Part shown: one piece after another, positions 1 to 64,000 of the stretch | Layout: the number at the start of each line of letters is the position of its first letter | How positions within the stretch are numbered: position 1 is the stretch's first letter | NCBI GenBank assembly: GCA_013285985.1 | Contig: JABDGR010000001.1 | Span: 67 to 64,066 of the forward strand | Length of the DNA: 64,000 bases | Source: Verrucomicrobiota bacterium | GTDB lineage: Bacteria; Verrucomicrobiota; Verrucomicrobiia; Opitutales; JABDGR01 | Reading direction: 5' to 3' | Position numbers and translations under genes: made by a program | Notes under the pieces: generated by a model | Told to the model about the DNA's origin: nothing | What the model saw: only the letters and a program-made list of their open reading frames with translations | The model's database searches: none

Positions 1-3000
1 GCCGGTGCCGGCAAAGTTCGGGAACGTAAGATTGGCGACACCCGGGGCGGTGGGCGTAACCTGGATGCCGTTAACCACCGCGCCGTTCGGCGAAACGCTG
101 TTGCCGTTGTAGGTCGTGGTCGCATTGCCGCCGAGCGCGCCCGTGCCGGTTTGCGGGCGAATGTTCGTCGAGACGGCTGTGGGTATATCCAAGGCCACCG
201 TTCCGTTGAACCCGGTCATGTTGCCGTTAACCGAGAGCGTGCCGGTGCTGGTCAACAACAACTCCAAGGTCACATTGGAATCCGTGCTGCGGATTTGGCC
301 CGTAATGGAACCGTTCTGGCCGCCGGGCGGATTCTGGAAAATGCTCGTGTTGTTCGAGCTAATCGGGCTGGGCGTGAGAATGTAAGAAGTGGCGTCGGAG
401 GCGCCGTTGGAGGCGTAGAAGTTGGTCACCCCGTTGCCTTCCATGAAGACAAATGTGCTGCCGGCCTGGCCCCAAATATTGCCCGAGAGCGTCGTGGATT
501 GGTCCGGCCCCAGAGAACCGGCCAGCAGGTAGATGTTGCCCGTGAAGGTGGAGTTTACCACCGTGGTGCCCGTGCTCAAAGGCGTGCCGCCCACGCCTAA
601 GACACCGCCGCCCGTCTTGAACAAATTGCCGGAGCCCTGGAGCGGGGTGATGTCACCCAGCGTGGAGTTATTTTCCGTCAAATCCATCGTCGCCCCCGTG
701 ACAACATTGATGATGCCGTTGCCCTGGATGTTGATGCTGGCGTTTTCGCCCATCGCCACGCTCGCGGTCGCCTGCAACGTGCCAATGGTGGCGGAGTTGA
801 GGGTCTGGAGATTGCCGTTGAAGTCGTAATATTGCAGTGTGTTGCTTGCATTGACGGTGCCGTTGCCGCTGCCGGTCAGGTTGACGAAGTGGTAGGCGCC
901 GGTATTGCCGGTAAGGTTGCCACTGGTGGCTGGCGACGGGCCCAAGGCCGTGTTGCTCGAGATGGACACCACGCCGCCCGAAATGGTCCACGACGTAATG
1001 TTGCTGGTCGTGAGGTTGGAGCTGTTGCCTCCGAGAACCAACGTGCCGGGGCCCGACTTGCCGATGTTGCTTGTGCCGAGCATCGCCCCGCCGATGGTCA
1101 ACGTATTGGCGGCCACATTGAAGTTGAAGTCATTCGGAATGCTCGAGTTGCCCCCAAAGGTAAAGTTACCGGTGCCGAGGCTCAAATTACCCGTGCCCAC
1201 ATAATTCAACAGTGAGGTGTTCAACGTGACGGGTACGGAAGTGAGCGACGTATTGCCCGCAGGAGCGTCAATGTTCCCAGCGTTAATGGTGAAGTTGCCC
1301 GTGCCCAAGGCGGTGCTGCCAGCACCACCACCGATGGACAAGGTGCCGCCGTTGAGGATAACGCCGCCGGAGAAGCTGCTCACCCCGCTCAAGGTTTGCT
1401 GGCCCGGGCCGTTGATCACCACGCCACCGGTCCCAGTGAGGCTGCCGCCAAACACGTCAAATACTCCCGCGGGCGGACCGAAATTCAGAGTCACCGGCTG
1501 CGGCGTCGGGGCATTAGACGGGCCATTGGTGTTCATCAAGTTCAGCGTACCATTGCCAATCAGGCCACCGATGTTCGCAGTGACAATGTTCGGGCCGAAC
1601 AGGAAATTCCCGCCCTGGTTGTCCACATCCAGCGTCGCATTTTGCGCCGCCTGCGAATTCGAGCTGCCGTTGCTGTTCAATGTCAGGTTGCCGCCCGCGT
1701 CAAAGAGCGTGCCCGAGAAGGTGTTGACGCCGTCCAAGACGAGGCTGCCGTTGCCGAACATTGTCAGGCTGCTCGGCTTGCCGCCGTTGTCGACGATGGT
1801 CGAGTTGATCGTCGTGTTGACCGGGCCAGTGTTGCCCGCACCAGTGTTGGTAGCATAGGTGGCAATAAACAATTCACCGCCAGCCGTGCCGGCTTCCAGT
1901 GTGCCGTTCAGGATGTTCACATTGTTAATAGTGGCATCGCCGACCACCCCGCTCGTCACCAAAATGCCGTTAACCGCCAGCACATTGCTGCCCAAATTCA
2001 GCGTGTTTCCGTTACCGCCATTGGGATGGCTGAAGCGCAGGGTGTTCAGCGTGAAACTGCCCGACGCGTTGATGGCGTTGGTGTTGCTTCCCGGTATGTC
2101 CGTATTCACGCCGAGACCGCCCAAGGAGCCGCCCAGCACCGTGGTGGCATCCGCCGGTTGGTCGCCAAAGTAGGGGTGAGCCGGGTCGGTCGCAACGGTG
2201 CTGTAGGGAACAATGAAATTGCCGCTGGCGCTCCTGGCGCCAAAGTCGATGCCGTTGACGATCACATAAGGCGCTCCCGTGATGAAGTCCGTAATCATCG
2301 AGCCCGCAGGGCTCTGCGGGATGGCCACCGCGTTTACATTTGCAGAGTTGGCGCCGCTAACACTATTCGTGACGAGTTCAAGCGCGCCACCCGGGTTGCG
2401 GGTCAGGGTGCTCAAGTTCATCGTCAGTACACCGGCACTGCCGCCGGTTCCCGACCCATTGTTCGTCAGGCTCAAAATCGCGCCGCCCGCGAGGGTGGTG
2501 TTGCTGACCGATTCCGTGTTCGTCGTGTTGCTCTTGCCGAGGATGGTCAGATTGCCGCCATCCAATACGAGCGTGGCGCCGGCATTCAACATGTTGTTCT
2601 GCGGGGCCGACGCCTGGGTGTGATCAAGTGTCAGCGTGCCGCCGAGGACCGAGGTTGTGCCGGTGTAAGAGTTGGCGCCGCCCAGCTGCAAAGTGCCCGC
2701 ACCGGACTTCGTCAGGCCAAAGCTGCCGCTGACGATGCCATCCATCGTCAGCGTATTATTCGCCACCACAATGTTTGGCGTGGTGTTGAGCGTCACCGTG
2801 CTGGTGCCAAAGCTCAGGCCCTCGGCGGAACCCAGATAGGTGAAGCCGTTGTTAATCACCAAGGGGACGCTGAGCGTCAGGCTCGTTACCGCAGTATTGT
2901 CAAAGCTGCCGCCATTGATGGTAAACGTACCGCTGCCCAACGCCGTGGCGCTAAGGAAGTCCAACGTGCCGGCCGACAAGGTGAAGCCGCCCACATAAAC

Positions 3001-6000
3001 GTTATTGGTGCCATTCAGTGTCAGGGTGGCATTCCCGATCTTAATCAGGCCACCGCCACCGGCGCCAGACACGCCCGGGCCGATGATATTGCCTTCAAAC
3101 GTCAGGGCGTTGGTAACATTCAACGTGCCGGTCACTCCGGTGCCGACCACCACATTGTGTCCCGATTGCAGGTCAATCGCATTACCCGTCAACAGGGTGC
3201 CAGATCCGCTGAAAGTCAGCGGCGCGGAAGCCGAGCCAAAGGCGCCGTCCGAGAAGTTTGGCGAGGGCAAACTGGTCGTGGTGTTCGTTATGTTGACATT
3301 GACGTCCAGCGTGCCGCTGTTGATGACGAAGCCGCCACCCATCGTGTTGGTGTTGCCAGTAATTAGCAAAGTGCCGTTGCCGATAAGGGCCACCGCGCCG
3401 GCCACCGCGCCGGCGCCGTTAACAATGTTGCCTCCGTAGGTCATGGTCAGGTTGGAGCCGATGTTAATCGAACCGACCGCCGTCGAGGCATTGCCCGCAT
3501 CAATGGTGCGGTTGGCATTCAGCGTGAGGTTGGCAAGGGGGTTCAGCGCGCCGCCCGACTGCGAGAGGTTCGCGGCGGAGTTGAGCGTGCCGCCCGCGAG
3601 AGTGATGGTGCCAACCGTGCCGTTAAAGGTCAGGTTGCCTGACGTGCCCGTGGCGGTATTGCCACCACCGAGAGTGTTGTCCGTCACCGCTCCGTTGGCC
3701 AATACGCCAAAACTCAAGTTACCACCCAGAACCACGATGTTGCCCACAAAGCCTTCCGAGGGAATGCCGTTAGTCACCGCCACATTGGACGTGACGTTGG
3801 CGTTATTCGCACTCAACACCAGCGTTCCCGGGCCCGTCTTGATCAATGTGTTGTTGCTGTTAAAGGAGGGATAGAAACCACTGATTGAATTAGTGTCGAC
3901 ACTGATCCCATCATTGTTGAAGTTGCCGGCGATGACGCCCGCAATCGTCAAGGTGCTGCTGGGGTTGACAATGTTAAACGTGCTGTCGCCGATCAAGGCA
4001 TAGTTCCCTGTGCCCAAACTCAGGTTGCTCGCCGTGCTGACATTGCCGAAGACAACGCCCCCGTTGACAATCGTGAAGGCGGGGGCGGTCAGCGTCATGT
4101 TCGCCCCACTCGTATTGTCCAGTCCGCCTCCCTGCAGATACAGATTAGTCGCGACACTGCCATTGGAAAACACGGTGGCACTCCCGACATTGAGCGTACC
4201 GCCATTCAGGAAGACTCCCCCGGTGAACCCGGCCACAGAACCTGTTAACGTCTGACTGCCCGGGCCCTCTATGGACAGATTCAAGCCCGTCAACGAACCA
4301 CTATAAACTGGATTCGCGTTCGACGCCGGCGTCAGGTGGATGGTAACAGCGCCGAGAGAGTCTGGGTTGTTCGCCGACCCGGCAAAACCGCCGAGATAGG
4401 TGTCGGAATCCGCCGCCGTCAAGCCGCCACCTTGGAAGTTAATGATGCTGTTCGACAGGAATTTGTTCGGCGCATTGTTATTGGCCCCCGGCGAGAACAA
4501 CGTAATAACGCCTTGATCGAGGAAGGTGGCGCCACCAAATGGCGTTTCCGAATTTGTCGGGTCATCACCAAATAACACAAGACCCGCACCCGCTTTGACC
4601 AAGTTTGTGGTGGTGCCGGTGATGCGCCCCGAGTCAATGAGGAGGCCTTCGTTATTGCTGGTGTCATTCTCTACAATCAAGATGTCGTCGCCAGCAGCCA
4701 GGGGCTGGTAGTTCATCCCCGTCAAGTTGACATTATTGCTGCCCATGGATGGCGACACAAGGATGCCTCCAACCGATACCGTGACCGCTCCGTTAAGAGA
4801 CACATCCCCCGTGGCCTGCAAGAACGACAGGGTCGACAATTGCAAGTTCGACGCCGTAACCGGGGTGCCCGGATCCGTGATGGTGGTTACATTCGCATTG
4901 TGCACGCTGTTGGTGAGCTGGGTCACGGCATTGACATTGGTATAGCCACCCGTGCCCGCCATCGCCACGATCGAGGAAGTGCCCGAGGAGCTCGCGTACG
5001 CGCCCCAGTCCGTCGAGGTCAGCGTGTTCAATACCACAAATGGCGTGCCGTTCGCATTGGCCACCGGGGTATGGCTCAAGGTTGCGTTCGAGGACGCCTG
5101 GAAAGTCAAGGTCCCGGTGGTAACATTCACGCCGCCGGTCAAGTTCACGGTCGAAAGCGTGGTCACGCTGCCCAGCCCAGAATTGACCTGGGGATTCGTG
5201 AGCGACGCCGTGACCAAATTCTCCGCGGTCACGTTCGAGTTGAACAGGCCCAGGATAACGCTGGCCTGGTTGTTTGACGCGATCAGATTACCGCTGGAAT
5301 CCGTCGACAGATTTACGATGATGTTGGTGCCAGTGATGCTCAAATTCGCCGCCGCATTGTTTGCCCCGGGATTCACGTAAGAAATAGTGATGCCGTTGCC
5401 CTGTGCGCCGACTTCGTTGGTCGAATTTGCCACAAAGGTCAGGTTATTGTTGCCGCTGACGCCCGTACCCGCCACCACTGACGGGAGATTCGTCGACAGG
5501 CTCGCGTCCGACCCGGCATCCGACAGGTACAACAGCCCGCCAGTCGTGCGCGACATCGTACCGAAATTCAGATTCAAAATCGGCCCGGCGCCGCTTGCAG
5601 CACCCGCCAGCGTGACATTGGCGATGCCCGTGCCGCCATTGACTGTCGTGGAAGCAAACGTCTGGGAGTTTGTCTGGCCCGGCACCACAATACCCTGAAC
5701 CGCCAGAGTGCCCGGCCCGTTCAATACCAGATTCGTGGGCGAAACACCGTTTCCGATAATGTTGGTCGCCGGCGCACCGGGGCTGTTGAAATTCAGCAGC
5801 AAGGTGCCGCTGTTGACGGTGGTCGTGCCCGTGTAGTTATTAAACCCGAACAGTTGCAACGTGCCGTTGCCCGTCACCGTCAACCCGCCTGTACCGGTGA
5901 TAAGGCCGCCGAAAGTCACATTGTTGACGCTCGTGTTAACTGTGCCAGTGACGCCACCCGCGAGACTGATGATCCGGGTCTTGGTCAGTGTAAAGTTGCC

Positions 6001-9000
6001 ATTGGCCTGCAAGGTCGAGGTTCCGTTGAAGAGAATCGTTGACGCCACATTCCCACCGAAGGCGGCATCGGCGGATACTCCCAGCGTTCCCGCATTGATC
6101 GTGGTATTGCCCGTATAAGTGTCCACCTGGTTCGTGCCGAGGGTCAACATACCGGTGCCCAGCTTCGTCAAGCCGCCGTCCACAGAGCCTCCGAGGGTCG
6201 AGTCGTGCACCAGGTTTTGCGAAAGAGTGATGTTGAACCCGTTTGTATTAAAGACTGCGCCGCCGCCGGAGGTGTCAATAATGGAGGTCAGCCCGGTGAT
6301 GAAGTTCGGATTGTTACCGGCCGCAATCAGGTTGCCGCCGCCCAGGATCAAAGTCGCCGACGAGTTGACCGTGGTGCCGAGGTTGGCCGCAATGATGCCA
6401 ATGGTGGTCAGGTTGCCGCCATCCAGCGCATAGCTCGCCTTGGCCGACCCCAAAGTCATCTTGGATTGGTCACCCAGAATCAGGGTGTAGTTCACCGGAT
6501 TCGTAGCGTTGCCGCTTCCCGGCAGGCCGACGCCATTGCCGGTCAACACCACATTGCCGCCTGTCTGGACGACCTTGGAAATGCTGAGGTCCGTCGGGTC
6601 GTCCTGGGTCGTGCCCTTCGACAGGTTCAAGTCATTCGCGGTCAGGTTCGCTGTGCCGCCAATGTTTAGAGTGGTGTTCGTGGTGCCAAGCGCAGCGCCA
6701 ATATTGCCCAAGGCCAATTCCAAGTTGGAGATGTATTGGCCGGAACCCGACAGCGTCACGGTGATATTGTCGCCGGGGGTGGTGGCAATGGAAGCGAAGC
6801 CCAGATTGCCGGTCGAATTCACTGTCACCAAGCCGCCGGTCCCGATGTTCAGATTAACGACATTGCCCGTCACCAACAAGTGCGCCGCGTTCAAGTTCGA
6901 GGAGAGGTTTGCCGCCCCAGTGAAGGCAAAGGTTCCGGCGCCCGCCACGGACAGCGTTTCGCCGTTGCCGGATTGATTGACCGTGCCATTCATCGTTACG
7001 GTGGTGCCGTTCAAGGTAACCGTCGTATTTGTGCCCAAAGTATCGCTGCTCGCCGAGGTGAAGAGGAAATTGCCCTGGTTGAAGTTAACGTTGCCGGACA
7101 AGTTGGTCGGATTGGCAATACTAAAGGTTCCGCCCAGGCCGTTCACCAAAGTGCCATTGTTCACCACCAGTACGCCCGTCGGAGCCAAGGCACCCGCGCT
7201 ATCCAAGTTCAACGTGCCGCCATTGAGGGTCGTATTGCCGGTGTAGGTATTGGTGCCGCTCAGCGTCAACATGCCGGAGCCAATCTTGGTGAGGCTGCCG
7301 CTGCCGATGAGGTGCAACGACGCATTGTCCGTCAGGGCGCCCGAGTAGGTCGTGTTGGCATTGTTGGCGCCCACAATCAGCGCCTCACCCACGTTGCCGG
7401 AGTTTTCCAAATCCAGAGTCTTGGTGCCGCTCAGGCCGCCCAAGGTTGCATTTACCAGCGTGCCAAAGCTCAGGTTGCCGCCCGTGATGTAATTAAGCGT
7501 GCTGTTTTGCAACGCCAGATTGGCGCCCAAAAGCAGCGTGCCTGCGGTGATGGTGGTGGTTCCGTTAAACGTGTTGTTCACCGCGAGGGTCAATGTGTTG
7601 CCCGAGCCGGACTGCGTCAGATTGCCCGTGCCGGAAATCGTGCCGTTAAACTGCAAGCTTTCGTTCTCATTGAAGAGCAACGTTCCGTTGTCGACGACGT
7701 TGCTGAACGAATTCTGCCCCTGATTGAATGTGCCGTTCGAAGTGCCGTTGCCCAATTGCAGTGTACCCGCGGTAATGATTGTGGATCCATTGTATCCCTG
7801 CACCGTGTTGTTGGCCAGAATCAAGGTCCCCGAACCAGCCTTGACCAGCGTGCCCGTGCCCGGCATGGCCGTACCCAGGGTCACCGTGTTTGCGCCGGTG
7901 TCGAAGGTGTCATTGCCGAGATTCAGCGAGGAAATTATCGGCGAAATATCGAGCGTATTGAGGCTGCCCCATTGCAGACCACCACCAGCCAGGGTGACAA
8001 GGCCCGTGCCAAAGTCGGTCAAGGAGCCCCAGTTGATCAATCCATTGTTGATAACCGTGCCGCCGGTGTAGAAGTTTTGCACCGCAAAGTTCAACGTGCC
8101 ACCGCCGGCCTTGACCAGCGTGCCGCCGCCGTGCAGTCCCGTGTTAAACGTGATGTTGTTAAGAATGTTTGTGTCAATCGTGTCGAGGCCCGAAGCCAAA
8201 CTCAGGTTGGGCGAAATATCCGTAATCGTTCCCACAGCGAATTGCACGCCGCCACCACCCAACGTGATGGTGCCCGTGCCAAACTCGTTGAGGTTATTGA
8301 AATTGATGAGGCCACCCGTAATGCTCGTGCCCGCAGTATAACTGTCGGCGGTGCCCCTCAAGGTGAGAATACCCGTGCCCGCCTTGATCAAGCTTCCGCC
8401 GGTGCCAGTCAGGTTGCCTGTGTAAGTCGTGCTGCTGTTGTTGTTGCCCACCGTGAGGGCCACGGGGTTGGTCACGTTGAGTGAAATATCCTTGGTGCCG
8501 GTCAAGCCGCCGAGAGAAGCGTTATTCAGCAAACCAAAGCTCAGGTTGCCGTTGCCTACATTGTAGCTCAGCGTGCTGTTTTGCAGCGCCAGGTTGCTGC
8601 CCAGGGCCAGGGTGCCCGCCGCGATATTCGTCGTGCCATTGAACGTGTTCGTGCCGCTCAACGTCACCGTGGTAGTCCCGGCTGTGCCGCCGGTGAGCGG
8701 GGTCAGGCCGTTCGTAAAGGTTCCGACAACCGCAGCGCCGCCGAGAGCACCCGCATTATCGCCAAAACCCAGCTGCACGTTAACCAACGCGGAGACGGTC
8801 GAATTGTTCACCAAAAGATTCAACACCTGTGCGGCCGTCGCATTGACGACCGAACTTCCATTTGTGCCCAGCGTCACAACGATTTGGTTGCCGGTTACCG
8901 CCACCGAGGTGGGAATGTTGGCGCCGGAGCCAGCCACAAAATTAATCTGCGGGATATTACCCGTGCCCGGAGCAACCGCCGTGAAGGTCAGGTTGCCATT

Positions 9001-12000
9001 GGCCACACCCGCCCCCAGAACATTCGAGGTGTCCAGCGAAGCGCGCCCGACGTTCGTGCCGTTGATGGTCAGGTTACCCGTGCCGCTGATGACGCTGCTA
9101 ATCGTCTGGGCGCTGCCCGCAACGATCGACAAATTCGCATTATCCAAAATGCCAGTTGTCGGCAAGCTCGGGACCGTAGTGTTTGTACCCGTACCACCCA
9201 GCAGCGTGCCGTTGCCAATTTGCAGTGTGCCGCCGGAAATGACGGTGCCGGCGCCGCCGGAAGTGCCCGTCCAGGTTTCCGGCTGAGTGATGGTCAAGGT
9301 GCCATTGCCCGCCTTCCCAAACACCCCGCTGCCGTTCAGCAGATTGTAGGACAACTGTTCATTGTTCCCGTTTGTGTCAAAAGAGTCCAATGTGGTGCTG
9401 GAGCCGCCGAGGACCACGTCGCGGGTCATGTCGATAATTGCGCCCGTCGCCCATTGGAGACCGCCACCCGACAGTGTAATTTCCGCCCCCGTGGTGCCCA
9501 ACGGGTGGGCCGTCGTGTTTGCCGTCGTGTTCGAGCCAAACACGCCCAGGGTGGAGAAGTCGATGAAGCCACCGTTGATCGTCGTCGTGCCCAGGAACGC
9601 GTTGGGAATCGAAATATTCGAAGCATTGGCGCCTTGGGCCAGCGTCAGGGTGCCCGTGCCAATCTTGACCAGGTTGGCCGCATTGCTTGCCGCGGTGCTG
9701 TTGATTAGTCCGGTAAAGGTAGTGCTCTGATTATTGTTGCCTATCGTGAGGGTGACGGCCGAGCCGCCGGAGGAAGTCAGCGTCAAGGCACTGCCATTGG
9801 CCACGGTGCCGCTCAGGCCACCAAAGGTATAGGCGGTGGGCGTGCCAAAGAGGAGCTTGCCGGTGGTGGCATTGAACGTCGAACCGCCCAAGGCGCTGGT
9901 GTTGGCCAGCGTCAATGTGCCGGTACTGATGTTGGTGAAGCCAGTGAAGGTACCCATCCCCGCCAAGGTCAGCACACCCACGCCCGACGTTGACACCGTC
10001 AAATTGCCCAGACCACCGATGTTACCTGAAATCGTGGTGCTATTGGCGCCCAACGAGAAAATGTTGGTGCCACCAAGCAGGCCATTGGTCGCCAGCAGGT
10101 TCGGCACGCCGGTGGCGGAGTTCGTCGGGTCAAGTGTCGTCGCACCGAAGACGAGCGTACCGCCGTTAAGTTCGAGTTGGTTGGTGGCCTGGGGGGCACT
10201 GTTCGTGGAATTGCCGAATGCACCGTTAATCGTGAAGTTTACCGATGCGCCGGTGACTATCACGTTACCGGTGAAACCGTTGCTGGTGGTGCCGTTCAAG
10301 GTCAAAGTGCCGCCATTGATGTTGACGCCGCCGGTCGTATCCAGGTTGCCGCTAAAGGCCTGATTGTTCGAGCCGGCTTTCGTGATCACGGCCGAACCGG
10401 TCAGGGTGCCGTTATAATTCGAGGTCGCCGTCGGCGTGTTGCCGATGGTCAGCGCCACCGGGGCGGACACATTGTTGCTCAAGGCAAGATTTACGTTGCC
10501 GGTCAGGCCGCCAATGGACGCATTGGTCAAGGACCCGAAGCTGAAGGAGCCGTTGGTCGCGGCATTAAGCAGGGTGATATTCAACGTGGCATTCTGCAGC
10601 GCAATATTGGTGCCCAAGGTCAGATTCGCGCCCTGCGCGATGGTCACTGTGCCGTTGAGGCTCGTCGTCGTCGGCGTCAAGTCGATGTTGGAAACGCCCA
10701 GCAGCGCAAGGCTGCCGGCCCCGGTCCAGTTGTTGGTGATAATCTGCTGGCCGGCCGGCTGGTTAAAGTTGATTGTGCCCGAATCGTTGAAGGTCGAACC
10801 ACTCGCAATCGAGCCGGTGGCGCCATCACCGATGGTCAATTGGTTGTTGGCGCTGACGTTGGTGGCACCCGTGTATAATTGCGTCGAGTTGATCGTGAGG
10901 ATTTGCCCGGATTTGCCGCCCACCACGATGCCGCCGTTGCCAATGACAACTTGGGAGAAGGTGGCCGCAGCGTTGGTGCCGTTAAAGGTGAGTGTGGAAT
11001 TAACCGAGCCATTGGATGTGACGGTGATGCAGCCCGTGCTGGTCGACAGCAGCGTGGCGGGATTCTGCGTTTGGTTGCCGAGAATCAGCGAGCCATTGAT
11101 GACGGTCGTCGTGCCGTTATACGTCTGCGGCGAGGTCAAGGTAAACGAGGTATTGTTACCCGTCATGGTCAAATTGGCCTGGCCGTTTGAGCTCGAAAGC
11201 ACGCCGCTGTAAGTCGTGCTGGCGACAAAGCCCACATTGAAATTGAGGTTGGAAATATCCAGATTCTCATTGCCTGACAGCGCGCCGATGTTCGCCGAAG
11301 TCGTGCCCGCGGGCAGTCCGGCAAAGCTCAAGGTGCCGTTGTTGGTGGCGACCAAATTGGTGATATTCACCGTGGCATTGAAGAACGCCAGCGGCGAGCC
11401 GAGGATCGCCGTCGCCCCGTTGCCAATATTCACGGTGCCGTTGAACGAGTTGTTGGCCGTAAACGTATCCGTGCCCGCGGTGATGTTTAGCGAACCGTTG
11501 CTCGAAATCGCATTGGAAATCGTGTTGGTGCCGGGAATGGCCAGGATCAAAGTTCCCGCGTCCGAGATCGCGCCGCCCAAGGGGGCGAAATTCGAAACGG
11601 TCACGACCTGGGTGACGGGGTTGGTGATCGCGACTGACACACTGTTGTTCAACTGCAGGCTGTTGTTCTTCGCGACGGTCGTCGTGCCAGTCATTCCCGA
11701 GGCGTCACCCGTGAAGTTGACGACGTAACCCGACGTGCCGTTGACAATCAACTGGCCGCCCACGCCAACGATCGTGACCGGGGTACCGCTGGTGCCGAGG
11801 GTCTGGGTGCTGGCGGTGCCGTCGAAATCCAGGATGCCGGAACCGTTAAAACTCGTGCTGGCCACCGAACCGAGGTTGGTGCCGTTACCCAGTTGCAACG
11901 TGCCGGCGCCGAAGCCGGTCGGGCCGGAGTAGGTTTGGGCTCCAACGATGGTCATGCAGCCACCGCCGATTTTGTTCAAGCTGCCACCTGCCCCGGTCAG

Positions 12001-15000
12001 GATGCCCGTGTAGGTGAAATTGCTGCCGTTGTTACCCACGGTCAGAGTCACGACGTTGCCGTTCAAGTCTTTGAGGGTGAAGTTCTCCGCACCCGAAAGA
12101 GCACCCAACTGGGGGTTCCCCAATGCACCACCGCCGAATTCCAGTTGACTGCCGGTGTTGACCGAATTGAACGTCGCGTTGCCCAACGCCAAGGGGTTGT
12201 CCAAGATAATGTTGCCCGCACCGGCATTGATGGAAACCGTGCCGTTAAAGGTGCTCGTGCCGCCCAAGTCCAAGTCAGGCAGGCTGTTTTGGGTGAGGAA
12301 ACCGGTCGTCCCGTTGGTCGGAGTCGCAGAAGAGCTGATATTGGCATTGAAGACGAACTTGGATCCCGCGGTGCCCGGCTCGTTGAAAATAAGCGTCGTA
12401 TTGTTGGCGCCAACCTGGATTGAACCGGCCAGATTGCCCGCCACGCCTACACCTGTTCCCACGCTTGCGTTGCCCAGCGACAGGGTCGTTGCGTTCGCGG
12501 TGGCGTTGCTGGTGCCGTTGGTGGTGACGATCAACTGGCCCGTGAAGGTTTCGTTGGCCGTGATGGTCACCGTCGATTTGAAATCTTGAATGTTCAGCGT
12601 TTGGTTGCCGCCAGTGATGGGCGTGGCCAGCACAATGCCGGCACCGCTCGGGGTGAGATTGAGGGTCAAGACGGGAGTGGCCGTGGCGTTGATAAAGTTG
12701 CCTACCGTGATGCAGGACCCGGTAATGTCGAACAATCCGCCGGAAACGGTTTGAATGGTGCCGCCGTTCCAGGTAATTCCTCCGGAGCCGATAGTGAGAT
12801 TGGCATTAGTCGTGGCTGCCGCGGTCGAATTGATGACCAATACACCGTTATCCATGACCGTGCCGCCAGTGTACGTGTTGTTGCCCGTGCCGCTCAGCAC
12901 GCTGGTATTGCCCAAGGTCAGCGTTCCCGTGCCCACTTTTATGAGTGAGCCGCCGGTGCCGCTCAAGTTGCCGGAATAGGTGGTGGAGTTATTGTTCGCG
13001 CCAACCGTCAGTGCCACGCCGGATCCGGCATACAATGACCCTTCTTGCAATATAAGATCCCGATTGCCGCTCAGGCCGCCCAGTGTGGCCGCCGTGATGG
13101 GGGTGCTGACATTGCCGAAGATCAAATTACCCACCGGGGTACCGTTGCTGTAAGATATTGTGCTGTTTTGCAAAGCGAGGGAATTGGCAATTACCAGGGA
13201 GCCCGCCGTGATGGTCGTGTTGCCCGTGAACGTGTTGACGTTCGTCAGAGTCAGGTTCGTGCTGCCCGCCTGCGTCAAGGCACCCAAGCCGGACAATACC
13301 GTGGTAAGGACGCTGTCCGTCCCCTCGCGGAAGACTAGGAGAGAGTTGTCGGTCAGGGCTGAAAACGACAACTGGCCGTTCGTGGCGCCATTGCCGAGTT
13401 GCAGGGTGCCGGCTGAAATTATGGTCGGCCCGAGGTAAACGTTATTGCCCAGCAAAGTCACACAACCTGAACCGACCTTGATAATGCCGCCCACGCCCGA
13501 GAACGGCGTGGTAACCTGGACGTTATTCCCGTTCGAGTCCAAAGTGTTCAAGTCGCTGGTCGGCCCGGAATTCAGGACGGGGTTCAGGATGCTCGACAAA
13601 TCCGTGGCCGTGTTCGGCGCCCATTGGATGCCGCCGCCCAAGAGCGTCAGGCTGTTCGCGGGGCCGTTGCCGAAATTCTTGAGCGAATTAAAGTCGATCA
13701 AGCCACCCTCAACCACGGTTCCACCAGCATAGGTATTGTTGCCGCTCAAGGTCAAGGTGCCCGCGCCAACCTTGATCAGCGAGCCACTGCCATTGCCGAT
13801 GTTACCCGAAATGGTTCCGGAGAACGTGCTGCTCGCGCCACCCTGACCCAGCGTCAACGTCACCGGATTGTCGCCCGCCTGGGTGACCAGCGCGAGACTG
13901 CCATTGCCGCTGAGGCCGCCCATCGTCGCCGATGTCTGCGTGCCAAAGCTGAAATTCCCCGCGCCGCTGTTCAGCCCCAGGATGCTGTTCTGCAACGCCT
14001 GCGGATTACCCAAAACCAGCGTGCCGGCATCAACATTGGTCACGCCCGTGTAGGAATTGACTCCGGAAAGGGTCAGCGTGCTTTGCGCCGGGGCCGCGCC
14101 GTTGCCGAGGGTGAACGGGGAACCCCCTGTCGCACTCAGTACGCCGGTACCGTCACTACCCGATCCAATCCCCGCGATCACCGTGGCGTTCGAGGTCGCA
14201 TTGCCATTGATCGCCGCAACCACCGCGGCCGCGTTGCTAAAGTTCGGGTTCGTCCCGCCCGCCAGGGCCGTCGAGGTGAGTGCACTGACATTACCCGCTC
14301 CCGTGCTGCCCACCGGCAACGACGCGGTAACGAACGCCGCGGCCGTCGGATTCGTGTTAATCAAAGTCACGATGGACGAAGAGTTTGAAGTGATGACTCC
14401 GCCACTCGTCGCCAGGTTCACGGTAATCGTGTTGCTCGTGATGCTTAAATTCGCCGTCGGATTGTTCGCATTTGCGCTCGAATAGACGATGGCGATGTTG
14501 GAGCCCTGCTGGCCGAACCAGGCTGTTGAGTTCGCGGTGAACGTCACATCCGCGTTGTTGCCAAAGGTCGTCGTCAGGTTCGCCGCCGTACCGGTGTTGT
14601 CGGTGCCCAAAGTTACCGTAAGCGTATTGCTCCCAAACGCCACCGTCACCGGCTGGTTGGCCAGGTAGGCAAACGTGGGGGCGACATAAGCGACCTGGAT
14701 CCCGTTGCCGGCTGTCCCAATCGCCTGCGAGCGATAGATGATGTTCGTATTGGAGCCGGGATTCGTGATGATCGACGCCGGGGTGCCTTGATTGACCTCC
14801 ACATTGCCGCTGCCCGTAATAGCTTTACTGTAAGTCGTGGCCGAGGGCTCGTTGAACACCAAGTCGCCGTCGTCGAGAATATTGCCGGCAATTGAACCCG
14901 CATTGGTGATATTGCCTAACTTGAGGGTACCCGAAAGGATCGACGTGTCGCCCGTGTAAGTCTCCGTCTGAGTGTAGGTCACACTGCCATTGCCGCCAAC

Positions 15001-18000
15001 CACCGACACCCCACCCCCGCCCGCCAGTGCGCGTGCCGACAGCACCACATCATTGCTGTTCGTGATGAAGGACACACAGCCCGAGCCGATGCCGGTCGTG
15101 GTGTTCATTACTGCACTGACGTCCGTGGTGGTTCCCGGCGCCCAAATCAGGGCCGCATTGTTGACCGTGACGCTGGCGTTCGCCGGGTTGCCGAACACAT
15201 TATTCGAATTGAAATTGATGCCGCCACCACCGCTGATGGTGGTTGTGCCGTTGTAGGTGTTGGTACCCGTCAGGGTCAGGATGCCGGTGCCCACTTTGGT
15301 GAAGCTGCCGGACACCACGTTGGTGTCGGTCAAGGCGCCCGTGTAGGTCGTATTCGCGTTGTTCAGGCCGACCGTGAGGTTCATCGCGGCGTTGGAGGCG
15401 TTGGACAAGTCGATGTTGTTGCTTCCGCTCAAGCCACCCAGGGTCGCATTCGTCAGCGCCAGGAAGCTGACATTGCCATCACCTATGTTGGTCTGCAGAG
15501 TGCTATTGGCCAGCGCGAGGTTACTGCCCAGGAACAACGTACCGCCGCTGTTGACCACAGTGACGCCGTTAAAGGTGTTATTGCCCGACAGCGTCAAGTT
15601 ACCCACGCCGGTCTTGGTCAATCCGCCCGTGCCGGACAGTATGGCCGAGATCGTCTCATCGCTCGTGTTCGTGTCCAGCGTGCTCGTGCCGCCATTGATG
15701 AAATTGGTGGAGAGCGTCCCACCGGCATTGGAGCTGACGTTGGCAATGGGGGCAAACATGTTGCCCGAACCGGCCGCAATGGTCACCATCGAGGCGAGGG
15801 TCGTGTTGCCTTGGAGTAAGGCGAGGAGTTGCTGCCCGGTGGTGGTGACGGTGCCGTTGGTGGTGGCCAGTTGCACATTAATCGTGGTGCCGCTGATGCT
15901 CAGGCCCAGGGATTGGTTGCCCGAACCGGTGCCGTTGGCAAACGTGGCATTGCCGATCAGGTTGAGGAGGAGATTGTTGCCATTCGCAGCGTAGACCGTG
16001 CTGTTGGTTCCGATAGCCGTCAGGTTGATGACGTTATTGAAGTTGCTGGACGAGACGCCGTTCGCGAGGAGGTTGTTAATGATGCTGGCCGTGGCATTGC
16101 CGATGGTCAGGTTCGAATTCAACTGGCTGGAAATGTTTGTCTGCGTGTTGACGGCCCATTGCAGAGTGCCGCCCAGCAAGGTGACATTGCCCGTGCCCAA
16201 GGCTTGCAGGCTGTTGAAGTTAAGTATGCCGCCATTAACGATGACGCCGCCCGAGAATGTGTTGTTGGCCACCAATGACAACGTGCCGGTGTCCACCTTC
16301 ATCAAAGATCCATTGCCGGAGAGCGACGAGGCGAATTGGACGTTGCTGCCATTCGTGTCGAAAACGTCGTTGCCCGAATTCGGCGAAATATTGCCCACCA
16401 AGCCGCCGAACTTGCCATTGATCTGGCCCGAGATGTCCTCGTTCGTTCCCGACGCCCATTGCAGGCCGCCGTTCAGCAGGGTAATATTGCCCGAGCCAAA
16501 ATTCGTCGGCGAATTGAAGTTAATCAGCCCGCCATTGGCCACCGTGCCACCGGAATAGATGCTGGTGCCGGTCAGCGTCAAAATGCCCGTGCCCGACTTG
16601 ATTAGATTACCCGAGCCGAAAAGCTGGCCGCCGTACGTCGAATTCTGCGAGCCCTGAATGACCAGGCTGATGGGGTTGCCGGTGGCGGGATTCGTCAGCG
16701 CAAAGGGCAAAATGCTGGTCAAACCACCGAGGCGCACGACGGGCTGGGTGCCATAATTGATGGTGCCGTTTTGGTAGACCAAGGTCGCGTTCTGCAGCTC
16801 ATTTTCCGTGGCGCTGATGTCGAGGGTGCCGCCGGTGAGGGTAACATTGCCATTAAAAGTGTTGTTGTTAGGATTGTTAAATTTGACTGTGTTGTTGCCC
16901 GCGGCGGTGCCGCCCGCCAGCGCAGTCGCAGTCAGGTTTGCCAGCGCTATGGTCCCATTGCCGGTGTTGGCGGAGGGGCCGGCCTCCAGCGTCACCGTGG
17001 CATTGGCCAGGAGCGCCGTACCGTTGGCCCCCAAGCTTCCATTGCCCAACGCGGTCAAAAATAGTGACGCGGTTGTGGTGGGTGTACCACTGGTAGTGGC
17101 TAGATTGATCGTAAAGGTCGTCACCGCGCCGACGGTAGAGCACGAAATCGAAAGCGGAACGGTGCCCGTATTAATCACATAGGCAATTTTTATGTTGTTG
17201 CCCACCGTGCCCGGCGTCACCGAGGTGAACGTCAGGCCGCTCTGCCCGGTCGTCCCCGACGTGGCGTTGGCAAAGCCCGTGTTCAACGCCGCGGTAGCAC
17301 CGGGGGTGGCACCGTTCAGGGTGATGTTGCCCGAACCGGAAATGACGCCGGAGAAAGTCACCGAGCCGTTTTCACTGACCGTCATGTTCGCGTTGTCCAC
17401 AATGGCATAGTCCACGGTGGAGTTGCTGGTGTTCGCATAACTGCCCGTTGTAAAGTTGCCGTATTGCAACGTGCCGCCGTTAATGAACATGGTGCCCAAG
17501 CTCACGAGGGAGCCGTTGGAATTCGCGCTCTTCAGCGTGAAGTTTCCATCAGCCAGGGTCAGGGTGCCAAGGCCGGCCTTGATGATGTCAACCGTAGTGA
17601 AAGAACCGGCGGTGTTGGTGCTTACAACACCGGCGGTCATGGGATTCGCCGCAAAGGTGATGTTGTTGCCGTTCGTGTCGAAAGTATTAAAGATGGTGGT
17701 GTTGGCCTGAATGTTGCCGGTGGTTCCGACCGAGCCGCCGATGCTGGCGCCGGACATGCGGAGGGAAAGGTCCCCGTTATCCCCCGGAACCGTATTGGAA
17801 AAGCCGGTCGCCGGATTAATATAGTTGGGCGCCCATTGCAAGGTGCCGCCATCCATCTGGATGGCGGGCAGCGTGCCCGCCGAGGTGGGACCGCCAAAAT
17901 TATTCAATTGGTTAAAATCAATCGTGCCGCCGCTGCTGAACAGGGTCGCGCCGGTGGTGGCGTTGGTGTTCGTCGGCGTAATGGTGGTGGTGCCGCTGAA

Positions 18001-19800
18001 GGTGTTGTTGCCCGTCAGGGTCAGGGTGCCCGTCCCGGTCTTGATCAAGGTGCCGATGGCCGAGGTGTTGGCATTATTACCCGTCAACACGCCGCTATAG
18101 GTTGTGTTCTGGCTGTTCGTCCCGATGGTGTAGGCGACGGACTGCTGCCCGTTGAAGGTCAGTGCGAGGTTTTGGTTGCCGTTCAAGCCACCCAGGGTGA
18201 CGTTGGTAATCGTGGCCGCGCTCAAGGCGATGGCGCCGCCCGGGGTGACATAGTTCAGCGTCGCGTTCTGCAACGAAAGATTGGTGCCCAGGGTCAGGAC
18301 GAGGCCGGAGGCAATGTTCACCGTGCCGCTAAAGGTATTCGTCGCATTGAACTCCGTGCCGTTGACGGCCGCACTGCCGTTGACGATATTAATGATGCCA
18401 TTGCCGGAGATCGCGCCGCCAAAGACCACTGCATCCGCCGTGCTCTCATTGATGGTTAACACACCGTTATCGACGATGGCACCTCCGATGTTCACTTTAC
18501 CACCCGAGATGTTACCGCCGCCAACCGTGCCAAAATTGCTGGTGCTGCTTCCGCCAGTGCCCAGTTGCAGTGTGCCGCCCGCATTAATGGTCGTTGACCC
18601 AGTGTAATTGTTCAGGGTCGCGTTTACTGCTGCCGCCGAGCCCGTGAAAATCACCGTGTCCGGGGCAACCAGGGTCACCGCACCAGCACCGGTAATGTGG
18701 TTCGTAAACGTGGTGTTACCCGCCTGGTCGAACGTCAGCGTGCCGCCGTCATTCACGTTGCCGGTTAACGTGGCATTATTCGTAAAGTTGCCCAACTGGA
18801 CGGTGCCGGCGCTGATGACCAGGGTGGTGCCGTTGGCGGTCGACGTGCCAAAGTTATCCGTGCCAACCAGGATGATGCGGCCGTTGCTGCCCGCCTTGGT
18901 CAGGAGCCCCTGGCCAACCACATTGTTCAAGGTCAGGTTGGTGCCGTTGTCGGTGAAGGTCGAGTTGGCGGTAATGTTCACCCCGCTGTTAAAGGTCATC
19001 GTGTTGTTGCCCGTGCCCGCGTAGACGAAGTTGTTCTGGACGATTACCGGGGTCGAAAGCACGATCGCCGTGTTGCCGCTGTTGTTGATGTTGCCGCCGG
19101 TGATGACCAGGTTACCCGCACCCGCCGCCCCGTTGTTGTTCAGGAACAGCGTGCCCGAGTTGAAAGTCAGATTGCCGCCGAAGGTATTCACTCCCGAGAG
19201 CACCACCGTGCCGATGCTCGTGTTGGTGCCGCCGATTTCCAGGCCGAAATGGCTGCCGCCATCGCTGATGATCCCGGTCACGTTCAGCGTGGTCGAAGTG
19301 CCGGAAACCCATTGCTGCGTCGCCGCCAACACCACGTTCGCCGCCAGGTTCAGGTTTTGCGTCGAGTTGCTCAAATCAATGCCGATGGGGGTGGTCGTGT
19401 CCAGCAGGGGCCCGGTTTGAAACCCGGTTGCGAGGCCGGCGAGTGTCAGGTTCGCGGTCAGATTGCTCAGATTGGGCGCAATGGTGACGGTGCCCTGCGG
19501 ATTCAGAAGCTGGATTGCGCCGAACGTGACCCCGTTGCCCACCGTCACGGTCGTGTTGAACGATTCGACGGTTCCGTTCCAAATTCCCAAGTCAGTCGCG
19601 GTCGGCGTGGTGTCGCCGCCGACGCCGGGAATCCAACTCGTGGCCGTGTCGAGCGCGGCGTTGGTGTCCGCCTTGAAGATGGTGTTTTGCGCGTGGACGC
19701 CGGGGGGCGCGAACAACGCGGCCAGCAGGGCGGCCAAAACAAAGGTGGTCCCGAGCCGGAGTTTGTTCCGGCGGTGGTAGGTTTGGAGGGGGACGTTCAT
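1..19800 (-). CDS. Giant secreted beta-strand-repeat protein (autotransporter-associated beta strand repeat / PATR type), first 6,600 codons; C-terminus lies beyond the left window edge
   Basis: The rc ATG at 19800 opens MNVPLQTYHRRNKLRLGTTFVLAALLAALFAPPGVHAQ (signal-peptide-like). Hand translation of the same minus frame at 17040-16981, 12060-12001, 7320-7201, 3060-3001 and 60-1 stays open and gives PATR text, e.g. GSGSLTKIGSGMLTLSGTNTYTGNTTLNGGTLNLD and GGLIKIGNATLTLNGTNN. None of the listed minus ORFs in 1-19800 is in this frame, as expected if the frame reaches no stop before position 1. Confidence 0.85.
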   Translation of the reverse strand, partial: MNVPLQTYHRRNKLRLGTTFVLAALLAALFAPPGVHAQNTIFKADTNAALDTATSWIPGVGGDTTPTATDLGIWNGTVESFNTTVTVGNGVTFGAIQLLNPQGTVTIAPNLSNLTANLTLAGLATGFQTGPLLDTTTPIGIDLSNSTQNLNLAANVVLAATQQWVSGTSTTLNVTGIISDGGSHFGLEIGGTNTSIGTVVLSGVNTFGGNLTFNSGTLFLNNNGAAGAGNLVITGGNINNSGNTAIVLSTPVIVQNNFVYAGTGNNTMTFNSGVNITANSTFTDNGTNLTLNNVVGQGLLTKAGSNGRIILVGTDNFGTSTANGTTLVISAGTVQLGNFTNNATLTGNVNDGGTLTFDQAGNTTFTNHITGAGAVTLVAPDTVIFTGSAAAVNATLNNYTGSTTINAGGTLQLGTGGSSTSNFGTVGGGNISGGKVNIGGAIVDNGVLTINESTADAVVFGGAISGNGIINIVNGSAAVNGTEFNATNTFSGTVNIASGLVLTLGTNLSLQNATLNYVTPGGAIALSAATITNVTLGGLNGNQNLALTFNGQQSVAYTIGTNSQNTTYSGVLTGNNANTSAIGTLIKTGTGTLTLTGNNTFSGTTTITPTNTNATTGATLFSSGGTIDFNQLNNFGGPTSAGTLPAIQMDGGTLQWAPNYINPATGFSNTVPGDNGDLSLRMSGASIGGSVGTTGNIQANTTIFNTFDTNGNNITFAANPMTAGVVSTNTAGSFTTVDIIKAGLGTLTLADGNFTLKSANSNGSLVSLGTMFINGGTLQYGNFTTGSYANTSNSTVDYAIVDNANMTVSENGSVTFSGVISGSGNITLNGATPGATAALNTGFANATSGTTGQSGLTFTSVTPGTVGNNIKIAYVINTGTVPLSISCSTVGAVTTFTINLATTSGTPTTTASLFLTALGNGSLGANGTALLANATVTLEAGPSANTGNGTIALANLTATALAGGTAAGNNTVKFNNPNNNTFNGNVTLTGGTLDISATENELQNATLVYQNGTINYGTQPVVRLGGLTSILPFALTNPATGNPISLVIQGSQNSTYGGQLFGSGNLIKSGTGILTLTGTSIYSGGTVANGGLINFNSPTNFGSGNITLLNGGLQWASGTNEDISGQINGKFGGLVGNISPNSGNDVFDTNGSNVQFASSLSGNGSLMKVDTGTLSLVANNTFSGGVIVNGGILNFNSLQALGTGNVTLLGGTLQWAVNTQTNISSQLNSNLTIGNATASIINNLLANGVSSSNFNNVINLTAIGTNSTVYAANGNNLLLNLIGNATFANGTGSGNQSLGLSISGTTINVQLATTNGTVTTTGQQLLALLQGNTTLASMVTIAAGSGNMFAPIANVSSNAGGTLSTNFINGGTSTLDTNTSDETISAILSGTGGLTKTGVGNLTLSGNNTFNGVTVVNSGGTLFLGSNLALANSTLQTNIGDGNVSFLALTNATLGGLSGSNNIDLSNASNAAMNLTVGLNNANTTYTGALTDTNVVSGSFTKVGTGILTLTGTNTYNGTTTISGGGGINFNSNNVFGNPANASVTVNNAALIWAPGTTTDVSAVMNTTTGIGSGCVSFITNSNDVVLSARALAGGGGVSVVGGNGSVTYTQTETYTGDTSILSGTLKLGNITNAGSIAGNILDDGDLVFNEPSATTYSKAITGSGNVEVNQGTPASIITNPGSNTNIIYRSQAIGTAGNGIQVAYVAPTFAYLANQPVTVAFGSNTLTVTLGTDNTGTAANLTTTFGNNADVTFTANSTAWFGQQGSNIAIVYSSANANNPTANLSITSNTITVNLATSGGVITSNSSSIVTLINTNPTAAAFVTASLPVGSTGAGNVSALTSTALAGGTNPNFSNAAAVVAAINGNATSNATVIAGIGSGSDGTGVLSATGGSPFTLGNGAAPAQSTLTLSGVNSYTGVTNVDAGTLVLGNPQALQNSILGLNSGAGNFSFGTQTSATMGGLSGNGSLALVTQAGDNPVTLTLGQGGASSTFSGTISGNIGNGSGSLIKVGAGTLTLSGNNTYAGGTVVEGGLIDFNSLKNFGNGPANSLTLLGGGIQWAPNTATDLSSILNPVLNSGPTSDLNTLDSNGNNVQVTTPFSGVGGIIKVGSGCVTLLGNNVYLGPTIISAGTLQLGNGATNGQLSFSALTDNSLLVFREGTDSVLTTVLSGLGALTQAGSTNLTLTNVNTFTGNTTITAGSLVIANSLALQNSTISYSNGTPVGNLIFGNVSTPITAATLGGLSGNRDLILQEGSLYAGSGVALTVGANNNSTTYSGNLSGTGGSLIKVGTGTLTLGNTSVLSGTGNNTYTGGTVMDNGVLVINSTAAATTNANLTIGSGGITWNGGTIQTVSGGLFDITGSCITVGNFINATATPVLTLNLTPSGAGIVLATPITGGNQTLNIQDFKSTVTITANETFTGQLIVTTNGTSNATANATTLSLGNASVGTGVGVAGNLAGSIQVGANNTTLIFNEPGTAGSKFVFNANISSSATPTNGTTGFLTQNSLPDLDLGGTSTFNGTVSINAGAGNIILDNPLALGNATFNSVNTGSQLEFGGGALGNPQLGALSGAENFTLKDLNGNVVTLTVGNNGSNFTYTGILTGAGGSLNKIGGGCMTIVGAQTYSGPTGFGAGTLQLGNGTNLGSVASTSFNGSGILDFDGTASTQTLGTSGTPVTIVGVGGQLIVNGTSGYVVNFTGDASGMTGTTTVAKNNSLQLNNSVSVAITNPVTQVVTVSNFAPLGGAISDAGTLILAIPGTNTISNAISSNGSLNITAGTDTFTANNSFNGTVNIGNGATAILGSPLAFFNATVNITNLVATNNGTLSFAGLPAGTTSANIGALSGNENLDISNLNFNVGFVASTTYSGVLSSSNGQANLTMTGNNTSFTLTSPQTYNGTTTVINGSLILGNQTQNPATLLSTSTGCITVTSNGSVNSTLTFNGTNAAATFSQVVIGNGGIVVGGKSGQILTINSTQLYTGATNVSANNQLTIGDGATGSIASGSTFNDSGTINFNQPAGQQIITNNWTGAGSLALLGVSNIDLTPTTTSLNGTVTIAQGANLTLGTNIALQNATLNITLLNAATNGSFSFGSLTNASIGGLTGNVNLALSNNVSAPVALTIGNTPTATSNYNGTLTGSAVITKAGSNNQAFSGNLDTTGGVNINGGTLTLNGTTSNGFTGNVIVTGASVNFTINGAFGNSTNSAPQATNQLELNGGTLVFGATTLDPTNSATGVPNLLATNGLLGGTNIFSLGANSTTISGNIGGLGNLTVSTSGVGVLTLAGMGTFTGFTNISTGTLTLANTSALGGSTFNATTGKLLFGTPTAYTFGGLSGTVANGSALTLTSSGGSAVTLTIGNNNQSTTFTGLINSTAASNAANLVKIGTGTLTLAQGANASNISIPNAFLGTTTINGGFIDFSTLGVFGSNTTANTTAHPLGTTGAEITLSGGGLQWATGAIIDMTRDVVLGGSSTTLDSFDTNGNNEQLSYNLLNGSGVFGKAGNGTLTITQPETWTGTSGGAGTVISGGTLQIGNGTLLGGTGTNTTVPSLPTTGILDNANLSIVAGSAQTISSVISGTGNLTINGTNVGRASLDTSNVLGAGVANGNLTFTAVAPGTGNIPQINFVAGSGANIPTSVAVTGNQIVVTLGTNGSSVVNATAAQVLNLLVNNSTVSALVNVQLGFGDNAGALGGAAVVGTFTNGLTPLTGGTAGTTTVTLSGTNTFNGTTNIAAGTLALGSNLALQNSTLSYNVGNGNLSFGLLNNASLGGLTGTKDISLNVTNPVALTVGNNNSSTTYTGNLTGTGGSLIKAGTGILTLRGTADSYTAGTSITGGLINFNNLNEFGTGTITLGGGGVQFAVGTITDISPNLSLASGLDTIDTNILNNITFNTGLHGGGTLVKAGGGTLNFAVQNFYTGGTVINNGLINWGSLTDFGTGLVTLAGGGLQWGSLNTLDISPIISSLNLGNDTFDTGANTVTLGTAMPGTGTLVKAGSGTLILANNTVQGYNGSTIITAGTLQLGNGTSNGTFNQGQNSFSNVVDNGTLLFNENESLQFNGTISGTGNLTQSGSGNTLTLAVNNTFNGTTTITAGTLLLGANLALQNSTLNYITGGNLSFGTLVNATLGGLSGTKTLDLENSGNVGEALIVGANNANTTYSGALTDNASLHLIGSGSLTKIGSGMLTLSGTNTYTGNTTLNGGTLNLDSAGALAPTGVLVVNNGTLVNGLGGTFSIANPTNLSGNVNFNQGNFLFTSASSDTLGTNTTVTLNGTTVTMNGTVNQSGNGETLSVAGAGTFAFTGAANLSSNLNAAHLLVTGNVVNLNIGTGGLVTVNSTGNLGFASIATTPGDNITVTLSGSGQYISNLELALGNIGAALGTTNTTLNIGGTANLTANDLNLSKGTTQDDPTDLSISKVVQTGGNVVLTGNGVGLPGSGNATNPVNYTLILGDQSKMTLGSAKASYALDGGNLTTIGIIAANLGTTVNSSATLILGGGNLIAAGNNPNFITGLTSIIDTSGGGAVFNTNGFNITLSQNLVHDSTLGGSVDGGLTKLGTGMLTLGTNQVDTYTGNTTINAGTLGVSADAAFGGNVASTILFNGTSTLQANGNFTLTKTRIISLAGGVTGTVNTSVNNVTFGGLITGTGGLTVTGNGTLQLFGFNNYTGTTTVNSGTLLLNFNSPGAPATNIIGNGVSPTNLVLNGPGTLAVQGIVVPGQTNSQTFASTTVNGGTGIANVTLAGAASGAGPILNLNFGTMSRTTGGLLYLSDAGSDASLSTNLPSVVAGTGVSGNNNLTFVANSTNEVGAQGNGITISYVNPGANNAAANLSITGTNIIVNLSTDSSGNLIASNNQASVILGLFNSNVTAENLVTASLTNPQVNSGLGSVTTLSTVNLTGGVNVTTGTLTFQASSNATLSHTPVANANGTPFVVLNTLTSTDWGAYASSSGTSSIVAMAGTGGYTNVNAVTQLTNSVHNANVTTITDPGTPVTASNLQLSTLSFLQATGDVSLNGAVTVSVGGILVSPSMGSNNVNLTGMNYQPLAAGDDILIVENDTSNNEGLLIDSGRITGTTTNLVKAGAGLVLFGDDPTNSETPFGGATFLDQGVITLFSPGANNNAPNKFLSNSIINFQGGGLTAADSDTYLGGFAGSANNPDSLGAVTIHLTPASNANPVYSGSLTGLNLSIEGPGSQTLTGSVAGFTGGVFLNGGTLNVGSATVFSNGSVATNLYLQGGGLDNTSGANMTLTAPAFTIVNGGVVFGNVSTASNLSLGTGNYALIGDSTFNIVNPSSTLTIAGVIAGNFNNDGISVDTNSISGFYPSFNSNNTLIKTGPGTLVLSANNANVTSNVAVTNGIPSEGFVGNIVVLGGNLSFGVLANGAVTDNTLGGGNTATGTSGNLTFNGTVGTITLAGGTLNSAANLSQSGGALNPLANLTLNANRTIDAGNASTAVGSINIGSNLTMTYGGNIVNGAGAVAGAVALIGNGTLLITGNTNTMGGGFVINSGTLDVNVNITNTTTSLPSPNFSDGAFGSASAPLTFSGSGTLLTGNAIDLQSGHNVVVGTGVTGTLNVTNALTFEGNIIGPGVSGAGGGGLIKIGNATLTLNGTNNVYVGGFTLSAGTLDFLSATALGSGTFTINGGSFDNTAVTSLTLSVPLVINNGFTYLGSAEGLSFGTSTVTLNTTPNIVVANNTLTMDGIVSGSFGLTKSGAGTLQLGGANSYTGTTSVLGGTLTLDHTQASAPQNNMLNAGATLVLDGGNLTILGKSNTTNTESVSNTTLAGGAILSLTNNGSGTGGSAGVLTMNLSTLTRNPGGALELVTNSVSGANSANVNAVAIPQSPAGSMITDFITGAPYVIVNGIDFGARSASGNFIVPYSTVATDPAHPYFGDQPADATTVLGGSLGGLGVNTDIPGSNTNAINASGSFTLNTLRFSHPNGGNGNTLNLGSNVLAVNGILVTSGVVGDATINNVNILNGTLEAGTAGGELFIATYATNTGAGNTGPVNTTINSTIVDNGGKPSSLTMFGNGSLVLDGVNTFSGTLFDAGGNLTLNSNGSSNSQAAQNATLDVDNQGGNFLFGPNIVTANIGGLIGNGTLNLMNTNGPSNAPTPQPVTLNFGPPAGVFDVFGGSLTGTGGVVINGPGQQTLSGVSSFSGGVILNGGTLSIGGGAGSTALGTGNFTINAGNIDAPAGNTSLTSVPVTLNTSLLNYVGTGNLSLGTGNFTFGGNSSIPNDFNFNVAANTLTIGGAMLGTSNIGKSGPGTLVLGGNSSNLTTSNITSWTISGGVVSISSNTALGPSPATSGNLTGNTGAYHFVNLTGSGNGTVNASNTLQYYDFNGNLQTLNSATIGTLQATASVAMGENASINIQGNGIINVVTGATMDLTENNSTLGDITPLQGSGNLFKTGGGVLGVGGTPLSTGTTVVNSTFTGNIYLLAGSLGPDQSTTLSGNIWGQAGSTFVFMEGNGVTNFYASNGASDATSYILTPSPISSNNTSIFQNPPGGQNGSITGQIRSTDSNVTLELLLTSTGTLSVNGNMTGFNGTVALDIPTAVSTNIRPQTGTGALGGNATTTYNGNSVSPNGAVVNGIQVTPTAPGVANLTFPNFAGTG

Positions 19801-20542
19801 ATCGCGGTGAGCTTGCGAGGTTGAATTATTCGCCTTCGGATTCCTTGCCGCCACTTGACGTGGCGTAAAAAATTCGGGGCGGGAGTTTTTTATTTTTAAA
19901 GGGAAGGGGTAAGGGGGAAAATCTATTCGCGGCTCGATTTCACACTCGGCTCAACGCGCTTGCACCGGGGAAAATCCGCCGCAGCAGGGGGATTTCCCGA
20001 GGGAAGACAGCAGGCGTGTCACGAATTGGAAACGGGCATTCATCGGCGTAATAATCGTTATTAGCGGACGGGGTAAAGCGGTGGGGTGATGAGGGCTGAA
20101 CGCGGCATTCCCGTAATCCGTTTGGGAACACTCGCGTTGTGGGGTGGAGGTAGTTCTTCCGCAGCTAGGTTCCATTATTGTAAAAAAATTGTAGGCTGCA
20201 ACAGTATTCTTCGTTTTTTTTGACCTTTTTTTCAGAGCGAAAACGGCCCTTGCCAGCCCCTCCCCAAAATTGAGCCTTTTTGCCCACATAATAACGTTAA
20301 ATAAAATAGGTAAATGCCCATTTGCTCACAATTCCGATCACTCTCAACTCGTTGGCAATGAGAGCAACCGCCGGGTTATTCACATTTTTGGCACATATTT
20401 GGTCGATTTTACGCCTACTAGGTTTCGCCTTATTCGCATGGGTATAAATACCCAGACAAAAATGGGTGTTTTACCCCATAAACCATCCCCCGACTGCCCA
20501 ATTGACCGGCCGGAGTCAATTTCGTGATTTTTGTTAAACAAT

Positions 20543-20562
20543 AATATTATTATAATAATATT
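20543..20562. repeat. Perfect 20-bp all-A/T palindrome AATATTATTA|TAATAATATT followed by a T-rich run; function unknown (operator or AU hairpin)
   Basis: Read directly; the sequence is its own reverse complement. It lies 103 nt downstream of the radical SAM stop, in the long leader region of the giant gene. Confidence 0.8.
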
Positions 20563-20664
20563 TTTAATTTTTATTAGGACGAATGCCCCGATCGAAGCAC
20601 AATTTCGAGTTCTCTGAAGCTAACGCATTATAAATTAGGAAAAACACGACCTGATCCCGCCGCT

Positions 20665-21765
20665 TCACCCCCACCCGGCCAGCTCCGACTGGATCGGACC
20701 GGGGCGACGAAATGCATCTGTGTTTAACTCCAAAAGACGCGGCGTCAATCCGGCCTTCCGACAAGCCAGTTCGAACATTCCAGTGAAGGTTTCCGGCCAA
20801 ATTCCTTCGCCGGTCATGCGAGTTCCAAACCGGGCGTCACTTAGGCGGCCAGTCCTGCCGCGCAAATCTTGGAGCCGTTGGACAACCCGCTCTTTTTTGC
20901 CGGGAAACTCGCGGTCAAGCCAGCCGAGGAATAATTCCTTCACGGCGTAGGGCAGCCGCAATACTTGGAAATGGGCGAAGTGTGCCCCGGCGTTGGTGGC
21001 GGCTAAAATCATCTCCGCCATCTCTGCGTCGTTGAGTCCGGGAATGATTGGAGCGAGGTTTACCCCCACCGGCACACCGGCTTCCGCCAGGCGCGAAACC
21101 GTCTCCAATCGTTGCCGGGGCGAGACCGTCCGCGGTTCCATCCGCCGGGCCAAATCCGCATCCAAAGATGTCAGTGATACCAGTACCGCGGCACCGTGCC
21201 AACGCGCCATTTCGGAGAGTATATCCACATCGCGTGTGACCAGCGCATTCTTGGTCACGATGGTCACCGGATTGCGGTAACGCGCCAGCAGTTCCAGGCA
21301 ACGCCGGGTCAGGCTGAACCGGCGCTCGGCTGGCTGGTAGCAATCGGTCACCCCGCTCATGTTGACCCACGCCGGCTCCCAGCGCGGGTGTTCCAAGGCG
21401 GCCTCGAGCAGTGCCGGCGCGCGTTCCTTGACCATGATCTTGGTCTCAAAATCCAGCCCGGAGCTGAAGCCGAGGTATTCGTGGGTTGGCCGGGCGTAAC
21501 AGTAGATACAACCATGTTCGCAACCGCGATAGGGGTTGATGCTCTTACGGAAGGGGATGTCGGGGCTGTTGTTCTCGCTTATAATAGACTGCGAGATATC
21601 GGGGATGAAAACGGTGTCCGTGCGGCGCGGCTCCATGAGCTCCTCGGCAGGCAGTTGGTCCCAATCCGAGGTCGAACTAACAGACTCAAAACGATTGCGC
21701 GGATTATCCTGAGCGCCTCGGCCACGTTTTTGGGCAACAGGAGGAATAATGGGCTTATCCGGCAT
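20665..21765 (-). CDS. Radical SAM protein, PA0069-like family
   Basis: CEHGCIYC (CxxxCxxC) cluster motif preceded by KRGRGAQDNPRNRFE, an N-terminal box I associate with the PA0069-type family. The track ORF (to 21804) starts on TTG; in-frame ATGs at 21774 and 21765 are more plausible starts. Confidence 0.8.
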   Translation of the reverse strand: MPDKPIIPPVAQKRGRGAQDNPRNRFESVSSTSDWDQLPAEELMEPRRTDTVFIPDISQSIISENNSPDIPFRKSINPYRGCEHGCIYCYARPTHEYLGFSSGLDFETKIMVKERAPALLEAALEHPRWEPAWVNMSGVTDCYQPAERRFSLTRRCLELLARYRNPVTIVTKNALVTRDVDILSEMARWHGAAVLVSLTSLDADLARRMEPRTVSPRQRLETVSRLAEAGVPVGVNLAPIIPGLNDAEMAEMILAATNAGAHFAHFQVLRLPYAVKELFLGWLDREFPGKKERVVQRLQDLRGRTGRLSDARFGTRMTGEGIWPETFTGMFELACRKAGLTPRLLELNTDAFRRPGPIQSELAGWG

Positions 21766-21836
21766 AGTGAACATAATAGCACATATTCGTCGCGGTGCAA
21801 ACAAATAGTATCACGGCAAAAAACGCCCTCCTCCTT

Positions 21837-24800
21837 TTACGGAACCGTTTGCGCTTCGACGCGGAGGAAGATGGCGCCGGTGGCGGGCAGGGCGACGCTG
21901 GCCTGGTATTGGGCAGTGTAGGGGTCGGCGTCGGAGACTTGCTGGATGCTTCCTGCGTCCACATCCGTCCAAGTCGCCAAGTCCGTGGAATACCGCGGCA
22001 CCAACTGGCAGTCGGTCATGTTTTTGCGGACGCGGTACTGGATGACAAGGGAGTTGACGCCGCTGATGTTCGCGGTGGAGAGGCTGGGCCGGCCCACGGG
22101 AGTGGCGGTCAGGTCGAGATTCATGGCGTAGCGGAGCAAATTCGCGGGGCCGCCAAAAGGTTTGGCGGTCGCCAGTGCGTCGGCACCGGAGAGACCGGAG
22201 TCCGCCGCCCAGGTGGCAAAGACCGTCGGTGCGTCCAAGCTGAGATTGCCAGTGGCATCGAGTTGGGAAACGTTCCAGTCCAGGCCGTCGCCCGAGGAGG
22301 TGAGCACAAAATTGGAAAAAGAACCGGACAACGTGTTGGCGACCGAGAGCAGGGAAAATGCGTCGCTCAAAGCTGGCGCGTAGCCGTTGATCAAGCCAAG
22401 GAGAAATGTGCCACCGAGGGTGAGATTGCCGCCGACATTGACGGAGCCGTATTGCGTGCCGAGGGTGGTGCCGCCGAGATGGAAAAGGGTGAGTGCGGTG
22501 GTGCCGAGAACCAGATTGTTGCCAAAGCTCAACAGCCCGGCGCTGCCGGACGTGCCGGCCTGCAATTTCCCGCCAATCGATGTATTTCCACCAACATTTC
22601 CGGTTCCGGCGAGAGTGCCGTTGACGCCGACGGTCACTGCACCCGTGCCGGTGGCCGAAACGGTGCCGTTGTTGGAAACGAGCAGAGCCCCGCCATTCAC
22701 CATGGTATTGCCGGTGTAGGTGTTGTTGCCGGAAAGCGTGAGCGCGCCCGGTTTGATTTTGGTCAAGTTGCCGCTGCCGCTGAGAACTCCGGACCAGGTG
22801 GCGTTCAAGCCGTTGGTGTCGATGGTTGAGGTGGTGGTGTTAACGAGAGTGGCGTTAATCGAAGTGGTCAAATTAGTGTTGGCAACTTGGAGCGTCCCGC
22901 CGCCGAAATTAAACGCATAATTGCCGGAGCCCGCTTGAATACCACTGGACCCACCGACGGACAGGGTGCCGCCGTTGAGATTGACAGTGCCGTTCGAACC
23001 GGTGTTTTGAGCGAGGGTAATATTGGAACCGGACGAGAGACTCACCAACCCGCCATTGGCCACCATCAAAGTCCCATGACCGGCTTCACCCACAGTAATA
23101 CCATCGGCAATGGCCAAAATGGAGTTGGGGTCAGTGACCAGCACTGTGCCAACGGTAGGCCCGGCAAATGATCCGATGGCAATGTCGAGGATTCCGCTGC
23201 CGGAAACTAAACCGCCATTAGCTACAGTCAGGTTGCCGGTACCCGTATTACTATTGGCACCCACAAGGATGCCACCAGCCACATGCAATGTCGAATTGGC
23301 GTCGGTTACCAATACGGTGCCATTGGCCGAGTTAAAGGTCGAACCCCCCAGTGCGTCCGTGGTCAGTATGAGCGAGCTGTTAATATTTACATTTCCGCCA
23401 TTGGCCACGGTGAGGTTGCCCGTGCCGCGGATACCGATGATGACATCATTCGCGACGCTTAACGTGGAGCCGAAACCAGTTACGAGCATGGCACCGGTAT
23501 CGTTATTCATAACACCGCCAATCGTGAGATTGGCACCACTGGTGACACTGCCGCCGTTAGCCACAGTCAAACTGCCCGCACCACCACCGCCAAAGTTATT
23601 GCTGCCGGCAGCTATATCACCCGTCGTATGCAAAGTTGAGTTGGCATCTGTAACCAGTACGGTGCCGGTTATACCAGAACCCACCACGACTGAACCGGCG
23701 GAGACATTGCCGCCATTGGCCACGGTGAGATTACCGGAGCCGGAGCCGACAAACCCGACCTTAATTTGACCGTTCACCATTAATTTTGAGCCGGGATCGG
23801 TGACCAGGGTTATGGCAGTGCCAGTTTGCCCAAGCTCGAAACCGAAGCCAGCCGCAGCGACATAGCCACCGTTGGCGATGGTGAGGGTGCCGTTGCCACC
23901 CTGGCCCACACTCATGCCGGCGGCGGCAATCAAGGATGAGTTGGCGCCCGAGACCAAGACCGAACCGGAGTTGACGGACACGACCACCTGGTTCGAGACC
24001 GGGTCAATGAATGCTTCGTTGCCTTGAAAACCGGCCAGCAGGGCTCCGGCCGCGATAATTTTGCCGCCATTGAGCACCGAGAGGTTGCCGATGCCGAAGT
24101 TGCCGACGTACAAAGTGTCGGACAAATTCAGCGTGGTGTTGGGGCCGGTCACCAGCGCCGTGCCGTTCGAGAAATCGGTATCACCGAGAGAGAGGTTTTG
24201 AGCCGCGATATTGGCGCCATTGGCAACCAGCAACGAAGCCGTCACGTTGCCCAAGTTGCCCACGGTAAAGTTGCTGCTGCTTTGGCCGACAGTGCTGCCG
24301 TTAACAATCAATTGACCACCGGTGACGACCGTGCCGCCGGTGTAGCTATTATTGCCGCTGGCGAGGGTGAGGTTGCCGAGGCCCGCCTTGACCAGTGCGC
24401 CGCTACCGGCCAAGTTCGTGGCAAAAGTGACATCGTTACCGTTGGTGTCAAAAGTCTCGTTGCCCGCGCCGAGCGGGTTGGCGAACGCAGAAATGTCGAG
24501 GGCGTTGCCCGGCGCCCATTGCAGGCCGCCGCCGCTGAGCGTGAAACCGCCCGGGCCAAAATTATTGAGCGAATTGAAATTGACCAAGCCGCCGGCCAGC
24601 ACCGTGCCGCCGGTGTAAGTGTTGTTAACGGTGAGGGTCAATGTGCCATCGCCGGCTTTGACGAGCGTGCCGCTGCCGGCAACAACCGAGGCAAAAGCGA
24701 TGTTGTTGCCATTGGTGTCAAAAGTGTCGTTGCCCGCGCCGAGCGGGTTCAAGCGGCTGGAAATGTCGAGGGTGTTGTTCGCCGCCCATTGCAAGCCGCC

Positions 24801-27401
24801 ACCGGCAAGGGTGAGATTGGCGGGACCAAAATTGTTGCCGGAATTGAAGTTTATCAGGCCACCATCAACCGCGGTGCCGTTGGAGTAGGTGTTGTTGCCG
24901 GTGAGCGTAACCACGCCACTGCCCGTCTTGATCAACGAGACGTTGCCTGCGAGCGCAACCGTCACGGTGCCATTCATGAGTTGGAAATTGTTGATGCTCG
25001 TCAGCGTGGAATTGCCCGTGCCGGTGATGCTGCCGCCATTGGCCAGGATCACCGATGTGAACGTGCCACTGTGATTGGCGCCGAAATCAAACGTGGCTGT
25101 CGAGTTGGCCAAGTCTACTCCCACGGACGTGTTACTCGGATTGCCGGGGGACGAACTGGAAGCAATGGCGGCAATCGCAAAATTGGCTCCACTGGCGCCA
25201 CTCGTGACCCCACTGAGGTAGCTGGAATTAATCGTTGGCTGAGAACCGTCGACGATCAGGGTGCTGGCGGGCGAAATGGAGCCGTTGGCCCCCTCCGCCA
25301 ACGTGCCGCCGGTGACGATAGTGTAGCCTGTGTAGGTTTCGTTTGCGTTCAGGGTCAGCGTGCCGTTGCTGATTTTCCCGAGTGAGCCAACGCCGCTGAT
25401 GACCCCCGTGAGCGTCGCGTTGGCACCGTTGGTGTCAATGATATCGGGCTGGGCGTTCGAGTTGTTGAGAGTCAGATTGGCACTCGTGGTCAAGTCGTCG
25501 CCGACGGTGGTGAAACCGAAACCGTTGAATATTTCACTGCTCGGAATACGGATTATGCCACCGTCGAGGCTGATACTCCCTGTGCCACTGCCGACGGCGA
25601 GGCCGTTTTGGCCGCCGACAATCAAGACCCCATTCGTGTTGATGGCCAGGGAGCCATGACTGCCCGCCTGATTCGCCAGGAGCACGCCGGGTTGGGCATT
25701 GACCACGGCGCCATTGGCGACGGTCAACGAGCCATTGCCATTATTGCCGACCAGCAGCACCCCACCGGTCACGTCCATCTCGGAGTGAAGCGCGAGGGTA
25801 CTGCCACCACCAAGAGTCACCACGGTGGCATCCTGAACAGTGACGCTGGCGGTGGAATTCGCACCATAGCCAATATACATGCCAACACCGTGGGAATCAC
25901 TGGAATTTGCTGTGACAGAGCAGATATTGGCGACCAGCAAGGTGCCATTGCCATCATAACCCACTGCCAGAGCACCGCCGCCCACGCGCAACACGGATGT
26001 TTCATTGTTGGCTGCGAAATTGCTGACGGTAACGCTGCCGGTGGAATTCGCGCCATAACCGATATACGCGCCAATACCATTCGGGTCATTGCCGTAAACA
26101 CTCACGTTGCCGCCATTAGCGACCAGAAGGCTGCCGTGGCCATTATAGCCCACGGCGAGAGCGCCGCTAAAAACGCTCAGGGCGGATCCATCCAGGGAAA
26201 TGGGGCCAAGATCGGTAACTGTGACGTTGCCCGTGGAATTGGCCCCGTAGCCGACATAGGCGCTAATGCCGTTGGCGTCACTGCTATTGATTCGGACGGT
26301 GCCGGCATTGGCGATGGTGAGATTGCCGGCGCCGTTATAGCCCACGGCCAGCGCGCCGCTATTCAGCGTCAAACCCGACCGCTGAGTGGCGCCAACCAAG
26401 TTGGGAAGAGTCAGCTCATCCCGAATCAAGACCGTGCCGGTGGAATTGGCAGCATAACCGAGATAAGCACCGATGCCGTTGGCGTCATTGCCGTTGAGGT
26501 TGGCGGCAGAGCCATTGGCCACGGTCAACGCGCCGGTGCCATTATAGCCCACGGCCAGCGCACCACTATTCACATTGAATTGAGACGAGAACCATGGAGA
26601 ACCGGGGTAGACAAAAGTGCCGCCGGTAACAGTGACCGTGCCGGTGGAATTGGCGCTGTGGCCGACATATGCGCCGATGCCCTGGGCATCGACCCCCGAG
26701 GCGTTGACCCCGCCGCCGTTGGCAATCGTGAGATTGCCGGTACCGTCATAGCCCAGCGCCAGAGCACCCGTGTTCACATTCAGGGTGGAGCGGGTGCCAA
26801 TAAAACTGCTATGCAGTGCATCGGCAACCATGACGGTGCCGGTGGAATTCGCGTCAGCGCCGATATACGCACCGATGCCATTCGCATCATTGCCGGTAAA
26901 ATTGGCTGAGGCGGCCTGGGCCACGGTCAAATTCCCTATGCCGGAAAGGCCCGCGGAAAAATTCCCGGCGACGCTCCAAAGCGTATTCAGATCGCTGACC
27001 AACACGGCGCCCGTCGCACCTGAACCTGAGCCAATGGTGGCGTTGCCGGAGGTGGCGAGGGTATGAGCGTCATGAATCGTGAGCAAGGTGCTGGCCGTGC
27101 TATTGGCATCCAGGCCGACCGTGAGAAAATCCGCAGTGGCGTTGGCCGTCGAGATTACTGGCTGGTTGCCACTGCCCGCGTCGATGTTGACGTTACCGCT
27201 GGAAGTCGGCACGGAGTTGGTGCTCCAATTCGAGCCGGTGTTCCAATCGGTGCTGGTGTTGCCGGTCCAGATAATTTGCGCGTGGGCGGGATTGGAGAAG
27301 AAAAGAACCAGGCAGAAAAGCGCGAACGAGGGACGCGATGAATGAATTAATAGCCTAAAAAGTCTGCATAGTGACAGAACAAAAGAGGCCGTGGATTTCA
27401 T
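21837..27401 (-). CDS. Large secreted repeat protein (~1,854 aa): N-terminal T5SS/PEP-CTERM-associated-like repeats plus C-terminal PATR repeats
   Basis: The track ORF runs to 27725. I prefer the ATG at 27401 (MKSTASFVLSLCRLF...LFFSNPAHAQIIW, signal-like) because the upstream 108 codons translate intergenic repeat DNA. At least six ~65-aa units carry GIGAY(I/V)GxxANSTGTVTV...GALAVGYNGTGNLTIANGG, followed by further (T/S)(V/I)ANGGxV units and then PATR units (GSGTLVKAGDGTLTLTVNNTYTGGTVLAGGLVNF). The C-terminus shows no obvious beta-barrel or PEP-CTERM. Confidence 0.85.
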   Translation of the reverse strand: MKSTASFVLSLCRLFRLLIHSSRPSFALFCLVLFFSNPAHAQIIWTGNTSTDWNTGSNWSTNSVPTSSGNVNIDAGSGNQPVISTANATADFLTVGLDANSTASTLLTIHDAHTLATSGNATIGSGSGATGAVLVSDLNTLWSVAGNFSAGLSGIGNLTVAQAASANFTGNDANGIGAYIGADANSTGTVMVADALHSSFIGTRSTLNVNTGALALGYDGTGNLTIANGGGVNASGVDAQGIGAYVGHSANSTGTVTVTGGTFVYPGSPWFSSQFNVNSGALAVGYNGTGALTVANGSAANLNGNDANGIGAYLGYAANSTGTVLIRDELTLPNLVGATQRSGLTLNSGALAVGYNGAGNLTIANAGTVRINSSDANGISAYVGYGANSTGNVTVTDLGPISLDGSALSVFSGALAVGYNGHGSLLVANGGNVSVYGNDPNGIGAYIGYGANSTGSVTVSNFAANNETSVLRVGGGALAVGYDGNGTLLVANICSVTANSSDSHGVGMYIGYGANSTASVTVQDATVVTLGGGSTLALHSEMDVTGGVLLVGNNGNGSLTVANGAVVNAQPGVLLANQAGSHGSLAINTNGVLIVGGQNGLAVGSGTGSISLDGGIIRIPSSEIFNGFGFTTVGDDLTTSANLTLNNSNAQPDIIDTNGANATLTGVISGVGSLGKISNGTLTLNANETYTGYTIVTGGTLAEGANGSISPASTLIVDGSQPTINSSYLSGVTSGASGANFAIAAIASSSSPGNPSNTSVGVDLANSTATFDFGANHSGTFTSVILANGGSITGTGNSTLTSINNFQLMNGTVTVALAGNVSLIKTGSGVVTLTGNNTYSNGTAVDGGLINFNSGNNFGPANLTLAGGGLQWAANNTLDISSRLNPLGAGNDTFDTNGNNIAFASVVAGSGTLVKAGDGTLTLTVNNTYTGGTVLAGGLVNFNSLNNFGPGGFTLSGGGLQWAPGNALDISAFANPLGAGNETFDTNGNDVTFATNLAGSGALVKAGLGNLTLASGNNSYTGGTVVTGGQLIVNGSTVGQSSSNFTVGNLGNVTASLLVANGANIAAQNLSLGDTDFSNGTALVTGPNTTLNLSDTLYVGNFGIGNLSVLNGGKIIAAGALLAGFQGNEAFIDPVSNQVVVSVNSGSVLVSGANSSLIAAAGMSVGQGGNGTLTIANGGYVAAAGFGFELGQTGTAITLVTDPGSKLMVNGQIKVGFVGSGSGNLTVANGGNVSAGSVVVGSGITGTVLVTDANSTLHTTGDIAAGSNNFGGGGAGSLTVANGGSVTSGANLTIGGVMNNDTGAMLVTGFGSTLSVANDVIIGIRGTGNLTVANGGNVNINSSLILTTDALGGSTFNSANGTVLVTDANSTLHVAGGILVGANSNTGTGNLTVANGGLVSGSGILDIAIGSFAGPTVGTVLVTDPNSILAIADGITVGEAGHGTLMVANGGLVSLSSGSNITLAQNTGSNGTVNLNGGTLSVGGSSGIQAGSGNYAFNFGGGTLQVANTNLTTSINATLVNTTTSTIDTNGLNATWSGVLSGSGNLTKIKPGALTLSGNNTYTGNTMVNGGALLVSNNGTVSATGTGAVTVGVNGTLAGTGNVGGNTSIGGKLQAGTSGSAGLLSFGNNLVLGTTALTLFHLGGTTLGTQYGSVNVGGNLTLGGTFLLGLINGYAPALSDAFSLLSVANTLSGSFSNFVLTSSGDGLDWNVSQLDATGNLSLDAPTVFATWAADSGLSGADALATAKPFGGPANLLRYAMNLDLTATPVGRPSLSTANISGVNSLVIQYRVRKNMTDCQLVPRYSTDLATWTDVDAGSIQQVSDADPYTAQYQASVALPATGAIFLRVEAQTVP

Positions 27402-27576
27402 GGACAAAAAATTCGCGAAACGCAGAGCAAGCCAAGGGAAATGGTTCCTTTGGCCGTGAGTAAGTAATTGTCCCAAATTCAGGCAGAGATTTGCCGGGGT
27501 GTCAAAACGATAGCAGGCGTAGGTTATAATGTTTCGTTTTCGTAACCAACGAGGGATGAAGCACCTGCGAAACAGG

Positions 27577-27618
27577 AAAAACAAAACGGCCGGCGCGCCA
27601 TCGAGTGACGCGCCGGCC
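27577..27618 (-). terminator. Rho-independent terminator candidate downstream of eno
   Basis: Perfect 10-bp GC stem GGCCGGCGCG (27588-27597) / CGCGCCGGCC (27609-27618) with an 11-nt loop. On the minus strand it is followed by GTTTTGTTTTTCC. Confidence 0.6.
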
Positions 27619-27813
27619 AAAGGGGGAAGTTCCCGCCCTACCCTCAAACAACGCCCCACCGATCGCGGGACGAGTCCCAAGACCTCGCCCTGAATCGGGC
27701 GCAGCAAGACTGCGCCTCTACGCAAAATTCCAACCGACTTTAAAACATGAGCTAGGCCCGCCGGGGACGTCGGGCCCTACCAAGAACGGCATAGCGCAAG
27801 CGCTGGCCCTACC

Positions 27814-29172
<1,359 letters not shown>

Positions 29173-29192
29173 TCAATACTGAGAGAGGGAGC

Positions 29193-29214
29193 GAAAGCGG
29201 CGTCGAGCCGCCGC
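29193..29214 (-). terminator. Short intrinsic-terminator-like hairpin after stand-alone NGxWY gene A (part of a repeated cassette)
   Basis: Minus strand reads GCGGCG-GCTCGA-CGCCGC-TTTC. The same hairpin recurs at 32325-32346 and 33419-33440. Confidence 0.45.
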
Positions 29215-29276
29215 AGTCCAAAGTAGCTGGTCAGTTAGCGGTTTAATTGAATTACATAGATAACAAACCTGTTCGG

Positions 29277-29918
29277 TTAATTCCTGTCGCCCCCTTTCCA
29301 ATACCACTTGCCGTTGATTTTGACGAAAGTCATGGGAATTTGAGTGTCGCCGAGCACAACCTTCCCGTTGCTGACCTTCAGCCTTGTGAGCATATAAGTT
29401 GCTTCGTCGCCACTAGCGTTAAAGGTCGGAGTCTGGGTTTCGAGCGCTTCATAAGACTGAGCTGCTGTGTCTATGCCCGATTGCATCATTGGTAGCATAC
29501 GCGGATCCTGGGCAACCATGTCTCGTATTTGTTGCTGTTGCGCTTGCAATTGTTGAATCCTCTCTGGGTCTAGTTTGTCAGGTGGGGTATAGGTTTGCTC
29601 AAATGCTGCGTCATCACCCGCCCGGAACAAACGCACAATGTCCGGAATGGCGGTTTTCAAATCGGCTTGGGGGTCGGCTTCCGCAGGAGCAGCCACTGGA
29701 GGTGCGGAAGTGGTGGTTTGCGAATTAACCTTAACTGGCGAGGCGAGAGGTTTCGCAATTTGGGGTGGCGCGAGCGGCTTTGGGGCGGCGACATTACTCG
29801 ATGCATACGCAGCGGCGGTTTTTTCCTGGGTCTTCGGTGTGGGGCGCAGGAACCACCAGACGAGTATGCCAATGATGGCGGTGACCAGAACGCGCAGGAT
29901 GAAGTTTGGCGACTTCAT
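29277..29918 (-). CDS. Stand-alone membrane-anchored NGxWY-domain protein (paralog A): TM helix + Pro/Ala linker + ~120-aa extracytoplasmic domain
   Basis: MKSPNFILRVLVTAIIGILVWWFLRP (Lys-first, single TM), an AP-rich linker, then ADPQADLKTAIPDIVRL..YTPPDKL..QTPTFNASGDEATYML..FVKINGKWYWK. Homologous to 10 other ORFs in this window. Confidence 0.85.
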   Translation of the reverse strand: MKSPNFILRVLVTAIIGILVWWFLRPTPKTQEKTAAAYASSNVAAPKPLAPPQIAKPLASPVKVNSQTTTSAPPVAAPAEADPQADLKTAIPDIVRLFRAGDDAAFEQTYTPPDKLDPERIQQLQAQQQQIRDMVAQDPRMLPMMQSGIDTAAQSYEALETQTPTFNASGDEATYMLTRLKVSNGKVVLGDTQIPMTFVKINGKWYWKGGDRN

Positions 29919-29979
29919 GCGGGTGTTCTTCGCAATTTATAGCCGAATAGGCAATTACTTCCGCGCGGTATTGACGCAT

Positions 29980-30060
29980 TTTCGTAGCGCGGTGCTTTAG
30001 CCCGCGCTTCAGCCTACATCGATTGTTCCCACGCGCGGGCTAAAGCACCGCGCTACGAAA
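29980..30060. repeat. 28-bp perfect inverted repeat (TTTCGTAGCGCGGTGCTTTAGCCCGCGC ... GCGCGGGCTAAAGCACCGCGCTACGAAA) with 25-nt loop
   Basis: Arms at 29980-30007 and 30033-30060 are exact reverse complements. The element is intergenic, between the S46 peptidase stop and the paralog A start. Confidence 0.9.
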
Positions 30061-30070
30061 CGAGGCAGGC

Positions 30071-30097
30071 AAAAGCGGGCGCAGCAAGACTGCGCCC
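30071..30097 (-). terminator. Terminator-like GC hairpin downstream of the S46 peptidase gene (member of the GGGCGCAG..CTGCGCCC repeat family)
   Basis: Minus strand reads GGGCGCAG-TCTTG-CTGCGCCC-GC-TTTT. A near-identical hairpin without a T-tract sits at 27697-27716. Confidence 0.45.
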
Positions 30098-30187
30098 CTA
30101 CAAAGGCAATCGTGCGTTCTCGTAGGGGCGCAAACTTGTTGCGCCCGCGGGCGACACGGAGGTCGTCCCTCCGGAACGATACGCGGC

Positions 30188-32266
30188 TTACCGATGGCCG
30201 TTGAAGAGTTCGGCGGCTAATGCCGGGGCGTCGTAGATTTTGCGGAGGGCTTCGAGAATGCCGGCGCTGTGGACACTGACGGAGCGGGTCTGCACGTCGG
30301 AATAACCATAATCGCCGGAGAGGGACTGGATGTTGCCGTCGAAGATGATGCCGACGAATTCGCCCGCTTCGTTGACGACGGGACTGCCGGAGTTGCCGCC
30401 GATGATGTCGGCGGTGTTCACGAAATTGAGCGGAGTCGTCAAATCGACCGCGGATTTTTTCGCGAGCCAGCGCGCCGGCAGGCCGAAGGGTTCGCGGTTG
30501 TGGTGGGCGTCGTCGCGGGCGAAAAGGCCGGCAAAGGTCGTGAGCGCGGGGATGGTCTGGCCGTTTTCCTCATAACTTTTCACCGGACCGTAGGCGAGGC
30601 GCAGAGTGAAGGTGGCGTCGGGATAATTATTCGTGCCCTCGAGGGCGAAGCGGGCTTTCTCGATGACGGCGTGGGCCTCCTGGATGATTTCCTGCTGCGC
30701 CTCGACGGTCTTGCGCAGGGCGCGGGACTCGGGGTCGATGACGCGGGCGAGCTCAATCATCGGGTCGTGCGCGGCGGCCACGGCGTCCGCGCCGCCTTCG
30801 TAGAGTTTTTTGCGGAAGGCGAGGTCGCGCACCTGCGTGGTGTTAATCAATTCGGCGGCGCGGTCGCGCGGGGATTTACCGGCGAGAACGGATTGAACGA
30901 GGGGGTCGTCTGCGCCGAATTGCTCGACCAGATAGCCTAACGAGTCCGCGAGCTTGAGAATTTCGAAATCGGAATAAATCGGCGCGTTGGAAAAAAGGAG
31001 TTGCTCGAAGGACTCGCGCTTGGCGTCAGAAAATTCCGGCAGGCGCTCGCCGTTGGGCTTGGGGCGCTCGGCCCCGGCGCGGAGGAGGCGGCGAGCGAGC
31101 GAGAAGGACGCGGAGTTGAAGCCGGCACCATCCTCAAGCAGACGAAAGCGCGGCTCCAGGCCGGTGATAATTTTTTGCGCGGCGACGATGCGGTCAAAGG
31201 CGGCGAGGGCGTCCTTGCCATTGGGGGTGGCGGCGAGCTGCTGCTTGAAGGCCTGCTCGGCGGCGACTTTCGCGCCGAAGAACACGGGGTCCTGCAACGC
31301 GGCGAGCTGGCCGTCGCTGCGCTTGCGGTTGTTCTGCACGTTCAGCAGATCGCTATCCGCGCGACGGGCGTTTTCATCGGCGCGGCCGCTCCAGACGGAG
31401 TACAACACCTCGCGGCGTTTGATGACCTGCAGGTAATAAGGAAGCTGGCTGTCGCGCATGTATTCGATTTCGGGAATCGTCAGCAGGCGGCGCGTGGTGC
31501 CGGGGTGGCCGGAGACAAACGTCAGCTCACCGTCCTGCGCGCCGGTGGCGGACCATTTTAAAAAGTGCGCGGGGTGCACGGGCTGGCCGTTTTCGTAAAC
31601 GCGGAAGATGCAGATATCGAGGTCGAAGCGCGGGAACTCGAAGTTGTCGGGGTCGCCGCCGAAATCCGCCGCCTGCTCCTCGGGCGCGAAGACAATGCGG
31701 ATGTCGGTATAACGTTTGTAGCGGTAGAGGTGGTACACGCCGCCCTGGTAGAGCGTGACGACATCGCTGCGCAGGCCGGTCTGGTCGAGCGATTCTTTTT
31801 CGATGTCGGCGAAAATTTTGCGGCGGGCGAGCGCGGCGTCCGTGCCCGTGGCGTCGGCGGGGACGGCGGCGTTGACGCGCGCAGTGACATCCTCGATGGA
31901 CTGGAGCACGTTCAGCTCGAGGTCGAGGCACTTCATTTCCTCGGCGGGGGTTTTGGCGTAAAAGCCGTCGCGCACGTAATTGTGCTCGGCGTTGCTCATT
32001 TTCAGCAGGTCGCCGCGGCCGATGTGGAAGTTGGTGATGACGAGGCCGTCGCCACTGACGAACGAGCCGGAGCCACCGCTGATGAAGCGCACGCTGGACT
32101 TCATCAGGTTGTCGAGCCAGGCGTCGGTGAGGTCGAAGCCGTATTTCGCCTTAATCTGGGCGCGCGGCGGCGCGGTATAAAGCCACATGCCCTCGTCAGC
32201 GGATGCGGAAACCGCGAGCGCGAGGAGGAGGGCGAAGCCGAGGAAAGTGGAGCGAAGCCGAATCAT
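30188..32266 (-). CDS. Peptidase family S46 (DPP7/DPP11-like dipeptidyl-peptidase), secreted
   Basis: The ATG at 32266 gives MIRLRSTFLGFALLLALAVSASADEGMWLY: a signal peptide followed by the DEGMW box typical of mature S46 enzymes. IIGGNSGSPVVN serine motif near the C-terminus. The track start at 32353 lies in a repeat. Confidence 0.85.
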   Translation of the reverse strand: MIRLRSTFLGFALLLALAVSASADEGMWLYTAPPRAQIKAKYGFDLTDAWLDNLMKSSVRFISGGSGSFVSGDGLVITNFHIGRGDLLKMSNAEHNYVRDGFYAKTPAEEMKCLDLELNVLQSIEDVTARVNAAVPADATGTDAALARRKIFADIEKESLDQTGLRSDVVTLYQGGVYHLYRYKRYTDIRIVFAPEEQAADFGGDPDNFEFPRFDLDICIFRVYENGQPVHPAHFLKWSATGAQDGELTFVSGHPGTTRRLLTIPEIEYMRDSQLPYYLQVIKRREVLYSVWSGRADENARRADSDLLNVQNNRKRSDGQLAALQDPVFFGAKVAAEQAFKQQLAATPNGKDALAAFDRIVAAQKIITGLEPRFRLLEDGAGFNSASFSLARRLLRAGAERPKPNGERLPEFSDAKRESFEQLLFSNAPIYSDFEILKLADSLGYLVEQFGADDPLVQSVLAGKSPRDRAAELINTTQVRDLAFRKKLYEGGADAVAAAHDPMIELARVIDPESRALRKTVEAQQEIIQEAHAVIEKARFALEGTNNYPDATFTLRLAYGPVKSYEENGQTIPALTTFAGLFARDDAHHNREPFGLPARWLAKKSAVDLTTPLNFVNTADIIGGNSGSPVVNEAGEFVGIIFDGNIQSLSGDYGYSDVQTRSVSVHSAGILEALRKIYDAPALAAELFNGHR

Positions 32267-32324
32267 AGGAAAGCGGCTAGTTGAGCCATGCGTGAAGGCG
32301 GGAGTCAATACTGAGAGAGAAGGC

Positions 32325-32346
32325 AAAAGCGGCGTCAAGCCGCCGC
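32325..32346 (-). terminator. Short intrinsic-terminator-like hairpin after stand-alone NGxWY gene B
   Basis: Minus strand reads GCGGCG-GCTTGA-CGCCGC-TTTT, followed by CTCTCTCAGTATTGACTCC (a possible -35 for the peptidase gene). Confidence 0.5.
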
Positions 32347-32365
32347 AGGCCAAAAAATTGCTGGA

Positions 32366-33016
32366 CTAATTCCCTGCGTCATCCGGTTTCATATACCACT
32401 TGCCGTTGATTTTGACGAAGACCAAGGAGTTATGAATATCGGAAGTGGTGAACGCGCCGTTTTCCAAGTCGGACATTGATGGGGTAGTGTAAATATAAGT
32501 GGCTTCGTCACCAGCAGCGTTAAAAATAGGCGCCTGATTCAAGAGGGCTTCGAAAGCCTGCGCCCTCGCTTCATATCTATGCTGCGTGGCTTCTTTTCCT
32601 TGCCGGCCCATGGCATCCACGCGAGCTTGAATCTGATCCTGCTGCGCTTGCAGTGCTTGCACCCGGTCTTCATGGATTTTGTCGGGCGGGGTGTAGGCTC
32701 GCAATATCGCCACCAAGTTATTGGTCCGGTATAAATTCGCCATATCGGTGAGGGCGGCATTCAACTCAATTCTGGACCCGGCGTTGGGGTCTTTGGGCGG
32801 TGTGGCGGCGACAGGCGCAGCGGCTGAATTCGGCGCCGGCGGCGCAACTTGCTTGGGTGCTTCAATTTTACTCAGCGAAGGCACAGTAGTTTTGCTCGGC
32901 GCAGGCGCAGAGGCAGTTTTTTCCGGGACAGTTGCGGCGGGGCGCAGAAACCACCAAATGCCCATACCGGCGAGGACAACGATGAGAACAGCCAAGGTGA
33001 AGTTTTTAGGCCTCAT
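32366..33016 (-). CDS. Stand-alone membrane-anchored NGxWY-domain protein (paralog B)
   Basis: The ATG at 33016 gives MRPKNFTLAVLIVVLAGMGIWWFLRP, then an AP-rich linker, YTPPDKI, APIFNAAGDEATYIY and FVKINGKWYMK. The track start at 33052 adds 12 codons. Confidence 0.85.
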   Translation of the reverse strand: MRPKNFTLAVLIVVLAGMGIWWFLRPAATVPEKTASAPAPSKTTVPSLSKIEAPKQVAPPAPNSAAAPVAATPPKDPNAGSRIELNAALTDMANLYRTNNLVAILRAYTPPDKIHEDRVQALQAQQDQIQARVDAMGRQGKEATQHRYEARAQAFEALLNQAPIFNAAGDEATYIYTTPSMSDLENGAFTTSDIHNSLVFVKINGKWYMKPDDAGN

Positions 33017-33103
33017 GGCGTTTTTCTTCGCATTTTGTATCCAAGAAGGCAAACACTTCTGTTAGCCGGCAGCAAATCAGCTTGAATTTTGGCTTTGTTC
33101 TTT

Positions 33104-33317
33104 TTCGCCCTGAAGGCGCGGAGGAATCCAGCCCACGGGTTGGGCGAAGCGAAACCCTGGGAATTAGTAACGGATGTATTTTGCGCCCTGTAGGGGCGCA
33201 GGAGCATGGCTCCATTCTCCTCCGCCCTTACAGGGCGGGAGATATAATATGTTCCCATTACCCAGGGTATCGCTTCGCTCAACCCTGGGCTTTGCTCCAG
33301 CAGCCTTTCAGGCTGCC
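33104..33317. repeat. ~215-bp composite of GC-rich hairpins, copy 1 (homologous to 46851-47068)
   Basis: Shares its order of hairpins with copy 2: CCCAGGGTT..AACCCTGGG (twice), GCGCCCTGTAGGGGCGC, CCGCCCTTACAGGGCGG, GCAGCCTTTCAGGCTGC. Confidence 0.8.
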
Positions 33318-33418
33318 GGGTAAAGTTTGAAAACAACCTATTACAAGGGAGGATTTATACCAAAAACGGACGACACGGAGGTCGTCCCTCCGGGGATTTC
33401 ACCAACTCCAAACGCGAT

Positions 33419-33440
33419 AAAAGCGGCGTCAAGCCGCCAC
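33419..33440 (-). terminator. Intrinsic-terminator-like hairpin downstream of rnr
   Basis: Minus strand reads GTGGCG-GCTTGA-CGCCGC-TTTTAT (one G-U pair). Same family as 29193-29214 and 32325-32346. Confidence 0.5.
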
Positions 33441-33479
33441 AGGCCAAAGACCAAATCGCTAGGCCCGCCGGGCCCTACC

Positions 33480-35921
33480 CTACCGCCGGCGGCGGCGGCG
33501 GTTATCTTTGTGCGAGCGCGGGGGTTGATGGCGGTCCTGGCGCTGGCCGGGGCGCATCTTTCTATTCTGTGAAACCATCGCGGGCGTGACGGAAGAATTT
33601 TCACGCTGCTGGCCGGAGGTGCGCGGGCCGCCTTCCTGGACGACGCGGAAGTCAATCTGGCGCTTGTAGCGGTCCACGCGGAAGACTTCGACGGGAATTT
33701 CCTGGCCGAGGGAGAATTTGCGCCGGGTGCGGCGGCCGACGAGTTCGCGGCCGTCGGCGGAGATGGAATACAAATCGTCCTGCAGCGAGGAGAGCGGGAC
33801 GAAGCCGTAGGCCATGGATTCGCGGAGCTCGATGAAGAAGCCGTGGTTGCGGATGTCCGTGATGAGGGCGGGGAATTGCTGGCGCGGGGTGCGCTGGGCC
33901 TCGCGCTCGAAAAATTCGAGGAGCTTGAGCTTCACGGTCTCGCGCTCGGCGTCGGTGCTGTTGCGCTCGGTCAGGCTCAAGTGGCGGGCAAGGGCGTCGA
34001 GGTCGGCCTGATTATAGCGCACGGGCGCGGGGGCGGCATGGCCGGCGCCGGTGCGGGCGAGGTAATTGTCGAAAATGCGGTGCACCACGAGGTCGGAATA
34101 GCGGCGGATGGGCGACGTGAAGTGGGTATAGAATTTTTTGTAGAGGCCGTAATGGCCGTCCACCGACGCGCGGTAGCAGGCCTGCTTCAAGCTGCGGAGG
34201 AACTGCGTCTTCAGCGTGTGGCCCTGCGGGTGGCGGCGGATTTTATCGAGCACGCGGATGATTTCCTGGCGCTGGGTCAAATCGCCGGCCTGGACGCCGA
34301 AGGTGGCGAGCAAGTCGCGCAGCTCGATTAATTTTTCGGGGTCGGGCTGATCGTGCACGCGGGAGAGGAACGGCAGGCCGGCCTCGTGCAGCGCGCGGGC
34401 GACGACCTCGTTGGCCAGGAGCATGAATTCCTCGACGAGCTGGTGGCTTTCGTCGTTTTGAATCAATTCGAGGCGGTCGGCATAGCCGTCGGCATCGGTG
34501 AAAATTTTGACTTCGGGAAAATCGAAATCGAGGCTGCCCTTTTGCATGCGGGCGACGCGCATCGGCTCGGCGAGGCTCCACAGTGTGCGCACGGCGTCGC
34601 GAAGCTCGACGAGTTCGGCGTCGTTGAGCGAGGAAAGCGGACGGCCCGTCGAACCGGTGGCATGCGCGGGCGGCAGAGGCAAGGCGCGCAGCAGGGCGAG
34701 GTCGTTTTCCTTGAGCAGCGCGAAGGCCTGGCGATAAGTGAGGCGTTTGCGGCTGCGGATGACGGTGTTGGCAAAGCGCGTGGCCTTGATTTTGCCGTTC
34801 GCGCTGAAGGTAACAAAGACGCTCTTCGTCAGACGATCCTGCGCTTCGACGAGGCTGCAGAGGCCGTTCGAGAGCACGTGGGGCAGCATGGGGACGACGC
34901 AGCCGACGAGATAGGTTGAATTGCCGCGGGCGCGGGCCTCTTTATCGAGCGCGGTGCCGGGGCGGACGTACGCGCTGACATCCGCGATGTGGATGCCGAT
35001 GCGCAAATCGCCGCCGGGAAGATGCTCGACGGAAAGGGCGTCGTCGAAATCCTTGGCATCGTCGGGGTCAATGGTGATGGTGAAAATGTTGCGGATGTCC
35101 TCGCGGCCGACTTGGTCGCGCGGGCGGACTTCGGGCGGGATGGACGCGGCCTCGAGCAAGACCGGCTCCGGAAACTCCGGCTGCAGGTGATATTTATAGA
35201 GGATGGCCTTGAACTCCGCGCCGGGCGTGTGCGTGACGCCGAGGTTTTCGATAATGTCGCCGGTGGGGCTTTGGTGCGGCTGCGTCCATTCGTGCAGGCG
35301 CACGAGGACTTTGTCGCCCGGTTTGGGCGGGGGGAAGACGGAGCTTTGCGCGGGGTCGGCGACGAGGACGGTGCGGACGAAGCGCGGGTCGTCGGGCGTG
35401 ACGTTCCAAAATTGGTGGTCGCGGCGGAGGGTGCCGGCGATGGTGTCATGCGCGCGTTCGAGGACGCGGATGATGCGGCCGTGTTTCTCGTCGGCGGAGC
35501 CGGGCTTGCCGGCGCGCCAGGGCCGGGCGCGTTTGTTTTCGCGCACGAGGACGAGGTCGCCATGCAGGGCGGTGCCGGTGTCCTGCGCGGGGATGTGCCA
35601 GGGCGGGCCGAGGGACGCGCCATCCGGGCCTTCCGGCAGAAACACGGCGACGCCGCTCTGGCGGAACTTGACGCGGCCGCTTTGCAAATCGGCGTCGCGG
35701 GGAATGACAAAACGGTCCTGCTTGACCTTGGCGATGAAGCCCTTGTTCAGCAGACTCTGAATGAGGGCGCTGAATTTTTTATCGTCGCGACGATCGAGGC
35801 GCAGGGCCGCGGCAAGGTCTTCCACGCGCATCGGCGTGTAATCTTTGCGGCGGAGCAATTCGAGCAGGCGGTCCTCGAGGGTGGCATCGGGCGGGCCGGG
35901 TCTATCTTCGGTTCTCATCAA
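33480..35921 (-). CDS. rnr: Ribonuclease R
   Basis: 813 aa. RNB-domain text (ITIDPDDAKDFDDALSVE, NSTYLVGCVVPMLP), a C-terminal S1-like segment and a basic tail (KDNRRRRRR). Confidence 0.93.
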   Translation of the reverse strand: MMRTEDRPGPPDATLEDRLLELLRRKDYTPMRVEDLAAALRLDRRDDKKFSALIQSLLNKGFIAKVKQDRFVIPRDADLQSGRVKFRQSGVAVFLPEGPDGASLGPPWHIPAQDTGTALHGDLVLVRENKRARPWRAGKPGSADEKHGRIIRVLERAHDTIAGTLRRDHQFWNVTPDDPRFVRTVLVADPAQSSVFPPPKPGDKVLVRLHEWTQPHQSPTGDIIENLGVTHTPGAEFKAILYKYHLQPEFPEPVLLEAASIPPEVRPRDQVGREDIRNIFTITIDPDDAKDFDDALSVEHLPGGDLRIGIHIADVSAYVRPGTALDKEARARGNSTYLVGCVVPMLPHVLSNGLCSLVEAQDRLTKSVFVTFSANGKIKATRFANTVIRSRKRLTYRQAFALLKENDLALLRALPLPPAHATGSTGRPLSSLNDAELVELRDAVRTLWSLAEPMRVARMQKGSLDFDFPEVKIFTDADGYADRLELIQNDESHQLVEEFMLLANEVVARALHEAGLPFLSRVHDQPDPEKLIELRDLLATFGVQAGDLTQRQEIIRVLDKIRRHPQGHTLKTQFLRSLKQACYRASVDGHYGLYKKFYTHFTSPIRRYSDLVVHRIFDNYLARTGAGHAAPAPVRYNQADLDALARHLSLTERNSTDAERETVKLKLLEFFEREAQRTPRQQFPALITDIRNHGFFIELRESMAYGFVPLSSLQDDLYSISADGRELVGRRTRRKFSLGQEIPVEVFRVDRYKRQIDFRVVQEGGPRTSGQQRENSSVTPAMVSQNRKMRPGQRQDRHQPPRSHKDNRRRRRR

Positions 35922-36359
35922 TTAAGGAAATTTGGGCGGGGTGCGGCCCTCGTCCACTTCGATAAAATCGAACATGGTGAGGATTTCGCCGATGCGGTGC
36001 TCGAGTTTGGCTTCTTTGAGGCGCATATGAAGGCGGGGCGTGGCGGTGTCGCGCCAGCCGCGCCGGAGGAGAAATTCGTTGAGTTCGGTGATTTCGTCAG
36101 TGGACGGCATACGACCATGCTCGAAGCACCACTGGAGGGCGGCTTCATCGGAGGCGCCGGCGAGGACCTGCTTTTTGAGGTCGTCGTATTTGACGCCGAG
36201 GAAACTGCAGCAACGGGCGTCAAAACCGCCGCCGAGGTTTTCGAGGTAATCCTTGCCGAGGGCGCTGGCGGCGTGCAGGCGGATTTTGTCCAGCATGCGG
36301 GGGAAATAGACGAGGCCGCCGGTCTTGTCATAACAACTGCGGGGGAACTTGGTGCTCAT
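35922..36359 (-). CDS. DUF5069-family protein
   Basis: The ATG at 36359 gives MSTKFPRSCYDKTGGLVYFPRMLDKIRLHA...FLGVKYDDLKKQV...ALQWC, the pattern I associate with DUF5069. Its stop abuts the rnr start codon. The track start at 36458 is over-extended. Confidence 0.7.
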   Translation of the reverse strand: MSTKFPRSCYDKTGGLVYFPRMLDKIRLHAASALGKDYLENLGGGFDARCCSFLGVKYDDLKKQVLAGASDEAALQWCFEHGRMPSTDEITELNEFLLRRGWRDTATPRLHMRLKEAKLEHRIGEILTMFDFIEVDEGRTPPKFP

Positions 36360-36523
36360 GGAAATAGGGAGATGGAGGAACCACGTTAACAGATTTCCGG
36401 CGCAGGGGAAGCACAACCGGCATGCCAATATTGACGCATTTTGAAATGACCTAAACAAGCGCCTAAAGAGCGGATTGGCCAGAGCCTAAAACTCTCCAGA
36501 AAACGACGAGCAGAGAATAAGAA

Positions 36524-37711
36524 CTAATTTGCCAAGAAACCTACCGTTTTTGCTTTTGGCATGGTTTTTATTTTAGCTGATAACTCTGTTTGGGTGAAGA
36601 GTGAAGGCCATTCGAGATTGATTGAAATTATATATGTCTCGCCGTCTTTTCGGTGTCGTATTGCCTGTAGATGTATGAGTTGATTCAAGTCCCTAATCAA
36701 AATCTTGTAAGGATTTTTTATTGTGTATGCCCATTTTGTTTTTTCGGTAATGGCCTCTAAGGTTAATTCTCCTTCCTGCAAGAGAAGTTTCAATACCTCA
36801 AATTGGCGCCCTGTTACTACACGTTTTCTGGGAGAGGTTAAGCGCCCAACTAACTCCGTCATGGTTTGCCTAAATAACGCCTTCGAAATATGCTCTTTTA
36901 TTTCTGAAAATAGGCGTTTGCATTGCTGTTCTATACCTTTTAGGCCAAGTAAAATGAATGGCGTCAAATCGTACTCTTGAGCACGTACGTCTGCCAACGC
37001 CTTTAGGTAAGCATTTTTTTCGTCATAATAATAATTGGACATTGCGATAAAGAGCGGTGTTTCGCGCAACCCAACTCTTTGAAGCATCAAGGCTTCTAAT
37101 GCTCGAGCTGTGCGACCATTGCCATCGAGAAAGGGATGCATGGCCGCAAAATGGTAATGTAACGCGAGTGCCTGTATAAGTGGGTCGTGGTCCTGGAACT
37201 CAGTCCGCACCGCCTCGCAAAGAGACTGGAAGGATTGGCAGACCATGTCGCCACCTGGTGCGCCACGATGCCTTGGATGTCCAAAAATGACATTGTCATC
37301 CGGGCCACGCAGTTTTCCGGGTGGGCAGTGATCATCATCTGCACCCGTGACGATGAGTCTGTGAATTTCGCAAATAAGCTCTTCATTGACTGGCCTATCG
37401 GCCGGCTGTTGGGCAATCCACCGATACGCATTTGCGGCAGCAGCGGCTTGTTTTTGAGAACGCGTTTCTAATTGTTCCACAGATTCGTGCATGGCTGCAT
37501 CTAACTCTTTGTCTGTAAATTCAGCTCCTTCAATTTTTGAAGTGCCAGCCACCTCGCGTTTAAGTTGAATACGCCGCATTTCATCAGCCCATTCACGCTG
37601 ATAGGGCATACTCGTCAGCGAAATAACCATTGCCTTTGCCGTGGACAATGGGCCTAGAACTTGGCCTTTATCGTATTTCAGCCAGCTTTGGGGGCGAGTG
37701 TAACGGATCAT
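36524..37711 (-). CDS. Fic family protein (class II, N-terminal inhibitory motif; C-terminal wHTH-like region)
   Basis: Fic active-site motif HPFLDGNGRTAR and an upstream TSKIEG that matches the (S/T)xxxE(G/N) auto-inhibition motif. The track start at 37723 is TTG; the first ATG is at 37711. Lies in the low-GC islet. Confidence 0.88.
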   Translation of the reverse strand: MIRYTRPQSWLKYDKGQVLGPLSTAKAMVISLTSMPYQREWADEMRRIQLKREVAGTSKIEGAEFTDKELDAAMHESVEQLETRSQKQAAAAANAYRWIAQQPADRPVNEELICEIHRLIVTGADDDHCPPGKLRGPDDNVIFGHPRHRGAPGGDMVCQSFQSLCEAVRTEFQDHDPLIQALALHYHFAAMHPFLDGNGRTARALEALMLQRVGLRETPLFIAMSNYYYDEKNAYLKALADVRAQEYDLTPFILLGLKGIEQQCKRLFSEIKEHISKALFRQTMTELVGRLTSPRKRVVTGRQFEVLKLLLQEGELTLEAITEKTKWAYTIKNPYKILIRDLNQLIHLQAIRHRKDGETYIISINLEWPSLFTQTELSAKIKTMPKAKTVGFLAN

Positions 37712-37761
37712 TACCAAATTCAATTCATTTCCAGAATTATAGCAAGCATTAAATTCATAAA

Positions 37762-38400
37762 ATGTTGGATGATAATGAAATAAAAGTTTTAAGTAAATTT
37801 TTACTCGACTTTAAAATCAATTTCGTTTCCAGTCCATTTCCTCGATTTATGAGCACTATTTATCTCAATTCGTTTTTCCCGATTAATCAGATTACGGCGA
37901 ACAAGTTGATGGCTGTTTGCGCCCAGCTTATCGCCAGCGAAAAGCCCGAACGACTTTATTTCCTCTTCGCTTCACCCGGCGGCGAAGTTCCTGCAGGCAT
38001 AGTAATTTATCATTATCTAAGGGCACTCCCCGTCAAGGTGACGATGCACAACATCGGCTCGATAGATTCAATCGCCAATGTAATTTTTCATGCCGCTGAT
38101 GAACGCAAGGCCGTACCGCAATCCACATTTTTATTTCACGGTGTCAGCTTGGGACTGGAAAAGGTAAGTTTAAACCGAAATCAACTTCAAGAGCTTAGCA
38201 GCCAATTAAGCGCCGATGAAATGAAAATCGCCACGATTCTAGCTGCCCGTTGCAACCTCACGCATGGGGATATCGAGTCCATGTTTGTCCAAGGCGTAAC
38301 CAAAGACGCCGTCTTTGCGAAGGACAAAGGCATCATTCAGGAGATTTCTCAGCCTGTCATCCCCCCAGACGCAAAGTTCATTAGCCTGAACTTTACCTAA
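37762..38400 (+). CDS. ClpP-like (clan SK, Clp/crotonase fold) serine protease family protein
   Basis: Aligns by eye to ClpP. LFASPGGEVPAGIVIY matches INSPGGxxTAGxxIY, NIGSIDSIANVIF matches GQAASMGAFLL (catalytic Ser position), and STFLFHGV matches SRVMIHQP (His position). An alternative start is M31 at 37852. Confidence 0.7.
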   Translation: MLDDNEIKVLSKFLLDFKINFVSSPFPRFMSTIYLNSFFPINQITANKLMAVCAQLIASEKPERLYFLFASPGGEVPAGIVIYHYLRALPVKVTMHNIGSIDSIANVIFHAADERKAVPQSTFLFHGVSLGLEKVSLNRNQLQELSSQLSADEMKIATILAARCNLTHGDIESMFVQGVTKDAVFAKDKGIIQEISQPVIPPDAKFISLNFT

Positions 38401-38614
38401 GGCGGAGGGGTCTCCGGCCCAAAAAATGACCGGAAAGGCCACGTTTTTGAAATAAGGCGTTTCCATAGCGGTTAAAAATACCCTCCGATGAGGTGTTATA
38501 CAAGGGCTTTTATCACTTAGATTTGCTCCGTGCAATGGCTCCGTTGGCTGCGTTGGATAGATTTGATGCGTTTGATAGGTTGGGTTCTGCTTAGCAGAGT
38601 AGTCTCCCTTCTTG

Positions 38615-39880
38615 TTACGGCTCGTGTTTGACGGTGGATAGATCCAGCTTGCCGAGTTTGGGAGCGAGGAGGGCCGTGGCCGCGGCGACGACGAGGGTCA
38701 TGCAGCCGCCAAAAACCACCGAGGGCACGGTGCCCATGAGCTTGGCCATGACGCCGGATTCGAATTCACCAATTTCGTTGGAGGAGCCGACGAAGATGGA
38801 GCTGACCGCGGCGACGCGGCCCTTCATGTGGTCGGGCGTGACAATCTGGAACATCGTCCAGCGGACAAAGACGCTGACGGCGTCGAAACCGCCGCTGAGG
38901 AAGAGACAGAACATAGAGAGCCAGAAATTGGTGCTGATGCCGAAGAGAATCATGGAGACGCCGAAACCGACGACGTTCCATAACAAGGCCGGGCCGGCGC
39001 GGCGCGTAATGGGGTAATAGGACAAATAGACGCCGACAACGGCAGAGCCGGCGGCGGGCGCGGCGCGTAGAAAACCGAGGCCGATGGCGCCAGTGTGTAG
39101 AATCTGGTCTGAATAAATCGGCAGCAAAGCGACCGCGCCACCGAAGAGCACAGCAAATAAATCGAGCGTCATCGCGCCGAGGATAACCTGGCTACGGAAG
39201 ACGAAGCGGAGGCCTTCATGAATGCTGGCGACGACGGATTGCTCGGTGCGTTGCGGGGTAACCGGCTGAACCGGGATGGGGAGAAGGCTGACCCAGCCGA
39301 TTAAGAGTGCGAGGACGGAAAGACCGTACGTCACCGCGGCGCCGAAGTAGGCGAAGCAAATCCCGCCCGCGGCCGGGCCGCCGATGCACGCGGCCTGCCA
39401 GACGTTCGCGTTCCAGACGGAGGCGTTGCCATAGAGTTCAGGCGGGACGATTTGGCCGAGCAACCCGAAATGCGCCGGGCTGAGAAAACCACGGCAAAGC
39501 CCGGTAAAAAAGATGACGGCGTAGATAATCCAGAGGTGCGTCAGAAGAAAATCGTGAAACATCGGCAGGGAAGCCGCGGCGAGGGCGGCGGTGGCGAGCA
39601 GAAGCAGACCGTTCGACATTAATAGAATAGTCCGACGGCTCATCACGTCGGCGACATGGCCGGCGAAGAGAGAAACGCCCAAAGCCGGCACGGCCTCGGC
39701 CAGGCCGATGAGGCCCATCTTGAGGGGGTCGTGGGTCAACTGGTAAATCTGCCAGCCGACGGCGACGCTTTGAATCTGGATGGCGCTGGAGCCAAAGAGG
39801 CGGTAGAGCCAGAAGGCGCGATACGCGGGCAGGCGGAAGGCGGCGTAGGCGTCGGTCGGCGGAGTAATGGCGTCCGGCAT
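38615..39880 (-). CDS. MFS transporter
   Basis: About 12 hydrophobic segments and the MFS motif-A-like GHVADVMSRRTILL. ATG at 39880 (MPDAITPP...); the track start at 39916 is 12 codons longer. Confidence 0.85.
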   Translation of the reverse strand: MPDAITPPTDAYAAFRLPAYRAFWLYRLFGSSAIQIQSVAVGWQIYQLTHDPLKMGLIGLAEAVPALGVSLFAGHVADVMSRRTILLMSNGLLLLATAALAAASLPMFHDFLLTHLWIIYAVIFFTGLCRGFLSPAHFGLLGQIVPPELYGNASVWNANVWQAACIGGPAAGGICFAYFGAAVTYGLSVLALLIGWVSLLPIPVQPVTPQRTEQSVVASIHEGLRFVFRSQVILGAMTLDLFAVLFGGAVALLPIYSDQILHTGAIGLGFLRAAPAAGSAVVGVYLSYYPITRRAGPALLWNVVGFGVSMILFGISTNFWLSMFCLFLSGGFDAVSVFVRWTMFQIVTPDHMKGRVAAVSSIFVGSSNEIGEFESGVMAKLMGTVPSVVFGGCMTLVVAAATALLAPKLGKLDLSTVKHEP

Positions 39881-39982
39881 TTTCCCCAAAATCCCGCGTG
39901 CGAGCGCGCGAGTCAATGGCGGAACGCGGGATGGCGCGGGGCCTCAGGTGTTTCCCCAAGAGAATAAGACTGGCGGAACGGA

Positions 39983-41698
39983 ATGCTTTCGCCAGTGTTT
40001 GTTTTGACCATGGGCCTTTGCCGCCGAGCCAGCAGCATCCTTTGCGCCGCCGCAATCCTTGTGGCCGGCGCCCCGCCCGCCCGTGCCGCCACAGTGGTGG
40101 CCGCGGCGAATGATTATATACCCAGCGCCGAGCGGGTGGTGGTGGTGGCCAACTCGCGCGAGCCGGAGTCGGAAAAAATCGCGCGTTACTACATGCAGAA
40201 GCGCCAGATACCCGAAAAAAACCTGATCCTGCTCGACGCACCCACCGCCGCGGACATCACCTGGACGGAATTTGTGGAGCAGATTTTCAACCCGTTGCGC
40301 GCGCGGCTGACGAAAGACGGCTGGCTGACGGCCTACGTCAGCGGCCAAAAAGACGGTGAGGGACGGTTGCGCTACGTCTTCTTCGGAAACAAAATTGATT
40401 TTCTCGTCGTATGCTACGGCGTGCCCATCCGGATCCAAAACGACCCGGCGCGCCTCGTGGAAACGGCGCTGACGCGCGAACATAAAGAATTGAAAAGCAA
40501 CCAAGCCGCGGTGGATAGCGAACTCGCCCTGCTCGCCGCGCCGGAGACGCCAACGACGGGCCTGGTCGCCAACCCGCTATTCCAAATCGCCAAGCCGGAC
40601 AATTTTATCCGCGCGGAAGTCGTCAAGGTCGCGCGGCTGGACGGCCCGGACCCGGCGGCGGTGCGCGGCCTGGTGGACAGCGCGCTGGCTGGCGAAGCGA
40701 ACGGCTTGCAAGGCCGCGCGTACATCGACATGGGCGGGCCGCACCAGCAAGGCGAAGACTGGCTGAAGTCCGCCAGCGCGGCGCTGCGCAAGCTCGGCTT
40801 CGACGTGAGCGAGGACCACAACCGGGAGCTTTTTGGCTGGCAGGATCGTTTTGACGCCCCCGCTTTTTATTTCGGCTGGTATTCCGACCATCTCTCCGGC
40901 CCGATTTCCGATCCGAAGTTTCGCTTTCCGCCCGGCGCCATCGCGGTCCACATCCACAGTTTTTCCGCGAGCGTGATTCGCAGCCCCGACCAGCAATGGG
41001 TCGGCCCGCTGGTGGAACGCGGGGTCGCGGCCACGCTGGGCAACGTTTACGAACCGTACCTTGCCTTCACGCACCATCTGGATTTGTTCATGGAGGCGCT
41101 CGCGGCGGGCAAGACGACGGGCGAAGCCGCCTATTACTCGCTGCCGGCGCTGAGCTGGCAGGAAGTCTTCATCGGCGACCCACTCTATCGGCCTTTTGCC
41201 TTCGGCCTGCCCGAGCAACTGGCTCGCGCCAAGAGCGCACCGAACGCCTATTCGACGTATACGGTCATCCGGCAAATGAACCTGTTGCAGGGAGCGGGAA
41301 ATACTGCCGATGCGCTGGCGTTTGGGCAGGAGGCCTTCGACCATCAACCGGATTTGGCGCTGGCCTTTGCGCTCGCGCAACTCGACCACGCGCTCGGCCA
41401 CGACCTCGACGCGTTCAAGCACCTGGCCTGGGCGGCGACCATCGGCCCGGTGACGCGCGGGGATTTGGGGTTGTTCGCCGAAGCCGCGCGCTGGGCCGCG
41501 GCCAATGGCGGCCGGCCGCTGGCGCTCGACTTGCTCACCAAGGCCCTCGCGGCGGAGGCGAGCCCGGAGTTTCTCAAAACCATTTTGCCCGAAGCCATCG
41601 GCCTCGCTGGCGACGCCGGCAACGCGGACCTGCATGATCGCTGGCAAAAGCAACTCGATGGACTCACCCCCCACCCCGACCATGCCGCCGCCCAATAA
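39983..41698 (+). CDS. Secreted TIGR03790-like hypothetical protein with helical (TPR-like) C-terminal third
   Basis: Signal-like N-terminus (..AAILVAGAPPARAA), then VVVVANSREPESEKIARYYMQKRQIPEKNLILLD, IDFLVVCYGVPIRI and AAVDSELALL. I recognise this pattern from memory as the TIGR03790 family; it was not searched. Alternative start at 40010. Confidence 0.6.
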   Translation: MLSPVFVLTMGLCRRASSILCAAAILVAGAPPARAATVVAAANDYIPSAERVVVVANSREPESEKIARYYMQKRQIPEKNLILLDAPTAADITWTEFVEQIFNPLRARLTKDGWLTAYVSGQKDGEGRLRYVFFGNKIDFLVVCYGVPIRIQNDPARLVETALTREHKELKSNQAAVDSELALLAAPETPTTGLVANPLFQIAKPDNFIRAEVVKVARLDGPDPAAVRGLVDSALAGEANGLQGRAYIDMGGPHQQGEDWLKSASAALRKLGFDVSEDHNRELFGWQDRFDAPAFYFGWYSDHLSGPISDPKFRFPPGAIAVHIHSFSASVIRSPDQQWVGPLVERGVAATLGNVYEPYLAFTHHLDLFMEALAAGKTTGEAAYYSLPALSWQEVFIGDPLYRPFAFGLPEQLARAKSAPNAYSTYTVIRQMNLLQGAGNTADALAFGQEAFDHQPDLALAFALAQLDHALGHDLDAFKHLAWAATIGPVTRGDLGLFAEAARWAAANGGRPLALDLLTKALAAEASPEFLKTILPEAIGLAGDAGNADLHDRWQKQLDGLTPHPDHAAAQ

Positions 41699-41969
41699 GA
41701 AAAAAGAGGTTGATTACGCGGCGCTGTCGTCGCCGTTCATGCGCATCCCGCGCCTGCCGGTCGTCGTTGCACGCGACCTGATCGACCTTGGGCTGCGCGA
41801 TGTTTTCGAGCTGCAGGGCCGCGCGCCGGAAGTGCTGTTGGAGGAAATGCGCCGCCGAAAACCCACCACGCCCGACAGCCACCTGCCGTTTATTCGCCTC
41901 GCGGTTTATTTTGCGGAAAACCCGGATCCCGACCGCGAGAAATTATATCCGGATGCGTGGAGGGATTAA
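41682..41969 (+). CDS. Small helix-hairpin-helix protein (Cdd1 / 'pathogenicity locus'-like)
   Basis: The ATG at 41682 overlaps the upstream gene by 17 nt. 95 aa containing FMRIPRLPVVVARDLIDLGLRDVFELQGRAPEVLLEEM. The track ORF 41505..41969 is over-extended into the upstream gene. Confidence 0.55.
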   Translation: MPPPNKKKEVDYAALSSPFMRIPRLPVVVARDLIDLGLRDVFELQGRAPEVLLEEMRRRKPTTPDSHLPFIRLAVYFAENPDPDREKLYPDAWRD

Positions 41970-42121
41970 CTTGAGGTTCCAATTCGCGCCATGCGAGATA
42001 TGCCTACGGCAAGCGATGGCAAAATGTGGCTGGCGGGAAGCTGATTTTATTGATATTTATAAACTTGAGGTTTGGATCAGGGCCGTCGTCTTGATTTTTT
42101 TGAATTCATAGAGTTGACGCC

Positions 42122-43219
42122 ATGAAACGCTTGAAAGTTATCCAGTGGACCGGGCTGGCTTTTCTTGGCGGAATGGCGGTGGGTTACTATGGATTCTCGC
42201 GTTCGGTGAAGGAACCGGCCAAGGCCCATGCGACCACAGTCGTGATTCCGGCGACAGCCAAGACGGTATCGTCCACTGGCGAGGTGCCAAACCCGTGGGA
42301 CAGGACAAGTTCAGATGCGGAGCTACTGGGGCTGGCGCGCGTGATGCTCGCGCGCTCTTCGCAAGAAGCACTGGCCTGGGCGCAGTCTTGCGCAGACCCG
42401 GAGTTACGCCGACGGCTTGGCTTGGCCGTCGCGCAGGCTTGGGGGGAAAAGGATCCAACGGAGGCGGTGTCTTGGGCACTGGCCCAGAATGAAGAAAGCG
42501 TGCCCGCAGACCTCAAAGCGGTTTTGGCCGGCGCGATCCGCCAGCCGGTGGCGGTGGAAATCGGCCGTAACTTGTTGGCGCAAAACTCAGCCTATGCCGG
42601 CATGTATGGAACGGCCTTGGTGGCGGCGCTGGACACGGATGAACAGTTTTTGACGGCAGCACGGTTCGCCCAAGAAGCACCGGCGGATTACCGCGAAGAT
42701 TGGGCGGCGGCGGCGGCCCAGGCCTGGGCCAAGAGCCAACCACGCGAAGCGCTGACGGCCCTGGATACGCTCGTTGACGAGCCGTTGCGCGACCCGGTTT
42801 TTCGCGCCGTGGTGCAAGGCTGGCCCGCCACGCAACCCGCGGATTTGGCCACCTATGCGCTTTCCCTGCCGCCGGGTGAGCAACGCGCCTATGCGCTGGA
42901 CCAAGTCATGTACAAATGGGCGCGGCAGGATCCGGCCGGGCTGGCCGCGTGGCTGGCGAATGTTCCTTCAGGGCCAAATTACGACACGAGCACATTTTTT
43001 ATGGTCACGGAGGCCACGCCCGCCAGACTCGACCCCAGCGTGGCCCTGAACTGGGTGGAGAGCATTGGCGACCACGGCATCCGGCTCAATTCGTTCGCGC
43101 AAGTACTGGGGCAATGGGGGCAAACCGATCCGGTGGCGGCGCGGAACTACGTGCAACAGGCGCGCGGGCTGGAAACAAACGAACGGGCACAGTTGCTGCA
43201 AAGCATCCAGGCCCGGTAA
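42122..43219 (+). CDS. Membrane-anchored helical-repeat protein (W-x3-(D/Q)P-x2-A repeats), function unknown
   Basis: N-terminal TM (WTGLAFLGGMAVGYYGF) and five repeats: AQAWGEKDPTEAVSWAL, AQAWAKSQPREALTAL, VQGWPATQPADLATYAL, YKWARQDPAGLAAWLA, GQWGQTDPVAARNYV. Confidence 0.7.
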   Translation: MKRLKVIQWTGLAFLGGMAVGYYGFSRSVKEPAKAHATTVVIPATAKTVSSTGEVPNPWDRTSSDAELLGLARVMLARSSQEALAWAQSCADPELRRRLGLAVAQAWGEKDPTEAVSWALAQNEESVPADLKAVLAGAIRQPVAVEIGRNLLAQNSAYAGMYGTALVAALDTDEQFLTAARFAQEAPADYREDWAAAAAQAWAKSQPREALTALDTLVDEPLRDPVFRAVVQGWPATQPADLATYALSLPPGEQRAYALDQVMYKWARQDPAGLAAWLANVPSGPNYDTSTFFMVTEATPARLDPSVALNWVESIGDHGIRLNSFAQVLGQWGQTDPVAARNYVQQARGLETNERAQLLQSIQAR

Positions 43220-43240
43220 GCGGCGGCATCGGGCATGGTA

Positions 43241-43280
43241 ACAAAAACAAACCCGACCCCGGGATGGCCGGGATCGGGTT
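43241..43280 (-). terminator. Rho-independent terminator candidate for the pectate lyase gene (hairpin shared by the convergent gene pair)
   Basis: The hairpin spans 43250-43280: AACCCGACCCCGG-gatg-GCCGGGATCGGGTT, with one mismatch. On the minus strand it is followed by TTTGTTTTTGT. Confidence 0.55.
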
Positions 43281-43321
43281 GTGTGGAAGAATAATATTTC
43301 CCGGAGCCAGCCAGCCATTCA

Positions 43322-44521
43322 CTAAGGAATGGTGCCGTAACCGCCGTTGCTCAGGCCGGTTTGAGTCTGGCTGGTGTAGAGCCCGGTGCCGGGGCCATCG
43401 GTGCCGCTGCCGGTGCCGGTGGTGCCATGGCCGAGCTTCTGGACCTGGCTGATGACGAGCAGGTCGAGCTGGTCATGGGGCAGGTCGCCCGCGTTGGCCA
43501 GGACATAGGTGTAAGCCTGGGCCGCGGTCATCGTCGTGAGGGAGTTGGTGGTGGAAGCCCAGGGAGAGGTGAGAACGGTTACGCCAGTCGGATTGACGGT
43601 GGAACCATTCAGCGTGCCGTCATTGTTGCTATCGAGCAGGTTGCCGTTGGAATACACGGATTGACCGATATTCATCTGGAAGAAACAATCGCTCGGGGTG
43701 GTGGTGGCGGGTCCGGTGATGAAGTAATTGTTCACGATGTCGTGGGAGAAGATCCCGCCGGTATTGGCGACCGTGTAGCCGAGTTCGTAATTATAGATGA
43801 CGTTCTGAATGTATTGGTCGTTGTCCTTGGCGAGCGGCTGGCGGTTGTGGCAACTCACCCAGAGGTTATTGATGAACGTGAAGTTGCTGCCTTCGACGTG
43901 GGCGCCAAATTGCTGATTGATGGGATCGGCGATGATGCAGTTTTGCACGGTGACGTTCGAGCAAGTCACGGCGTCAAAGCTGTCCCACTGGCCGAACTCC
44001 AGCGAGCAATGATCAAAGATCATGTTGCTGCCGCCACCGATGTTGACGGCGCTTTCACCACTGTCACCGAGAGTGCCCTGACGAAAGCGCATGAAGCGGC
44101 AGATGATGTTGCTGTGTTTGGAAAACGACACTTCGGCGCCCTCGATACCGATGCCCGTTCCCGAGGACGTGTTGCCGAGGATGGTGAGGTTGCTGCTGCA
44201 GCTTACGGCCGAGGCGAGCTTGATGTAACCGTGGACGCTGAACTGGACGATGCGGTTGCCGGCGCTGACGGCATCACGGAAGGAGCCCGTGCCGCTGTCG
44301 TTCAGGTTGGTAACGGTATAAACGGTGCCGCCGGTGCCACCCGTGGCGTTGGCCCCAAAGCCCATGGCGCCGGGGAAAGCCAGCGCATGCAAGGGACAAC
44401 TGCCGAAGGCCGCGAAGACAAACAGGCCGCAGAAACTGAGCGCAACCAAGCGAAACGCCGAAGCGAAACGCGACGAGAAACCTGCGATAAACGCAGAGAG
44501 CGAACCAAGGATGGTGTTCAT
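43322..44521 (-). CDS. Pectate lyase (PL1-like), secreted
   Basis: Signal-like N-terminus, then AFPGAMGFGANATGGTGGTVYTVTNLNDSGTGSFRDAV, the typical PL1 pectate-lyase N-terminal box. Parallel beta-helix-like N/G/S-rich body with an HNRQP segment. Confidence 0.8.
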   Translation of the reverse strand: MNTILGSLSAFIAGFSSRFASAFRLVALSFCGLFVFAAFGSCPLHALAFPGAMGFGANATGGTGGTVYTVTNLNDSGTGSFRDAVSAGNRIVQFSVHGYIKLASAVSCSSNLTILGNTSSGTGIGIEGAEVSFSKHSNIICRFMRFRQGTLGDSGESAVNIGGGSNMIFDHCSLEFGQWDSFDAVTCSNVTVQNCIIADPINQQFGAHVEGSNFTFINNLWVSCHNRQPLAKDNDQYIQNVIYNYELGYTVANTGGIFSHDIVNNYFITGPATTTPSDCFFQMNIGQSVYSNGNLLDSNNDGTLNGSTVNPTGVTVLTSPWASTTNSLTTMTAAQAYTYVLANAGDLPHDQLDLLVISQVQKLGHGTTGTGSGTDGPGTGLYTSQTQTGLSNGGYGTIP

Positions 44522-44883
44522 AGGGATTGGGTTTAAGCAGGGAAAGCCGGCAGAAAAAACCGGCTGCCCAACGGCCCGTGTCTTAAGTGACGGCTGGATG
44601 AACTTGCAATAGGAAAAACTATGTATGGAAAATACTAAGTAGTTTTACCCGGTTGGAAAATTTCTCCCGGGAAAATGAGGGTTCTTTGCCGACGGGCCGT
44701 TTGCGTTTTCGCCGATCTTTGGGCTTAACTCCCCTTAAAAAAATATCGGCGCAACTAAAAGCATGGCCAAAGTGTTGTCGGCAAATGAAGCCTTTACTCT
44801 GGCCGGCTCATCCTCATGTAACAGATAACTGGGCTTAATCCCTTAGCATCCGCCGAGTACACCGCAGACTAAAAAACGGCAAC

Positions 44884-44973
44884 GACCTGCCTTTTATTCG
44901 CCTTGCGGTTTATTTTGCCGAAAACCCCGACCCTGACCGCGAGAAACTATATCCCGACGCCTGGCGGGATTAG
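44884..44973 (+). pseudogene. Orphan 3' fragment (last 29 codons + stop) of a second HhH/Cdd1-like gene
   Basis: Translates to DLPFIRLAVYFAENPDPDREKLYPDAWRD*. The last 28 residues are identical to the C-terminus of 41682..41969, yet 11 codons differ synonymously. There is an in-frame TAA at 44836-44838 and no ATG, GTG or TTG codon between that stop and the fragment. Confidence 0.8.
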
Positions 44974-46028
44974 CGCGGCTGCTGCTGGCTGAGGCAGTGG
45001 AGTGCGCCGCCTTCGAGCAAAACATCCGAGCAATCGAGCGGCACGATTTCGTGGCCGGGGAAACATTCGTGCAGCGCGTGCGCGGCGAACGCGTCGGTCG
45101 GGCGGTTGTAGGAAGGCATCAAGATCGCGCCGTTGGTGACGACGTAATTGGCGTAGCTCGCGGGCAGCTCGTGCCCGTCCACCTCGACCGGGGGAAAAGG
45201 CACGGGCAGCTCGGCAATTTCAAAGCGGCCGCCCGAGGGCGTGCGGAAATTTTCCTCGAGGGCGAAACGGTTGTGGCGGAGGATTTTGGCGGCTTCGTCC
45301 TGCGCGCCGACGGGCGGCATGACGGTGATGATGCCGTCGTCGCGGAAAAACCGCGTGAGGTTGTCGATGTGGCCGTCGGTGTCGTCGTTGGGCAGGCCTT
45401 CCTGCAGCCAGAGGATTTCCGTCACGCCGAGGCCGCCGGAGAGCAGGCGCGTGTAATCGTCCTTGGTGAGTTCCGGATTGCGGTTCGGGTTGAGGAGGAC
45501 GACCTCGGTGGTCAAGAGCTGGCCGGGGCCGTTGATTTCAATCGCGCCGCCTTCGAGAATGATATCCCCCGAGAAACAGCGCATATTCAGGCTCTCCGCG
45601 ATGCTCGAAGGAATGGCGTCGTCGAGGTCCCAGGGCGAAAACTTTCCGCCCCAGGCGTTGAAGCGCCAACTGGTGACGGCGACTTCGCCAGTCTGGTCGT
45701 TCTTGATGAAGAGCGGGCCGTGGTCGCGGCACCAGACGTCGTTGACCGGATGGTCGAATAATTCTATCACAGAAAGGTCGGTGCGGGCGTCGTTGAGCAG
45801 GCGGCGGATTTCGGCGTGCTGCGCGGCGGAGGCATTGATGCGCACGGGGACGAAGCGGCTGAGCGTGGCGGCATAGTTGGCAAAAAACGGCGGAATGCGC
45901 TCAAAGCGCCCCGGCCACAAATCCGGATTACTCGGCCAAGAAAGCCACATCGCAGCCTGCGGCGCCCATTCCGGCGGCAGGCGAAAGCCGAGCGCGGCGG
46001 GGGTTGGTGCGGGAAAGTCTTTGGTCAC
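44970..46028 (-). CDS. aguA: Agmatine deiminase family protein (PAD_porph type)
   Basis: GFRLPPEWAPQ...WLSWP N-terminal box and C-terminal EGGALHCLSQQQP (catalytic Cys context). GTG start at 46028. Confidence 0.8.
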   Translation of the reverse strand: MTKDFPAPTPAALGFRLPPEWAPQAAMWLSWPSNPDLWPGRFERIPPFFANYAATLSRFVPVRINASAAQHAEIRRLLNDARTDLSVIELFDHPVNDVWCRDHGPLFIKNDQTGEVAVTSWRFNAWGGKFSPWDLDDAIPSSIAESLNMRCFSGDIILEGGAIEINGPGQLLTTEVVLLNPNRNPELTKDDYTRLLSGGLGVTEILWLQEGLPNDDTDGHIDNLTRFFRDDGIITVMPPVGAQDEAAKILRHNRFALEENFRTPSGGRFEIAELPVPFPPVEVDGHELPASYANYVVTNGAILMPSYNRPTDAFAAHALHECFPGHEIVPLDCSDVLLEGGALHCLSQQQPR

Positions 46029-46139
46029 AGGCTGGCCAGTTTGGCAGATTTTCCGGAAATGTCCACTGTTGGGTGTTTCAGATAATAGTGAGTCCGTTTG
46101 AAATTAAGCAGGATTATGGGTATTGGCAAACCCCCCAAG

Positions 46140-46766
46140 CTAGTCGCCGAAACGTTTCACATACCATTTGCCGTCGATTTTGATAAAAGTTAGAGGAATT
46201 TGCGTTTCACCGACAGCAATTCCCTCGTTGCTGAGTTTTGGCGCTGGGAGCATATAAGTCGCTTCATCGCCACTAGTGTTAAAAGTCGGGGTCTGGGTTT
46301 CGAGCCTCTCGTAAGCCTGCGCCCCAGTTTCTCGGGACTGAATGGACGGTGTGACAATTTTGTCGGCGGTACGGTTTTGAGAAGTTTGCAGTTCTTGCAA
46401 ATGCACTGGGTCAAATTGTGCCGGCTCTGTGTAAATTCGATATAATTCCGCCATATCGCCCGCCCGGTATAAACGCGCGATGTCTGGAATCACGGTTTTT
46501 AAATCGGTCTGGGGGTCGGCGGGATCGGGTGGAGTCTCCGTGGGTTTGGATGGTGCGTTGGCGATTTCAGACTTGGACTGAACGGACGGTGCCAAAAATT
46601 TAGCTATTTGAGGCGGCGCGATTGTTTTGGGCGCTTTGGCCTTGGCGGGGGCTGTCGCATCGGCCGTTTTTTCCGGGGTGGACGTGGTTTGCTGCATGAA
46701 CCACCAAACGCCGACAATCACGATGGCGATGAGGAAAACAATCCGGATGAAGTTTTTAGGCTTCAT
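46140..46766 (-). CDS. Stand-alone membrane-anchored NGxWY-domain protein (paralog C)
   Basis: The ATG at 46766 gives MKPKNFIRIVFLIAIVIVGVWWFMQQ, then a linker, ADPQTDLKTVIPDIARL, QTPTFNTSGDEATYML and FIKIDGKWYVK. The track start at 46952 translates the upstream repeat. Confidence 0.85.
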   Translation of the reverse strand: MKPKNFIRIVFLIAIVIVGVWWFMQQTTSTPEKTADATAPAKAKAPKTIAPPQIAKFLAPSVQSKSEIANAPSKPTETPPDPADPQTDLKTVIPDIARLYRAGDMAELYRIYTEPAQFDPVHLQELQTSQNRTADKIVTPSIQSRETGAQAYERLETQTPTFNTSGDEATYMLPAPKLSNEGIAVGETQIPLTFIKIDGKWYVKRFGD

Positions 46767-46850
46767 GCGAGTTTTATTCACATTTTTTATCCGATGACGC
46801 AAACCATTCTGCGTGGGGACGGTGATGCATTTGGAAGATGGGTTTATTGT

Positions 46851-47068
46851 TTCGCCCTGCATGGGCGAAGGAGTCCAGCCCAGGGTTGAACGCAGAGAAA
46901 CCCTGGGGGTTCGTGAATTAAACATTTTGCGCTCTGAAGGGCGCAGGAACATGGCTCTACTCTCCTCCGCCCCTTCAGGGCGGGAGATAATATGTTCCTG
47001 TCACCCAGGGTTTCCCCCGCTTACGCGGGGTCAACCCTGGGCTTTGTTCCTGCAGCCTTTCAGGCTGC
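46851..47068. repeat. ~215-bp composite of GC-rich hairpins, copy 2 (homologous to 33104-33317)
   Basis: Same hairpin order as copy 1. Stems are conserved while loops and interiors differ (e.g. GCGCTCTGAAGGGCGC versus GCGCCCTGTAGGGGCGC). Confidence 0.8.
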
Positions 47069-47144
47069 TGAATTAACTTCAATTTAACCTGTTTCCGTCC
47101 ACCCCGCCTTGTGTTTTGGTTTAAAACTCCTACGCTGGGTGGCG

Positions 47145-48332
47145 ATGCAATTTTCGACGCGGGTGCCGGCGGCTTTGGAGGACAATGCCCTGGCGCGGGC
47201 GGTGGCGGCGCGGCGCGCAGCCAAGAAAACCATTTATGACCTGACGCTGACCAACCCCACGCAGGCGGGCCTGGATTATCCGACAGCAGAAATCGCCGCG
47301 GCGCTGGCGGAGGGCGCGGCGGCGCCCTACTCTCCCGAGCCGCTCGGGTTGCTCTCCGCCCGCAAAGCCGTCGCCGCTTATTATCCCGGCTGCGGGCTCG
47401 ATGCCGTGGATTGGACGTGTTTACACCTGACCGCGAGCACGAGCGAGGCGTACAGCCTGCTCTTCAAGCTCCTCGGCGAGCCGGGCGTGGAAATCCTGGC
47501 GCCGCGACCGTCGTACCCGCTCATCGAGCACCTGGCGGCGCTCGACGGCTGGAGCGCCCGACCCTATCCGCTAGTTCCAGATCACACGGGAGTCTGGCAC
47601 CTGGACCAGGCCGCCCTCGTGGCCGCAATCACCCCTGCGACGCGCGCCATCGCCGTCATCCACCCGCACAATCCCACGGGCTGGATAGCCAATGGCGCAG
47701 ACACGCATTTTCTTTTGGACACCTGCGCCCGGCACGGCCTGCCACTGATCGCGGATGAAGTTTTCCTGGATTACCCTGCAGTCGGGAACAAAACTTGCGC
47801 GGAGTCTTTCGCCTCCCATAAAAGTTCGGCGCTCACCTTCACGCTGGGCGGCCTCTCCAAAAGCTGCGGGCTGCCGCAGCTCAAACTGGCGTGGATCCAC
47901 ACCGGCGGGCCGGCGGAACTTGTCGCCGAGGCGCAAGCGCGGCTCGACTTCATCGCCGACGCCTATTTGTCCGCCAATACGCCGGTGCAGGCGGCGCTGC
48001 CGAAGCTTTTTGAATGCGGCAAAAAAATCCGCGGGCAAATCCAAAGACGCCTCGAGGAAAATTACGCAGTGCTGGCGGGGCTCACCTGGCCCAAGGGCCT
48101 GGCGGTGATGCCGCGCGAGGCCGGCTGGAGCGCGCTGCTGCGCCGGCCGGCGGCGCCCGATGAGGAGAAACTCGCGCTGAAACTGCTGGAGCGGGCGGGA
48201 GTGCTCGCCCACCCGGGATATTTTTTTGATTTTCCCGAAAGCGGCTGGCACGTGATCAGCCTGTTACCAGAGCCCAAAGAATTTCGCGTCGGCGTAGAGG
48301 GATTGCGCGAGTGGCTGCCGAAACTGGTTTAG
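47145..48332 (+). CDS. PLP-dependent aminotransferase (class I/II)
   Basis: HPHNPTGW (the NPTG box) and LGGLSKSCGLPQLKLAW (PLP-lysine context). ATG at 47145 (MQFSTRVPAALE); the track start at 47109 is longer. Confidence 0.8.
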   Translation: MQFSTRVPAALEDNALARAVAARRAAKKTIYDLTLTNPTQAGLDYPTAEIAAALAEGAAAPYSPEPLGLLSARKAVAAYYPGCGLDAVDWTCLHLTASTSEAYSLLFKLLGEPGVEILAPRPSYPLIEHLAALDGWSARPYPLVPDHTGVWHLDQAALVAAITPATRAIAVIHPHNPTGWIANGADTHFLLDTCARHGLPLIADEVFLDYPAVGNKTCAESFASHKSSALTFTLGGLSKSCGLPQLKLAWIHTGGPAELVAEAQARLDFIADAYLSANTPVQAALPKLFECGKKIRGQIQRRLEENYAVLAGLTWPKGLAVMPREAGWSALLRRPAAPDEEKLALKLLERAGVLAHPGYFFDFPESGWHVISLLPEPKEFRVGVEGLREWLPKLV

Positions 48333-48344
48333 GCGCCTTCGACG

Positions 48345-52656
<4,312 letters not shown>

Positions 52657-52691
52657 GGGGCAAAACACCGACCCGGGCGCGTCTCGCAAGT

Positions 52692-53987
52692 TTATAATCT
52701 ATCCTGCAACACGCCTTCGCCGGCGGGGGTGGCATGGCTGAAGCGCTCGAGAATTTCGCCGAGCAAATAAATTGAGCCGGTGACGACAAAGGTGTCGCCG
52801 GGATTGCCAAGGGCGCACTCGCCGGGGATGGGGAAAATTTTCCCGACCAGGCCGGGGCGCACCGGGCCGCGAAAGGAGGCGGGAACAAGCTTTTGCAATT
52901 CCTCGACCGTCGAGGCGCGGGGTTGGTGGGGTTGGAGCAAAATAATTTCCCGCGCGTGTTTTGCGGCGACGTCGAGCAAGGCGCGCGCGCGGTGCTCGCC
53001 CAGCGCGCCAACGAGGATGATGGGCGCGCGGCCGGTTTCCGCGTGCAAGCGGGCAAGATTTTCGTCGAGCGTCTGCGCGCCTTCGAGATTGTGGGAGGCG
53101 TCGAGGATGAGCGTGCGGCCATGGGATAAAGGAAATTTCTCCCAGCGCGCGGACCACTGCACCTCCGCGAGCGCAGCAGCGCGGGCTTCGTCAGAAACCG
53201 GCAGAGTATTTTGCAGCACTTGCGCGGCGAGCGTGGCGGTGGCGGCGTTGATGCGCTGGTGCGAGCCGGCAAGCCGCGTCTGCGGGTATTTTTCCAAATC
53301 GTCGCCAAAAACCTCGCACACACTGTGCACTGGCGCGCCACGGCCCTCGGCAAGGGTGCGGATGGTGTCCTCGGCCTCCTCCGGCAAGCGGCCAATCACA
53401 ACCGGGACGCCGCGCTTGATGATGCCGGCCTTTTCGGCGGCGATTTCCATCAGCGTTTCGCCCAGAAACTCCGTGTGGTCGAGGCCAATCGAGGTGATGA
53501 CGGATAATTGCGGCTGCACGACATTCGTGGCGTCGAGCCGGCCGCCGAGCCCGACCTCGATGAGGGCGAGGTCCACCTTCTTGCGGGCGAAGTGGAGAAA
53601 TGCTACGGCAGTCATAAATTCGAAAAAAGACGGATGGTCGTCGGGGTCGCGTTCGCCCTGGGCTTCGACGTGCGGGCGCAATTCCCCGACATAGGCGCAA
53701 ATCTCATCGGGAGTCAGCGGCACGCGGTTGACCTGCACGCGCTCGCCGAGAAAAACGAGATGCGGCGAGGTGTACATACCCACGGTGCGGCCCGTGCGCC
53801 GGTGCATGGCCTCGAGCATCGCGCAGACGGAGCCTTTGCCGTTGGTGCCCGCAACGTGGATGACTGGGTAGGTGCGCTCGGGATGTTCGAGCCGCGCGGC
53901 GAAGAGCCGCATGCGGTCAATGCCGTACTTTGGCCCGATTTTTTGTTTGAGGCCGAAGAGATAGTCCTTGGTCGCGGAATAGTCCAT
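52692..53987 (-). CDS. folC: Folylpolyglutamate synthase / dihydrofolate synthase
   Basis: The ATG at 53987 gives MDYSATKDYLFGL..., with the HVAGTNGKGS P-loop of Mur-ligase-type FolC. The track ORF to 54335 runs through the divergent promoter region. Confidence 0.9.
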   Translation of the reverse strand: MDYSATKDYLFGLKQKIGPKYGIDRMRLFAARLEHPERTYPVIHVAGTNGKGSVCAMLEAMHRRTGRTVGMYTSPHLVFLGERVQVNRVPLTPDEICAYVGELRPHVEAQGERDPDDHPSFFEFMTAVAFLHFARKKVDLALIEVGLGGRLDATNVVQPQLSVITSIGLDHTEFLGETLMEIAAEKAGIIKRGVPVVIGRLPEEAEDTIRTLAEGRGAPVHSVCEVFGDDLEKYPQTRLAGSHQRINAATATLAAQVLQNTLPVSDEARAAALAEVQWSARWEKFPLSHGRTLILDASHNLEGAQTLDENLARLHAETGRAPIILVGALGEHRARALLDVAAKHAREIILLQPHQPRASTVEELQKLVPASFRGPVRPGLVGKIFPIPGECALGNPGDTFVVTGSIYLLGEILERFSHATPAGEGVLQDRL

Positions 53988-54078
53988 GAAACAGGCAGCA
54001 GGGAAAGGCCAGGAAGGTAGAGGGAGAAACGGCCCGGTGAAAGCGGGAAAATGCCGAAGCGCCGATTTTCCGTAACTT

Positions 54079-54128
54079 TTGACGAGAAATGCCCAATTAA
54101 GGTATAATGGCATTCTTGCCGATCGGCA
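54079..54128 (+). promoter_or_regulatory. Sigma-70-like promoter plus palindromic operator candidate upstream of S1
   Basis: TTGACG (54079-54084), 18 nt, TATAAT (54103-54108), then the perfect 12-bp palindrome TGCCGATCGGCA (54117-54128), which ends 18 nt before the ATG. A degraded copy lies upstream of S2: TTGACG 54787-54792, TGTTGT instead of TATAAT, TGCCGATTGGCA 54825-54836. Confidence 0.55.
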
Positions 54129-54146
54129 CTCCTGAATAACCTCCAA

Positions 54147-54734
54147 ATGAAAACTCGCATTCTGGCCGTCACCCTCGTCTGCGCGGCCGCCGGGATACTG
54201 GCGTGGTTTTTTTATCCGGCATCGCCCGCGTCGGCGGCGAAGCCCGCCGAAGCCATAACCCTCGCGAAGATTGAAGCATCCAAGCCCGCCGCGCCCCTGT
54301 CCACACCGGTCGCGCCCAAGACCGCATCTGCACAACCGCAGACAGCACCGACAGCAACGGCGGTGGATAATCCAACGGGTGACCCGCGCGGTGATCCCAC
54401 CTCAGCCGTATCCGAGGCCGCGCGCCTTCTGCAAATACGAGATTATGCCGACTTTGTCAGAGAGTTTGTTCCACCCGACAGCTTGCAAAATGACTTGGAT
54501 CGGGGCATGACGGTCAATCAACTCGTGCAAGAGTTTGAAAAGGGTTTCAACGGAGACGGCAAAAATCCCAGTCAGGCCCATCTATTGGAGGTTTTGCAGA
54601 TACTGCAGGGGCGAACGCCTACTTTGGATGCCAAGGGTGAACAGGCGACTTTTACGCTTGATCCACCGGTGGCGGGCTGGGGCGGGGTTAATTTGGTCAA
54701 AATCAATGGACTTTGGTATTTTCCGTATGAATAA
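54147..54734 (+). CDS. Stand-alone membrane-anchored NGxWY-domain protein S1
   Basis: MKTRILAVTLVCAAAGILAWFFYP (TM), an AP-rich linker, FVPPDSL, RTPTLDAKGEQATFTL and LVKINGLWYFPYE. Confidence 0.85.
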   Translation: MKTRILAVTLVCAAAGILAWFFYPASPASAAKPAEAITLAKIEASKPAAPLSTPVAPKTASAQPQTAPTATAVDNPTGDPRGDPTSAVSEAARLLQIRDYADFVREFVPPDSLQNDLDRGMTVNQLVQEFEKGFNGDGKNPSQAHLLEVLQILQGRTPTLDAKGEQATFTLDPPVAGWGGVNLVKINGLWYFPYE

Positions 54735-54855
54735 GCGCTGATATTCAACCGCCCACCCACCCTCGAATCCCGATTTTTAGTAACTTTTGACGAGAAATGC
54801 CCAATTAATGTGTTGTGGCAATTCTGCCGATTGGCACTCTTGCATCACCCCCTAA

Positions 54856-55473
54856 ATGAAAACCCGCATCCTCGCCGTCGTCATTTTCTGCGCAGCCGCC
54901 GGCACCCTGGCCTGGCTGTTGTATCCGTCACCGCCCGCGCCGGCCGCGAAAACTGCTGATGCAAAAACCCCTGCGAAGATTGAAGCGCCGAAGCTCGCCG
55001 CGCCCCTGCCCGCGCCAACGCGTTCGGCCCAAGTGGCGCAGCCGGTGGTGGCCGCGGCGACGTCAAACCCGGCCGCCCCCACTCCACCGGCGGACGAAAC
55101 CTTTGTGGCCGAGCCGAAGACGGATTTGAAAGCGTGCGTCTCCACCATGATCCACTTTCTCCAAACGCAAGATATTGTCAGCCTGATCAAGACGGCCATG
55201 CCGCCGGATGCGATAAGCCAGATGATTGCCTCCGGCCAGGCCAGTTCGGTCGAAGATGTCGCCGCGCATTTCCAACAGATGCCCGACATCAGCAGCAAAA
55301 TCAGCCAACTGCTGCAAACCCTGCAAAGCGTCCAGGGCCAGGAGCCGGAAATAAGCGCGGACGGCAAGCACGCCACCTACAAGGTTGAGCCGGGCAACCT
55401 TCCGCCCGATGGGCCCGGCAACAACGGGGGCATCGAATTTGTCCAGGTTGACGGATTTTGGTATCTGCGCTAA
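54856..55473 (+). CDS. Stand-alone membrane-anchored NGxWY-domain protein S2
   Basis: MKTRILAVVIFCAAAGTLAWLLYP, a linker, KTDLKACVSTMIHFL, AMPPDAI, QEPEISADGKHATYKV and FVQVDGFWYLR. A tandem duplicate of S1, including its upstream region. Confidence 0.85.
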   Translation: MKTRILAVVIFCAAAGTLAWLLYPSPPAPAAKTADAKTPAKIEAPKLAAPLPAPTRSAQVAQPVVAAATSNPAAPTPPADETFVAEPKTDLKACVSTMIHFLQTQDIVSLIKTAMPPDAISQMIASGQASSVEDVAAHFQQMPDISSKISQLLQTLQSVQGQEPEISADGKHATYKVEPGNLPPDGPGNNGGIEFVQVDGFWYLR

Positions 55474-55481
55474 GATGCGGA

Positions 55482-56069
55482 ATGGCCTACGTCCGCCTCG
55501 GGTTTGTTTTGGTGCTGTTGCTGGCGCTGGTATACATGCTGGATAAGTTTGCCGACGCACCAGGTCTGGAGTCGCCGGACGCGACGCCGACGGCCGCATC
55601 ACCGGCCGCGAATACCGCAGGCGCACAAGCCACCGCGCCCGCCCTGTCTCCAGCGGACAAGTCGGCAACCCCAGGGACAGCCGCGGCCCCAACCGCCAGC
55701 GACCCGCAGGCGGAGTTGAGCACCGCGATTCCGGACATGGTGAACCTGATCCAATCGGGGCAACTGCTCACGGCGTTCAAGCGATACATACCGCCGTCCT
55801 ACCTCGCGCAAATGCCCCAGCCGGTGATCGACCAGCTGGAACAACAGGAGCAAAATTTGCTGGCGGACCCGAAGGCGCAGCAACGAAGGCTCCGGGTGGT
55901 GCAGGTTTTGCAGACCATGCAGGGCCAGGCGCCGGAATTGAACAGCGACCGGGACCGCGCGGTGTATCACGATGAGTCGGCCCCCGACCCCGACCTGCGG
56001 CAAATCGCCTTCATCAAAGTCGGCGGCAAATGGTATCTGGCGCCCGCGGCCAATGCGTTGTTTTTCTGA
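55482..56069 (+). CDS. Stand-alone membrane-anchored NGxWY-domain protein S3
   Basis: The ATG at 55482 lies 8 nt after the S2 stop and gives MAYVRLGFVLVLLLALVYML, then a linker, ELSTAIPDMVNLI, YIPPSYL and FIKVGGKWYLAP. The track start at 55458 is TTG and overlaps S2. Confidence 0.8.
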   Translation: MAYVRLGFVLVLLLALVYMLDKFADAPGLESPDATPTAASPAANTAGAQATAPALSPADKSATPGTAAAPTASDPQAELSTAIPDMVNLIQSGQLLTAFKRYIPPSYLAQMPQPVIDQLEQQEQNLLADPKAQQRRLRVVQVLQTMQGQAPELNSDRDRAVYHDESAPDPDLRQIAFIKVGGKWYLAPAANALFF

Positions 56070-56081
56070 TGGCGGCGTTTT

Positions 56082-56112
56082 TTGTCCGATTCTGCGTTGG
56101 GCGGTGTATATT
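56082..56112 (+). promoter_or_regulatory. Conserved upstream box of G1 (TTGTCC-N19-TATATT; alternatively TGTCCGA-N15-TGTA)
   Basis: One of five aligned boxes, each preceded by a T-run. Its end lies 18 nt from the ATG. Confidence 0.45.
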
Positions 56113-56130
56113 CCCTGAAACCGCCCGCCG

Positions 56131-57420
56131 ATGACCTCCGATAGCGACTTGTTGCGCCAATACGCCGACCACGGCGACGAGGCCGCGTTTGCGGAGGTCG
56201 TGCGGCGGCAGGCCGACCTGGTCTATTCCGTCGCTCTGCGCGTGACGGCCAATTCCGCGCTGGCCGAGGAGGTGACGCAAACGGTCTTCACCCTGCTCGC
56301 GCGGCGGGCCAAAGCACTTTGCCATTACGACACGCTGGTGGGCTGGCTGCACACCACGGCGCGCAACACCGCCATCAATGCCGTACGGGGCGAGTCCCGC
56401 CGCCGCGCGCGCGAACAGGAGGCCGTCATCATGCAAGACTCACCCATCATGCCCGAAGCCAATTGGGCGGAAATCGGCCCGCTCCTCGACGAAGCCGTGG
56501 GCACGCTCTCCGAGCAGGACAGCAAAGCCGTCCTACTGCGTTTTTTTAAAAACCAGAGCCACCAGGAAGTCGGCGCGGCGCTGGGCCTGAGCGAAGACAC
56601 CGCGCGCAAACGCGTGGAACGGGCGTTGGAGAAACTGCGGAGCCATTTTGCCTCACGCGGCGTCACCGCATCATCTGCGCTGCTCGCCGCCAGCCTGACC
56701 GCGAACTCCGTGCAAGCTGCGCCGGTGGGATTGGCGGAAAAAATTGCCCCCATCTCGCTGGCCGGAATCGGCGGCGCGGGCGCGGGCAGCGCATTTTTAC
56801 TCGCACTAATCATGAGCACAAAAACCAAAACCATCCTCGCCATCGTTGTTGTCCTGGCCATCGCCGCCACTCTCGCCGTCAAATTGGGCGGTTCGGGCGC
56901 AGCACCCGCAACCGCCAGTTCAACGCCATCCACTCCCACTCCAGTCGCCGCCAGCCTGCCCAAGGCATCGACATCTGCGCCGCAGGTGGCCACGCCGACG
57001 ATGGCACCCCTGCCTGCGCATGGCGCAGTTTCCGCCGACACCGGACTCACGGCAACGGCAAGCACAGTCCCGGCGAACGCGGATTTGAAAACCGATGTGC
57101 CGACGCTTATCCACCTGCTGGAGATTGATGATTTTAATGACCTGATAGACTACATCATACCGCCGGAGGAATTGCAGCATGACCTGCAGGCGCAAACCCG
57201 GGAGGTTTTTGCGAATAAACTTCGTGAGGAATTGGGCGCCCATGGCGGTGCCGCGATGCTGCTTGATGCCCTGCACTCAATTGATGGCCAGGAGCCGGTG
57301 CTAAATGACACTGGAGATGTCGCCACATTCAGGCTGGGACCGGCCACCATTGCCACCGCGGCCGGCCACGATGAAATCAAGTTCAAGAAAATGAACGGGT
57401 TGTGGTACGGCCCACAATGA
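56131..57420 (+). CDS. ECF-type sigma-70 factor fused via TM helix to extracytoplasmic NGxWY domain (G1)
   Basis: Region 2 (DLVYSVALRV..GWLHTTARNTAINAVR) and region 4 (LSEQDSKAVLLRFF..EVGAALGLSEDTARKRVERALEKLR). Conserved segment RGVTASSALLAASLTANSVQAAPVGLAEKIAPISLAG, TM MSTKTKTILAIVVVLAIAATLAV, an AP/T linker, IIPPEEL, QEPVLNDTGDVATFRL and FKKMNGLWYGPQ. Confidence 0.85.
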   Translation: MTSDSDLLRQYADHGDEAAFAEVVRRQADLVYSVALRVTANSALAEEVTQTVFTLLARRAKALCHYDTLVGWLHTTARNTAINAVRGESRRRAREQEAVIMQDSPIMPEANWAEIGPLLDEAVGTLSEQDSKAVLLRFFKNQSHQEVGAALGLSEDTARKRVERALEKLRSHFASRGVTASSALLAASLTANSVQAAPVGLAEKIAPISLAGIGGAGAGSAFLLALIMSTKTKTILAIVVVLAIAATLAVKLGGSGAAPATASSTPSTPTPVAASLPKASTSAPQVATPTMAPLPAHGAVSADTGLTATASTVPANADLKTDVPTLIHLLEIDDFNDLIDYIIPPEELQHDLQAQTREVFANKLREELGAHGGAAMLLDALHSIDGQEPVLNDTGDVATFRLGPATIATAAGHDEIKFKKMNGLWYGPQ

Positions 57421-57439
57421 ACTGGGCGACGGCGCTTTT

Positions 57440-57472
57440 TTGTCAGACTTTCGGGCGGGCGGGTGCTATAAG
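57440..57472 (+). promoter_or_regulatory. Conserved upstream box of G2 (TTGTCA-N21-TATAAG)
   Basis: Aligned with the other four boxes; its end lies 13 nt from the ATG. Confidence 0.4.
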
Positions 57473-57485
57473 GTAAAGCACCCTT

Positions 57486-58838
57486 ATGACCCCCGATGGT
57501 GAATTATTGCGGCAGTATGCCGTGGAAGGCTCCGAGGCCGCCTTTGCGGAACTCGTGCGCCGCCACGTGGACCTGGTTTATTCCGTCGCGCTGCGGCAGG
57601 CGGCGGGAGACTCCGCGCTGGCGCAGGATGCTACGCAGTTGGTGTTTATCGACCTCGCCCGCAAGGCCCGCGTGCTAAGCGGGCGGGCCACGCTCTCCGG
57701 CTGGCTGCACACCAGCGCGCGCTTTGCCGCCAGCAAAGCCATCCGCGGCGAACAACGCCGGCGGGCCCGCGAACAGGAGTCCCTCACCATGAATGAAAAC
57801 CCCGCCGCCGAAATAAATTGGGAACAGTTGCGCCCGTTGCTCGACGAGAGCGTGGGCCAGCTCAAGGAAGCCGACCGCGACGCCATCGTGTTGCGATTTT
57901 TTCAGGGCAAAAACCACCAAGAAATCGGCGCCATCCTCGGCCTCAGCGAAAATTCGGCGAATAAACGCATTGAGCGCGCGCTGGAAAAGCTGCGCGAATA
58001 TTTTGCTTCGCGCGGGGTGAAAGCCTCTTCCGCTTTGCTGGCGGCCGCCATCAGCGCGAATTCCGTGCAAGCCGCGCCGGCGGGATTGGCGGAAAAAATT
58101 ACCCCGGTTTCGTTGGCCGGGATAGGTGGCGCGAGTCTCGGCAGCGGGCTTTTCCTGGCACTTCTTATGAACACCAAAATCAAAGTAATTCTCGGCGCGG
58201 CCATTGTTTTGGCCTTGGCCCTCATGATCAAATTGAGCTGGCACCTGCCCGCCAACACGGCGATTTCGGACCCACCGCCCGTGGCGGCGGCGTCATCGGC
58301 AAAAGTGGAGGCCCCGGCCGCGCAGGCGGTAAAAATTGCCGCTGCCCCGACTGCCGACGGTCAGCCGGCGACCGCTCGACCGGCAGACGCGCCGGGTGCA
58401 ACCCCGGCAGAAATTGCCGCAACGGAGGACACACCCCCGCCGCCGAACGTGAATCCACAGGCCGACGTGCAGACGCTCCTGCCCGCCCTGATCAAGGTTC
58501 TGCAGGCTGGAGACTATGTCGGCCTCGTCAATTATATCGTGTCACCCGATGAATTGAAACAGATGATCGCCAGCGGCCAAATCGCCTCCAAGGAAGAGTT
58601 GGCGCAACAACTCCACGATGCCGCCGATCAATCGGGCGGAGCCGCGTTTGCCGTGCAGGGCCTGCAGGTTGTCATGGCTTCACTCGCGAATCCATCCATC
58701 CCCGTTCCCGGGGCCACCCCTTACACGGTGAATGCCACGGAAGACCGTATCGCGTATTCATTCCAAACGCAGCTGGGTCCAAGGGACATCGTTTTTTCCA
58801 AAAAGAATGGCCTTTGGTATGCTTTTCAAAAGAATTGA
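57486..58838 (+). CDS. ECF-type sigma-70 factor fused via TM helix to extracytoplasmic NGxWY domain (G2)
   Basis: Same architecture: GWLHTSARFAASKAIR, LGLSENSANKRIERALEKLR, RGVKASSALLAAAISANSVQAAPAGLAEKITPVSLAG, MNTKIKVILGAAIVLALALMI, linker, IVSPDEL and FSKKNGLWYAFQKN. Confidence 0.85.
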   Translation: MTPDGELLRQYAVEGSEAAFAELVRRHVDLVYSVALRQAAGDSALAQDATQLVFIDLARKARVLSGRATLSGWLHTSARFAASKAIRGEQRRRAREQESLTMNENPAAEINWEQLRPLLDESVGQLKEADRDAIVLRFFQGKNHQEIGAILGLSENSANKRIERALEKLREYFASRGVKASSALLAAAISANSVQAAPAGLAEKITPVSLAGIGGASLGSGLFLALLMNTKIKVILGAAIVLALALMIKLSWHLPANTAISDPPPVAAASSAKVEAPAAQAVKIAAAPTADGQPATARPADAPGATPAEIAATEDTPPPPNVNPQADVQTLLPALIKVLQAGDYVGLVNYIVSPDELKQMIASGQIASKEELAQQLHDAADQSGGAAFAVQGLQVVMASLANPSIPVPGATPYTVNATEDRIAYSFQTQLGPRDIVFSKKNGLWYAFQKN

Positions 58839-58872
58839 AGCACAGAATTACTGGACGGGTAACGTAAGATTT

Positions 58873-58904
58873 TTGTCAGGTTCTTTGGGTAGGCGGTGTA
58901 TAGT
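58873..58904 (+). promoter_or_regulatory. Conserved upstream box of G3 (TTGTCA-N20-TATAGT)
   Basis: Aligned with the other four boxes; its end lies 20 nt from the ATG. Confidence 0.4.
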
Positions 58905-58924
58905 TTATAAAACCGCCCTGCCGG

Positions 58925-60274
58925 ATGACCCCCGATTGCGAATTACTGCGCCAATACGCCGAACGTGGTGACCAAGCCGCGTTTGCGGATTTGGTGCGCC
59001 GGCATACGGATTTGGTTTACTCCATCGCGGTGCGGGTGGCGGGCGACCCGCAACTGGCCGAGGATGCGACCCAAGTTGTTTTTACCAAGCTGGCCCGGCA
59101 GGCGCGGGCGTTGCTGGGCTACCCCACCCTCGTCGGCTGGCTGCACACGACAACCCGCTATTCCGCCATCAACCTCATCCGCGGTGAAGAACGCCGCCGC
59201 ACCCGCGAACAGGAGGCCGCCGCCATGCACCATGATTCATCCCTGCCGGACACGAATTGGAAAGAAATCCGCCCGCTGCTCGACGAAGCCGTGGGCCGGC
59301 TTGGCGAACAGGACCGCCAGGCGGTGTTGCTGCGCTATTTCAACGGCCTGAGCCATCAGGAAGTCGGCGCGACATTGGGCTTGAGTGAAAACTCGGCGAA
59401 CAAGCGCGTGGAGCGGGCGCTGGAAAAGCTGCGCGGGTATTTTGCTTCGCGCGGGGTGAAAGCTTCCTCGGCTTTGCTCGCGGCGAGCATCACCGTGAAT
59501 TCCGTGCAGGCTGCTCCGGTGGGGCTGGCGGAGAAAGTTACTCCGGCTTCGCTGGCGGGGGTTGGCACTACGGGCGCCGCCAGCGCATTTTTACTCGCCT
59601 TAATTATGAACACCAAAACCAAAGCCACCCTAGCCATCGCCGTTGTCATTGTCTGTGTCGCCCTTTGGTGGTTCGGGCGACCAACAACAGATACTCTGAA
59701 AAAAGCCGCTCTAGAGACGACGTCAGTCAAAAAAATCACCGCGTCGTCAGTATCGCAGGTCGAAACGCCAAAACCATCTCCAGCGACATCCAAGTCCGAA
59801 ACAGCCACATCTCTGTCCGAGCCCGCCGATCCCCAAGCCGATTTGAAAACCGCCATCGCCGATATGGCGCGTTTACTCCGAACCGGTGACCAAGCGGCTC
59901 TTATGAAGGCCTACGACGAGCCGGACAAATTGAATTTGGAACAAGTAAGACAAATGCAGGATCTCCAGGATCAGGTGCAGCAAACAACCCCATGGCAAGT
60001 CGCCCCGCGCATGCAGTCCCTGCGCGAAACATCGGCGCAATCTTACGAGGAAATGGAAACGCAGACACCGACCTTCAACGCCACTGGCGACGAAGCCACT
60101 TACCAGTTGATTCTGCCGACATTGGTTAATGGAGAATACGTGCTAGGCGACAAACGAACCCCCTATACCTTTATCAAAATCAACGGCAAGTGGTATATGA
60201 AGTTAGAGTATTTCAACGGGCCACCGTCCCCACCACCGCCGTCTTTGTTGCCGACTAATCGAGGCGGGAATTAA
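58925..60274 (+). CDS. ECF-type sigma-70 factor fused via TM helix to extracytoplasmic NGxWY domain (G3; sensor half resembles the scattered stand-alone copies)
   Basis: Same sigma and linker, with TM MNTKTKATLAIAVVIVCVALWWFGRP. The domain reads ADPQADLKTAIADMARL..YDEPDKL..QTPTFNATGDEATYQL..FIKINGKWYMK, plus a Pro-rich tail. Confidence 0.85.
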   Translation: MTPDCELLRQYAERGDQAAFADLVRRHTDLVYSIAVRVAGDPQLAEDATQVVFTKLARQARALLGYPTLVGWLHTTTRYSAINLIRGEERRRTREQEAAAMHHDSSLPDTNWKEIRPLLDEAVGRLGEQDRQAVLLRYFNGLSHQEVGATLGLSENSANKRVERALEKLRGYFASRGVKASSALLAASITVNSVQAAPVGLAEKVTPASLAGVGTTGAASAFLLALIMNTKTKATLAIAVVIVCVALWWFGRPTTDTLKKAALETTSVKKITASSVSQVETPKPSPATSKSETATSLSEPADPQADLKTAIADMARLLRTGDQAALMKAYDEPDKLNLEQVRQMQDLQDQVQQTTPWQVAPRMQSLRETSAQSYEEMETQTPTFNATGDEATYQLILPTLVNGEYVLGDKRTPYTFIKINGKWYMKLEYFNGPPSPPPPSLLPTNRGGN

Positions 60275-60328
60275 ATTCTGTTGCGGGCAAAGGCACCGGC
60301 TGGATCCCCCTGGCATGAGTTGATTATT

Positions 60329-60359
60329 TTGTCCGGTTTTCGAGCGGGTGTCGTATAAT
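60329..60359 (+). promoter_or_regulatory. Conserved upstream box of G4 (TTGTCC-N19-TATAAT; alternatively TGTCCGG-N15-CGTA)
   Basis: Aligned with the other four boxes; its end lies 19 nt from the ATG. Confidence 0.45.
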
Positions 60360-60378
60360 GGGTAAATAGACCCCGCCC

Positions 60379-61638
60379 ATGCCCTCCGACAGCGAACTCC
60401 TGCGCCAATTTGCGGACAGACGCGACGAAACTGCGTTTGCCGAAGTCGTGCGCCGCCACGCCGACCTGGTTTACTCCGTCGCCCTGCGGGTGGTGCGGAA
60501 TGACGCCATTGCGCAGGATGTCACGCAAACCGTCTTTACCAAACTCGCGGGACGGGCGGGAGTGCTTTACCGCTACGATACCATTATCGGCTGGCTGCAC
60601 ACGGCCGCGCGCCATGCGGCCATCGACACCATCCGCAGTGAAGAACGCCGCCGCGCACGCGAACAAGAGGCCGCCATCATGCAAAACATCCCAACCATGC
60701 CGGAAGCAAATTGGGCGGAAATCGGCCCACTGCTCGACGAAGCCGTGGGCACGCTCTCCGCGCAGGACAGCAAGGCCGTCCTGCTGCGTTTTTTCAAAAA
60801 CCAGAGCCACCAGGAAGTTGGCGCGGCACTGGGCCTGAGCGAAGACACCGCGCGCAAGCGTGTGGAACGGGCTCTGGAAAAGCTGCGCAGCCATTTCGCT
60901 TCACGAGGAGTAAGAACCTCTTCTGCGTTGCTCGCGGCTGCGATGAGCGCGAACTCTGTCCAGGCCGCGCCAGTGGGGCTGGCGGAGAAAGTCACCCCGG
61001 CGTCGCTGGCGGGAGCGGGCGGAACTGCGGGTGGTATTTTTCTGAAAATTCTCTTTATGAGCACCAAAGTCAAAATCCTCGCCGCCGCCGCGGTCATCGT
61101 GGCGATTGCGGTTACCCTCAGCATAAACTGGCCGCAAACGGCCCCGCAACCCGGCGCGAGCACACCGGGCGCGACTGTTGTCCAACCGACGGCCGGACCT
61201 GCGCCAATCAAGCCACCGAATCAATTGCCGGCGGCAAAGCCGGTTGCCGCGGCCGCAATTTCGCCAACGGCCAATAACACCCCGGCATTCATCGCCGGGC
61301 CGCAAGTGGATTTGAAAACGGCTATCGCGACAGGCATCCATTTTCTCGATGCCAACGACACCCTGAGTTTCTTTAAAACCCTGATGCCGCCGGAGGCGAT
61401 TGCCGGCGAAGGGAAAGGAAGCACGGTGGAAGAATTCGTCGCCCAAATTAGCCAGGACCCGCGCACCGAGAAGAAAATTTCCTCGATGCAGGACGCAATG
61501 AAGGCGATTGCAGACCAGACCCCCCAGTTAAATGGCGACGGCACCCGCGCGACTTACCCCCTCGACCCGCCCGTCGGCGGGCACAAGGCGGTGATATTTA
61601 ACAAAGTGGACGGTTTTTGGTATCTGGACGGAATGTAA
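60379..61638 (+). CDS. ECF-type sigma-70 factor fused via TM helix to extracytoplasmic NGxWY domain (G4)
   Basis: Same architecture; the region 4 text is almost identical to G1. TM MSTKVKILAAAAVIVAIAVTL, linker, DLKTAIATGIHFL, LMPPEAI, QTPQLNGDGTRATYPL and FNKVDGFWYLDGM. Confidence 0.85.
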   Translation: MPSDSELLRQFADRRDETAFAEVVRRHADLVYSVALRVVRNDAIAQDVTQTVFTKLAGRAGVLYRYDTIIGWLHTAARHAAIDTIRSEERRRAREQEAAIMQNIPTMPEANWAEIGPLLDEAVGTLSAQDSKAVLLRFFKNQSHQEVGAALGLSEDTARKRVERALEKLRSHFASRGVRTSSALLAAAMSANSVQAAPVGLAEKVTPASLAGAGGTAGGIFLKILFMSTKVKILAAAAVIVAIAVTLSINWPQTAPQPGASTPGATVVQPTAGPAPIKPPNQLPAAKPVAAAAISPTANNTPAFIAGPQVDLKTAIATGIHFLDANDTLSFFKTLMPPEAIAGEGKGSTVEEFVAQISQDPRTEKKISSMQDAMKAIADQTPQLNGDGTRATYPLDPPVGGHKAVIFNKVDGFWYLDGM

Positions 61639-61648
61639 TTGAAAAAGT

Positions 61649-61679
61649 ATGTCAGAAAGCGGCGCGGGTGTCGTATAAT
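61649..61679 (+). promoter_or_regulatory. Conserved upstream box of G5 (ATGTCA-N19-TATAAT; alternatively TGTCAGA-N15-CGTA)
   Basis: Aligned with the other four boxes; its end lies 14 nt from the ATG. Confidence 0.45.
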
Positions 61680-61693
61680 GGTAAAGACACCCG

Positions 61694-62959
61694 ATGACGA
61701 CCGACTGCGAATTGCTGCGTCGCTATGCCGAGCAGGGCGACGAAGCCGCCTTTGCCGAGGTGGTGCGCCGCCAGACGAACCTGGTCTATTCCGTGGCGTT
61801 GCGCGTGAGCCGGAGCACGCAGATTGCCGAGGATGTCACCCAGGGTGTTTTTACGAAACTGGCGCAGCAGGCGCGGCTGATTTGCCGCTACGACAGCCCC
61901 GCCGGCTGGCTGCACACCACGGCGCGGCACCGCGCCATTGATGCGATTCGCGGCGAGGAACGCCGCCGCGCGCGCGAACAGGAGGCCGTCACCATGCAAA
62001 ATGACCCCATGACCCCGACGGCCAATTGGGCGGAAATCGCCCCGCTGCTCGATGAGGCGGTTGAGCGACTCGGCGAACGGGACCGCCAGGCAGTCTTGTT
62101 GCGTTATTTTAACGGGCTGAGCCATCAAGAAGTCGGCGCGACGCTGGGCCTCAGCGAAAACTCGGCGAACAAGCGCATCGAACGCGCGCTGGAAAAACTG
62201 CGCGGGTATTTTGCTTCGCGCGGGGTGAAAGCTTCCTCCGCTTTGCTCGCGGCGAGCATTACCGCGAATTCCGTGCAGGCCGCGCCGGTGGGACTGGCGG
62301 AAAAAATTGCTCCGGCGTCGCTGGCCGGAGCGGGTGGCACCCTGGCCGGAGGAGCATCGCTGGCCGCGCTTTTTGCATTTTCTATGAACACCAAAACTAA
62401 AGCCGTCCTCGCCGTCGCTATCTTCATTCTGCTGGCCCTGTCGCTGGCGATTAAACTGCAAAGTTCAAATGAGCAGCCGCCAGCCACGGTTGCGACCGCC
62501 CTCCCGCCGACCAAAACCATGGCGCTACCCATCGCCAAAGTCCCGGCCCAGGTGGTCGCGCCAACGGCCAAGCCCGCACCGGTGAGGAGCCCAACGGTTG
62601 AGCCTCCGCCAACCGCGGCAGCGGCCATAGCTGATCCGCGGGTTGAAGTTGGCACGGCGATGAATGACTTTGTGCGCCTGATGGAGATGGGCGACTATGC
62701 CAACGCCGCCGACAATTACATGCAATTGCCCCCAAACGTGTCTGGCCAACAATTGATGGAAATGATGCAACAAAACCCCGATTTTCCAAACACCGTGAAA
62801 ATGCTGATTGAGGCCACCAAAGCCGCCCAGACGGAGACGCCGGAATATAACGAGACCGGCGACCTGGCCACTTACAAGCTCACGCAACCCACGGATAACA
62901 AAACCATGGTGCGTTGGAAAAAAGTCAATGGCATGTGGCGGGTGGACGCTTTCGAGTGA
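61694..62959 (+). CDS. ECF-type sigma-70 factor fused via TM helix to extracytoplasmic NGxWY domain (G5)
   Basis: Same architecture; the region 4 and linker text is almost identical to G3. TM MNTKTKAVLAVAIFILLALSLAI, linker, ETPEYNETGDLATYKL and WKKVNGMWRVDAFE (Y replaced by R). Confidence 0.85.
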   Translation: MTTDCELLRRYAEQGDEAAFAEVVRRQTNLVYSVALRVSRSTQIAEDVTQGVFTKLAQQARLICRYDSPAGWLHTTARHRAIDAIRGEERRRAREQEAVTMQNDPMTPTANWAEIAPLLDEAVERLGERDRQAVLLRYFNGLSHQEVGATLGLSENSANKRIERALEKLRGYFASRGVKASSALLAASITANSVQAAPVGLAEKIAPASLAGAGGTLAGGASLAALFAFSMNTKTKAVLAVAIFILLALSLAIKLQSSNEQPPATVATALPPTKTMALPIAKVPAQVVAPTAKPAPVRSPTVEPPPTAAAAIADPRVEVGTAMNDFVRLMEMGDYANAADNYMQLPPNVSGQQLMEMMQQNPDFPNTVKMLIEATKAAQTETPEYNETGDLATYKLTQPTDNKTMVRWKKVNGMWRVDAFE

Positions 62960-62994
62960 TAATGGAACGTCAAACAACTCTTATCCGTTCTGCA

Positions 62995-63015
62995 ATATAG
63001 GGTTGGAGCCTATAT
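62995..63015 (+). terminator. Weak hairpin after the last array gene (ATATAGG-gttggag-CCTATAT) followed by an A/T-rich tract
   Basis: A 7-bp mostly A/T stem, with downstream GCTTAAGGAATTAAATTTGTTTGTTT. Thermodynamically weak. Confidence 0.25.
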
Positions 63016-63116
63016 GCTTAAGGAATTAAATTTGTTTGTTTAGCAACGACTTATAAAATTTTCCTCGACGGGCGCGCTTATTTATGGTTTGTTGGGTAAC
63101 GAACCAAAGATAAGCC

Positions 63117-63770
63117 GTGACCAAGAAACCCAAAATAAAAGGCACCAAGGCCGAAGTGCCGGGGAACCTGCACCCGCACTTCGACAAGATGCTGCCGCGT
63201 GCCGAGAAAGAGGCGCGGCTGGGGCAGCGCGGGGTGGTCTGTTGGTTGTTTGGCTTATCCGGTTCGGGCAAAAGCACACTGGCGTTGGGCTTGGAGCGCA
63301 AGTTGTTCGAAGAAGGCCGGATAGTACAGGTACTGGATGGCGACAACATCCGCACGGGGCTGAACCGCGACCTGGGGTTTGGCGAAGTGGCCCGGCGCGA
63401 GAACATCCGGCGCGTGGCGGAAACGGCGAAGCTCTTCGCACAGGCGGGGGTCATCGTGGTGGCGTCGTTCATCACGCCGCGGGAAGGCCTGCGGCAACTG
63501 GCGCGCGAAATCATCGGTGAGAAGGATTTTTACAATGTTTACGTGAAGGCCTCATTCACCACCTGCGCAGCGCGCGACCCGAAGGGGCTTTATAAAAAGG
63601 CCGCAACCGGGGAGGTCACGCAATTCACGGGCCACGACCAGGAATTTGAGGACCCGCTGGCGCTGCCGGCGAACCTGGTGATCGACACGGAGAAGCTGAA
63701 TTATGAGGCAAGCCTGGAAAAACTGCACGCGGCGCTGCGGTCCCACTACAAACTGAAAAACAAGCACTAG
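63117..63770 (+). CDS. cysC: Adenylyl-sulfate (APS) kinase
   Basis: [19 protein letters not shown]-loop, [16 protein letters not shown] and [11 protein letters not shown] start at 63117. Confidence 0.92.
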
Positions 63771-63780
63771 AGTCTTTGCC

Positions 63781-64000
63781 ATGCCTTCCTACCTGGTCAA
63801 CCACCTCGCGCAGCTCGAGGCCGAAGCCGTATTTGTCCTCCGCGAGACCGCCGCCCAATTCCAGCGCCCGGTGCTGCTTTTTTCCGGCGGCAAAGACTCG
63901 ATCGTGATGGCGTGGCTGGCGCGCAAGGCGTTCTGGCCCGCGCGGCTGCCCTTCCCGCTCGTGCATATTGACACGGGGCATAATTTTCCGGAGACGATTA
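63781..64000 (+). CDS. cysD: Sulfate adenylyltransferase subunit 2, 5' part (runs off the right edge; not in ORF track)
   Basis: Hand translation from the ATG at 63781 gives [73 protein letters not shown]. It contains the PP-loop SGGKDS and the [10 protein letters not shown] box typical of CysD. Confidence 0.9.

Follow-up and report, generated by a model that had tools for sequence, protein, structure and literature searches.

A probable giant surface protein built of PATR repeats, its collinear ortholog family and a conserved upstream spacer

We consider it likely that the minus strand of positions 1–19800 in the 64,000-nt stretch of DNA analysed here (the window) holds the 5′ two thirds of one real gene for a giant extracellular β-helical protein, probably a surface fibre or adhesin. 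A stop scan of the window found one minus-strand frame that is open from 19950 down to 1 (6,650 codons), in agreement with the preliminary description, which had read positions 1–19800 as a single stop-free frame. The first ATG lies at 19800, and 6,600 codons follow within the window before the frame runs off its left edge. That the protein has at least 6,600 residues and is incomplete here, as had also been proposed, is borne out by intact orthologs of 10,038 and 13,079 aa; its full length is probably about 8,600–10,000 aa or more. The 3′ end of the gene is outside the window and outside the source contig, which at 65,711 bp makes the source record incomplete for this gene too. The frame is absent from the automatic ORF list since ORFs running off the end of the source are excluded there.

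The frame is a real coding sequence, since 6,650 stop-free codons are impossible by chance and its GC content by codon position (0.47/0.53/0.78; GC3 0.776) is like that of neighbouring genes. Long plus-strand ORFs inside it have the mirrored codon-position GC pattern. The features of the gene and its surroundings are collected in Table 1.

Table 1. Features of the giant gene, its upstream block and the adjoining paralog
Feature	Position	Strand	Evidence
Giant PATR-repeat protein gene, first 6,600 codons (roughly two thirds)	1..19800	-	Open frame; 22 PF12951 stretches; TIGR02601; GC3; collinear orthologs
Last 411 aa in the window, atypical, little internal repetition	1..1233	-	Weak self-BLAST
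Best-defined full super-repeat, aa 3738–4087; ALQNSTL box at start, PATR-type GxGxLxLxGxNTYxGxT units	7540..8589	-	Module HMM, 397 bits
Super-repeat, aa 2209–2535; ALQNSTI box at start, antisense of the VLFCKA text at 13160	12196..13176	-	Box reading; module HMM
Full-length super-repeat, aa 1002–1343	15772..16797	-	Module HMM, 268 bits, profile positions 2–342
Start codon and 38-aa signal peptide, MNVPLQTYHRRNKLRLGTTFVLAALLAALFAPPGVHA then QNT	19687..19800	-	Sequence reading; N-terminal pattern common to orthologs
Non-coding spacer, 867 nt, upstream of the giant gene	19801..20667	-	Length (820–890 nt) and sequence blocks conserved in six relatives
Conserved 14-bp hairpin, AACGCGAGUGUUCCC ... 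GGGAAUGCCGCGUU, in the presumed 5′ leader	20099..20138	-	RNAalifold consensus of six relatives; centroid fold
Promoter-like conserved box, (T/G)GTTGC, 16 nt, AATAAT, inside TTTTTTTACAATAATGG	20172..20203	-	Alignment of six relatives
PA0069-family radical-SAM gene, conserved upstream partner	20668..21765	-	NF033668, E 4.5e-135, 450 bits (cut-off 360)
Paralog, 1,854 aa, own signal peptide	21840..27401	-	Profile scans; same product called in a Logan contig

The giant gene belongs to a collinear ortholog family, which we found via the radical-SAM gene upstream of it. Orthologs at four sets of loci (L003, L008/L009, L013 and L007/L010/L011) are collinear with the giant protein at 31–69% identity and share its N-terminus. 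Two are intact, one of 10,038 aa (30.1 kb; L008/L009; GCA_964490755.1 CAZBDW010000014.1:161,491-191,610) and one of 13,079 aa (39.2 kb; L013; ENA ERZ27245396 k141_358095, about 19,519–58,760). One of these was recovered from two separate samples, identical across the 3,036 codons (9.1 kb) available. Two further members of the family occur in frameshifted pieces that amount to at least 10,232 codons (L007/L010/L011) and at least 7,717 codons. A fragmented ortholog could be traced through the pieces P0136 and P0142 to a record position of about 68 kb, its last piece being of 1,014 aa; visible ortholog sequence continues for about 2,050 codons past the point at which the window ends. P0121, taken at one stage as a full ortholog, is the middle piece of one.

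The last 411 aa in the window align at 31% identity to residues 5–356 of a 936-aa ortholog piece (L011). No ortholog emerged when the last 1,200 aa or the last 350 aa served as query, the shorter query giving no match at E ≤ 1e-5; the word-index homolog search also missed the L003 ortholog pieces. The C-terminal 500 aa had no self-match in genome, metagenome or viral contig collections, and a two-sequence profile scan of genome contigs returned one relative only, at 30%, in a Verrucomicrobiaceae MAG.

It is very improbable that the long frame is an assembly artefact, be it a chimera or a collapsed or expanded array, or else a decaying pseudogene. The source contig does break within the gene, as happens at L003, L006 and L012; altogether the gene or its ortholog is cut by a contig end in four assemblies, and in another it is called as up to ten separate pieces. 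Orthologs in two ENA assemblies are, moreover, broken by frameshifts and one in-frame stop, and either sequencing error or genuine decay in the lineages concerned may lie behind these breaks. Against an artefact or pseudogene stand the absence of any stop across the entire frame, collinearity over the whole length with four orthologs, and the two orthologs that are intact. The preliminary description had suspected the array of being prone to assembly collapse or expansion. We find instead that the repeats within the window are old and diverged: copies are 60–78% identical in DNA and at most 50% in protein, self-comparison of the frame found no near-identical repeats, and the longest exact DNA repeat is 19 nt, to our knowledge below any usual assembly k-mer. 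An independent 14.7-kb Logan assembly matches window positions 14954–29673 with 0 mismatches. Given these last two results, the assembled part is unlikely to have suffered repeat collapse.

The signal peptide reported earlier at 19800 is present as a cleavable 38-aa peptide with a VHA/QN cleavage-type site, the N-terminal Sec signal that is also expected of a type Va protein. The start at ATG 19800 is supported by five orthologs, which begin there with the same kind of N-terminus. A Tat export signal was considered and rejected; its RR pair is not conserved in the orthologs, from which we infer export by the Sec rather than the Tat route. The protein is strongly acidic and carries hardly any charge: its pI is near 4, charged residues account for only 4%, and Gly, Thr and Asn together for 44%.

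Profile scans place the giant protein in the PATR family by the curated cut-offs, confirming the PATR-type units recognized beforehand. PF12951 matches 10 and 12 stretches in the two protein halves (E 2.8e-30 and 2.2e-27; 104.5 and 95.2 bits, cut-off 27), and TIGR02601 scores 92.4 and 70.3 bits (cut-off 19.85). These units lie in about 15 diverged super-repeats of 270–500 aa each. When one super-repeat was turned into an HMM and run against the protein, it matched 26 segments that together make up 66% of the sequence; they contain about 15 module starts, unevenly spaced, in line with the irregularly spaced super-repeats of the preliminary description. The same description had reported an antisense text, MLFC(N/S/K)A, as the mirror of a repeat box. 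All four of its positions hold, and they mirror ALQNS(T/I)(L/I) boxes at residues 4096, 3738, 2209 and 1935, but three of the four begin with V (GTG) and not M: VLFCNA at 7499, VLFCSA at 8573, VLFCKA at 13160 and MLFCNA at 13982. The text is also present at 2591. Neither half of the giant protein matches the T5SS/PEP-CTERM-associated repeat TIGR04393, and scans with Pfam and a second profile library found no RTX or Ca-binding repeats.

The structural evidence suggests a β-helix. An AlphaFold2 model of one 358-aa module (aa 3738–4095), built on a shallow alignment of 14 internal repeats, contains short β-strands only (pLDDT 82, pTM 0.80), and hydrophobic periodicity in the protein peaks at 20–21, 40 and 81 residues. 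The sole PDB sequence match is the IcsA/VirG autotransporter passenger, itself a β-helix (5ke1, E 2.8e-6). A Foldseek search with the module model gave no significant structural match (best E 0.23, TM-scores about 0.2), and the case for a β-helix is thus made by the strand pattern, the periodicity and the homology to PATR and IcsA. The weak Foldseek matches are all β-helix proteins, among them fusolisin, IcsA, Ssp, VacA, tailspikes and PL6 lyases. In the structure that we propose, PATR-type β-strand units would stack into a long β-helix with rungs of about 20–21 residues. At 4.8 Å per rung, the rod formed by the 6,560 mature residues within the window would measure roughly 150 nm, against about 230 nm for a protein of 10,000 aa. 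The most likely role of the protein is that of a predicted β-helical cell-surface fibre or adhesin 150–250 nm in length. At about 1 MDa it is a very large cellular investment, and hence it probably shapes attachment to surfaces or to other cells.

Following Sec export across the inner membrane and cleavage of the signal peptide, the giant protein would be displayed or released via a C-terminal sorting module. As the preliminary description had anticipated, no anchor or export module is visible in the window; the C-terminus lies beyond both the window and the 65.7-kb source contig. We compared the C-terminal ends of 265 retrieved relatives. A distinct possibility is the PEP-CTERM/exosortase route, in which a PEP motif, together with a hydrophobic helix and a basic tail, would be present at the C-terminal end beyond the window, and an exosortase would cleave the protein and attach or release it. 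A PEP-CTERM-like end is found in 118 of the 265 relatives, and among 38 composition-matched relatives, counted by their intact ends, 17 are PEP-CTERM, 6 OMP/autotransporter-like and 2 of the type seen in the adjoining paralog; P0001, the best match to the in-window C-terminal part, has PF07589. These relatives are not orthologs, however, and the adjoining paralog lacks PEP-CTERM. Nor was exosortase found in any of the 26 window ORFs scanned against Pfam, and only a weak PATR match is recorded for the last visible ortholog piece (1,014 aa, L011), which may stop short of the gene's end; PF07589, however, is a short model and frequently goes undetected.

A classical type Va autotransporter, with a C-terminal 12-stranded β-barrel outside the window carrying the passenger to the surface, seems unlikely. 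PATR is by definition an autotransporter passenger repeat, and among solved structures the one sequence relative is the IcsA passenger; a recognizable barrel occurs in at least 27 of the 265 relatives, including the 6,576-aa P0124, and some dozen others have an OMP-type terminal F/W. Yet the barrel-bearing relatives are higher in charge, differ in repeat style and mostly look proteobacterial or chlamydial, and several of them start with the extended signal peptide MNxIYRxxWN that the giant protein lacks. PF03797, a long and sensitive model, is not recorded for the 1,014-aa ortholog piece, and the paralog has no barrel either. Less probable again is an end of the paralog's own type, an unannotated β-rich domain of about 130 aa (...ANLLRYAMNLD...FLRVEAQTVP) serving as C-terminal module. 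The paralog is only 2 kb away and is 50% identical to the giant protein over about 250 aa, and the domain recurs in P0159, P0213, P0152 (4,708 aa), P0041 and P0067; these five are, though, the only ones among the 265 relatives, and nothing links the domain to the giant's ortholog family. Type I secretion as an RTX-like giant adhesin was rejected, given the N-terminal signal peptide and the lack of RTX or Ca-binding repeats; T1SS genes were likewise not found among the 26 window ORFs in the Pfam scan.

The paralog itself is the relative of about 1,850 aa that had been placed some 2 kb upstream on the same strand, and it is found there. It shares the repeat family with the giant protein and has five PATR units. 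Unlike the giant protein, it is complete, has a defined, if unannotated, C-terminal domain and contains 14 TIGR04393 repeats (229 bits).

Comparison with known systems places the giant protein among the PATR (PF12951, TIGR02601) proteins of Verrucomicrobiota and Planctomycetota. It has their repeat signature (104 and 95 bits), their Gly/Thr/Asn-rich, low-charge composition and N-terminal signal peptide, and their modular 'ALQNSTL ... GxGxLxLxGxNTYxGxT' architecture. One super-repeat region retrieves 14,330 proteins from the library at E ≤ 0.001. The giant protein far exceeds these in length, most of them being of 1,000–3,500 aa and the largest among the 150 matches listed having 6,576 aa. It also differs in belonging to a distinct ortholog group of 10–13 kaa with a radical-SAM gene and a conserved leader, and its best non-ortholog PATR matches are only 35–48% identical, over parts. 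With type Va passengers it shares a predicted all-β, solenoid-like fold, the sequence resemblance to IcsA and, within its PATR regions, matches below threshold to the models for ShdA, fusolisin and EprS. In contrast to them, it is five to ten times longer and lacks an extended signal peptide as well as a head domain of protease or other function, and no β-barrel translocator is found in the window, the paralog or the ortholog pieces on record.

The gene also resembles the giant genes of the PVC group, to which its host probably belongs, as Verrucomicrobiota or another PVC lineage, judging by the names of distant homologs: it is repetitive, should exceed 20 kb and has a probably surface-located product, and assemblies tend to break inside such genes, as they do here. 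The 19.8 kb visible as a single ORF far exceeds the >5 kb by which bacterial giant genes are defined (Reva and Tummler 2008, as applied in PMC5177795). The preliminary description had called proteins of such size rare; for this group we find the size large but no exception. Besides the two intact orthologs, 45 giant genes above 5 kb, with genes up to 36 kb, are reported in the planctomycete Fuerstia marisgermanicae (PMC5177795), and the 10,000 longest proteins of BV-BRC include 7,478 gap-free sequences, all of at least 10,624 aa (10.1101/2023.11.21.568195). Omnitrophota giants reach 85,804 aa (West-Roberts et al. 2023 preprint); these are far larger and of mixed domain content, whereas the giant protein here consists essentially of one repeat type. 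Though large, it is an unremarkable representative of the giant surface proteins widespread in its host group, and nothing here departs from what is already known of PATR proteins and PVC giant genes.

What is new is the collinear ortholog family. The host bacteria belong to a largely uncultured group. Metagenome assemblies and ORF lists routinely lose or break up giant repeat proteins. The giant gene illustrates both losses, being absent from the ORF track and cut or split across assemblies. Once a family of 10–13 kaa is recognized, identifiable by its signal peptide, radical-SAM neighbour and conserved leader, many annotations as 'partial PATR proteins' are set right.

The order of radical-SAM gene, non-coding spacer of about 870 nt and giant gene is kept in 6/6 relatives, and the radical-SAM gene is found upstream of the giant ortholog at L003, L007, L008/L009, L012 and L013. 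The radical-SAM protein is called with 323 aa in the source, and about 30 of the homologs listed for it have an identity of 72% or more. The spacer is more conserved in DNA than the giant protein is in amino acids. It contains invariant blocks and a segment of fixed distance from the ATG to the hairpin, and its motifs occur once per locus and are restricted to it. Within the promoter-like box, which we regard as a putative promoter, the TTTACAATAATGG core is invariant in 6/6 relatives, although a consensus promoter scanner did not call the box; matches to it in L001 and L002 are chance, both being inside a PATR coding region. The base pairs of the 14-bp hairpin are kept in 6/6 relatives, with one-sided changes only and no compensatory changes by RNAalifold, and the spacer has no match in Rfam. 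A conserved leader peptide starting at the spacer ATGAAT is unlikely, the six translations agreeing only where the DNA is conserved. The giant gene probably has a promoter of its own in the spacer, along with a structured leader, and the latter is a concrete, testable candidate for a regulatory element. It is doubtful that radical-SAM gene, spacer and giant gene form a functional unit in which the spacer acts as a cis-regulatory leader and the radical-SAM enzyme modifies the giant protein; if they do, the spacer would be an undescribed leader for the transcription or translation of a 30–39 kb gene. A terminator-like hairpin lies 3′ of the radical-SAM gene at 20663–20646, and the genes upstream of the whole block vary between organisms.

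A single open reading frame occupies the left 19.8 kb of the window on the minus strand. In the minus frame with codons ending at position 1, the stretch from 19950 down to 1 lacks any stop codon; at 6,650 codons it far exceeds the second-longest open stretch in the window (1,979 codons). The protein starts with a signal peptide, MNVPLQTYHRRNKLRLGTTFVLAALLAALFAPPGVHA followed by QNT, in which basic residues precede a hydrophobic core and then a VHA/QN site. The preliminary description had claimed a frame of more than 6,600 codons with a signal peptide at 19800, missing from the ORF track, and each of these points is confirmed. The giant ORF is missing because ORFs running off the source go unlisted by rule; this is a tool convention and carries no biological signal.

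The giant protein belongs to the PATR/TIGR02601 repeat family. PF12951 (PATR) matches 10 and 12 stretches in its two halves (E 2.8e-30 and 2.2e-27), and TIGR02601 likewise matches both. The ShdA, fusolisin and EprS autotransporter models also match below threshold, in each case inside these PATR regions. The units are thinly spread, with only five to ten fitting a strict regular expression. Self-comparison gives dozens of internal matches at 25–50% identity for nearly every 200-aa stretch. With an HMM seeded on the stretch flanked by two ALQNSTL boxes, 26 segments are detected, with ~15 module starts spaced 270–500 aa apart, covering 66% of the protein. Four modules open with an ALQNS(T/I)(L/I) box, mirrored by the antisense text MLFC.A/VLFC.A at 7499, 8573, 13160 and 13982. 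The PATR-type units, irregular super-repeats and mirrored box read earlier from the sequence are therefore all recovered. Hydrophobic residues recur with periods of 20–21, 40 and 81. The visible mature part (643 kDa; pI about 4) has an extreme composition, with G 16%, T 15.5%, N 12.8% and charged residues only 4.2%. N-x-S/T sequons are enriched (316 versus 202±12 expected from composition), an excess for which the repeat consensus itself accounts at least in part.

ORFs of up to 656 aa also occur on the opposite strand of this region. GC at codon positions 1/2/3 of the giant frame is 0.47/0.53/0.78, a third-position bias shared with the window's housekeeping genes. The plus-strand ORFs have a mirrored pattern with GC1 highest and, because this mirrors the real frame, they are antisense shadows and not genes. 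The preliminary description had also warned that such an array might have collapsed or expanded during assembly. The longest exact repeat inside 1–19800 is 19 nt, dispersed DNA repeats are 60–78% identical and at most 191 nt long, and Tandem Repeats Finder reports three tiny arrays and nothing else. Moreover, an independent Logan assembly of run SRR8422748 (14,720 bp) is identical to window 14954–29673 with 0 mismatches. Collapse or expansion is therefore very unlikely in the windowed part, and the warning does not hold there.

Coordinates of the giant gene, its neighbours and the corresponding loci of relatives
Feature	Record	Position	Strand	Remarks
Start codon ATG	window	19800	minus	first ATG in open frame
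Long antisense ORFs	window	1396-3366, 6736-8484 and others	plus	up to 656 aa
Spacer	window	19801-20667	minus	between rSAM gene and giant ATG
rSAM gene	window	20668-21765	minus	PA0069 family, NF033668, E 4.5e-135
Paralog	window	21840-27401	minus	1,854 aa; ends in ~130-aa domain ...ANLLRYAMNLD...FLRVEAQTVP
Spacer	L003	7622-8489
Spacer	L007	10973-11841
Spacer	L008	11102-11991
Spacer	L012	11117-11950
Spacer	L013	11180-11999
Giant ortholog	L003 (ENA)	8490-31640		split into four called pieces
Giant ortholog	L007/L010/L011 (ENA ERZ26871208)	L010 4822-28730; L011 1-24788		downstream of rSAM gene; at least 10,232 codons in ten called pieces of 1,714, 2,909, 1,595, 244, 589, 630, 936, 193, 165 and 1,014 aa
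Giant ortholog	L008/L009 (NCBI GCA_964490755.1 and Logan SRR12170508)			10,038 aa, after rSAM gene, wholly inside both contigs
Giant ortholog	L012 (JGI)			stops at contig end after 811 aa
Giant ortholog	L013 (ENA ERZ27245396)			complete, 13,079 aa, downstream of rSAM gene

At E<=0.001, a full HMMER scan with residues 3600–4300 gave 14,330 proteins, many of which are 3,000–6,576 aa long. The top match is P0121 (5,501 aa). On ENA contig L003 it comes immediately behind a 504-aa ORF whose N terminus (MNAPHQTRFDRTRLRLGIILILGALLAALFVPTGARGQ...) clearly corresponds to that of the window giant, and more PATR ORFs fill the rest of the contig behind P0121. When two frameshifts and one in-frame stop are bridged, the pieces form an ortholog of at least 7,717 codons. 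It is collinear with the window giant between residues 1 and about 6,450, at 30–69% identity and with a steadily growing offset. In L003 this ortholog has a radical-SAM (rSAM) gene 868 nt upstream of it, the same arrangement as in the window. About 30 homologs of the rSAM protein share 72–88% identity with it, and several of their contigs were inspected; close homologs carry ‘DNA repair photolyase’ as their only annotation. The same kind of signal peptide starts every giant ortholog, and over its first 3,000 residues the 10,038-aa protein runs collinear with the window giant, at 36–68% identity and near-zero offset. Genes upstream of the rSAM gene vary by relative (paralog and enolase, YbjQ, esterases and lipases, DUF6242 proteins, or ferredoxin and amidohydrolase), and the rSAM gene, spacer and giant gene form a constant block on the same strand. 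In two ENA assemblies, frameshifts and an in-frame stop break up the giant ortholog, through either indel errors of long reads or genuine decay. As a result, databases store the pieces as separate ‘PATR proteins’.

The orthologs also indicate how much of the protein is visible. The final 411 aa of the window giant align to residues 5–356 of the 936-aa ortholog piece, beyond which that ortholog runs for at least about 2,050 codons. The window therefore covers the giant over about two thirds of its length, the whole protein being ~8,600–10,000 aa or longer. The window's rSAM protein is 100% identical to a 323-aa entry on a contig to which the enolase and the paralog map as well. This source contig is 65,711 bp, leaving at most 1.7 kb outside the 64,000-bp window, and the record ends inside the giant gene.

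The spacer is 820–890 nt long in all six distinct relatives and contains long invariant blocks, although their giant proteins share only 30–69% identity. Its upstream half holds the blocks TGTGAATAAC, ATTGTGAG, AACGTTAT and TTTTCGCTCTGAAAAAAAG. Other invariant elements are TTTTTTTACAATAATGG, containing a promoter-like box (T/G)GTTGC-N16-AATAAT; a 14-bp hairpin (ACGCGAGTGTTCCC...GGGAATGCCGCGT); CCTAATAGCGATTATTACGCCGATGAATG; a small hairpin (TTTCCCTCGGGAAA) whose stem is kept in the L007 locus with one extra C and one extra G; and CCTTTAAAAATAAAAAAC, about 90 nt before the giant start codon. An A-rich box is also among the conserved blocks. Each motif occurs once per locus and nowhere else in the loci. 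RNAalifold recovers both hairpins with almost no covariation, since the paired columns hardly vary. The whole leader shows no unusual folding stability (z = −1.2), and the spacer has no Rfam match. A terminator-like hairpin follows the rSAM gene, so the giant gene probably has a promoter of its own.

An AlphaFold2 model of one super-repeat (residues 3738–4095; alignment of 14 internal repeats; pLDDT 82, pTM 0.80) has about 35 short strands and two one-turn helices, and its predicted strand pattern is that of a β-solenoid. We infer that the giant would cross the inner membrane by Sec and fold as a β-helical rod rising about 4.8 Å per 20–21-residue rung. The visible part would then measure about 150 nm, and 10,000 aa about 230 nm. 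Display or release at the cell surface would depend on a C-terminal module, and the protein would probably act there as a fibre or adhesin. In line with this reading, roles in adhesion have been proposed for other giant proteins (10.1101/2023.11.21.568195).

The giant's C terminus lies outside the window, and the last ortholog piece traced (1,014 aa) has only a weak PATR match on record. Relatives that are not orthologs give indirect evidence. A PEP-CTERM-like ending occurs in 118 of 265, an autotransporter barrel in at least 27, the paralog's C-terminal domain in 5 and an OMP-type terminal F/W in about a dozen more. Among the 38 with the giant's composition, those ends that are intact comprise 17 PEP-CTERM, 6 OMP-like and 2 paralog-type. 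By analogy, and as a prior rather than a finding, PEP-CTERM would be the first expectation for the giant, then a barrel, then the paralog-type domain. One 5,779-aa PATR relative, P0155, has no anchor end and a long non-repetitive charged region closing ...GIHHANNHVGGRAPGKWAEVF, similar to the nuclease-type tips that polymorphic toxins carry; some PATR giants may deliver effectors.

The ~1,850-aa relative noted earlier on the same strand is the paralog, which carries TIGR04393 repeats, whereas the giant has none. The paralog's C-terminal domain has no Pfam or NCBIfam match, also closes P0159, P0213, P0152 (4,708 aa), P0041 and P0067, and may be an undescribed sorting or cell-wall domain. The giant would work like an autotransporter passenger or PEP-CTERM surface protein; we file it under neither, as the defining C terminus is outside the window. 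Nor does it belong to the RTX/T1SS adhesins. PVC bacteria are well documented to carry giant genes of comparable size; what is beyond the ordinary is the definition of a 10–13 kaa ortholog family and its strongly conserved leader region.

The remaining genes are those of an ordinary chromosome (enolase, S46 peptidase, RNase R, CTP synthase, FtsK, Mur ligase, APS kinase). ORFs at 39983–41698 (+), 42122–43219 (+) and 43322–44521 (−) encode 365–571 aa with gene-like codon-position GC and no Pfam match; those at 29277–29918, 32366–33052 and 46140–46952 likewise have no match, with lower GC3 (0.55–0.59). A divergent pair at 36524–38400, a Fic/DOC protein (−) and a ClpP-like protease (+), has GC3 of 0.43 and 0.50 against 0.70–0.88 in its neighbours, which suggests recent horizontal acquisition. 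Five tandem paralogous genes at 56131–62959 (+), of 419–450 aa each, have ECF-type sigma-70 regions 2 and 4 in their first 170 aa; the C-terminal extension behind these, about 250 aa long, matches no family clearly, apart from one weak match to DUF3597.

Follow-up and report, generated by a model that had tools for sequence, protein, structure and literature searches.

The inserted segment and its borders

The window analysed here is a whole stretch of 64 kb of DNA, and between an MFS transporter gene and the DUF5069-rnr operon it carries a short islet of low GC content (Table 1). The islet holds exactly two genes in divergent orientation, one encoding a Fic protein and the other a short ClpP-fold protein, and the rest of it consists of a non-coding spacer and non-coding tails. 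The original prediction, made from the sequence alone, had described such a gene pair in compositionally foreign DNA at 36460-38614, and both the gene content and the foreign composition are borne out. Of the two edges it gave, the right one was correct and the left one lay 39 bp too far in, as the insert starts at 36421.

Table 1. Coordinates of the insert, its parts and the two flanking genes, in positions of the window.
Feature	Position	Strand	Description
Native flank, DUF5069 gene, first of the DUF5069-rnr operon	35922..36359	-	gene calls with Pfam
Inserted foreign segment	36421..38614		2,194 bp, about 45% GC (60% elsewhere); basis: junction alignment with the closest relative (L119), empty sites, lowest-GC 2.2 kb
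Insert tail downstream of Fic, non-coding	36421..36523		103 bp
Fic gene	36524..37711	-	395 aa, predicted class II, SoFic architecture
Divergent intergenic spacer	37712..37848		137 bp, 25.5% GC
Short ClpP-fold gene	37849..38400	+	183 aa from the probable start, PpClpP1 type, N-terminally truncated
Insert tail past the ClpP-like gene, non-coding	38401..38614		214 bp, 48% GC
Native flank, MFS_3/MFS_1 transporter gene	38615..39880	-	421 aa

The GC content of 36460-38614 is 0.452, against 0.598 in the remaining window. The mean over all 2,155-bp segments of the 64 kb is 0.593 (sd 0.028), and this segment has the lowest value of them all, about 5 sd below that mean. Codon composition points the same way as the sliding-window calculation, with a GC3 of 0.43 for the Fic gene and 0.50 for the ClpP-like ORF compared to 0.55-0.83 for the other long ORFs. 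The two insert genes resemble each other in overall GC content (0.459 and 0.471).

In five independent relatives, the MFS gene and the DUF5069-rnr operon are separated by a spacer of 72-80 bp with no gene between them. The closest relative (L119), whose flanks are 85-92% identical to those of the window at the nucleotide level, has an empty site, as have L115-L118, L120 and L121, and MFS orthologues of 79-82% identity, and a further one of at least 90%, directly adjoin the DUF5069 gene in the relatives. Homology to L119 ends at 38615, the MFS stop codon, and restarts at 36420, so that the alignment sets the exact junctions at 36420/36421 and 38614/38615, and the insert replaces 17 bp of the MFS-DUF5069 spacer present in L119. 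The leader of the DUF5069 gene, which reaches 36420, is conserved in L115, L117 and L119. Because the sites of the relatives are empty and the composition is deviant, 36421-38614 is a real insertion of foreign DNA.

Two of the criteria for a genomic island, deviant composition and the same site empty in relatives, thus apply to the islet, while those that concern mobility, namely an integrase or transposase, a tRNA target or flanking direct repeats, do not. The 64-kb window contains no tRNA gene and no Rfam match, no integrase was found, and no transposase is detectable in the islet or in the window. Flanking direct or inverted repeats and a target-site duplication were sought at the islet edges, and only short chance matches were obtained, in agreement with the original statement that integrase, tRNA and obvious direct repeats are lacking.

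The 137-bp divergent spacer presumably holds both promoters. A single sigma-70-like match in the Fic direction was located at 37797-37769, which is not above shuffled expectation, and scanning the islet for promoters and terminators likewise gave counts no higher than shuffled expectation. In the tail past the ClpP-like gene (38401-38614), the ORFs are all of at most 98 aa, and none of them has homologues.

The Fic and ClpP-like proteins

Judged by its sequence, the window's Fic is an intact class II Fic protein (classification of Engel et al., 2012) with its own inhibitory helix, as had been proposed, and this reading is upheld by Pfam, PADLOC, a family alignment and an AF2 model. The Pfam family Fic (PF02661) matches at 5.2e-16 (59.7 bits vs a cut-off of 24). 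The active-site motif HPFLDGNGRTAR occupies residues 192-203, from H192 to R203, and conforms to HxFx(D/E)GNGRxxR, with all motif residues invariant in a 20-sequence family alignment. About 130 residues N-terminal of it in the same chain, the inhibitory motif TSKIEG (residues 57-62, from T57 to E61 and G62) conforms to (S/T)xxxE(G/N); it is positioned at the end of a predicted helix (39-59) and in the next loop, and is family-invariant except for K/R59. The protein ends in a C-terminal winged-helix domain. Its start at ATG 37711 is backed by homologues beginning with MI(I/V)RYE and by the public gene call of 395 aa. The AF2 model, of moderate quality (pLDDT 77), aligns over its full length with SoFic 3ZCN/3EQX, 7CB8 and 8CIL in Foldseek, where SoFic, FICD and others are matched with a probability of 1.00.

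The PADLOC search was positive for one of the two proteins. Fic matches the SoFic model PDLC03963, which is a broad model, at 1.2e-46 (157.8 bits; model positions 15-350 of 361, protein residues 7-361), and no PADLOC model matches the ClpP-like protein. On the NCBIfam SoFic equivalog NF046030, Fic reaches 65.9 bits vs a cut-off of 550.

A defence function of SoFic as a stand-alone Fic gene has been reported (10.1101/2022.05.11.491447). This protein of Shewanella oneidensis (SO_4266; PDB 3EQX/3ZCN), a single-gene anti-phage system (Millman et al., 2022), has in common with the window's Fic the class II architecture, the canonical HxFx(D/E)GNGRxxR motif, the C-terminal winged helix and a length in the same range (372 aa, compared to 395 aa), and in both cases the gene stands alone. 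However, the two proteins are only about 20% identical, and the window's Fic falls into a separate family whose genes often lie inside type I restriction-modification (R-M) operons. Unlike SoFic, it also has no AS1-like small ORF downstream, since there is no ORF of at least 20 aa on the Fic strand of 36421-36523. Its family is very uniform, at about 397 aa with a mean column identity of 73%, and occurs in many phyla. Within it, the window's Fic lies on a long branch, with 62% identity to relatives that share 76% among themselves, which could reflect a changed function.

The ClpP-like gene probably encodes 183 aa from ATG 37849 and not, as had been thought, 212 aa from the in-frame upstream ATG 37762. 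The public gene call has 183 aa, the homologues are mostly of about 183-186 aa and start at the equivalent Met, and the N-terminal extensions of longer homologues are not conserved. With this start, the divergent spacer measures 137 bp (37712-37848) rather than the 50 bp (37712-37761) originally assigned to a shared control region.

The ClpP fold and the retention of the Ser and His positions, both part of the original prediction, were confirmed by the family alignment, a profile match and Foldseek. Pfam CLP_protease matches at 4.2e-15 (56.5 bits vs a cut-off of 20.2), the profile finds 9UXT in the PDB at 4.6e-28 over the full length of the protein, and the AF2 model (pLDDT 95.7) has 9uxt_A as its best PDB match in Foldseek (TM 0.90, rmsd 1.6 A, whole chain). 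The curated scores for canonical ClpP are missed, with 24.9 bits vs 308.6 for TIGR00493 and 40.1 vs 249 for PRK00277. Ser74 and His97 are invariant in the family alignment, and the position of the catalytic Asp is taken by an invariant Gly149; two members of the triad therefore stand, and the canonical Ser-His-Asp triad is not present. The Asp column was set by alignment with the Pro151 of the 'YPR' in 9UXT and with the 'DRDN' Asp of staphylococcal ClpP 8QYF, which is Asp172 of the catalytic triad when numbered as in S. aureus ClpP. The N-terminal axial loops are absent, as position 10 of the profile falls on residue 33 of 8QYF and the model begins directly with a strand at 3-9.

A length of about 183 aa, an N-terminal truncation, conserved Ser and His, a non-Asp third residue and the ClpP fold together characterize the PpClpP1 type, and all five are found in the window's protein. 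PpClpP1 from Pseudomonas plecoglossicida is a 183-aa homotetradecamer with a Ser-His-Pro active site, which does not bind ClpX, forms a hetero-14-mer with the canonical ClpP2 and, with Pro at the Asp position, shows weak peptidase activity (PMC12900304). PpClpP1 (PDB 9UXT) and the window's protein are equal in length (183 aa), and the N-terminal axial-loop segment is missing from both. Ser73/His96 of the former correspond to Ser74/His97 of the latter, and the third triad position is non-Asp in both, being Pro151 and Gly149, respectively. In contrast, the sequences are 28% identical, and the window's short ClpP is foreign, low in GC and from an often IS-borne family, whereas PpClpP1 is a described resident paralogue. 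Canonical ClpP, such as that of S. aureus or E. coli, has the same ClpP/crotonase fold (TM about 0.8) and the same Ser and His positions, but compared to it the window's protein lacks about 22 N-terminal residues and has Gly in place of the triad Asp. The window itself contains no canonical clpP gene.

Neighbourhoods of the two families

The survey of neighbourhoods covered 112 other loci (about 0.9 Mb), with ClpP-like relatives of at least 31% identity and Fic relatives of at least 58%. By tblastn (E<=1e-3) and profile HMM (E<=1), no Fic gene was found at any of the 32 other ClpP-like loci (434 kb), and no ClpP-like gene at any of the 80 other Fic loci (461 kb), many of which lie on short contigs, with 57 of the 80 having at least 700 bp upstream. 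When the neighbours at these loci, 104 for ClpP-like and 123 for Fic, were scanned with Pfam, the picture was the same, neither partner being among the 25 families listed; clpX and clpA are also missing from the neighbours at ClpP-like loci among these 25 families. Recurrent adjacency in unrelated genomes, the criterion for a conserved two-gene system, is thus not seen for this pair.

The genes of the short ClpP family are frequently found next to insertion sequences. An IS1595 transposase is adjacent in five ClpP-like loci and an IS1-like transposase in three, and in two loci a transposase, a P63C ORF and the ClpP-like gene lie between terminal inverted repeats, which measure 26 nt (96%) in L019 and 25 nt (88%) in L023. 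In 23 of 32 loci, the ClpP-like gene is lower in GC content than its surroundings by more than 5 points. The two closest homologues, with 66% and 60% identity, are located beside an IS1595 transposase or beside GroEL and Y1 transposases, and not beside Fic. Six ClpP-like relatives are carried by IMG/VR contigs.

The Fic family keeps different company. In 18 of 80 loci, or 17 of the 59 with at least 1.5 kb of flank, the fic gene is collinear within a type I R-M operon in the order hsdM-hsdS-fic-hsdR; the HsdS count used verified representatives, leaving out a second Fic gene (L045:4716-5774) and a DUF3800 protein (L053). Four loci (L051, L061, L101 and L102) have only a short HsdR-like stretch after fic. 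These Fic/Doc genes embedded in type I R-M systems belong to the same Fic family as the window's Fic, which instead has no hsd genes and lies beside a ClpP-like gene. A search of the literature on Fic within type I R-M systems found nothing directly relevant, and the association described here comes from our own neighbourhood survey.

Origin and meaning of the islet

The islet is best explained as a recent 2.2-kb insertion in the MFS/DUF5069 spacer with two functionally independent, separately mobile accessory genes, a reading to which we give a probability of about 0.75. The host genome belongs to the Verrucomicrobiota and probably to the Opitutales, to judge from an MFS orthologue of 77% identity assigned to that order. 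Because the two genes are adjacent at none of the other loci surveyed, the most likely reading is that they are passengers with no relation to each other, rather than a novel two-gene system. By analogy with its family, Fic would be an AMP-transferase that its own inhibitory helix (Glu61) keeps inactive until some trigger frees it, and its most plausible role would be that of a stand-alone abortive-infection or defence toxin. The short ClpP lacks the N-terminal axial loops needed for ClpX/ClpA docking. If it behaves like PpClpP1, it would assemble into a tetradecameric barrel whose active site consists of Ser and His and would be a weak peptidase alone, and it may mix with the canonical ClpP of the host. 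The head-to-head placement would then be a one-off of foreign-DNA assembly rather than a conserved operon-like unit. As no recombinase, target-site duplication or inverted repeat remains, we assume that the DNA entered by illegitimate recombination or is what a larger element left on decaying. Several points count against this explanation: no mobility machinery accounts for the insertion, a very AT-rich divergent spacer is common to both genes, the two share one insert and a similar GC content, the window's Fic lies on a long branch, and the survey extended to 112 loci.

The islet might also be what is left of a mobile element or defence island that was once larger, for example, an IS1595-type transposon with a ClpP-like gene beside a type I R-M/Fic cassette, which would link the two genes by history and not by function. 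This reading spells out the preferred explanation in more detail and is compatible with it, and we regard it as unlikely. It draws on the ClpP-like genes that are IS1595 cargo in L019 and L023 or stand beside transposases in eight loci, on the Fic family, which often travels with R-M genes and is followed in four loci by the short HsdR-like stretch, and on the 103-bp and 214-bp non-coding tails of the insert. However, no transposase is detectable in the islet or window, the window has no remnants of hsdR, hsdM or hsdS, and the IS1595-type terminal repeat of L019/L023 is absent from it with 3 mismatches allowed. There is no target-site duplication either, and the insert sits clean in the spacer, replacing only 17 bp.

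The original prediction had called plausible a functional module, in which the ClpP-like protease would remove or modify the inhibitory segment of Fic, or else a toxin/counter-toxin or phage-defence pair; regulation by degrading Fic would be a further form of such a module. Several features are in line with such a pair, as the head-to-head genes share one AT-rich 137-bp spacer, both lie within a single 2.2-kb insert with similar GC content, and the window's Fic is a divergent member of its own family. There is also a precedent in EcAS1, a small partner of a SoFic-type enzyme, which lowers the toxicity of that enzyme, possibly via protein stability (PMC12249575). The neighbourhood survey, however, largely refutes the pairing idea, as the two families do not co-occur in any of the 112 other loci by tblastn or HMM, which is the outcome that the original prediction had itself named as a refutation, and their typical neighbourhoods differ. 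A missing catalytic triad, which it had named as well, applies by half, since Ser74 and His97 are invariant and the Asp position is Gly149. Furthermore, the ClpP-like protein is without any PADLOC model match, its nearest solved relative PpClpP1 is a weak chambered peptidase acting on unfolded peptides and not in site-specific processing, and class II Fic proteins are reportedly autoinhibited in cis and do not require a partner (Engel et al., 2012). A module of this kind is therefore very improbable.

Least credible of all is the reading of the islet as a prophage scar, with the ClpP-like gene as the head-maturation protease that the prophage left behind. Weak partial matches (NCBIfam NF045542 at 2.5e-11, 43.8 bits vs a cut-off of 120; PHROG 94 and 1684) and the six relatives on IMG/VR contigs hint at it, but the scores are far under the curated cut-offs, the best match in structure and sequence is the cellular PpClpP1 and not a prohead protease, the 104 neighbours include no portal or capsid family among the 25 families listed (two tail-protein PHROGs match one neighbour each), and the islet has no further phage gene; this reading was rejected on scores and neighbourhood.

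To return to the preferred explanation, the location of the two genes in one insert and their similar GC content may mean that they came in jointly, which would allow for a functional link peculiar to this lineage. In this lineage alone, the short ClpP and the divergent Fic could have become a working pair in which, for example, the ClpP barrel, alone or mixed with host ClpP, controls the level of Fic or its inhibitory N-terminus. We consider this a long shot; if true, such a pair would amount to a protease-gated Fic defence module without a described precedent. In a weaker form of the idea, the short ClpP family might travel on insertion sequences as an accessory, re-tune the Clp proteolysis of the host and be selected along with defence genes.

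The islet adds no new kind of system and is an ordinary small acquired islet, of which it provides a clean and well-delimited example of very small size, in which the junctions are exactly placed and the same site is empty in relatives. For specialists, it draws attention to a very uniform Fic family of ~397 aa whose genes are often found between hsdS and hsdR in type I R-M operons. It also places the recently solved 'truncated ClpP1' type in a family that acts as mobile low-GC cargo, twice inside IS1595 inverted repeats, and this prompts one to ask what role a partial ClpP that stands alone may play for a mobile element or its host.

Extent and origin of the low-GC insert

The low-GC islet between the MFS transporter gene and the minus-strand DUF5069-rnr operon is a cleanly inserted foreign segment of 2.2 kb; as acquired DNA goes, it is small and ordinary. 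In the sliding GC profile, a trough at about 36450–38550 has a GC of 0.38–0.55 vs. 0.58–0.70 on either side. The interval named in the original prediction has a GC of 0.452, the remainder of the window 0.598, and the islet is the minimum among all 2,155-bp windows of the 64 kb (mean 0.593, sd 0.028). The GC3 of its two genes (Fic ORF 0.43, ClpP-like ORF 0.50) likewise bears out the predicted low-GC character, all other long ORFs having 0.55–0.83, and their overall GC is alike (0.459 and 0.471). Further GC dips lie near 32250–33450 and 46000, and a second, smaller patch covers the 5′ end and upstream region of a giant ORF. This ORF and another one in the window probably encode very large proteins of the surface or autotransporter-like kind, because both contain passenger-associated transport repeat (PATR) units.

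As an empty-site test, orthologues of the adjoining MFS gene were searched and their contigs retrieved. In the relatives' contigs L115 and L116 (MFS 79% identical), L117 and L118 (80%), and L120 and L121 (82%), the order is MFS, 72–80 bp, DUF5069 and RNase R, with nothing between. The site is also empty in a closer relative, L119, whose MFS protein shares a 90% cluster with that of the window and whose flanks are 85–92% identical in nucleotides across stretches of 2–3 kb. Homology to L119 extends across the MFS stop codon (window 38615) and is picked up again at window 36420; L119 itself has only 17 bp, TCGGGCGAGCGACCGCT, in between, and the alignment therefore places the insert as given in the table. 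In L114, a different gene follows the MFS gene, and the region is rearranged. A conserved leader upstream of DUF5069 is kept beside the insert. L115, L117 and L119 share its core, GCTTCCCC..GC.GGAAAT.TG. The DUF5069-rnr operon probably has its promoter or a regulatory site here, which the insertion left intact.

Neither a target-site duplication nor terminal repeats were found at the insert ends, the islet flanks hold no convincing repeat, and the window lacks the IS1595 repeat motif. The searches agree with the prediction that integrase, tRNA and obvious direct repeats are lacking, since the whole window is free of tRNA genes and none of the genes called on its contig is an integrase; no Rfam family was found. 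With recombinase, IS ends and duplication all missing, illegitimate recombination, or the erosion of a larger element, would be the simplest assumption for the route of entry.

The two genes lie head to head. The ClpP-like protein had been taken as 212 aa long, with a 50-bp shared control region. The 100% identical public call P0001 has 183 aa (4611–5162 of L001, the window's own contig), and when 30 sequences are aligned, the Met matching window 37849 is the first residue of most homologues, with unconserved N-terminal extensions in some. The shorter gene is therefore most likely, and the spacer accordingly becomes longer. The Fic start is backed by the family alignment and the public call P0121.

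Features of the window and of related loci (window positions unless a locus is named)
Feature	Position	Strand	Description
Insert, delimited by the L119 alignment	36421–38614		2,194 bp
Fic ORF	37711 (ATG) to 36524	minus	395 aa; Pfam Fic 5.2e-16
Divergent spacer	37712–37848		137 bp, 25.5% GC
ClpP-fold ORF	37849–38400 (most likely)	plus	183 aa; Pfam CLP_protease 4.2e-15
DUF5069 leader	36390–36420	minus	CCGGTTGTGCTTCCCCTGCGCCGGAAATCTG
Giant ORF	1–19854	minus	at least 6,618 aa, running off the window start; PATR units
Second PATR ORF	21840–27725	minus	1,962 aa
Radical-SAM gene	20668–21804		between the two PATR ORFs
Smaller low-GC patch	about 19750–21000		GC 0.48–0.49 in 1-kb windows
IS1595-family element, Acidobacteriaceae MAG	L019:8089–10782		26-nt terminal inverted repeats (96% complementary)
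IS1595-family element, Acidobacteriaceae MAG	L023:8227–10752		25-nt terminal inverted repeats (88%)

The Fic protein and its family

The Fic gene encodes an intact class II Fic of the SoFic architecture. As predicted, the inhibitory motif TSKIEG and the active-site motif HPFLDGNGRTAR are both present in the translation, and both are invariant in a 20-sequence family alignment (T57-S-(K/R)-I-E61-G62, where only position 59 alternates between K and R, and H192..R203), the mean column identity of which is 73%. The family is large and remarkably uniform: it gave 3,809 matches in the search, the majority of the best-scoring ones being about 397 aa long, and named members belong to Deltaproteobacteria, Vicinamibacteria, Opitutaceae and Syntrophus. 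The PADLOC SoFic model matches nearly the full-length protein (1.2e-46), and the nearest solved sequences are the SoFic entries 3EQX and 3ZCN. The AlphaFold model (pLDDT 77), which has a C-terminal winged-helix unit, aligns end to end with SoFic as well as with 7CB8 (M. marinum Fic) and 8CIL (C. burnetii Fic2). A SoFic orthologue is ruled out because the NCBIfam equivalog model gives 65.9 bits vs. a cut-off of 550. Class II Fic proteins are reportedly held inactive by a glutamate of their own inhibitory helix, as Engel and colleagues are said to have found in 2012, and the window's protein would be an AMP-transferase kept off by Glu61 of its own helix.

The gene adds a divergent new member to this known architecture. 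It is the most divergent one sampled, being 62% identical to relatives that are themselves 76% identical to each other. Fic homologues usually track host GC (mean gene-minus-flank difference −0.007); the window's copy is an outlier, the only one sampled to lie this far under host GC. A low-GC donor could account for the long branch and low GC, as could a relaxation or change of selection.

A collinear type I restriction-modification (R-M) operon of the order hsdM-hsdS-fic-hsdR, always on the same strand and with the hsd genes confirmed by Pfam, occurs in 18 of 80 Fic loci (17 of the 59 with at least 1.5 kb of flank), including L030, L042, L045, L050, L052, L053, L058 and L060, and in the majority hsdR begins a few to about 100 bases past fic. 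A single type I R-M operon in L045 carries two different Fic genes in tandem (4716–5774 and 6001–7185); the upstream gene encodes 352 aa (Pfam Fic 7.8e-15) and is a distant relative of the ~397-aa family. At L051:7198–7311, L061:1948–2088, L101:4798–4920 and L102:2828–2950, a short HsdR-like stretch directly follows fic, with no full hsdR detected; these stubs may have moved along with fic, or hsdR may have decayed. SoFic has been described as a Fic gene that provides defence on its own (10.1101/2022.05.11.491447). Most plausibly, the window's Fic would act as a stand-alone defence or abortive-infection toxin, which fits the SoFic-model match and the family's habit in R-M operons. The E. coli Fic system has a 47-aa downstream partner, AS1 (PMC12249575), whereas the 103 bp that follow the window's fic gene contain no AS1-like ORF.

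The short ClpP family

The ClpP-like gene is an intact short ClpP of the PpClpP1 type. The family is small yet widespread, with 183 matches in a word-indexed search; when all 1.84 billion representatives were scanned, 42 clusters reached E≤1e-30 and 666 reached E≤1e-10, and most of the best 150 are about 180–200 aa long. PDB 9UXT is by far the best match to the family profile (4.6e-28, residues 5–181 of 183), and the AlphaFold model (pLDDT 95.7) fits onto 9uxt_A (TM 0.90, rmsd 1.6 Å), canonical ClpPs giving TM of about 0.8. In the 30-sequence alignment Ser74 and His97 are invariant, so that the predicted retention of these two ClpP positions holds, whereas the Asp position of the triad is occupied by Gly149. 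In profile alignments this invariant Gly aligns with the 'YPR' Pro of 9UXT (Pro151) and with the 'DRDN' Asp of staphylococcal ClpP 8QYF, the catalytic Asp172 in S. aureus numbering; the window has G149-V150 and the majority of relatives G-E. Unlike canonical ClpP, the protein also lacks the axial loop of about 22 N-terminal residues. A canonical ClpP is rejected by the NCBIfam clpP score (24.9 vs. 308.6 bits) and the incomplete Ser-His-Asp. The families listed for the neighbours (25 from Pfam, 25 from PHROG) include no AAA+ unfoldase, portal or capsid. A phage head-maturation protease is rejected too, as no portal or capsid is among them and the models match only weakly, from the shared fold. 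PADLOC gave no match for the protein.

The first structure of the family appeared in 2026. It is PpClpP1 (9UXT) of Pseudomonas plecoglossicida, a ClpP paralogue of 183 aa that is truncated at the N terminus and has Ser73-His96-Pro151 as its 'triad'. It forms a homotetradecamer with a wide pore, weak peptidase activity and no ClpX binding, and with canonical ClpP2 a hetero-tetradecamer of higher activity (PMC12900304). The window's protein, of the same length with Gly149 in place of Pro151, would form a barrel that works independently of ClpX, has Ser and His in its active site and shows little activity by itself; like PpClpP1, it possibly acts in mixtures with the host ClpP.

The short ClpP looks habitually foreign almost everywhere: in 23 of 32 loci its GC is more than 5 points under that of the flanking DNA, and the mean difference is −8 points. 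An IS1595 transposase adjoins it in five of these loci and an IS1-like transposase in three; integrases, a resolvase and an AbiEii-type ATPase are likewise nearby. In L019 and L023 the gene is IS cargo, enclosed by the terminal inverted repeats together with a transposase and a P63C-domain ORF (298–310 aa), which suggests that the family spreads in this way.

Linkage of the two genes

The two genes had been proposed as a functional pair. The neighbourhood survey covered 32 ClpP-like loci, namely 24 genome and six IMG/VR loci of relatives at 31–62% identity and the contigs of the two closest homologues (66% and 60%), and 80 metagenome Fic loci of relatives at 58–63% identity, 57 of which have at least 700 bp on the side where the window has the ClpP-like gene. 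When both window proteins were searched by tblastn, no locus in the sample except L001 carried both genes, the outcome that the original prediction had named as refuting the pair. Family profile HMMs run against all ORFs of at least 50 aa found no partner at E≤1 in either direction (434 kb of ClpP-like and 461 kb of Fic loci), and neither partner is among the 25 Pfam families shown for the nearest neighbours (104 and 123 ORFs). The pair thus has no conserved linkage and is not a recurring unit. A lineage-specific interaction of the two proteins is highly improbable, some doubt remaining because of the single insert, the similar GC and the common AT-rich spacer, features compatible with joint arrival. 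The islet does not represent a novel type of system. Two modest leads stand apart from it, namely the occurrence of this Fic family in R-M operons and the carriage of the short ClpP on IS elements.

Follow-up and report, generated by a model that had tools for sequence, protein, structure and literature searches.

How did the end of one gene come to stand twice on a chromosome, in two versions that encode the same peptide, with two other genes between them? The question is raised by a locus in the window, i.e., the 64,000-nucleotide stretch of DNA analyzed here (Verrucomicrobiota bacterium, GenBank assembly GCA_013285985.1, contig JABDGR010000001.1, positions 67 to 64,066). A preliminary description had read this locus as the import of a polysaccharide-degrading trait by homology-facilitated recombination. 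The genes, the two copies of the gene end, and the DNA between them are arranged as follows.

39983-41698, + strand: TIGR03790-family gene, left flank (NCBIfam TIGR03790, E 3e-104)
41682-41969, + strand: intact HhH gene of the Cdd1/HhH type, 95 aa, ending in copy A (Pfam PF11731)
41883-41969, + strand: copy A, last 28 codons (41883-41966) and stop TAA (41967-41969) of the working HhH gene (sequence comparison)
41970-42018, no strand: left linker, 49 nt, from the HhH stop to the conserved left end of the cassette (sequence comparison)
42019-44848, no strand: conserved two-gene cassette, about 2.83 kb (homology to other loci)
44849-44886, no strand: right linker, 38 nt, from the outermost conserved cassette motif to copy B
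44887-44973, + strand: copy B, an orphan of 28 codons (44887-44970) and stop TAG (44971-44973) without a start codon, at the ancestral aguA junction
44970-46028, - strand: aguA-like gene of the agmatine-deiminase family (Pfam PAD_porph, E 1e-104)

A lineage-specific insertion between convergent genes

The TIGR03790 gene overlaps the start of the HhH gene by 17 nt and is syntenic in the related loci L012, L004, and L006. The HhH product passes the gathering cutoff of Pfam PF11731, Cdd1 (E value of 1.1e-5; 26.0 bits against 25.5), and has 48 homologues, the closest being 95% (P0169) and 83% identical; precomputed annotation also assigns homologues to PF11731. The product of the aguA-like gene scores 261.6 bits against TIGR03380, under the cutoff of 381.8. 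In the related contigs L012/L013, L004/L005, and L006, the HhH gene converges directly on aguA, with a 4-nt overlap of the two stops and without the insert, as the preliminary description had anticipated. The identical 4-nt overlap is found in the window between aguA and copy B, whose stop overlaps that of aguA (TTA on the + strand, 44970 to 44972). The closest relative, L012/L013, encodes an HhH protein that is 95% identical, is 85 to 93% identical in coding DNA, and shares with the window the gene order MFS, TIGR03790, HhH, aguA, aminotransferase, and pyrG. BLAST alignments to the relatives stop precisely at 41969 and 44887. Since relatives carry convergent HhH and aguA genes free of the insert, positions 41970 to 44886 are a real, lineage-specific insertion of about 2.9 kb between two housekeeping genes, and copy B lies at the ancestral junction. 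Relative to L012, no deletion occurred at this site; 87 bp were duplicated instead. No relative carrying both copies of the gene end was found, which speaks against an old tandem paralogy. In a contig that was assembled separately (Logan SRR8422748, locus L022), positions 38970 to 47595 of the window recur without mismatch, an identity that extends over 8.6 kb and through both insert junctions.

Two alleles of one gene end

Copies A and B share the 28-residue translation LPFIRLAVYFAENPDPDREKLYPDAWRD. Our recount agrees with the preliminary one in that they differ at 12 of 87 nucleotides, corresponding to 11 synonymous codon changes (nine third-position changes, TTA/CTA, and AGG/CGG) together with a different stop codon (TAA and TAG, respectively). 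The repeat is thus 86% identical, with a start-to-start spacing of 3004 nt and a longest identical run of 14 nt. Its homology stops abruptly at either edge, the flanks being unrelated (22.5% identity over 120 nt upstream and 27% over 100 nt downstream), and sensitive DNA and protein alignments revealed no further homology upstream of copy B. The description of copy B as an orphan beside unrelated upstream sequence is borne out: it has no in-frame ATG, GTG, or TTG, and an in-frame TAA (44836 to 44838) precedes it with 48 nt in between. Given that the differences span positions 6 to 87 of the repeat, each copy is allelic over its full length, as a junction at HhH codon 67/68 predicts.

Only 22 to 29% of single random changes in this sequence would be silent. 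A chance origin of the silent-only divergence was rejected, as 12 silent changes out of 12 would arise with a probability of about 1e-8 to 3e-7. With L012 as a third allele, 12 differences separate A from B, 10 separate A from L012, and 11 separate B from L012; the private changes number five in A, six in B, and four in L012. Copy B contains neither nonsense nor frameshift changes, and all six of its private changes are silent (P of about 1e-4 to 6e-4 if neutral), indicating that its evolution took place within a functional gene and that the truncation is recent. A Poisson bound places its orphan period at less than about 13% of the B branch. As judged from these substitutions, the three-allele test shows that A and B derive from different, closely related lineages, which upholds the earlier view that both evolved as functional genes in separate lineages. 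Because alleles of two lineages bracket the insert, the arrangement was made by recombination between DNA of both. Residues I71, D82, and D84 are common to both copies and absent from the relatives at 82 to 83% identity, so donor and recipient were close kin.

The private changes of copy A fall at positions 42, 69, 72, 79, and 87 and include TAA for TAG. All five lie in the stretch that, in relatives, overlaps the 3' end of aguA or pairs with it, a region in which folding prediction places one additional feature.

44925-44969, - strand: predicted stem-loop of the aguA transcript, immediately past the aguA stop, antisense of copy B

The predicted energies of this stem-loop are -20.4 kcal/mol for copy B, -18.3 for L012, -21.5 for L004, and -18.1 for L006, compared to -11.1 for copy A. 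Since the private changes of A sit in the aguA-pairing part and the stem-loop is weak only in A, this pattern, drawn from five sites and with 0 compensatory pairs in support of covariation, suggests that A parted from aguA long before B was truncated. Silent divergence from L012 is also uneven within aguA (17/49 versus 11/87; p 0.004), which points to active homologous exchange at the locus that may or may not be tied to the insertion event. No donor tract was detectable in either flank, including HhH/TIGR03790, by divergence from L012, and the distances of A, B, and their two reciprocal chimeras to L012 do not differ statistically from those of the flanks.

The cargo and its other chromosomal contexts

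The cassette contains both genes, both upstream regions, and a putative shared terminator.

42122-43219, + strand: gene for a 365-aa alpha-solenoid protein (AlphaFold model)
43250-43280, - strand: hairpin between the convergent cassette genes, likely a shared terminator (terminator scan)
43322-44521, - strand: gene for a 399-aa PL1-like pectate lyase (homologues, PDB match)
44611-44648, no strand: near-palindrome upstream of the lyase gene

The 365-aa protein has a hydrophobic N-terminal segment followed by an all-helical repeat domain. Searches of Pfam, NCBIfam, and PDB sequences gave no match, and its family is small, with all members that carry a source name coming from metagenome-assembled genomes of Opitutales and Verrucomicrobiales. 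The AlphaFold model (pLDDT of 81) places 19 helices over residues 65 to 363, in keeping with the helical-repeat protein first proposed. Fold matches to this model are only of a generic HEAT/ARM/PPR-like type, none at an E value of 1e-3 or below, and the product is predicted to be a membrane-anchored alpha-solenoid. The GC-rich hairpin downstream comprises 13 pairs, 9 of them GC, with a T-run in its tail TGTTTTTGTT, and is likely the terminator of both genes. The 399-aa protein, a predicted enzyme, is related to PL1 pectate lyases: it matches the PDB pectate lyase 9buj (E 2.7e-21), and many of its 1527 homologues are named polysaccharide lyase family 1, those so named being 57 to 63% identical. 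It also matches NCBIfam PelZ (E 2e-13), far below the curated equivalog cutoff, and a Pfam search gave no hit. The preliminary description of a secreted PL1 lyase is therefore borne out for the family, and the hydrophobic N-terminus, from which secretion was deduced, suggests export. The near-palindrome (GGAAAAACTATGTA..TAAGTAGTTTTACC in the window) has perfect arms at positions 5556 to 5593 of L007 and is a candidate operator. The GC3 of the cargo (0.72 to 0.79 versus 0.76 to 0.82) and its host-like codon usage are not foreign, and they point to a source among related genomes instead of a distant donor.

The cassette DNA is 78 to 79% identical to L007, L010, L014, L015, and L017, which represent five other gene contexts, so the module occupies at least five chromosomal sites beyond this locus. 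Homology to L007, L010, L015, and L017 begins at 42017 to 42021, a sharp and conserved left end (AAAATGTGGCTGGCG...). On the right, an outer motif recurs (GGGATTAA-CCCAG, about 44831 to 44848), and homology to L007 stops at 44845. The left linker, which begins immediately past the HhH stop codon where the left junction is placed, has no homologue in the other cassette loci; its first nucleotides, CTTGAGGTT, belong to a 13/14-nt repeat of 42059 to 42072. At the other end, the sharp break in homology marks the join between 44886 and 44887 as an apparently illegitimate junction, and the 7-nt ACCTGCC upstream of B at this join, which also occurs upstream of copy A, may represent microhomology.

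None of the five other contexts showed HhH ends, flanking repeats, or mobility genes around the cassette. A transposon or IS insertion at the present locus appears unlikely: the insert showed neither a transposase nor terminal inverted repeats nor a short target duplication of identical sequence, the repeat being 87 bp at 86% identity. We also found no attC-like site, nearby integrase or transposase, tRNA gene, or phage-like gene. The 2.9-kb insert holds the two cargo genes only and no recombinase, and none was seen among the inspected ORFs of positions 38000 to 49000 and of two other window-specific insertions; these neighboring insertions hold Fic-like and ClpP-like ORFs, as judged from translations alone. 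When metagenomes were scanned for every sequence that could encode the gene end, ordinary HhH genes were the only hits, with pattern matches confined to the L012 and L006 contigs and no extra gene-end copies.

Routes to the arrangement and known counterparts

The most likely route, to which we assign a probability of roughly 0.5, is homology-facilitated illegitimate recombination (HFIR), in a broad sense, between the two lineages. The starting point would be an A lineage that already had the module immediately downstream of the HhH stop. DNA of this configuration would later have been joined to that of a sister B lineage with the usual HhH-aguA order, homology in either HhH/TIGR03790 or aguA guiding one exchange and the second join being an illegitimate end-joining between 44886 and 44887; a variant in which a break at HhH codon 67/68 was repaired on a foreign DNA template is included. 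We infer the preexisting adjacency of HhH and module, the type of exchange, and its direction. No genome with this adjacency but without copy B was found, and a genome scan by the TIGR03790 flank gave distant relatives only. Because HhH and aguA share their stops, intact genes require a second copy of the gene end, which would explain why the 87-bp scar survives. In transformation experiments, HFIR generally yields a deletion (PMC3240628). No recipient DNA was deleted here and 87 bp were duplicated, so the arrangement would be compatible with HFIR only as a break-templated or right-anchored variant. Of the original proposal that an imported allele replaced most of the resident gene, or the reverse, the recombination between two lineages stands; the replacement itself lacks a donor tract, and a single crossover with a circle, which the data do not distinguish from the favored route, is a serious alternative.

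This alternative, which we regard as possible though rather doubtful, is a Campbell-type integration in which a 3,004-bp circle, made up of an 87-bp HhH end from a sister lineage, the two linkers, and the module, would have entered by a single crossover inside the gene end. The circle could have been a circularized chromosomal fragment or a small episome. Duplication of the shared segment is an unavoidable outcome of such an event, which disrupts neither HhH nor aguA, and direct repeats equal to the shared segment flank the insert at a spacing of 3004, the exact topology expected. In E. coli, duplications covering 109 to 950 bp of the homologous locus were traced to single crossovers with circles and not to HFIR (PMC3240628). 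Across 11 informative sites, L012 is like A in the 5' two thirds and like B in the last third (AABAAA/BBABB), and nine of these sites fit reciprocal chimeras whose breakpoint falls within the identical stretch 62 to 68; the resident allele so reconstructed would differ from L012 at 7/87 positions and the circle allele at 14/87. However, this mosaic pattern is not significant (P of 0.12 for one orientation and 0.24 for either), and the lost constraint of the aguA 3' end in A accounts equally for the same sites. As the concept of minimal processing segments implies, short, diverged homology recombines poorly through RecA, and the 87-bp repeat, with its 14-nt longest run, would be a poor substrate. 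A donor with the module directly behind HhH would still be required, and no circular form is known.

Alternatively, the cassette itself might be a discrete, nonautonomous mobile unit of about 2.83 kb, present at at least six chromosomal sites without a recognizable mobility gene, terminal inverted repeat, or target duplication, and perhaps moving in the form of a small circle that takes along part of its last neighbor gene. We consider this unlikely; if it were true, the window would have caught a borrowed gene end in the act, and an actively mobile module would offer a simple model of how carbohydrate-active enzymes spread.

More unlikely still is a remnant of a site-specific element that targeted the HhH 3' end and carried a surrogate gene end, its integrase having been lost or acting in trans. 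The layout is that of icd-e14-icdC, with an intact gene running into the element, a displaced C-terminal pseudogene, and mainly silent differences (PMC13626634): copy A ends the working gene beside the insert, and the displaced copy B abuts aguA as in relatives. The breakpoint interval at 62 to 68 (TATATCC) would also suit a short crossover core. Nevertheless, the insert contains no integrase or other recombinase, the module stands in five other contexts without an HhH end or direct repeats, the metagenomes gave ordinary HhH genes only, and neither a tRNA nor a phage-like gene is present.

An in situ insertion with an 87-bp target duplication, one copy of which was later overwritten from a divergent strain or drifted, appears very improbable. 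Staggered-break repair can duplicate short target stretches, and homologous exchange is active nearby, as seen from the heterogeneity of aguA. Nonetheless, drift is excluded by the six of six private changes that are silent in the untranslated copy, which has no indel, and overwriting would need crossovers either in the first 5 nt of the repeat or beyond its final nucleotide. A transposase is likewise missing, as are terminal inverted repeats and any short duplication of identical sequence. Finally, although the related loci come from one sample series holding several related strains and copy B has no nonsense or frameshift change, a contig chimera of two co-occurring strains or a copy B still translated and selected as protein is highly improbable, given the identity of separately assembled L022 across both junctions, the sharing of only 7 nt at the junction, which would not suffice for a k-mer misjoin, and the missing in-frame start and upstream TAA of the orphan.

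The locus records with unusual clarity how a chromosomal trait module is gained in the absence of machinery from mobile elements. The site can be compared with and without the insert, and the cargo with its counterparts in other locations; the silent-only divergence of the scar assigns the two halves to different lineages, and the overlap of the convergent genes forces integration to leave the shared gene end in two copies. By the same logic, gene-end orphans could be used as markers of recombination between lineages in uncultured Verrucomicrobia-type polysaccharide degraders.

Among known systems, HFIR has been described in Acinetobacter, Streptococcus pneumoniae, and Pseudomonas stutzeri, with the second junction usually at a microhomology of 3 to 10 bp (PMC3240628). 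The present locus resembles it in the orphaned old gene end and would do so in the entry of foreign DNA beside a homologous anchor and in an illegitimate far junction, but 87 bp are doubled here, not deleted, and no anchor tract is demonstrable. HFIR has also been proposed for the orphan arrays at T6SS and Rhs loci, where old gene ends or immunity genes are left downstream of the newcomer (PMC5361080); here, the cargo is a metabolic module rather than a toxin-immunity pair. As in a suicide-plasmid Campbell integration, the flanking direct duplication has the length of the shared fragment and both genes can stay intact, yet the fragment is shorter (87 bp) than in documented cases, is 14% diverged, and has no known plasmid backbone or circle. 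Mobile insertion cassettes, MITE-like elements, and integron cassettes are likewise small multisite passengers without a mobility gene of their own, whereas around the module studied here neither terminal inverted repeats nor a short target duplication, an attC-like site, an integrase, or a transposase was found. In E. coli icd, e14 and phage 21 also supply the 3' end of the working gene, with mainly synonymous differences (PMC13626634). However, e14 is a prophage of 15 kb that encodes an integrase and is excised upon SOS induction, whereas the insert described here is 2.9 kb long, has no recombinase, and carries a cargo that also occurs elsewhere without the gene end. Seen against these systems, the locus is a clean, though not unprecedented, example of the bacterial gain of a sugar-degrading trait.

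Gene content of the locus and its two HhH gene ends

The genes at the locus were examined by domain, PDB, and structure-model searches, and the labels given in the preliminary description (HhH, helical-repeat, pectate lyase, and aguA) proved essentially right on the evidence for each gene.

Features of the locus (window coordinates, strand)
39983-41698, +, TIGR03790-family protein (E 3e-104)
41682-41969, +, "HhH" gene, Cdd1/PF11731 (marginal match, 26.0 bits against a cutoff of 25.5)
41883-41969, +, copy A, end of the intact 95-codon HhH gene
42122-43219, +, 365-aa alpha-solenoid protein (predicted model with pLDDT 81 and 19 helices; hydrophobic N terminus)
43322-44521, -, PL1-like lyase (PDB pectate lyase 9buj, E 2.7e-21; weak PelZ match)
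44887-44973, +, copy B, orphan gene end abutting aguA
44970-46028, -, aguA, PAD_porph/agmatine-deiminase family (Pfam E 1e-104)

The 365-aa protein had no match in family-model and PDB sequence searches, and the fold neighbors of its predicted structure are generic HEAT/ARM/PPR-like proteins only. The lyase had no Pfam match; its earlier designation as a PL1 pectate lyase is borne out by the hit to 9buj and by 57 to 63% identity to proteins named polysaccharide lyase family 1. Many homologues in this identity range occur in filamentous fungi (Aspergillus, Xylariales, Trichoderma, and Penicillium) and also in actinobacteria, which hints at a family spread across kingdoms. aguA scored under the cutoff of the TIGR03380 model, and Rfam and tRNA scans of the region returned nothing relevant. 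A near-palindrome lying 5′ of the lyase gene at 44611-44648 (GGAAAAACTACGTA..TACGTAGTTTTTCC) is a candidate operator; its arms are perfect at positions 5556-5593 of L007, another locus carrying a homologue of the lyase, and its conservation in other such copies is weak.

Copies A and B encode the identical peptide LPFIRLAVYFAENPDPDREKLYPDAWRD plus a stop codon and differ at 12 of 87 nt, i.e., by 11 synonymous codon changes and a TAA (A) versus TAG (B) stop, just as first described. Since just 22 to 29% of random single changes in the gene-end sequence are silent, 12 of 12 silent changes would be improbable by chance (P ~1e-8 to 3e-7). Homology ends abruptly on both sides of the repeat (22.5% identity in the upstream 120 nt and 27% in the downstream 100 nt). 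The reading of copy B as an orphan with no start and unrelated 5′ sequence also stands: it has no in-frame ATG, GTG, or TTG, its frame is closed by a TAA at 44836-44838, 48 nt upstream, and DNA local and three-frame protein alignments of 44400-44886 with the first 67 HhH codons scored like shuffled sequences. A 7/10 match immediately 5′ of copy B, considered as hidden homology, was not significant. Neither copy is atypical of the genome in codon usage or composition. A separately assembled contig, L022 (Logan, SRR8422748), equals window positions 38970-47595 with zero mismatches, and the structure is therefore not peculiar to one assembler. An exact look-up of the HhH protein of the window had no record, whereas that of the aguA protein did.

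Relatives were found by tracing the closest HhH-protein homologues to their contigs. In L004/L005 and L006 (HhH 83% and 82% identical at the protein level), the order is TIGR03790, HhH, aguA with nothing between the latter two, which are convergent with stops overlapping by 4 nt (TTAA). A nearer relative, L012/L013, came out of the 90% protein cluster; its HhH (P0169) is 95% identical, its coding DNA is 85 to 93% identical to that of the window, and its HhH/aguA overlap is TTAG. Gene order in L012 is that of the window: S46 peptidase, RNase II-type (RNB-domain), DUF5069, MFS, TIGR03790, HhH, aguA, aminotransferase, and CTP synthase. As the preliminary description had anticipated, HhH is directly convergent on aguA in all three relatives. 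In BLAST against the window, the alignments of these relatives stop exactly at 41969 and start again at 44887, which identifies 41970-44886 as inserted DNA. Copy B retains the ancestral aguA junction (GGGATTAGCGCGG...) and copy A is the end now used by the working gene. The HhH-aguA pairing is not universal: in L002, a less closely related MAG of the Opitutales, unrelated genes and not aguA lie downstream of HhH, and an ORF judged by eye to be transposase-like (HVHWLFQ motif) lies at 815-1405, between TIGR03790 and HhH.

Relative to syntenic L012, the window has a second insertion at 36421-38614, between the DUF5069 and MFS genes. Its GC content is low where profiled (0.46 to 0.53 from 38000 on), and no recombinase was seen in it.

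ORFs in the 36421-38614 insertion
36524-37723, -, 399-aa ORF with a Fic motif (HPFLDGNGRTAR)
37762-38400, 212-aa ClpP-like ORF

Two paralogous ORFs with a common C-terminal motif (..KINGKWYMK/..KIDGKWYVK) flank the region at 32366-33052 (228 aa) and 46140-46952 (270 aa), the second within the stretch least conserved with L012 (49 to 63% identity over most of it). Positions 1-27725 hold very long minus-strand ORFs, one of them at 21837-27725 (1962 aa), in highly repetitive DNA, where families of direct repeats reach 16 copies; these may encode very large proteins of the surface or adhesin type. Over ~1-20600 the listing has no long ORF, which would fit an ORF running off the left end.

Evidence for two sister lineages

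With the L012 gene end as a third allele, pairwise differences over 87 nt number 12 (A-B), 10 (A-L012), and 11 (B-L012). At position 6, the three alleles carry three different bases.

Private changes of each allele, by parsimony
Copy A, n = 5: positions 42, 69, 72, 79, 87
Copy B, n = 6: positions 18, 33, 45, 48, 61, 75
L012, n = 4: positions 9, 30, 39, 57

The six B-private changes are all silent, though the frame is no longer translatable, and B has no indel. Six of six silent changes under drift of B would have a probability of ~1e-4 to 6e-4, which rules out in situ duplication followed by drift. A simple Poisson bound limits the orphan time of B to less than ~13% of its branch. Copy B therefore evolved within a functional gene and underwent truncation recently. 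Residues common to A and B are absent from the 82 to 83% relatives, and pS between A and B (11/19) is at least the 0.29 to 0.41 of the window versus L012 genes; the two ends are therefore assigned, by sequence divergence, to two sister lineages whose distance is roughly that between the window and L012. The original proposal that the copies evolved as functional genes in separate lineages is thus upheld by the three-allele comparison. Later homologous overwriting of one copy is unlikely, since the differences span positions 6 to 87, without space for a crossover inside the repeat. Polarizing A and B by outgroups (L004, L006, and L002) was abandoned because silent sites were saturated, with 18 to 22 differences each.

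The lyase cassette at other sites

Close homologues of the lyase (87 to 92% protein and ~78 to 81% DNA identity) are always convergent with a homologue of the 365-aa gene, and this two-gene module, without mobility genes, is present at six or more sites.

Gene contexts of the cassette at other loci
L007/L008/L009 and L020/L021: 421-aa gene; on the opposite side, a variable set near cysS and hemB
L010: aquaporin-family (MIP) gene; 397-aa gene
L014: glycosyltransferase; UbiB
L015/L016: sigma-70-type gene; MgtC
L017: response-regulator pair

On the left, the shared DNA begins sharply at window 42017-42021 in four comparisons, and its more diverged right end reaches 44845 versus L007, terminating in a recurring motif; the insert is therefore divided into a 49-nt left linker, a ~2.83-kb module, and a 38-nt right linker. 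No HhH fragment, flanking direct repeat, duplicated gene ends, or mobility gene was found at the cassette in the five other contexts, and no terminal inverted repeats or common target motif at its ends. It seems quite improbable that the module moves actively as a non-autonomous unit. The GC3 and codon check proposed at the outset for 42122-44521 gave GC3 of 0.72 and 0.79 with codon choice as in host genes. A compositionally foreign cargo is thus rejected, GC, GC3, and codon choice all being like those of neighbors, and the source was therefore a related genome. A 13/14-nt direct repeat places ATTAACTTGAGGTT at 41965-41978, across the HhH stop/insert junction, and ATAAACTTGAGGTT at 42059-42072, 94 nt downstream in the cassette; ~0.2 such matches are expected per whole window, and it could be a trace of the first joining of module and HhH. 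At 56131-62959, five tandem paralogues (~420 to 450 aa; DNA repeats 70 to 85% identical) resemble the sigma-70 region 2/4 protein beside cassette-bearing locus L008.

Routes of integration and known systems

The preliminary description had proposed a homology-facilitated import. Its two lineages and its insertion stand. Sliding identity, pS, and 4-fold sites against L012, used to look for a donor tract, gave no usable discontinuity at the repeat. We favor, at a probability of about 0.5, homology-facilitated illegitimate recombination (HFIR) in a broad sense; in the strict sense, HFIR tends to remove recipient DNA (PMC3240628). To account for the two alleles, one exchange must have been guided by homology, and the other join, which would lie at 44886|44887, must have been illegitimate. 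The module would first have come to lie directly behind the HhH stop in one lineage, and this arrangement would later have been fused with the usual HhH-aguA order found in a sister lineage. Selection would retain the scar, because a product with HhH and aguA both intact must duplicate at least the shared stop region.

Such a route fits the left junction, which lies exactly after the HhH stop codon, and the A-private changes, 5/5 of which fall in the portion overlapping, or pairing with, the aguA 3′ end. Among them is the A stop, TAA in place of TAG; the third base of TAG complements the first base of the last aguA codon (Arg, CGC). A stem-loop predicted immediately 3′ of aguA has -18 to -21.5 kcal/mol in B, L012, L004, and L006 and -11.1 in A. 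Together, the junction, the A-private sites, and the weak stem-loop suggest that A has long been uncoupled from aguA and B just recently. A conserved aguA 3′ hairpin was not retained as a feature: the energy difference is clear, yet the four sequences have no compensatory pairs. A small hairpin with a T-run on the minus strand at 44878-44891 (GGCAGGTCGTTGCC GTTTTTTAGT) spans the illegitimate junction on the aguA strand and may terminate aguA read-through, even though shuffled sequences fold just as well (z -0.26).

For HFIR-type integration, two directions can be envisaged. HhH(A) plus module may have entered a B-type genome, as when a break at codon 67/68 is repaired on a foreign template, or B plus the aguA end may have been imported into an A-type genome, restoring a proper aguA 3′ end. 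Against L012, aguA (44974-46028) differs at 11/87 four-fold sites in the 3′ 60% versus 17/49 in the 5′ 40% (p 0.004). Silent divergence is thus ~three times lower in the 3′ part, with similar amino-acid divergence throughout, which points to a recombination tract or unusual silent-site constraint and lends slight support to the second direction; the heterogeneity may also have nothing to do with the insertion. A metagenome scan with a fully degenerate coding pattern, for the donor arrangement or further alleles, returned L012 and L006 contigs only, and a TIGR03790-protein scan of the genome collection returned distant relatives only.

The main rival, which we consider less likely, is a single crossover of the chromosome with a 3,004-bp circle bearing gene end and module. 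It predicts exactly the direct repeats seen, and in a published E. coli study, events first expected to be HFIR were mostly such duplications (PMC3240628). Homologous recombination would have a poor substrate in this 87-bp segment of 86% identity, in which identical runs reach no more than 14 nt. L012 matches A over the first two thirds and B over the last third, a reciprocal-chimera pattern that is suggestive (P 0.12 to 0.24) but confounded with the aguA 3′ hairpin explanation, and comparing A, B, and both chimeras with the flanks does not separate the two models. A site-specific element carrying a surrogate gene end would give a layout like that of e14, which sits in icd and has the pseudogene icdC at its distal end (PMC13626634), but the insert has no recombinase and the cargo occurs at other sites without the gene end. 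Transposon-type insertion fails, every defining feature being missing, and neither translation of B, which lacks an in-frame start, nor misassembly, given that L022 is identical across the structure, is supported.

By analogy, the locus would be a natural case of a known class, in which integration beside a homologous anchor leaves gene ends as orphans. The same process has been proposed for arrays of orphan toxin and immunity genes at T6SS and Rhs loci (PMC5361080), and icd-e14-icdC of E. coli matches the present layout of insert plus displaced gene end (PMC13626634). Specific here are a target formed by a pair of overlapping convergent genes, the clean evidence for a two-lineage origin, and a cargo consisting of a two-gene lyase module that occupies six or more sites without mobility genes.

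Follow-up and report, generated by a model that had tools for sequence, protein, structure and literature searches.

Organization of the locus

The window, i.e. the whole 64,000-nt stretch of Opitutales (Verrucomicrobiota) DNA analysed here, contains exactly 11 members of one domain family, and the C-terminal parts of all 11 match a single HMM (E 7e-24 to 1e-46). Five of the 11 carry an ECF sigma factor as their N-terminal half and form a tandem array of fused genes (G1 to G5). The unit of membrane helix, spacer and domain also makes up, on its own, a large family of free-standing ~200-aa proteins; six of these are encoded in the window, three of the ABC subtype (A, B and C) and three of non-ABC subtypes (S1 to S3), the latter directly upstream of the fused array (54147-56069, + strand). 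The members are as follows:

29277-29918, - strand: A, free-standing, ABC-type, 213 aa, identical to database protein P0001
32366-33016, - strand: B, free-standing, ABC-type, start taken at MRPKNF
46140-46766, - strand: C, free-standing, ABC-type, start taken at MKPKNF
54147-54734, + strand: S1, free-standing
54856-55473, + strand: S2, free-standing
55458-56069, + strand: S3, free-standing
56131-57420, + strand: G1, fused, other domain subtype, ortholog P0053 on the sister contig L001
57486-58838, + strand: G2, fused, other domain subtype, sigma half found in the chimera P0048 described below
58925-60274, + strand: G3, 449-aa ORF (ORF list) consisting of sigma factor, linker, membrane helix, spacer and outer domain
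60379-61638, + strand: G4, fused, domain found in the chimera P0048
61694-62959, + strand: G5, fused, ortholog P0034

Among themselves G1, G2, G4 and G5 are 61-78% identical in their sigma halves and 22-31% identical in their C-terminal halves. Rfam and tRNA scans of the window returned no matches. The G3 protein, which is identical to database protein P0027, is seen on one metagenome contig only, and its gene is divided into the following parts, all on the + strand:

58991-59194: sigma region 2, aa 23-90 (PF04542, E = 4.5e-11; AlphaFold2 pLDDT 94-97)
59279-59431: sigma region 4, aa 119-169 (PF08281, E = 1.6e-13)
59450-59605: hydrophobic linker, aa 176-227, SSALLAA..NSVQAAP.GLA..., with two weak hydrophobic segments
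59606-59608: junction Met228 (ATG), from the alignment of fused homologs
59618-59680: main membrane helix, aa 232-252 (hydropathy 2.06; helix 230-250 in the structure model)
59681-59827: low-complexity spacer rich in Thr/Ser/Pro/Lys/Ala, aa 253-301 (composition; pLDDT 39-50)
59828-60205: folded outer domain of the ABC subtype, aa 302-427 (pLDDT 94-98)
60206-60271: Pro-rich C-terminal tail KLEYFNGPPSPPPPSLLPTNRGGN (alignments; pLDDT below 50)

G3 exceeds the profile cut-offs for Sigma70_r2 (Pfam PF04542, 42.8 bits, cut-off 24), Sigma70_r4_2 (Pfam PF08281, 50.5 bits, cut-off 25.7) and TIGR02937 (NCBIfam, 78.6 bits, cut-off 42.9), and the Pfam/NCBIfam profile search gave no match to region 3. G3 is an ECF (group 4) sigma-70 factor with regions 2 and 4 and without regions 1 and 3. 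Region 4 is followed by 274 aa, an architecture that is common to at least 90 homologs. In the ORF list there is no anti-sigma gene between G1 and G5, the neighbours in the array being other fused genes, and the genes next to the solitary fused homologs at loci L003-L005 are unrelated. G3 is, in these terms, an ECF sigma factor with a C-terminal regulatory extension of more than 50 aa and no adjoining anti-sigma gene.

The linker, with Kyte-Doolittle peaks of 1.38 and 1.80 and a pLDDT of 57-79, is well conserved: among 90 homologs P198 never varies, and conservation reaches at least 90% at N192, S193, V194, A196 and A197. It is hydrophobic and only ~50 aa long, and no anti-sigma family (ZAS, FecR-like) was matched in G3 among Pfam/NCBIfam. 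The Met at the junction, which sits in an AT-rich pocket, does not vary across the 90 aligned fused homologs, and an independent scan found a Met there in 78/80.

The hydrophobic segments of G3 comprise one strong helix (aa 232-252) and the two weak ones of the linker, and the side of the membrane on which the outer domain lies depends on how many of them span it: one or three spans would place it outside, two inside. We predict that it lies outside the cytoplasmic membrane because a Lys-rich N-flank of the helix is common to G3 and the free-standing signal-anchor proteins. No sequence match to this domain was found in Pfam, and a PDB profile search returned nothing relevant. The domain model has four helices and a three-stranded sheet, and in a Foldseek search it gave only weak matches, all of them NTF2-like (best E = 0.035, TM-scores at most 0.28). 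Proteins with the NTF2-like fold (the RsgI9 NTF2 domain, the PBP2a N-terminal domain, YchJ and the SnoaL-like extensions of ECF41/56) have helices followed by an antiparallel sheet, as has the G3 domain; however, the model of the latter has three strands only, the structural match is weak and neither Pfam nor PDB adds a sequence match. Moreover, SnoaL-like ECF extensions are cytoplasmic, whereas the G3 domain is predicted to be extracytoplasmic. The family as a whole amounts to ~900 sequence clusters and is uncharacterised and predicted to be periplasmic.

The outer half of G3 is of the ABC subtype

In a first-pass annotation of this DNA, G3 from the junction Met onward (59606-60274, which is exactly the in-frame stretch from Met228 to the stop codon of the 449-aa ORF) was held to be far closer to A, B and C than to its array siblings. 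BLASTP searches with the C-terminal half of G3 agree (116-147 versus 40-54 bits): A is matched with 46% identity (147 bits, E = 5e-48), C with 43% (142 bits) and B with 37% (116 bits), and the siblings follow with 54 (G5), 49 (G1), 46 (G4) and 40 bits (G2); S1-S3 score 50-60 bits. Similarly, A, B, C and G3 form a clade in 100% of the bootstraps of a neighbour-joining tree of the 11 C-terminal halves of the window, and the G3 sensor is thus not placed with G1, G2, G4 and G5, the outcome that the annotation had named as contrary to its reading. A, B and C have no counterpart of the G3 tail KLEYFNGPPSPPPPSLLPTNRGGN.

A search of 5.8 billion proteins ranks paralog A, a free gene from the same genome, closest to the G3 domain (46% identity overall, 55% in domain columns). 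In a tree of ABC-type sequences, built by neighbour-joining on ~137 columns, a weak method, the sister group of G3 consists purely of free-standing proteins in 76/100 bootstraps; resolution within the ABC clade is weak (G3+A+C 30/100, G3+A 19/100, ABC clade versus outgroups 65/100). The G3 domain has a mean identity of 43% to free ABC-type and 40% to fused ABC-type proteins, and free forms make up ~130 of the best 150 cluster representatives among the ABC-biased top matches. The ABC type is not a purely "stand-alone" sensor type, given that at least 14 fused proteins in other Opitutales carry it.

At four-fold sites G3 is 43-48% identical to A, C and B, with ~36% expected at random, and no recent conversion tract was found when G3 was compared with A, B and C. 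This near-saturation of synonymous sites implies that any capture of the outer half would be old and its donor not nameable, and in combination with the lack of a recent tract it leaves both the direction (fusion versus fission) and the donor beyond demonstration.

The sigma half of G3 is a mosaic

The sigma half of G3 is 75% identical to that of G5 and 65-70% identical to those of the other siblings. The excess identity to G5 stems from the first of the following two tracts:

59303-59509, + strand: G3-G5 gene-conversion tract, 207 nt (90% nt identity versus 71% elsewhere; permutation p = 0.0005)
59581-59598, + strand: 18 nt shared without mismatch with G1, immediately ahead of the junction (16 polymorphic sites in a row are concordant; p = 0.0005 to 0.006 by permutation)

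The nearest proteins over the first tract are G5 and the G5 orthologs P0034, P0038 and P0040. The nearest relative of sigma region 2 (aa 1-105) is P0039, not G5. The earlier assignment of the sigma half to the G5 type therefore applies to region 4 and the adjoining linker and fails for region 2, and instead of one resident sigma factor we find a mosaic of G5-, G1- and G2-like tracts. G1 and G4 likewise share a tract of 153 nt at the equivalent of 59249-59401 (94% identity versus 71% outside, p = 0.0005). In total, the tandem array contains pair-specific tracts beyond permutation expectation, i.e. gene conversion, and identity at four-fold sites among the sigma halves of G1-G5 is 53-75%.

The change from array-type to ABC-type sequence occurs within the membrane helix, ~16 codons downstream of the junction Met at which the breakpoint had initially been placed: G3 is of array type up to aa 243 (nt 59653) and of ABC type (WWF.RP) from aa 244 (nt 59654). 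Over aa 228-243, 10-11 of the 16 positions match G1/G5 and 2-4 match A/B/C, and over aa 244-257, 5-7 of the 14 positions match A/B/C and 0-2 match the siblings. The fused junction reads MSTKxK and the free ABC-type N-terminus reads MKPKNF. A hybrid pattern of MSTKxK followed by WWF is found in fused ABC-type genes of many genomes and may, for that reason, reflect a constraint of the fused state rather than the scar of a breakpoint.

Sigma halves and outer domains are paired differently in other genomes

The proposal that the sensor halves are exchangeable is well supported by three observations: (i) an unequal-crossover chimera on a sister contig, (ii) a fused and a free gene that share a domain, and (iii) the non-monophyly of fused genes. 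The syntenic sister contig L001 (~87% nt identity) has a single gene, encoding P0048, that consists of the G2 sigma half (84-98% nt identity) and the linker, membrane helix and domain of G4, and the contig is missing the G2 domain, all of G3 and the sigma half of G4. On L001 and on the independent contig L002 the order is the G1 ortholog, the chimera, the G5 ortholog and then the same APS kinase gene. The fused protein P0028 and the free protein P0004, which come from other metagenomes, are 72% identical in the domain and 22% identical in the membrane helix, and they pair in 100/100 bootstraps. Fused ABC-type genes are monophyletic in 0/100 bootstraps.

The two halves also differ in conservation elsewhere. 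Proteins of the P0028-33/37 clade are 82-93% identical in sigma factor and linker, 56-84% in the helix and only 35-55% in the domain. The loci L004 and L005 are orthologous, with flanking genes of 79-92% identity; between their fused genes, identity is 72-88% as far as the helix and 8-50% beyond it. This may reflect domain replacement or, alternatively, very fast domain divergence; identity at four-fold sites is 39% in the domain (12/31) and 51% in the flanks (480/948; p = 0.21). The S3 type is fused to a sigma factor in P0046, P0056 and P0059 (53-55% identity), and the S2/G4 type is also found both free and fused. The G1, G4 and G5 domain types each form a separate clade that is kept across many genomes, and the pairings of sigma halves and domains vary between genomes, G2-type sigma halves, for example, occurring with G4- or G5-type domains. 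ABC-type genes of other genomes, free or fused, are scattered and not arrayed.

Origin of G3

Taking the tree, tract and re-pairing data together, we consider it likely that the sigma half and the outer half of these genes evolved separately and that the outer domains were re-paired with sigma halves by recombination. In this scheme, gene conversion and unequal crossing-over between fused paralogs, both of them forms of homologous recombination, would keep the sigma-linker halves alike, and the outer domains would be old, strongly diverged subtypes that became re-paired with them. G3 would then be of array type in its sigma factor, its linker and the first half of its helix, and of the ABC subtype in its outer part. 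This joining is old and, by parsimony, probably predates the split between the window and the L001 lineage, which would have lost G3 by a crossover between G2 and G4.

How G3 itself was assembled can be read in more than one way. One reading that deserves serious attention, at a level short of probable, is that an old, already fused ABC-type gene came to lie in the array and that gene conversion from G5, G1 and G2 then overwrote its sigma factor, linker and helix start piecemeal; no free-standing cassette would ever have been captured, and the reading does as well as a capture in accounting for the data. It is in line with the conversion tracts, which are directly visible, with the different nearest relatives of the region-2 and region-4 parts, with the wide distribution of fused ABC-type genes and with the age of G3 relative to the L001 split. 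The array-type similarity stops mid-helix, at the end of the homology between the subtypes, which is where a conversion tract must stop. However, G3 has no special affinity to the known fused ABC-type lineages (62-66% in the sigma factor, 20-36% in the helix and 41-47% in the domain), and its domain is, in the mean, slightly nearer to the free proteins than to the fused ones.

Alternatively, and in our view rather unlikely, a free helix and domain of the A/B/C type may have been joined behind a resident array sigma factor by one recombination at or near the junction, so that G3 would have arisen in this lineage. The free paralog A as closest relative in the same genome, the purely free-standing sister group in 76/100 bootstraps, the sharp switch at ~nt 59654 and the scattered, non-arrayed ABC-type genes of other genomes are all consistent with such a capture. 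Yet the MSTKxK-WWF hybrid pattern recurs in fused genes of many genomes, synonymous sites between G3 and A/B/C are near saturation and devoid of a tract, G3 pairs with A in no more than 19/100 bootstraps, the sigma half is a mosaic and not a single resident copy, and the free and fused helices lack homology that could guide a crossover.

The opposite direction, in which the free genes A, B and C (and S1-S3) arose from fused ancestors by loss of the sigma half with the junction Met as the new start, appears improbable. It would explain that this Met is invariant in 90 homologs and is followed, like the N-terminus of a free protein, by a Lys-rich stretch and a helix; that the S3 and S2/G4 types are known in both states; and that S1-S3 lie directly upstream of the array. 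It does not sit well with the free ABC-type proteins, whose MKPKNF start and, in the window, own conserved upstream region are both unlike the MSTKxK junction of the fused genes, or with the predominance of free forms among the best ABC-biased matches.

Two further explanations can be set aside. Duplication with no recombination, the outer domains of G1, G2, G4 and G5 having evolved faster than that of G3, agrees with domains outpacing sigma halves between orthologs (G5 versus P0034: 69% versus 92%) and is nonetheless very improbable in view of the separate G1, G4 and G5 domain clades, the differing pairings among genomes, the L001 chimera and the P0028/P0004 pair. It is equally far-fetched that G3 arose by a mis-join inside the repeated array of a metagenome contig, as its occurrence on a single contig and its absence from the sister contig might suggest: two mis-joins would be required, since the intergenic regions on either side of G3, towards G2 and G4, are normal and contain the family upstream motif; the longest identical run in the sigma half (33 nt, 59434-59467, G3-G5, concordant-site scan) is below longer assembler k-mers; and no other gene on the contig could have served as a template, none being more than 46% identical to the ABC-type part.

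A putative membrane-tethered sigma factor

Among sigma factors, ECF proteins that carry a fused extension are considered the equivalent of one-component systems. By analogy only, G3 is most likely a membrane-tethered ECF sigma factor that is released by proteolysis. We suggest that the sigma factor would be held at the membrane and, upon a signal perceived by the outer domain, be released or activated, likely by regulated proteolysis, and that the released sigma factor would drive a family-specific promoter, its own included. The proteolytic step is modelled on IutY and ECF52/53 (PMC8999054).

IutY of Pseudomonas putida (ECF243) is described there as a sigma/anti-sigma hybrid that is activated by regulated intramembrane proteolysis, and it serves as a model of tethered-sigma release. 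Like G3, it is a single polypeptide that joins an ECF sigma core to a membrane span and to a C-terminal part outside the cytoplasm, a location that is predicted for G3; according to the same account, it differs in having a recognisable FecR-like anti-sigma part and a role in iron cell-surface signalling, whereas G3 has a 50-aa hydrophobic linker and an uncharacterised outer domain. Similarly, the actinobacterial ECF52/ECF53 proteins (e.g. SCO4117) have membrane-spanning C-terminal extensions for which proteolytic activation has been proposed (relevant sections of PMC8999054 and PMC5826349). These proteins share with G3 the order of sigma core, one or two membrane helices, proline-rich spacer and extracytoplasmic domain (predicted to be so in G3), and, as presented in those sections, are unlike it in their zinc-finger (ZAS-like) segment, their carbohydrate-binding domain and their phylum; the sections mention neither free-standing paralogs nor tandem arrays for ECF52/53. 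Judged by its profile matches, G3 appears not to have the anti-sigma domain that marks the hybrids treated in these sources (IutY, ECF48/52/53).

The closest parallel on the evolutionary side comes from recently duplicated ECF sigma factors of Planctomycetes, in which regions 2 and 4 are highly conserved and the C-terminal extensions are of low identity (PMC7671368, Pinto and da Fonseca 2020). There, sigma and extension trees disagree, extensions have multiple origins within one sigma cluster, and insertion of a duplicated sigma core into other genes was proposed as their source (PMC7671368). The likeness to G1-G5 is clear: both belong to the PVC superphylum and combine conserved regions 2 and 4 with discordant extensions of low identity. 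However, the planctomycetal extensions are mutually unrelated, whereas here all extensions belong to one domain family, members of which are also encoded by intact genes that stand alone and have starts of their own. A further difference is the tandem array, in which homologous recombination is directly visible as conversion tracts and as an unequal-crossover chimera. An origin of unrelated extensions from genes disrupted by a sigma core thus appears not to apply to the G1-G5 family.

The claim for G3 as such is a modest addition to the pattern already described for Planctomycetes. The family as a whole, with one scaffold and many homologous outer domains, offers a natural case of how fused ECF sigma factors gain new inputs, in which individual recombination events can be read from the conversion tracts, the unequal-crossover chimera and the domain pair of P0028 and P0004. 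Provided that the domains act as sensors, the family would be a template for the modular rewiring of sigma-factor inputs; it would also give a handle on an uncharacterised, predicted periplasmic domain family of ~900 clusters.

Upstream motif and possible internal start

A candidate for the family-specific promoter lies upstream of G3:

58870-58904, + strand: upstream motif TTTTTGTCAG-N16-GTGTATAGT, also written TTTTGTCAG-N16-GTGTATA

The motif is present 5' of G1-G5 and of the fused homologs at L001, L003, L004, L005 and L024, and it fails the criteria of a sigma-70 scan. In the upstream regions of G1-G5 a stem-loop brackets the TATA box, and some homologs lack it. For the upstream region of S1 and S2, a sigma-54-like reading was rejected on account of wrong spacing.

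It is conceivable, though we give it little weight, that the fused genes are two genes in one, with Met228 as a second start that would yield a free outer module in addition to the tethered sigma factor. The idea stems from the invariance of this internal Met and its AT-rich pocket, which resembles those of true start codons of the organism. Free paralogs and fused genes would then constitute one interacting network, and the outer domains would be deliberately exchangeable cassettes whose reshuffling by recombination diversifies the signal input. No Shine-Dalgarno sequence precedes the junction ATG; true starts in the window lack one as well. GC3 around the ATG is 0.56 as opposed to 0.65-0.67 in the rest of the genes, a marginal difference, and the AT pocket is mostly due to Phe, Leu, Ile, Lys and Asn codons.

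Organization of G3 and its domain family

G3 is a fused gene encoding 449 aa. Pfam and NCBIfam identify its N-terminal half as an ECF sigma factor: Sigma70_r2 (aa 23-90) and Sigma70_r4_2 (aa 119-169) both exceed the Pfam cut-offs and TIGR02937 exceeds that of NCBIfam. The C-terminal half has no sequence match in Pfam, NCBIfam or PDB. When all open frames were scanned with an HMM, exactly 11 members of this domain family emerged in the window, five of which carry a sigma half.

58925-60274, + strand: G3, fused
59606-60274, + strand: interval under study, C-terminal 222 codons of G3 from the in-frame Met at aa 228 to the stop
29277-29918, - strand: A, free-standing
32366-33016, - strand: B, free-standing
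46140-46766, - strand: C, free-standing
54147-54734: S1, free-standing
54856-55473: S2, free-standing
55458-56069: S3, free-standing
56131-57420: G1, fused
57486-58838: G2, fused
60379-61638: G4, fused
61694-62959: G5, fused

G3 closes with a proline-rich tail, GPPSPPPPSLLPTNRGGN (60206-60271), found neither in A, B and C nor in the rest of the array; the database protein P0036 has a short tail resembling it.

The outer half of G3 belongs with A, B and C

In BLASTP, the C-terminal half of G3 matches A (46% identity, 147 bits), C (43%, 142 bits) and B (37%, 116 bits) far better than S1-S3 (50-60 bits) or its array siblings G5, G1, G4 and G2 (54, 49, 46 and 40 bits). Identities in a MAFFT alignment are 38-46% to A/B/C versus 22-29% to the siblings, and neighbour-joining of the C-terminal halves recovers a clade of A, B, C and G3 with 100% bootstrap. 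Thus, the affinity proposed in the first-pass annotation holds, and a proper alignment does not return G3 to G1, G2, G4 and G5. Branching within the clade is weak (G3 with A, 19/100; with A and C, 30/100); in 76/100 bootstraps the sister group of G3 consists of free-standing proteins only.

Most proteins retrieved with the outer half are free-standing and about 200 aa long, and full-length G3 retrieves hundreds of fused homologs; named relatives are annotated as Opitutales (Verrucomicrobiota). Profile searching across 1.84 billion cluster representatives gave 891 clusters of the family at E up to 0.001; about 17 of the best 150 have the length of fused proteins. The domain subtype of A/B/C had been described as a scattered stand-alone type, but typing each half against the window genes revealed at least 14 fused proteins that carry it (P0018, P0028-33, P0036, P0037, P0041, P0045, P0049, P0052 and P0113), with at least five linker types. 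The S3 type, free in the window, is fused in P0046, P0056 and P0059. At least nine ABC-type loci, most of them free-standing, occur in one nearly complete Verrucomicrobiae MAG.

The switch lies within the membrane helix

The change of affinity had been placed at the junction Met (Met228). Position by position, G3 aa 228-243 (MNTKTKATLAIAVVIV) share 10-11 of 16 residues with G1/G5 and 2-4 with A/B/C, whereas aa 244-257 (CVALWWFGRPTTDT) share 5-7 of 14 residues with A/B/C and 0-2 with the siblings; the switch therefore lies mid-helix, near nt 59654, 16 codons past the Met. Similarity is lost shortly past the junction in all pairs of array genes, including those without G3. Every fused ABC-type gene combines MSTKxK at its junction with WWF where the helix ends; given this common hybrid pattern, the "breakpoint" of G3 may reflect constraints of the fused state.

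The junction Met (G3, 59606-59608; G1, 56812; G2, 58167; G4, 61057; G5, 62384), set in the consensus F[LYF]-M-[SNT]-T-K-x-K, is invariant among 90 aligned fused homologs and lies in a sharp AT-rich pocket (GC 0.22-0.46 from -24 to +20, flanked by values of 0.6-0.8). Translation might start internally at this Met, or the Met might be left over from an ancestor with two separate genes; the support from codon bias is marginal.

The sigma half is a mosaic on an old outer domain

Over its whole length, the sigma half of G3 shares 75% identity with G5 and 65-70% with the other array genes. In sliding nucleotide windows with a permutation test, a 207-nt G3-G5 tract (59303-59509) is 90% identical versus 71% outside (p = 0.0005). 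Region 4 and the linker have G5 and its orthologs in other genomes as nearest relatives, which suggests conversion from G5 to G3. The description of this half as G5-type is accurate for these parts and fails for region 2 (aa 1-105), whose nearest relative is not G5. G3 also contains a 44-nt G2-like tract and, immediately before the junction, an 18-nt run identical to G1 (59581-59598); G1 and G4 share a 153-nt tract (94% identity, p = 0.0005).

At four-fold degenerate sites (conserved sites), the sigma halves of G1-G5 are 53-75% identical, and the outer halves of G1, G2, G4 and G5 share only 26-31% protein identity. These values point to much more recent common ancestry or ongoing homogenisation of the sigma halves and to old outer domains. 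At four-fold sites G3 is 43%, 47% and 48% identical to A, C and B, respectively, with about 36% expected at random, and we found no recent conversion tract between G3 and A, B or C; any capture by G3 would consequently be ancient, with no nameable donor.

Re-pairing of sigma halves and domains

The general idea that the two halves are exchangeable is well supported by six lines of evidence. First, contig L001 is syntenic with the window (about 87% nt identity, same APS kinase gene at the array end), and its array consists of a G1 ortholog, one chimeric gene and a G5 ortholog. The chimeric gene follows the G2 type (84-98% nt) up to roughly nt 470 and the G4 type from roughly nt 600 onward, a part that covers linker, helix and domain; L001 has no G2 domain, no G3 and no sigma half of G4. 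A second contig, L002, has this gene too. The arrangement is explained by a single unequal crossover within the conserved region 4/linker. By parsimony, G3 would already have been present in the common ancestor of the two lineages. Second, pairings vary among genomes, e.g. P0051, P0081 and P0108 combine a G2-type sigma half with a G5-type domain. Third, the domains of fused P0028 and free P0004 are 72% identical and pair in 100/100 bootstraps, with 22% identity for the helices; where the folded domain begins, third-codon identity climbs from about 30% to 50-60%. Here, the exchanged unit is the folded domain alone and not helix plus domain. Fourth, fused ABC-type genes are monophyletic in 0/100 bootstraps.

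Fifth, in the clade of P0028-33 and P0037, identity is 82-93% in sigma-linker, 56-84% in helices and only 35-55% in domains. Sixth, at the orthologous loci of L004 and L005, flanking genes are 79-92% identical and the fused gene 72-88% up to the WWF motif and 8-50% beyond, consistent with either replacement or very fast divergence, both of which fit the synonymous sites. In sigma region 2 of the orthologous fused gene (L004 5274-6617, L005 1767-3131), four-fold identity is 81% versus 51% in flanking genes (p = 1e-6), as if the sigma part had been shared more recently than the genes around it.

Three histories remain for G3: a free cassette was captured behind a resident sigma half, as originally proposed; G3 is an ABC-type gene that was fused long ago and later had its sigma half overwritten by neighbouring genes; or the free forms were born by fission of fused genes.

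Structure and possible mechanism

AlphaFold2 models both sigma domains and the outer domain of G3 with pLDDT 94-98, the latter as four helices and a three-stranded sheet; pLDDT is lower in the linker and the spacer is disordered. Foldseek against PDB gave only weak matches to the outer domain, all NTF2-like (best E 0.035). Hydropathy picks out aa 232-252 as the one strong helix and gives two weaker segments within the linker, in which the NSVQAAP.GLA motif is highly conserved and P198 invariant. From the likeness to IutY and ECF52/53 (PMC8999054), we infer that G3 could be a membrane-tethered sigma factor that would be set free by regulated proteolysis. A recognisable anti-sigma domain, which is among the defining features of those hybrids, was looked for in G3 with Pfam and not found.

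Regulation by C-terminal extension is the second most common mode, found in 19 ECF groups (PMC7826278). Gene fusion with multiple origins has been proposed for these extensions. Conserved regions 2 and 4 with discordant extensions are already known from recently duplicated ECF genes in Planctomycetes (PMC7671368). The present family differs in that its extensions all come from a single domain family, of which free-standing members exist too, that the genes form a tandem array and that homologous recombination events are directly visible; we therefore count it as a variant of the described pattern.

Upstream sequences and neighbouring loci

All fused genes are preceded by TTTTGTC(A/C)G-N15-18-GTGTATA(A/T)T, a motif that stops some 20 nt ahead of the ATG (56078-56112, 57436-57472, 58870-58904, and upstream of 60379 and 61694) and also present in L001, L003, L004, L005 and L024; this is a candidate family-specific promoter, possibly autoregulated. 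Around its TATA box, G1-G5 have an inverted repeat with covarying arms (GGCGGT..ACCGCC, GGGTGTC..GACACCC, GGGTGC..GCACCC) that is not retained in all homologs. A, B and C, despite their scatter over 17 kb, are preceded by some 45 nt of sequence conserved among the three that may be a common promoter:

29919-29965, 33017-33065 and 46767-46815, - strand: (G/A)GAA(G/T)(T/G)-N15-TA(T/C/A)AAA..G(C/T)GAA(G/T)AA..ATG

The roughly 75 nt upstream of S1 and of S2 (TTTT..GTAACTTTTGACGAGAAATGCCCAATTAA.., 54070-54146 and 54780-54855) are nearly identical, and S1 has a near-consensus sigma-70-type promoter, TTGACG-18-TATAAT (54079-54108).

In three genomes, an APS kinase gene directly follows the array, and in L001 and L024 PAPS-reductase-family and EF-Tu-family GTPase genes (sulfate-activation-like) come next (window 63117-63770; L001 4421-7321; L024 6153-9661); the array genes differ in type and number (five, three and three, respectively). 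The minus-strand order at 27814-33052 is B, a large gene read from sequence as a putative S46-type peptidase (30188-32353), A and enolase (27814-29157). The stretch 36000-38400 has a GC content of 0.475 versus about 0.60 elsewhere and may be a small foreign island, with two genes:

36524-37723, - strand: gene with Fic-type motif HPFLDGNGR
37762-38400, + strand: unassigned 212-aa ORF
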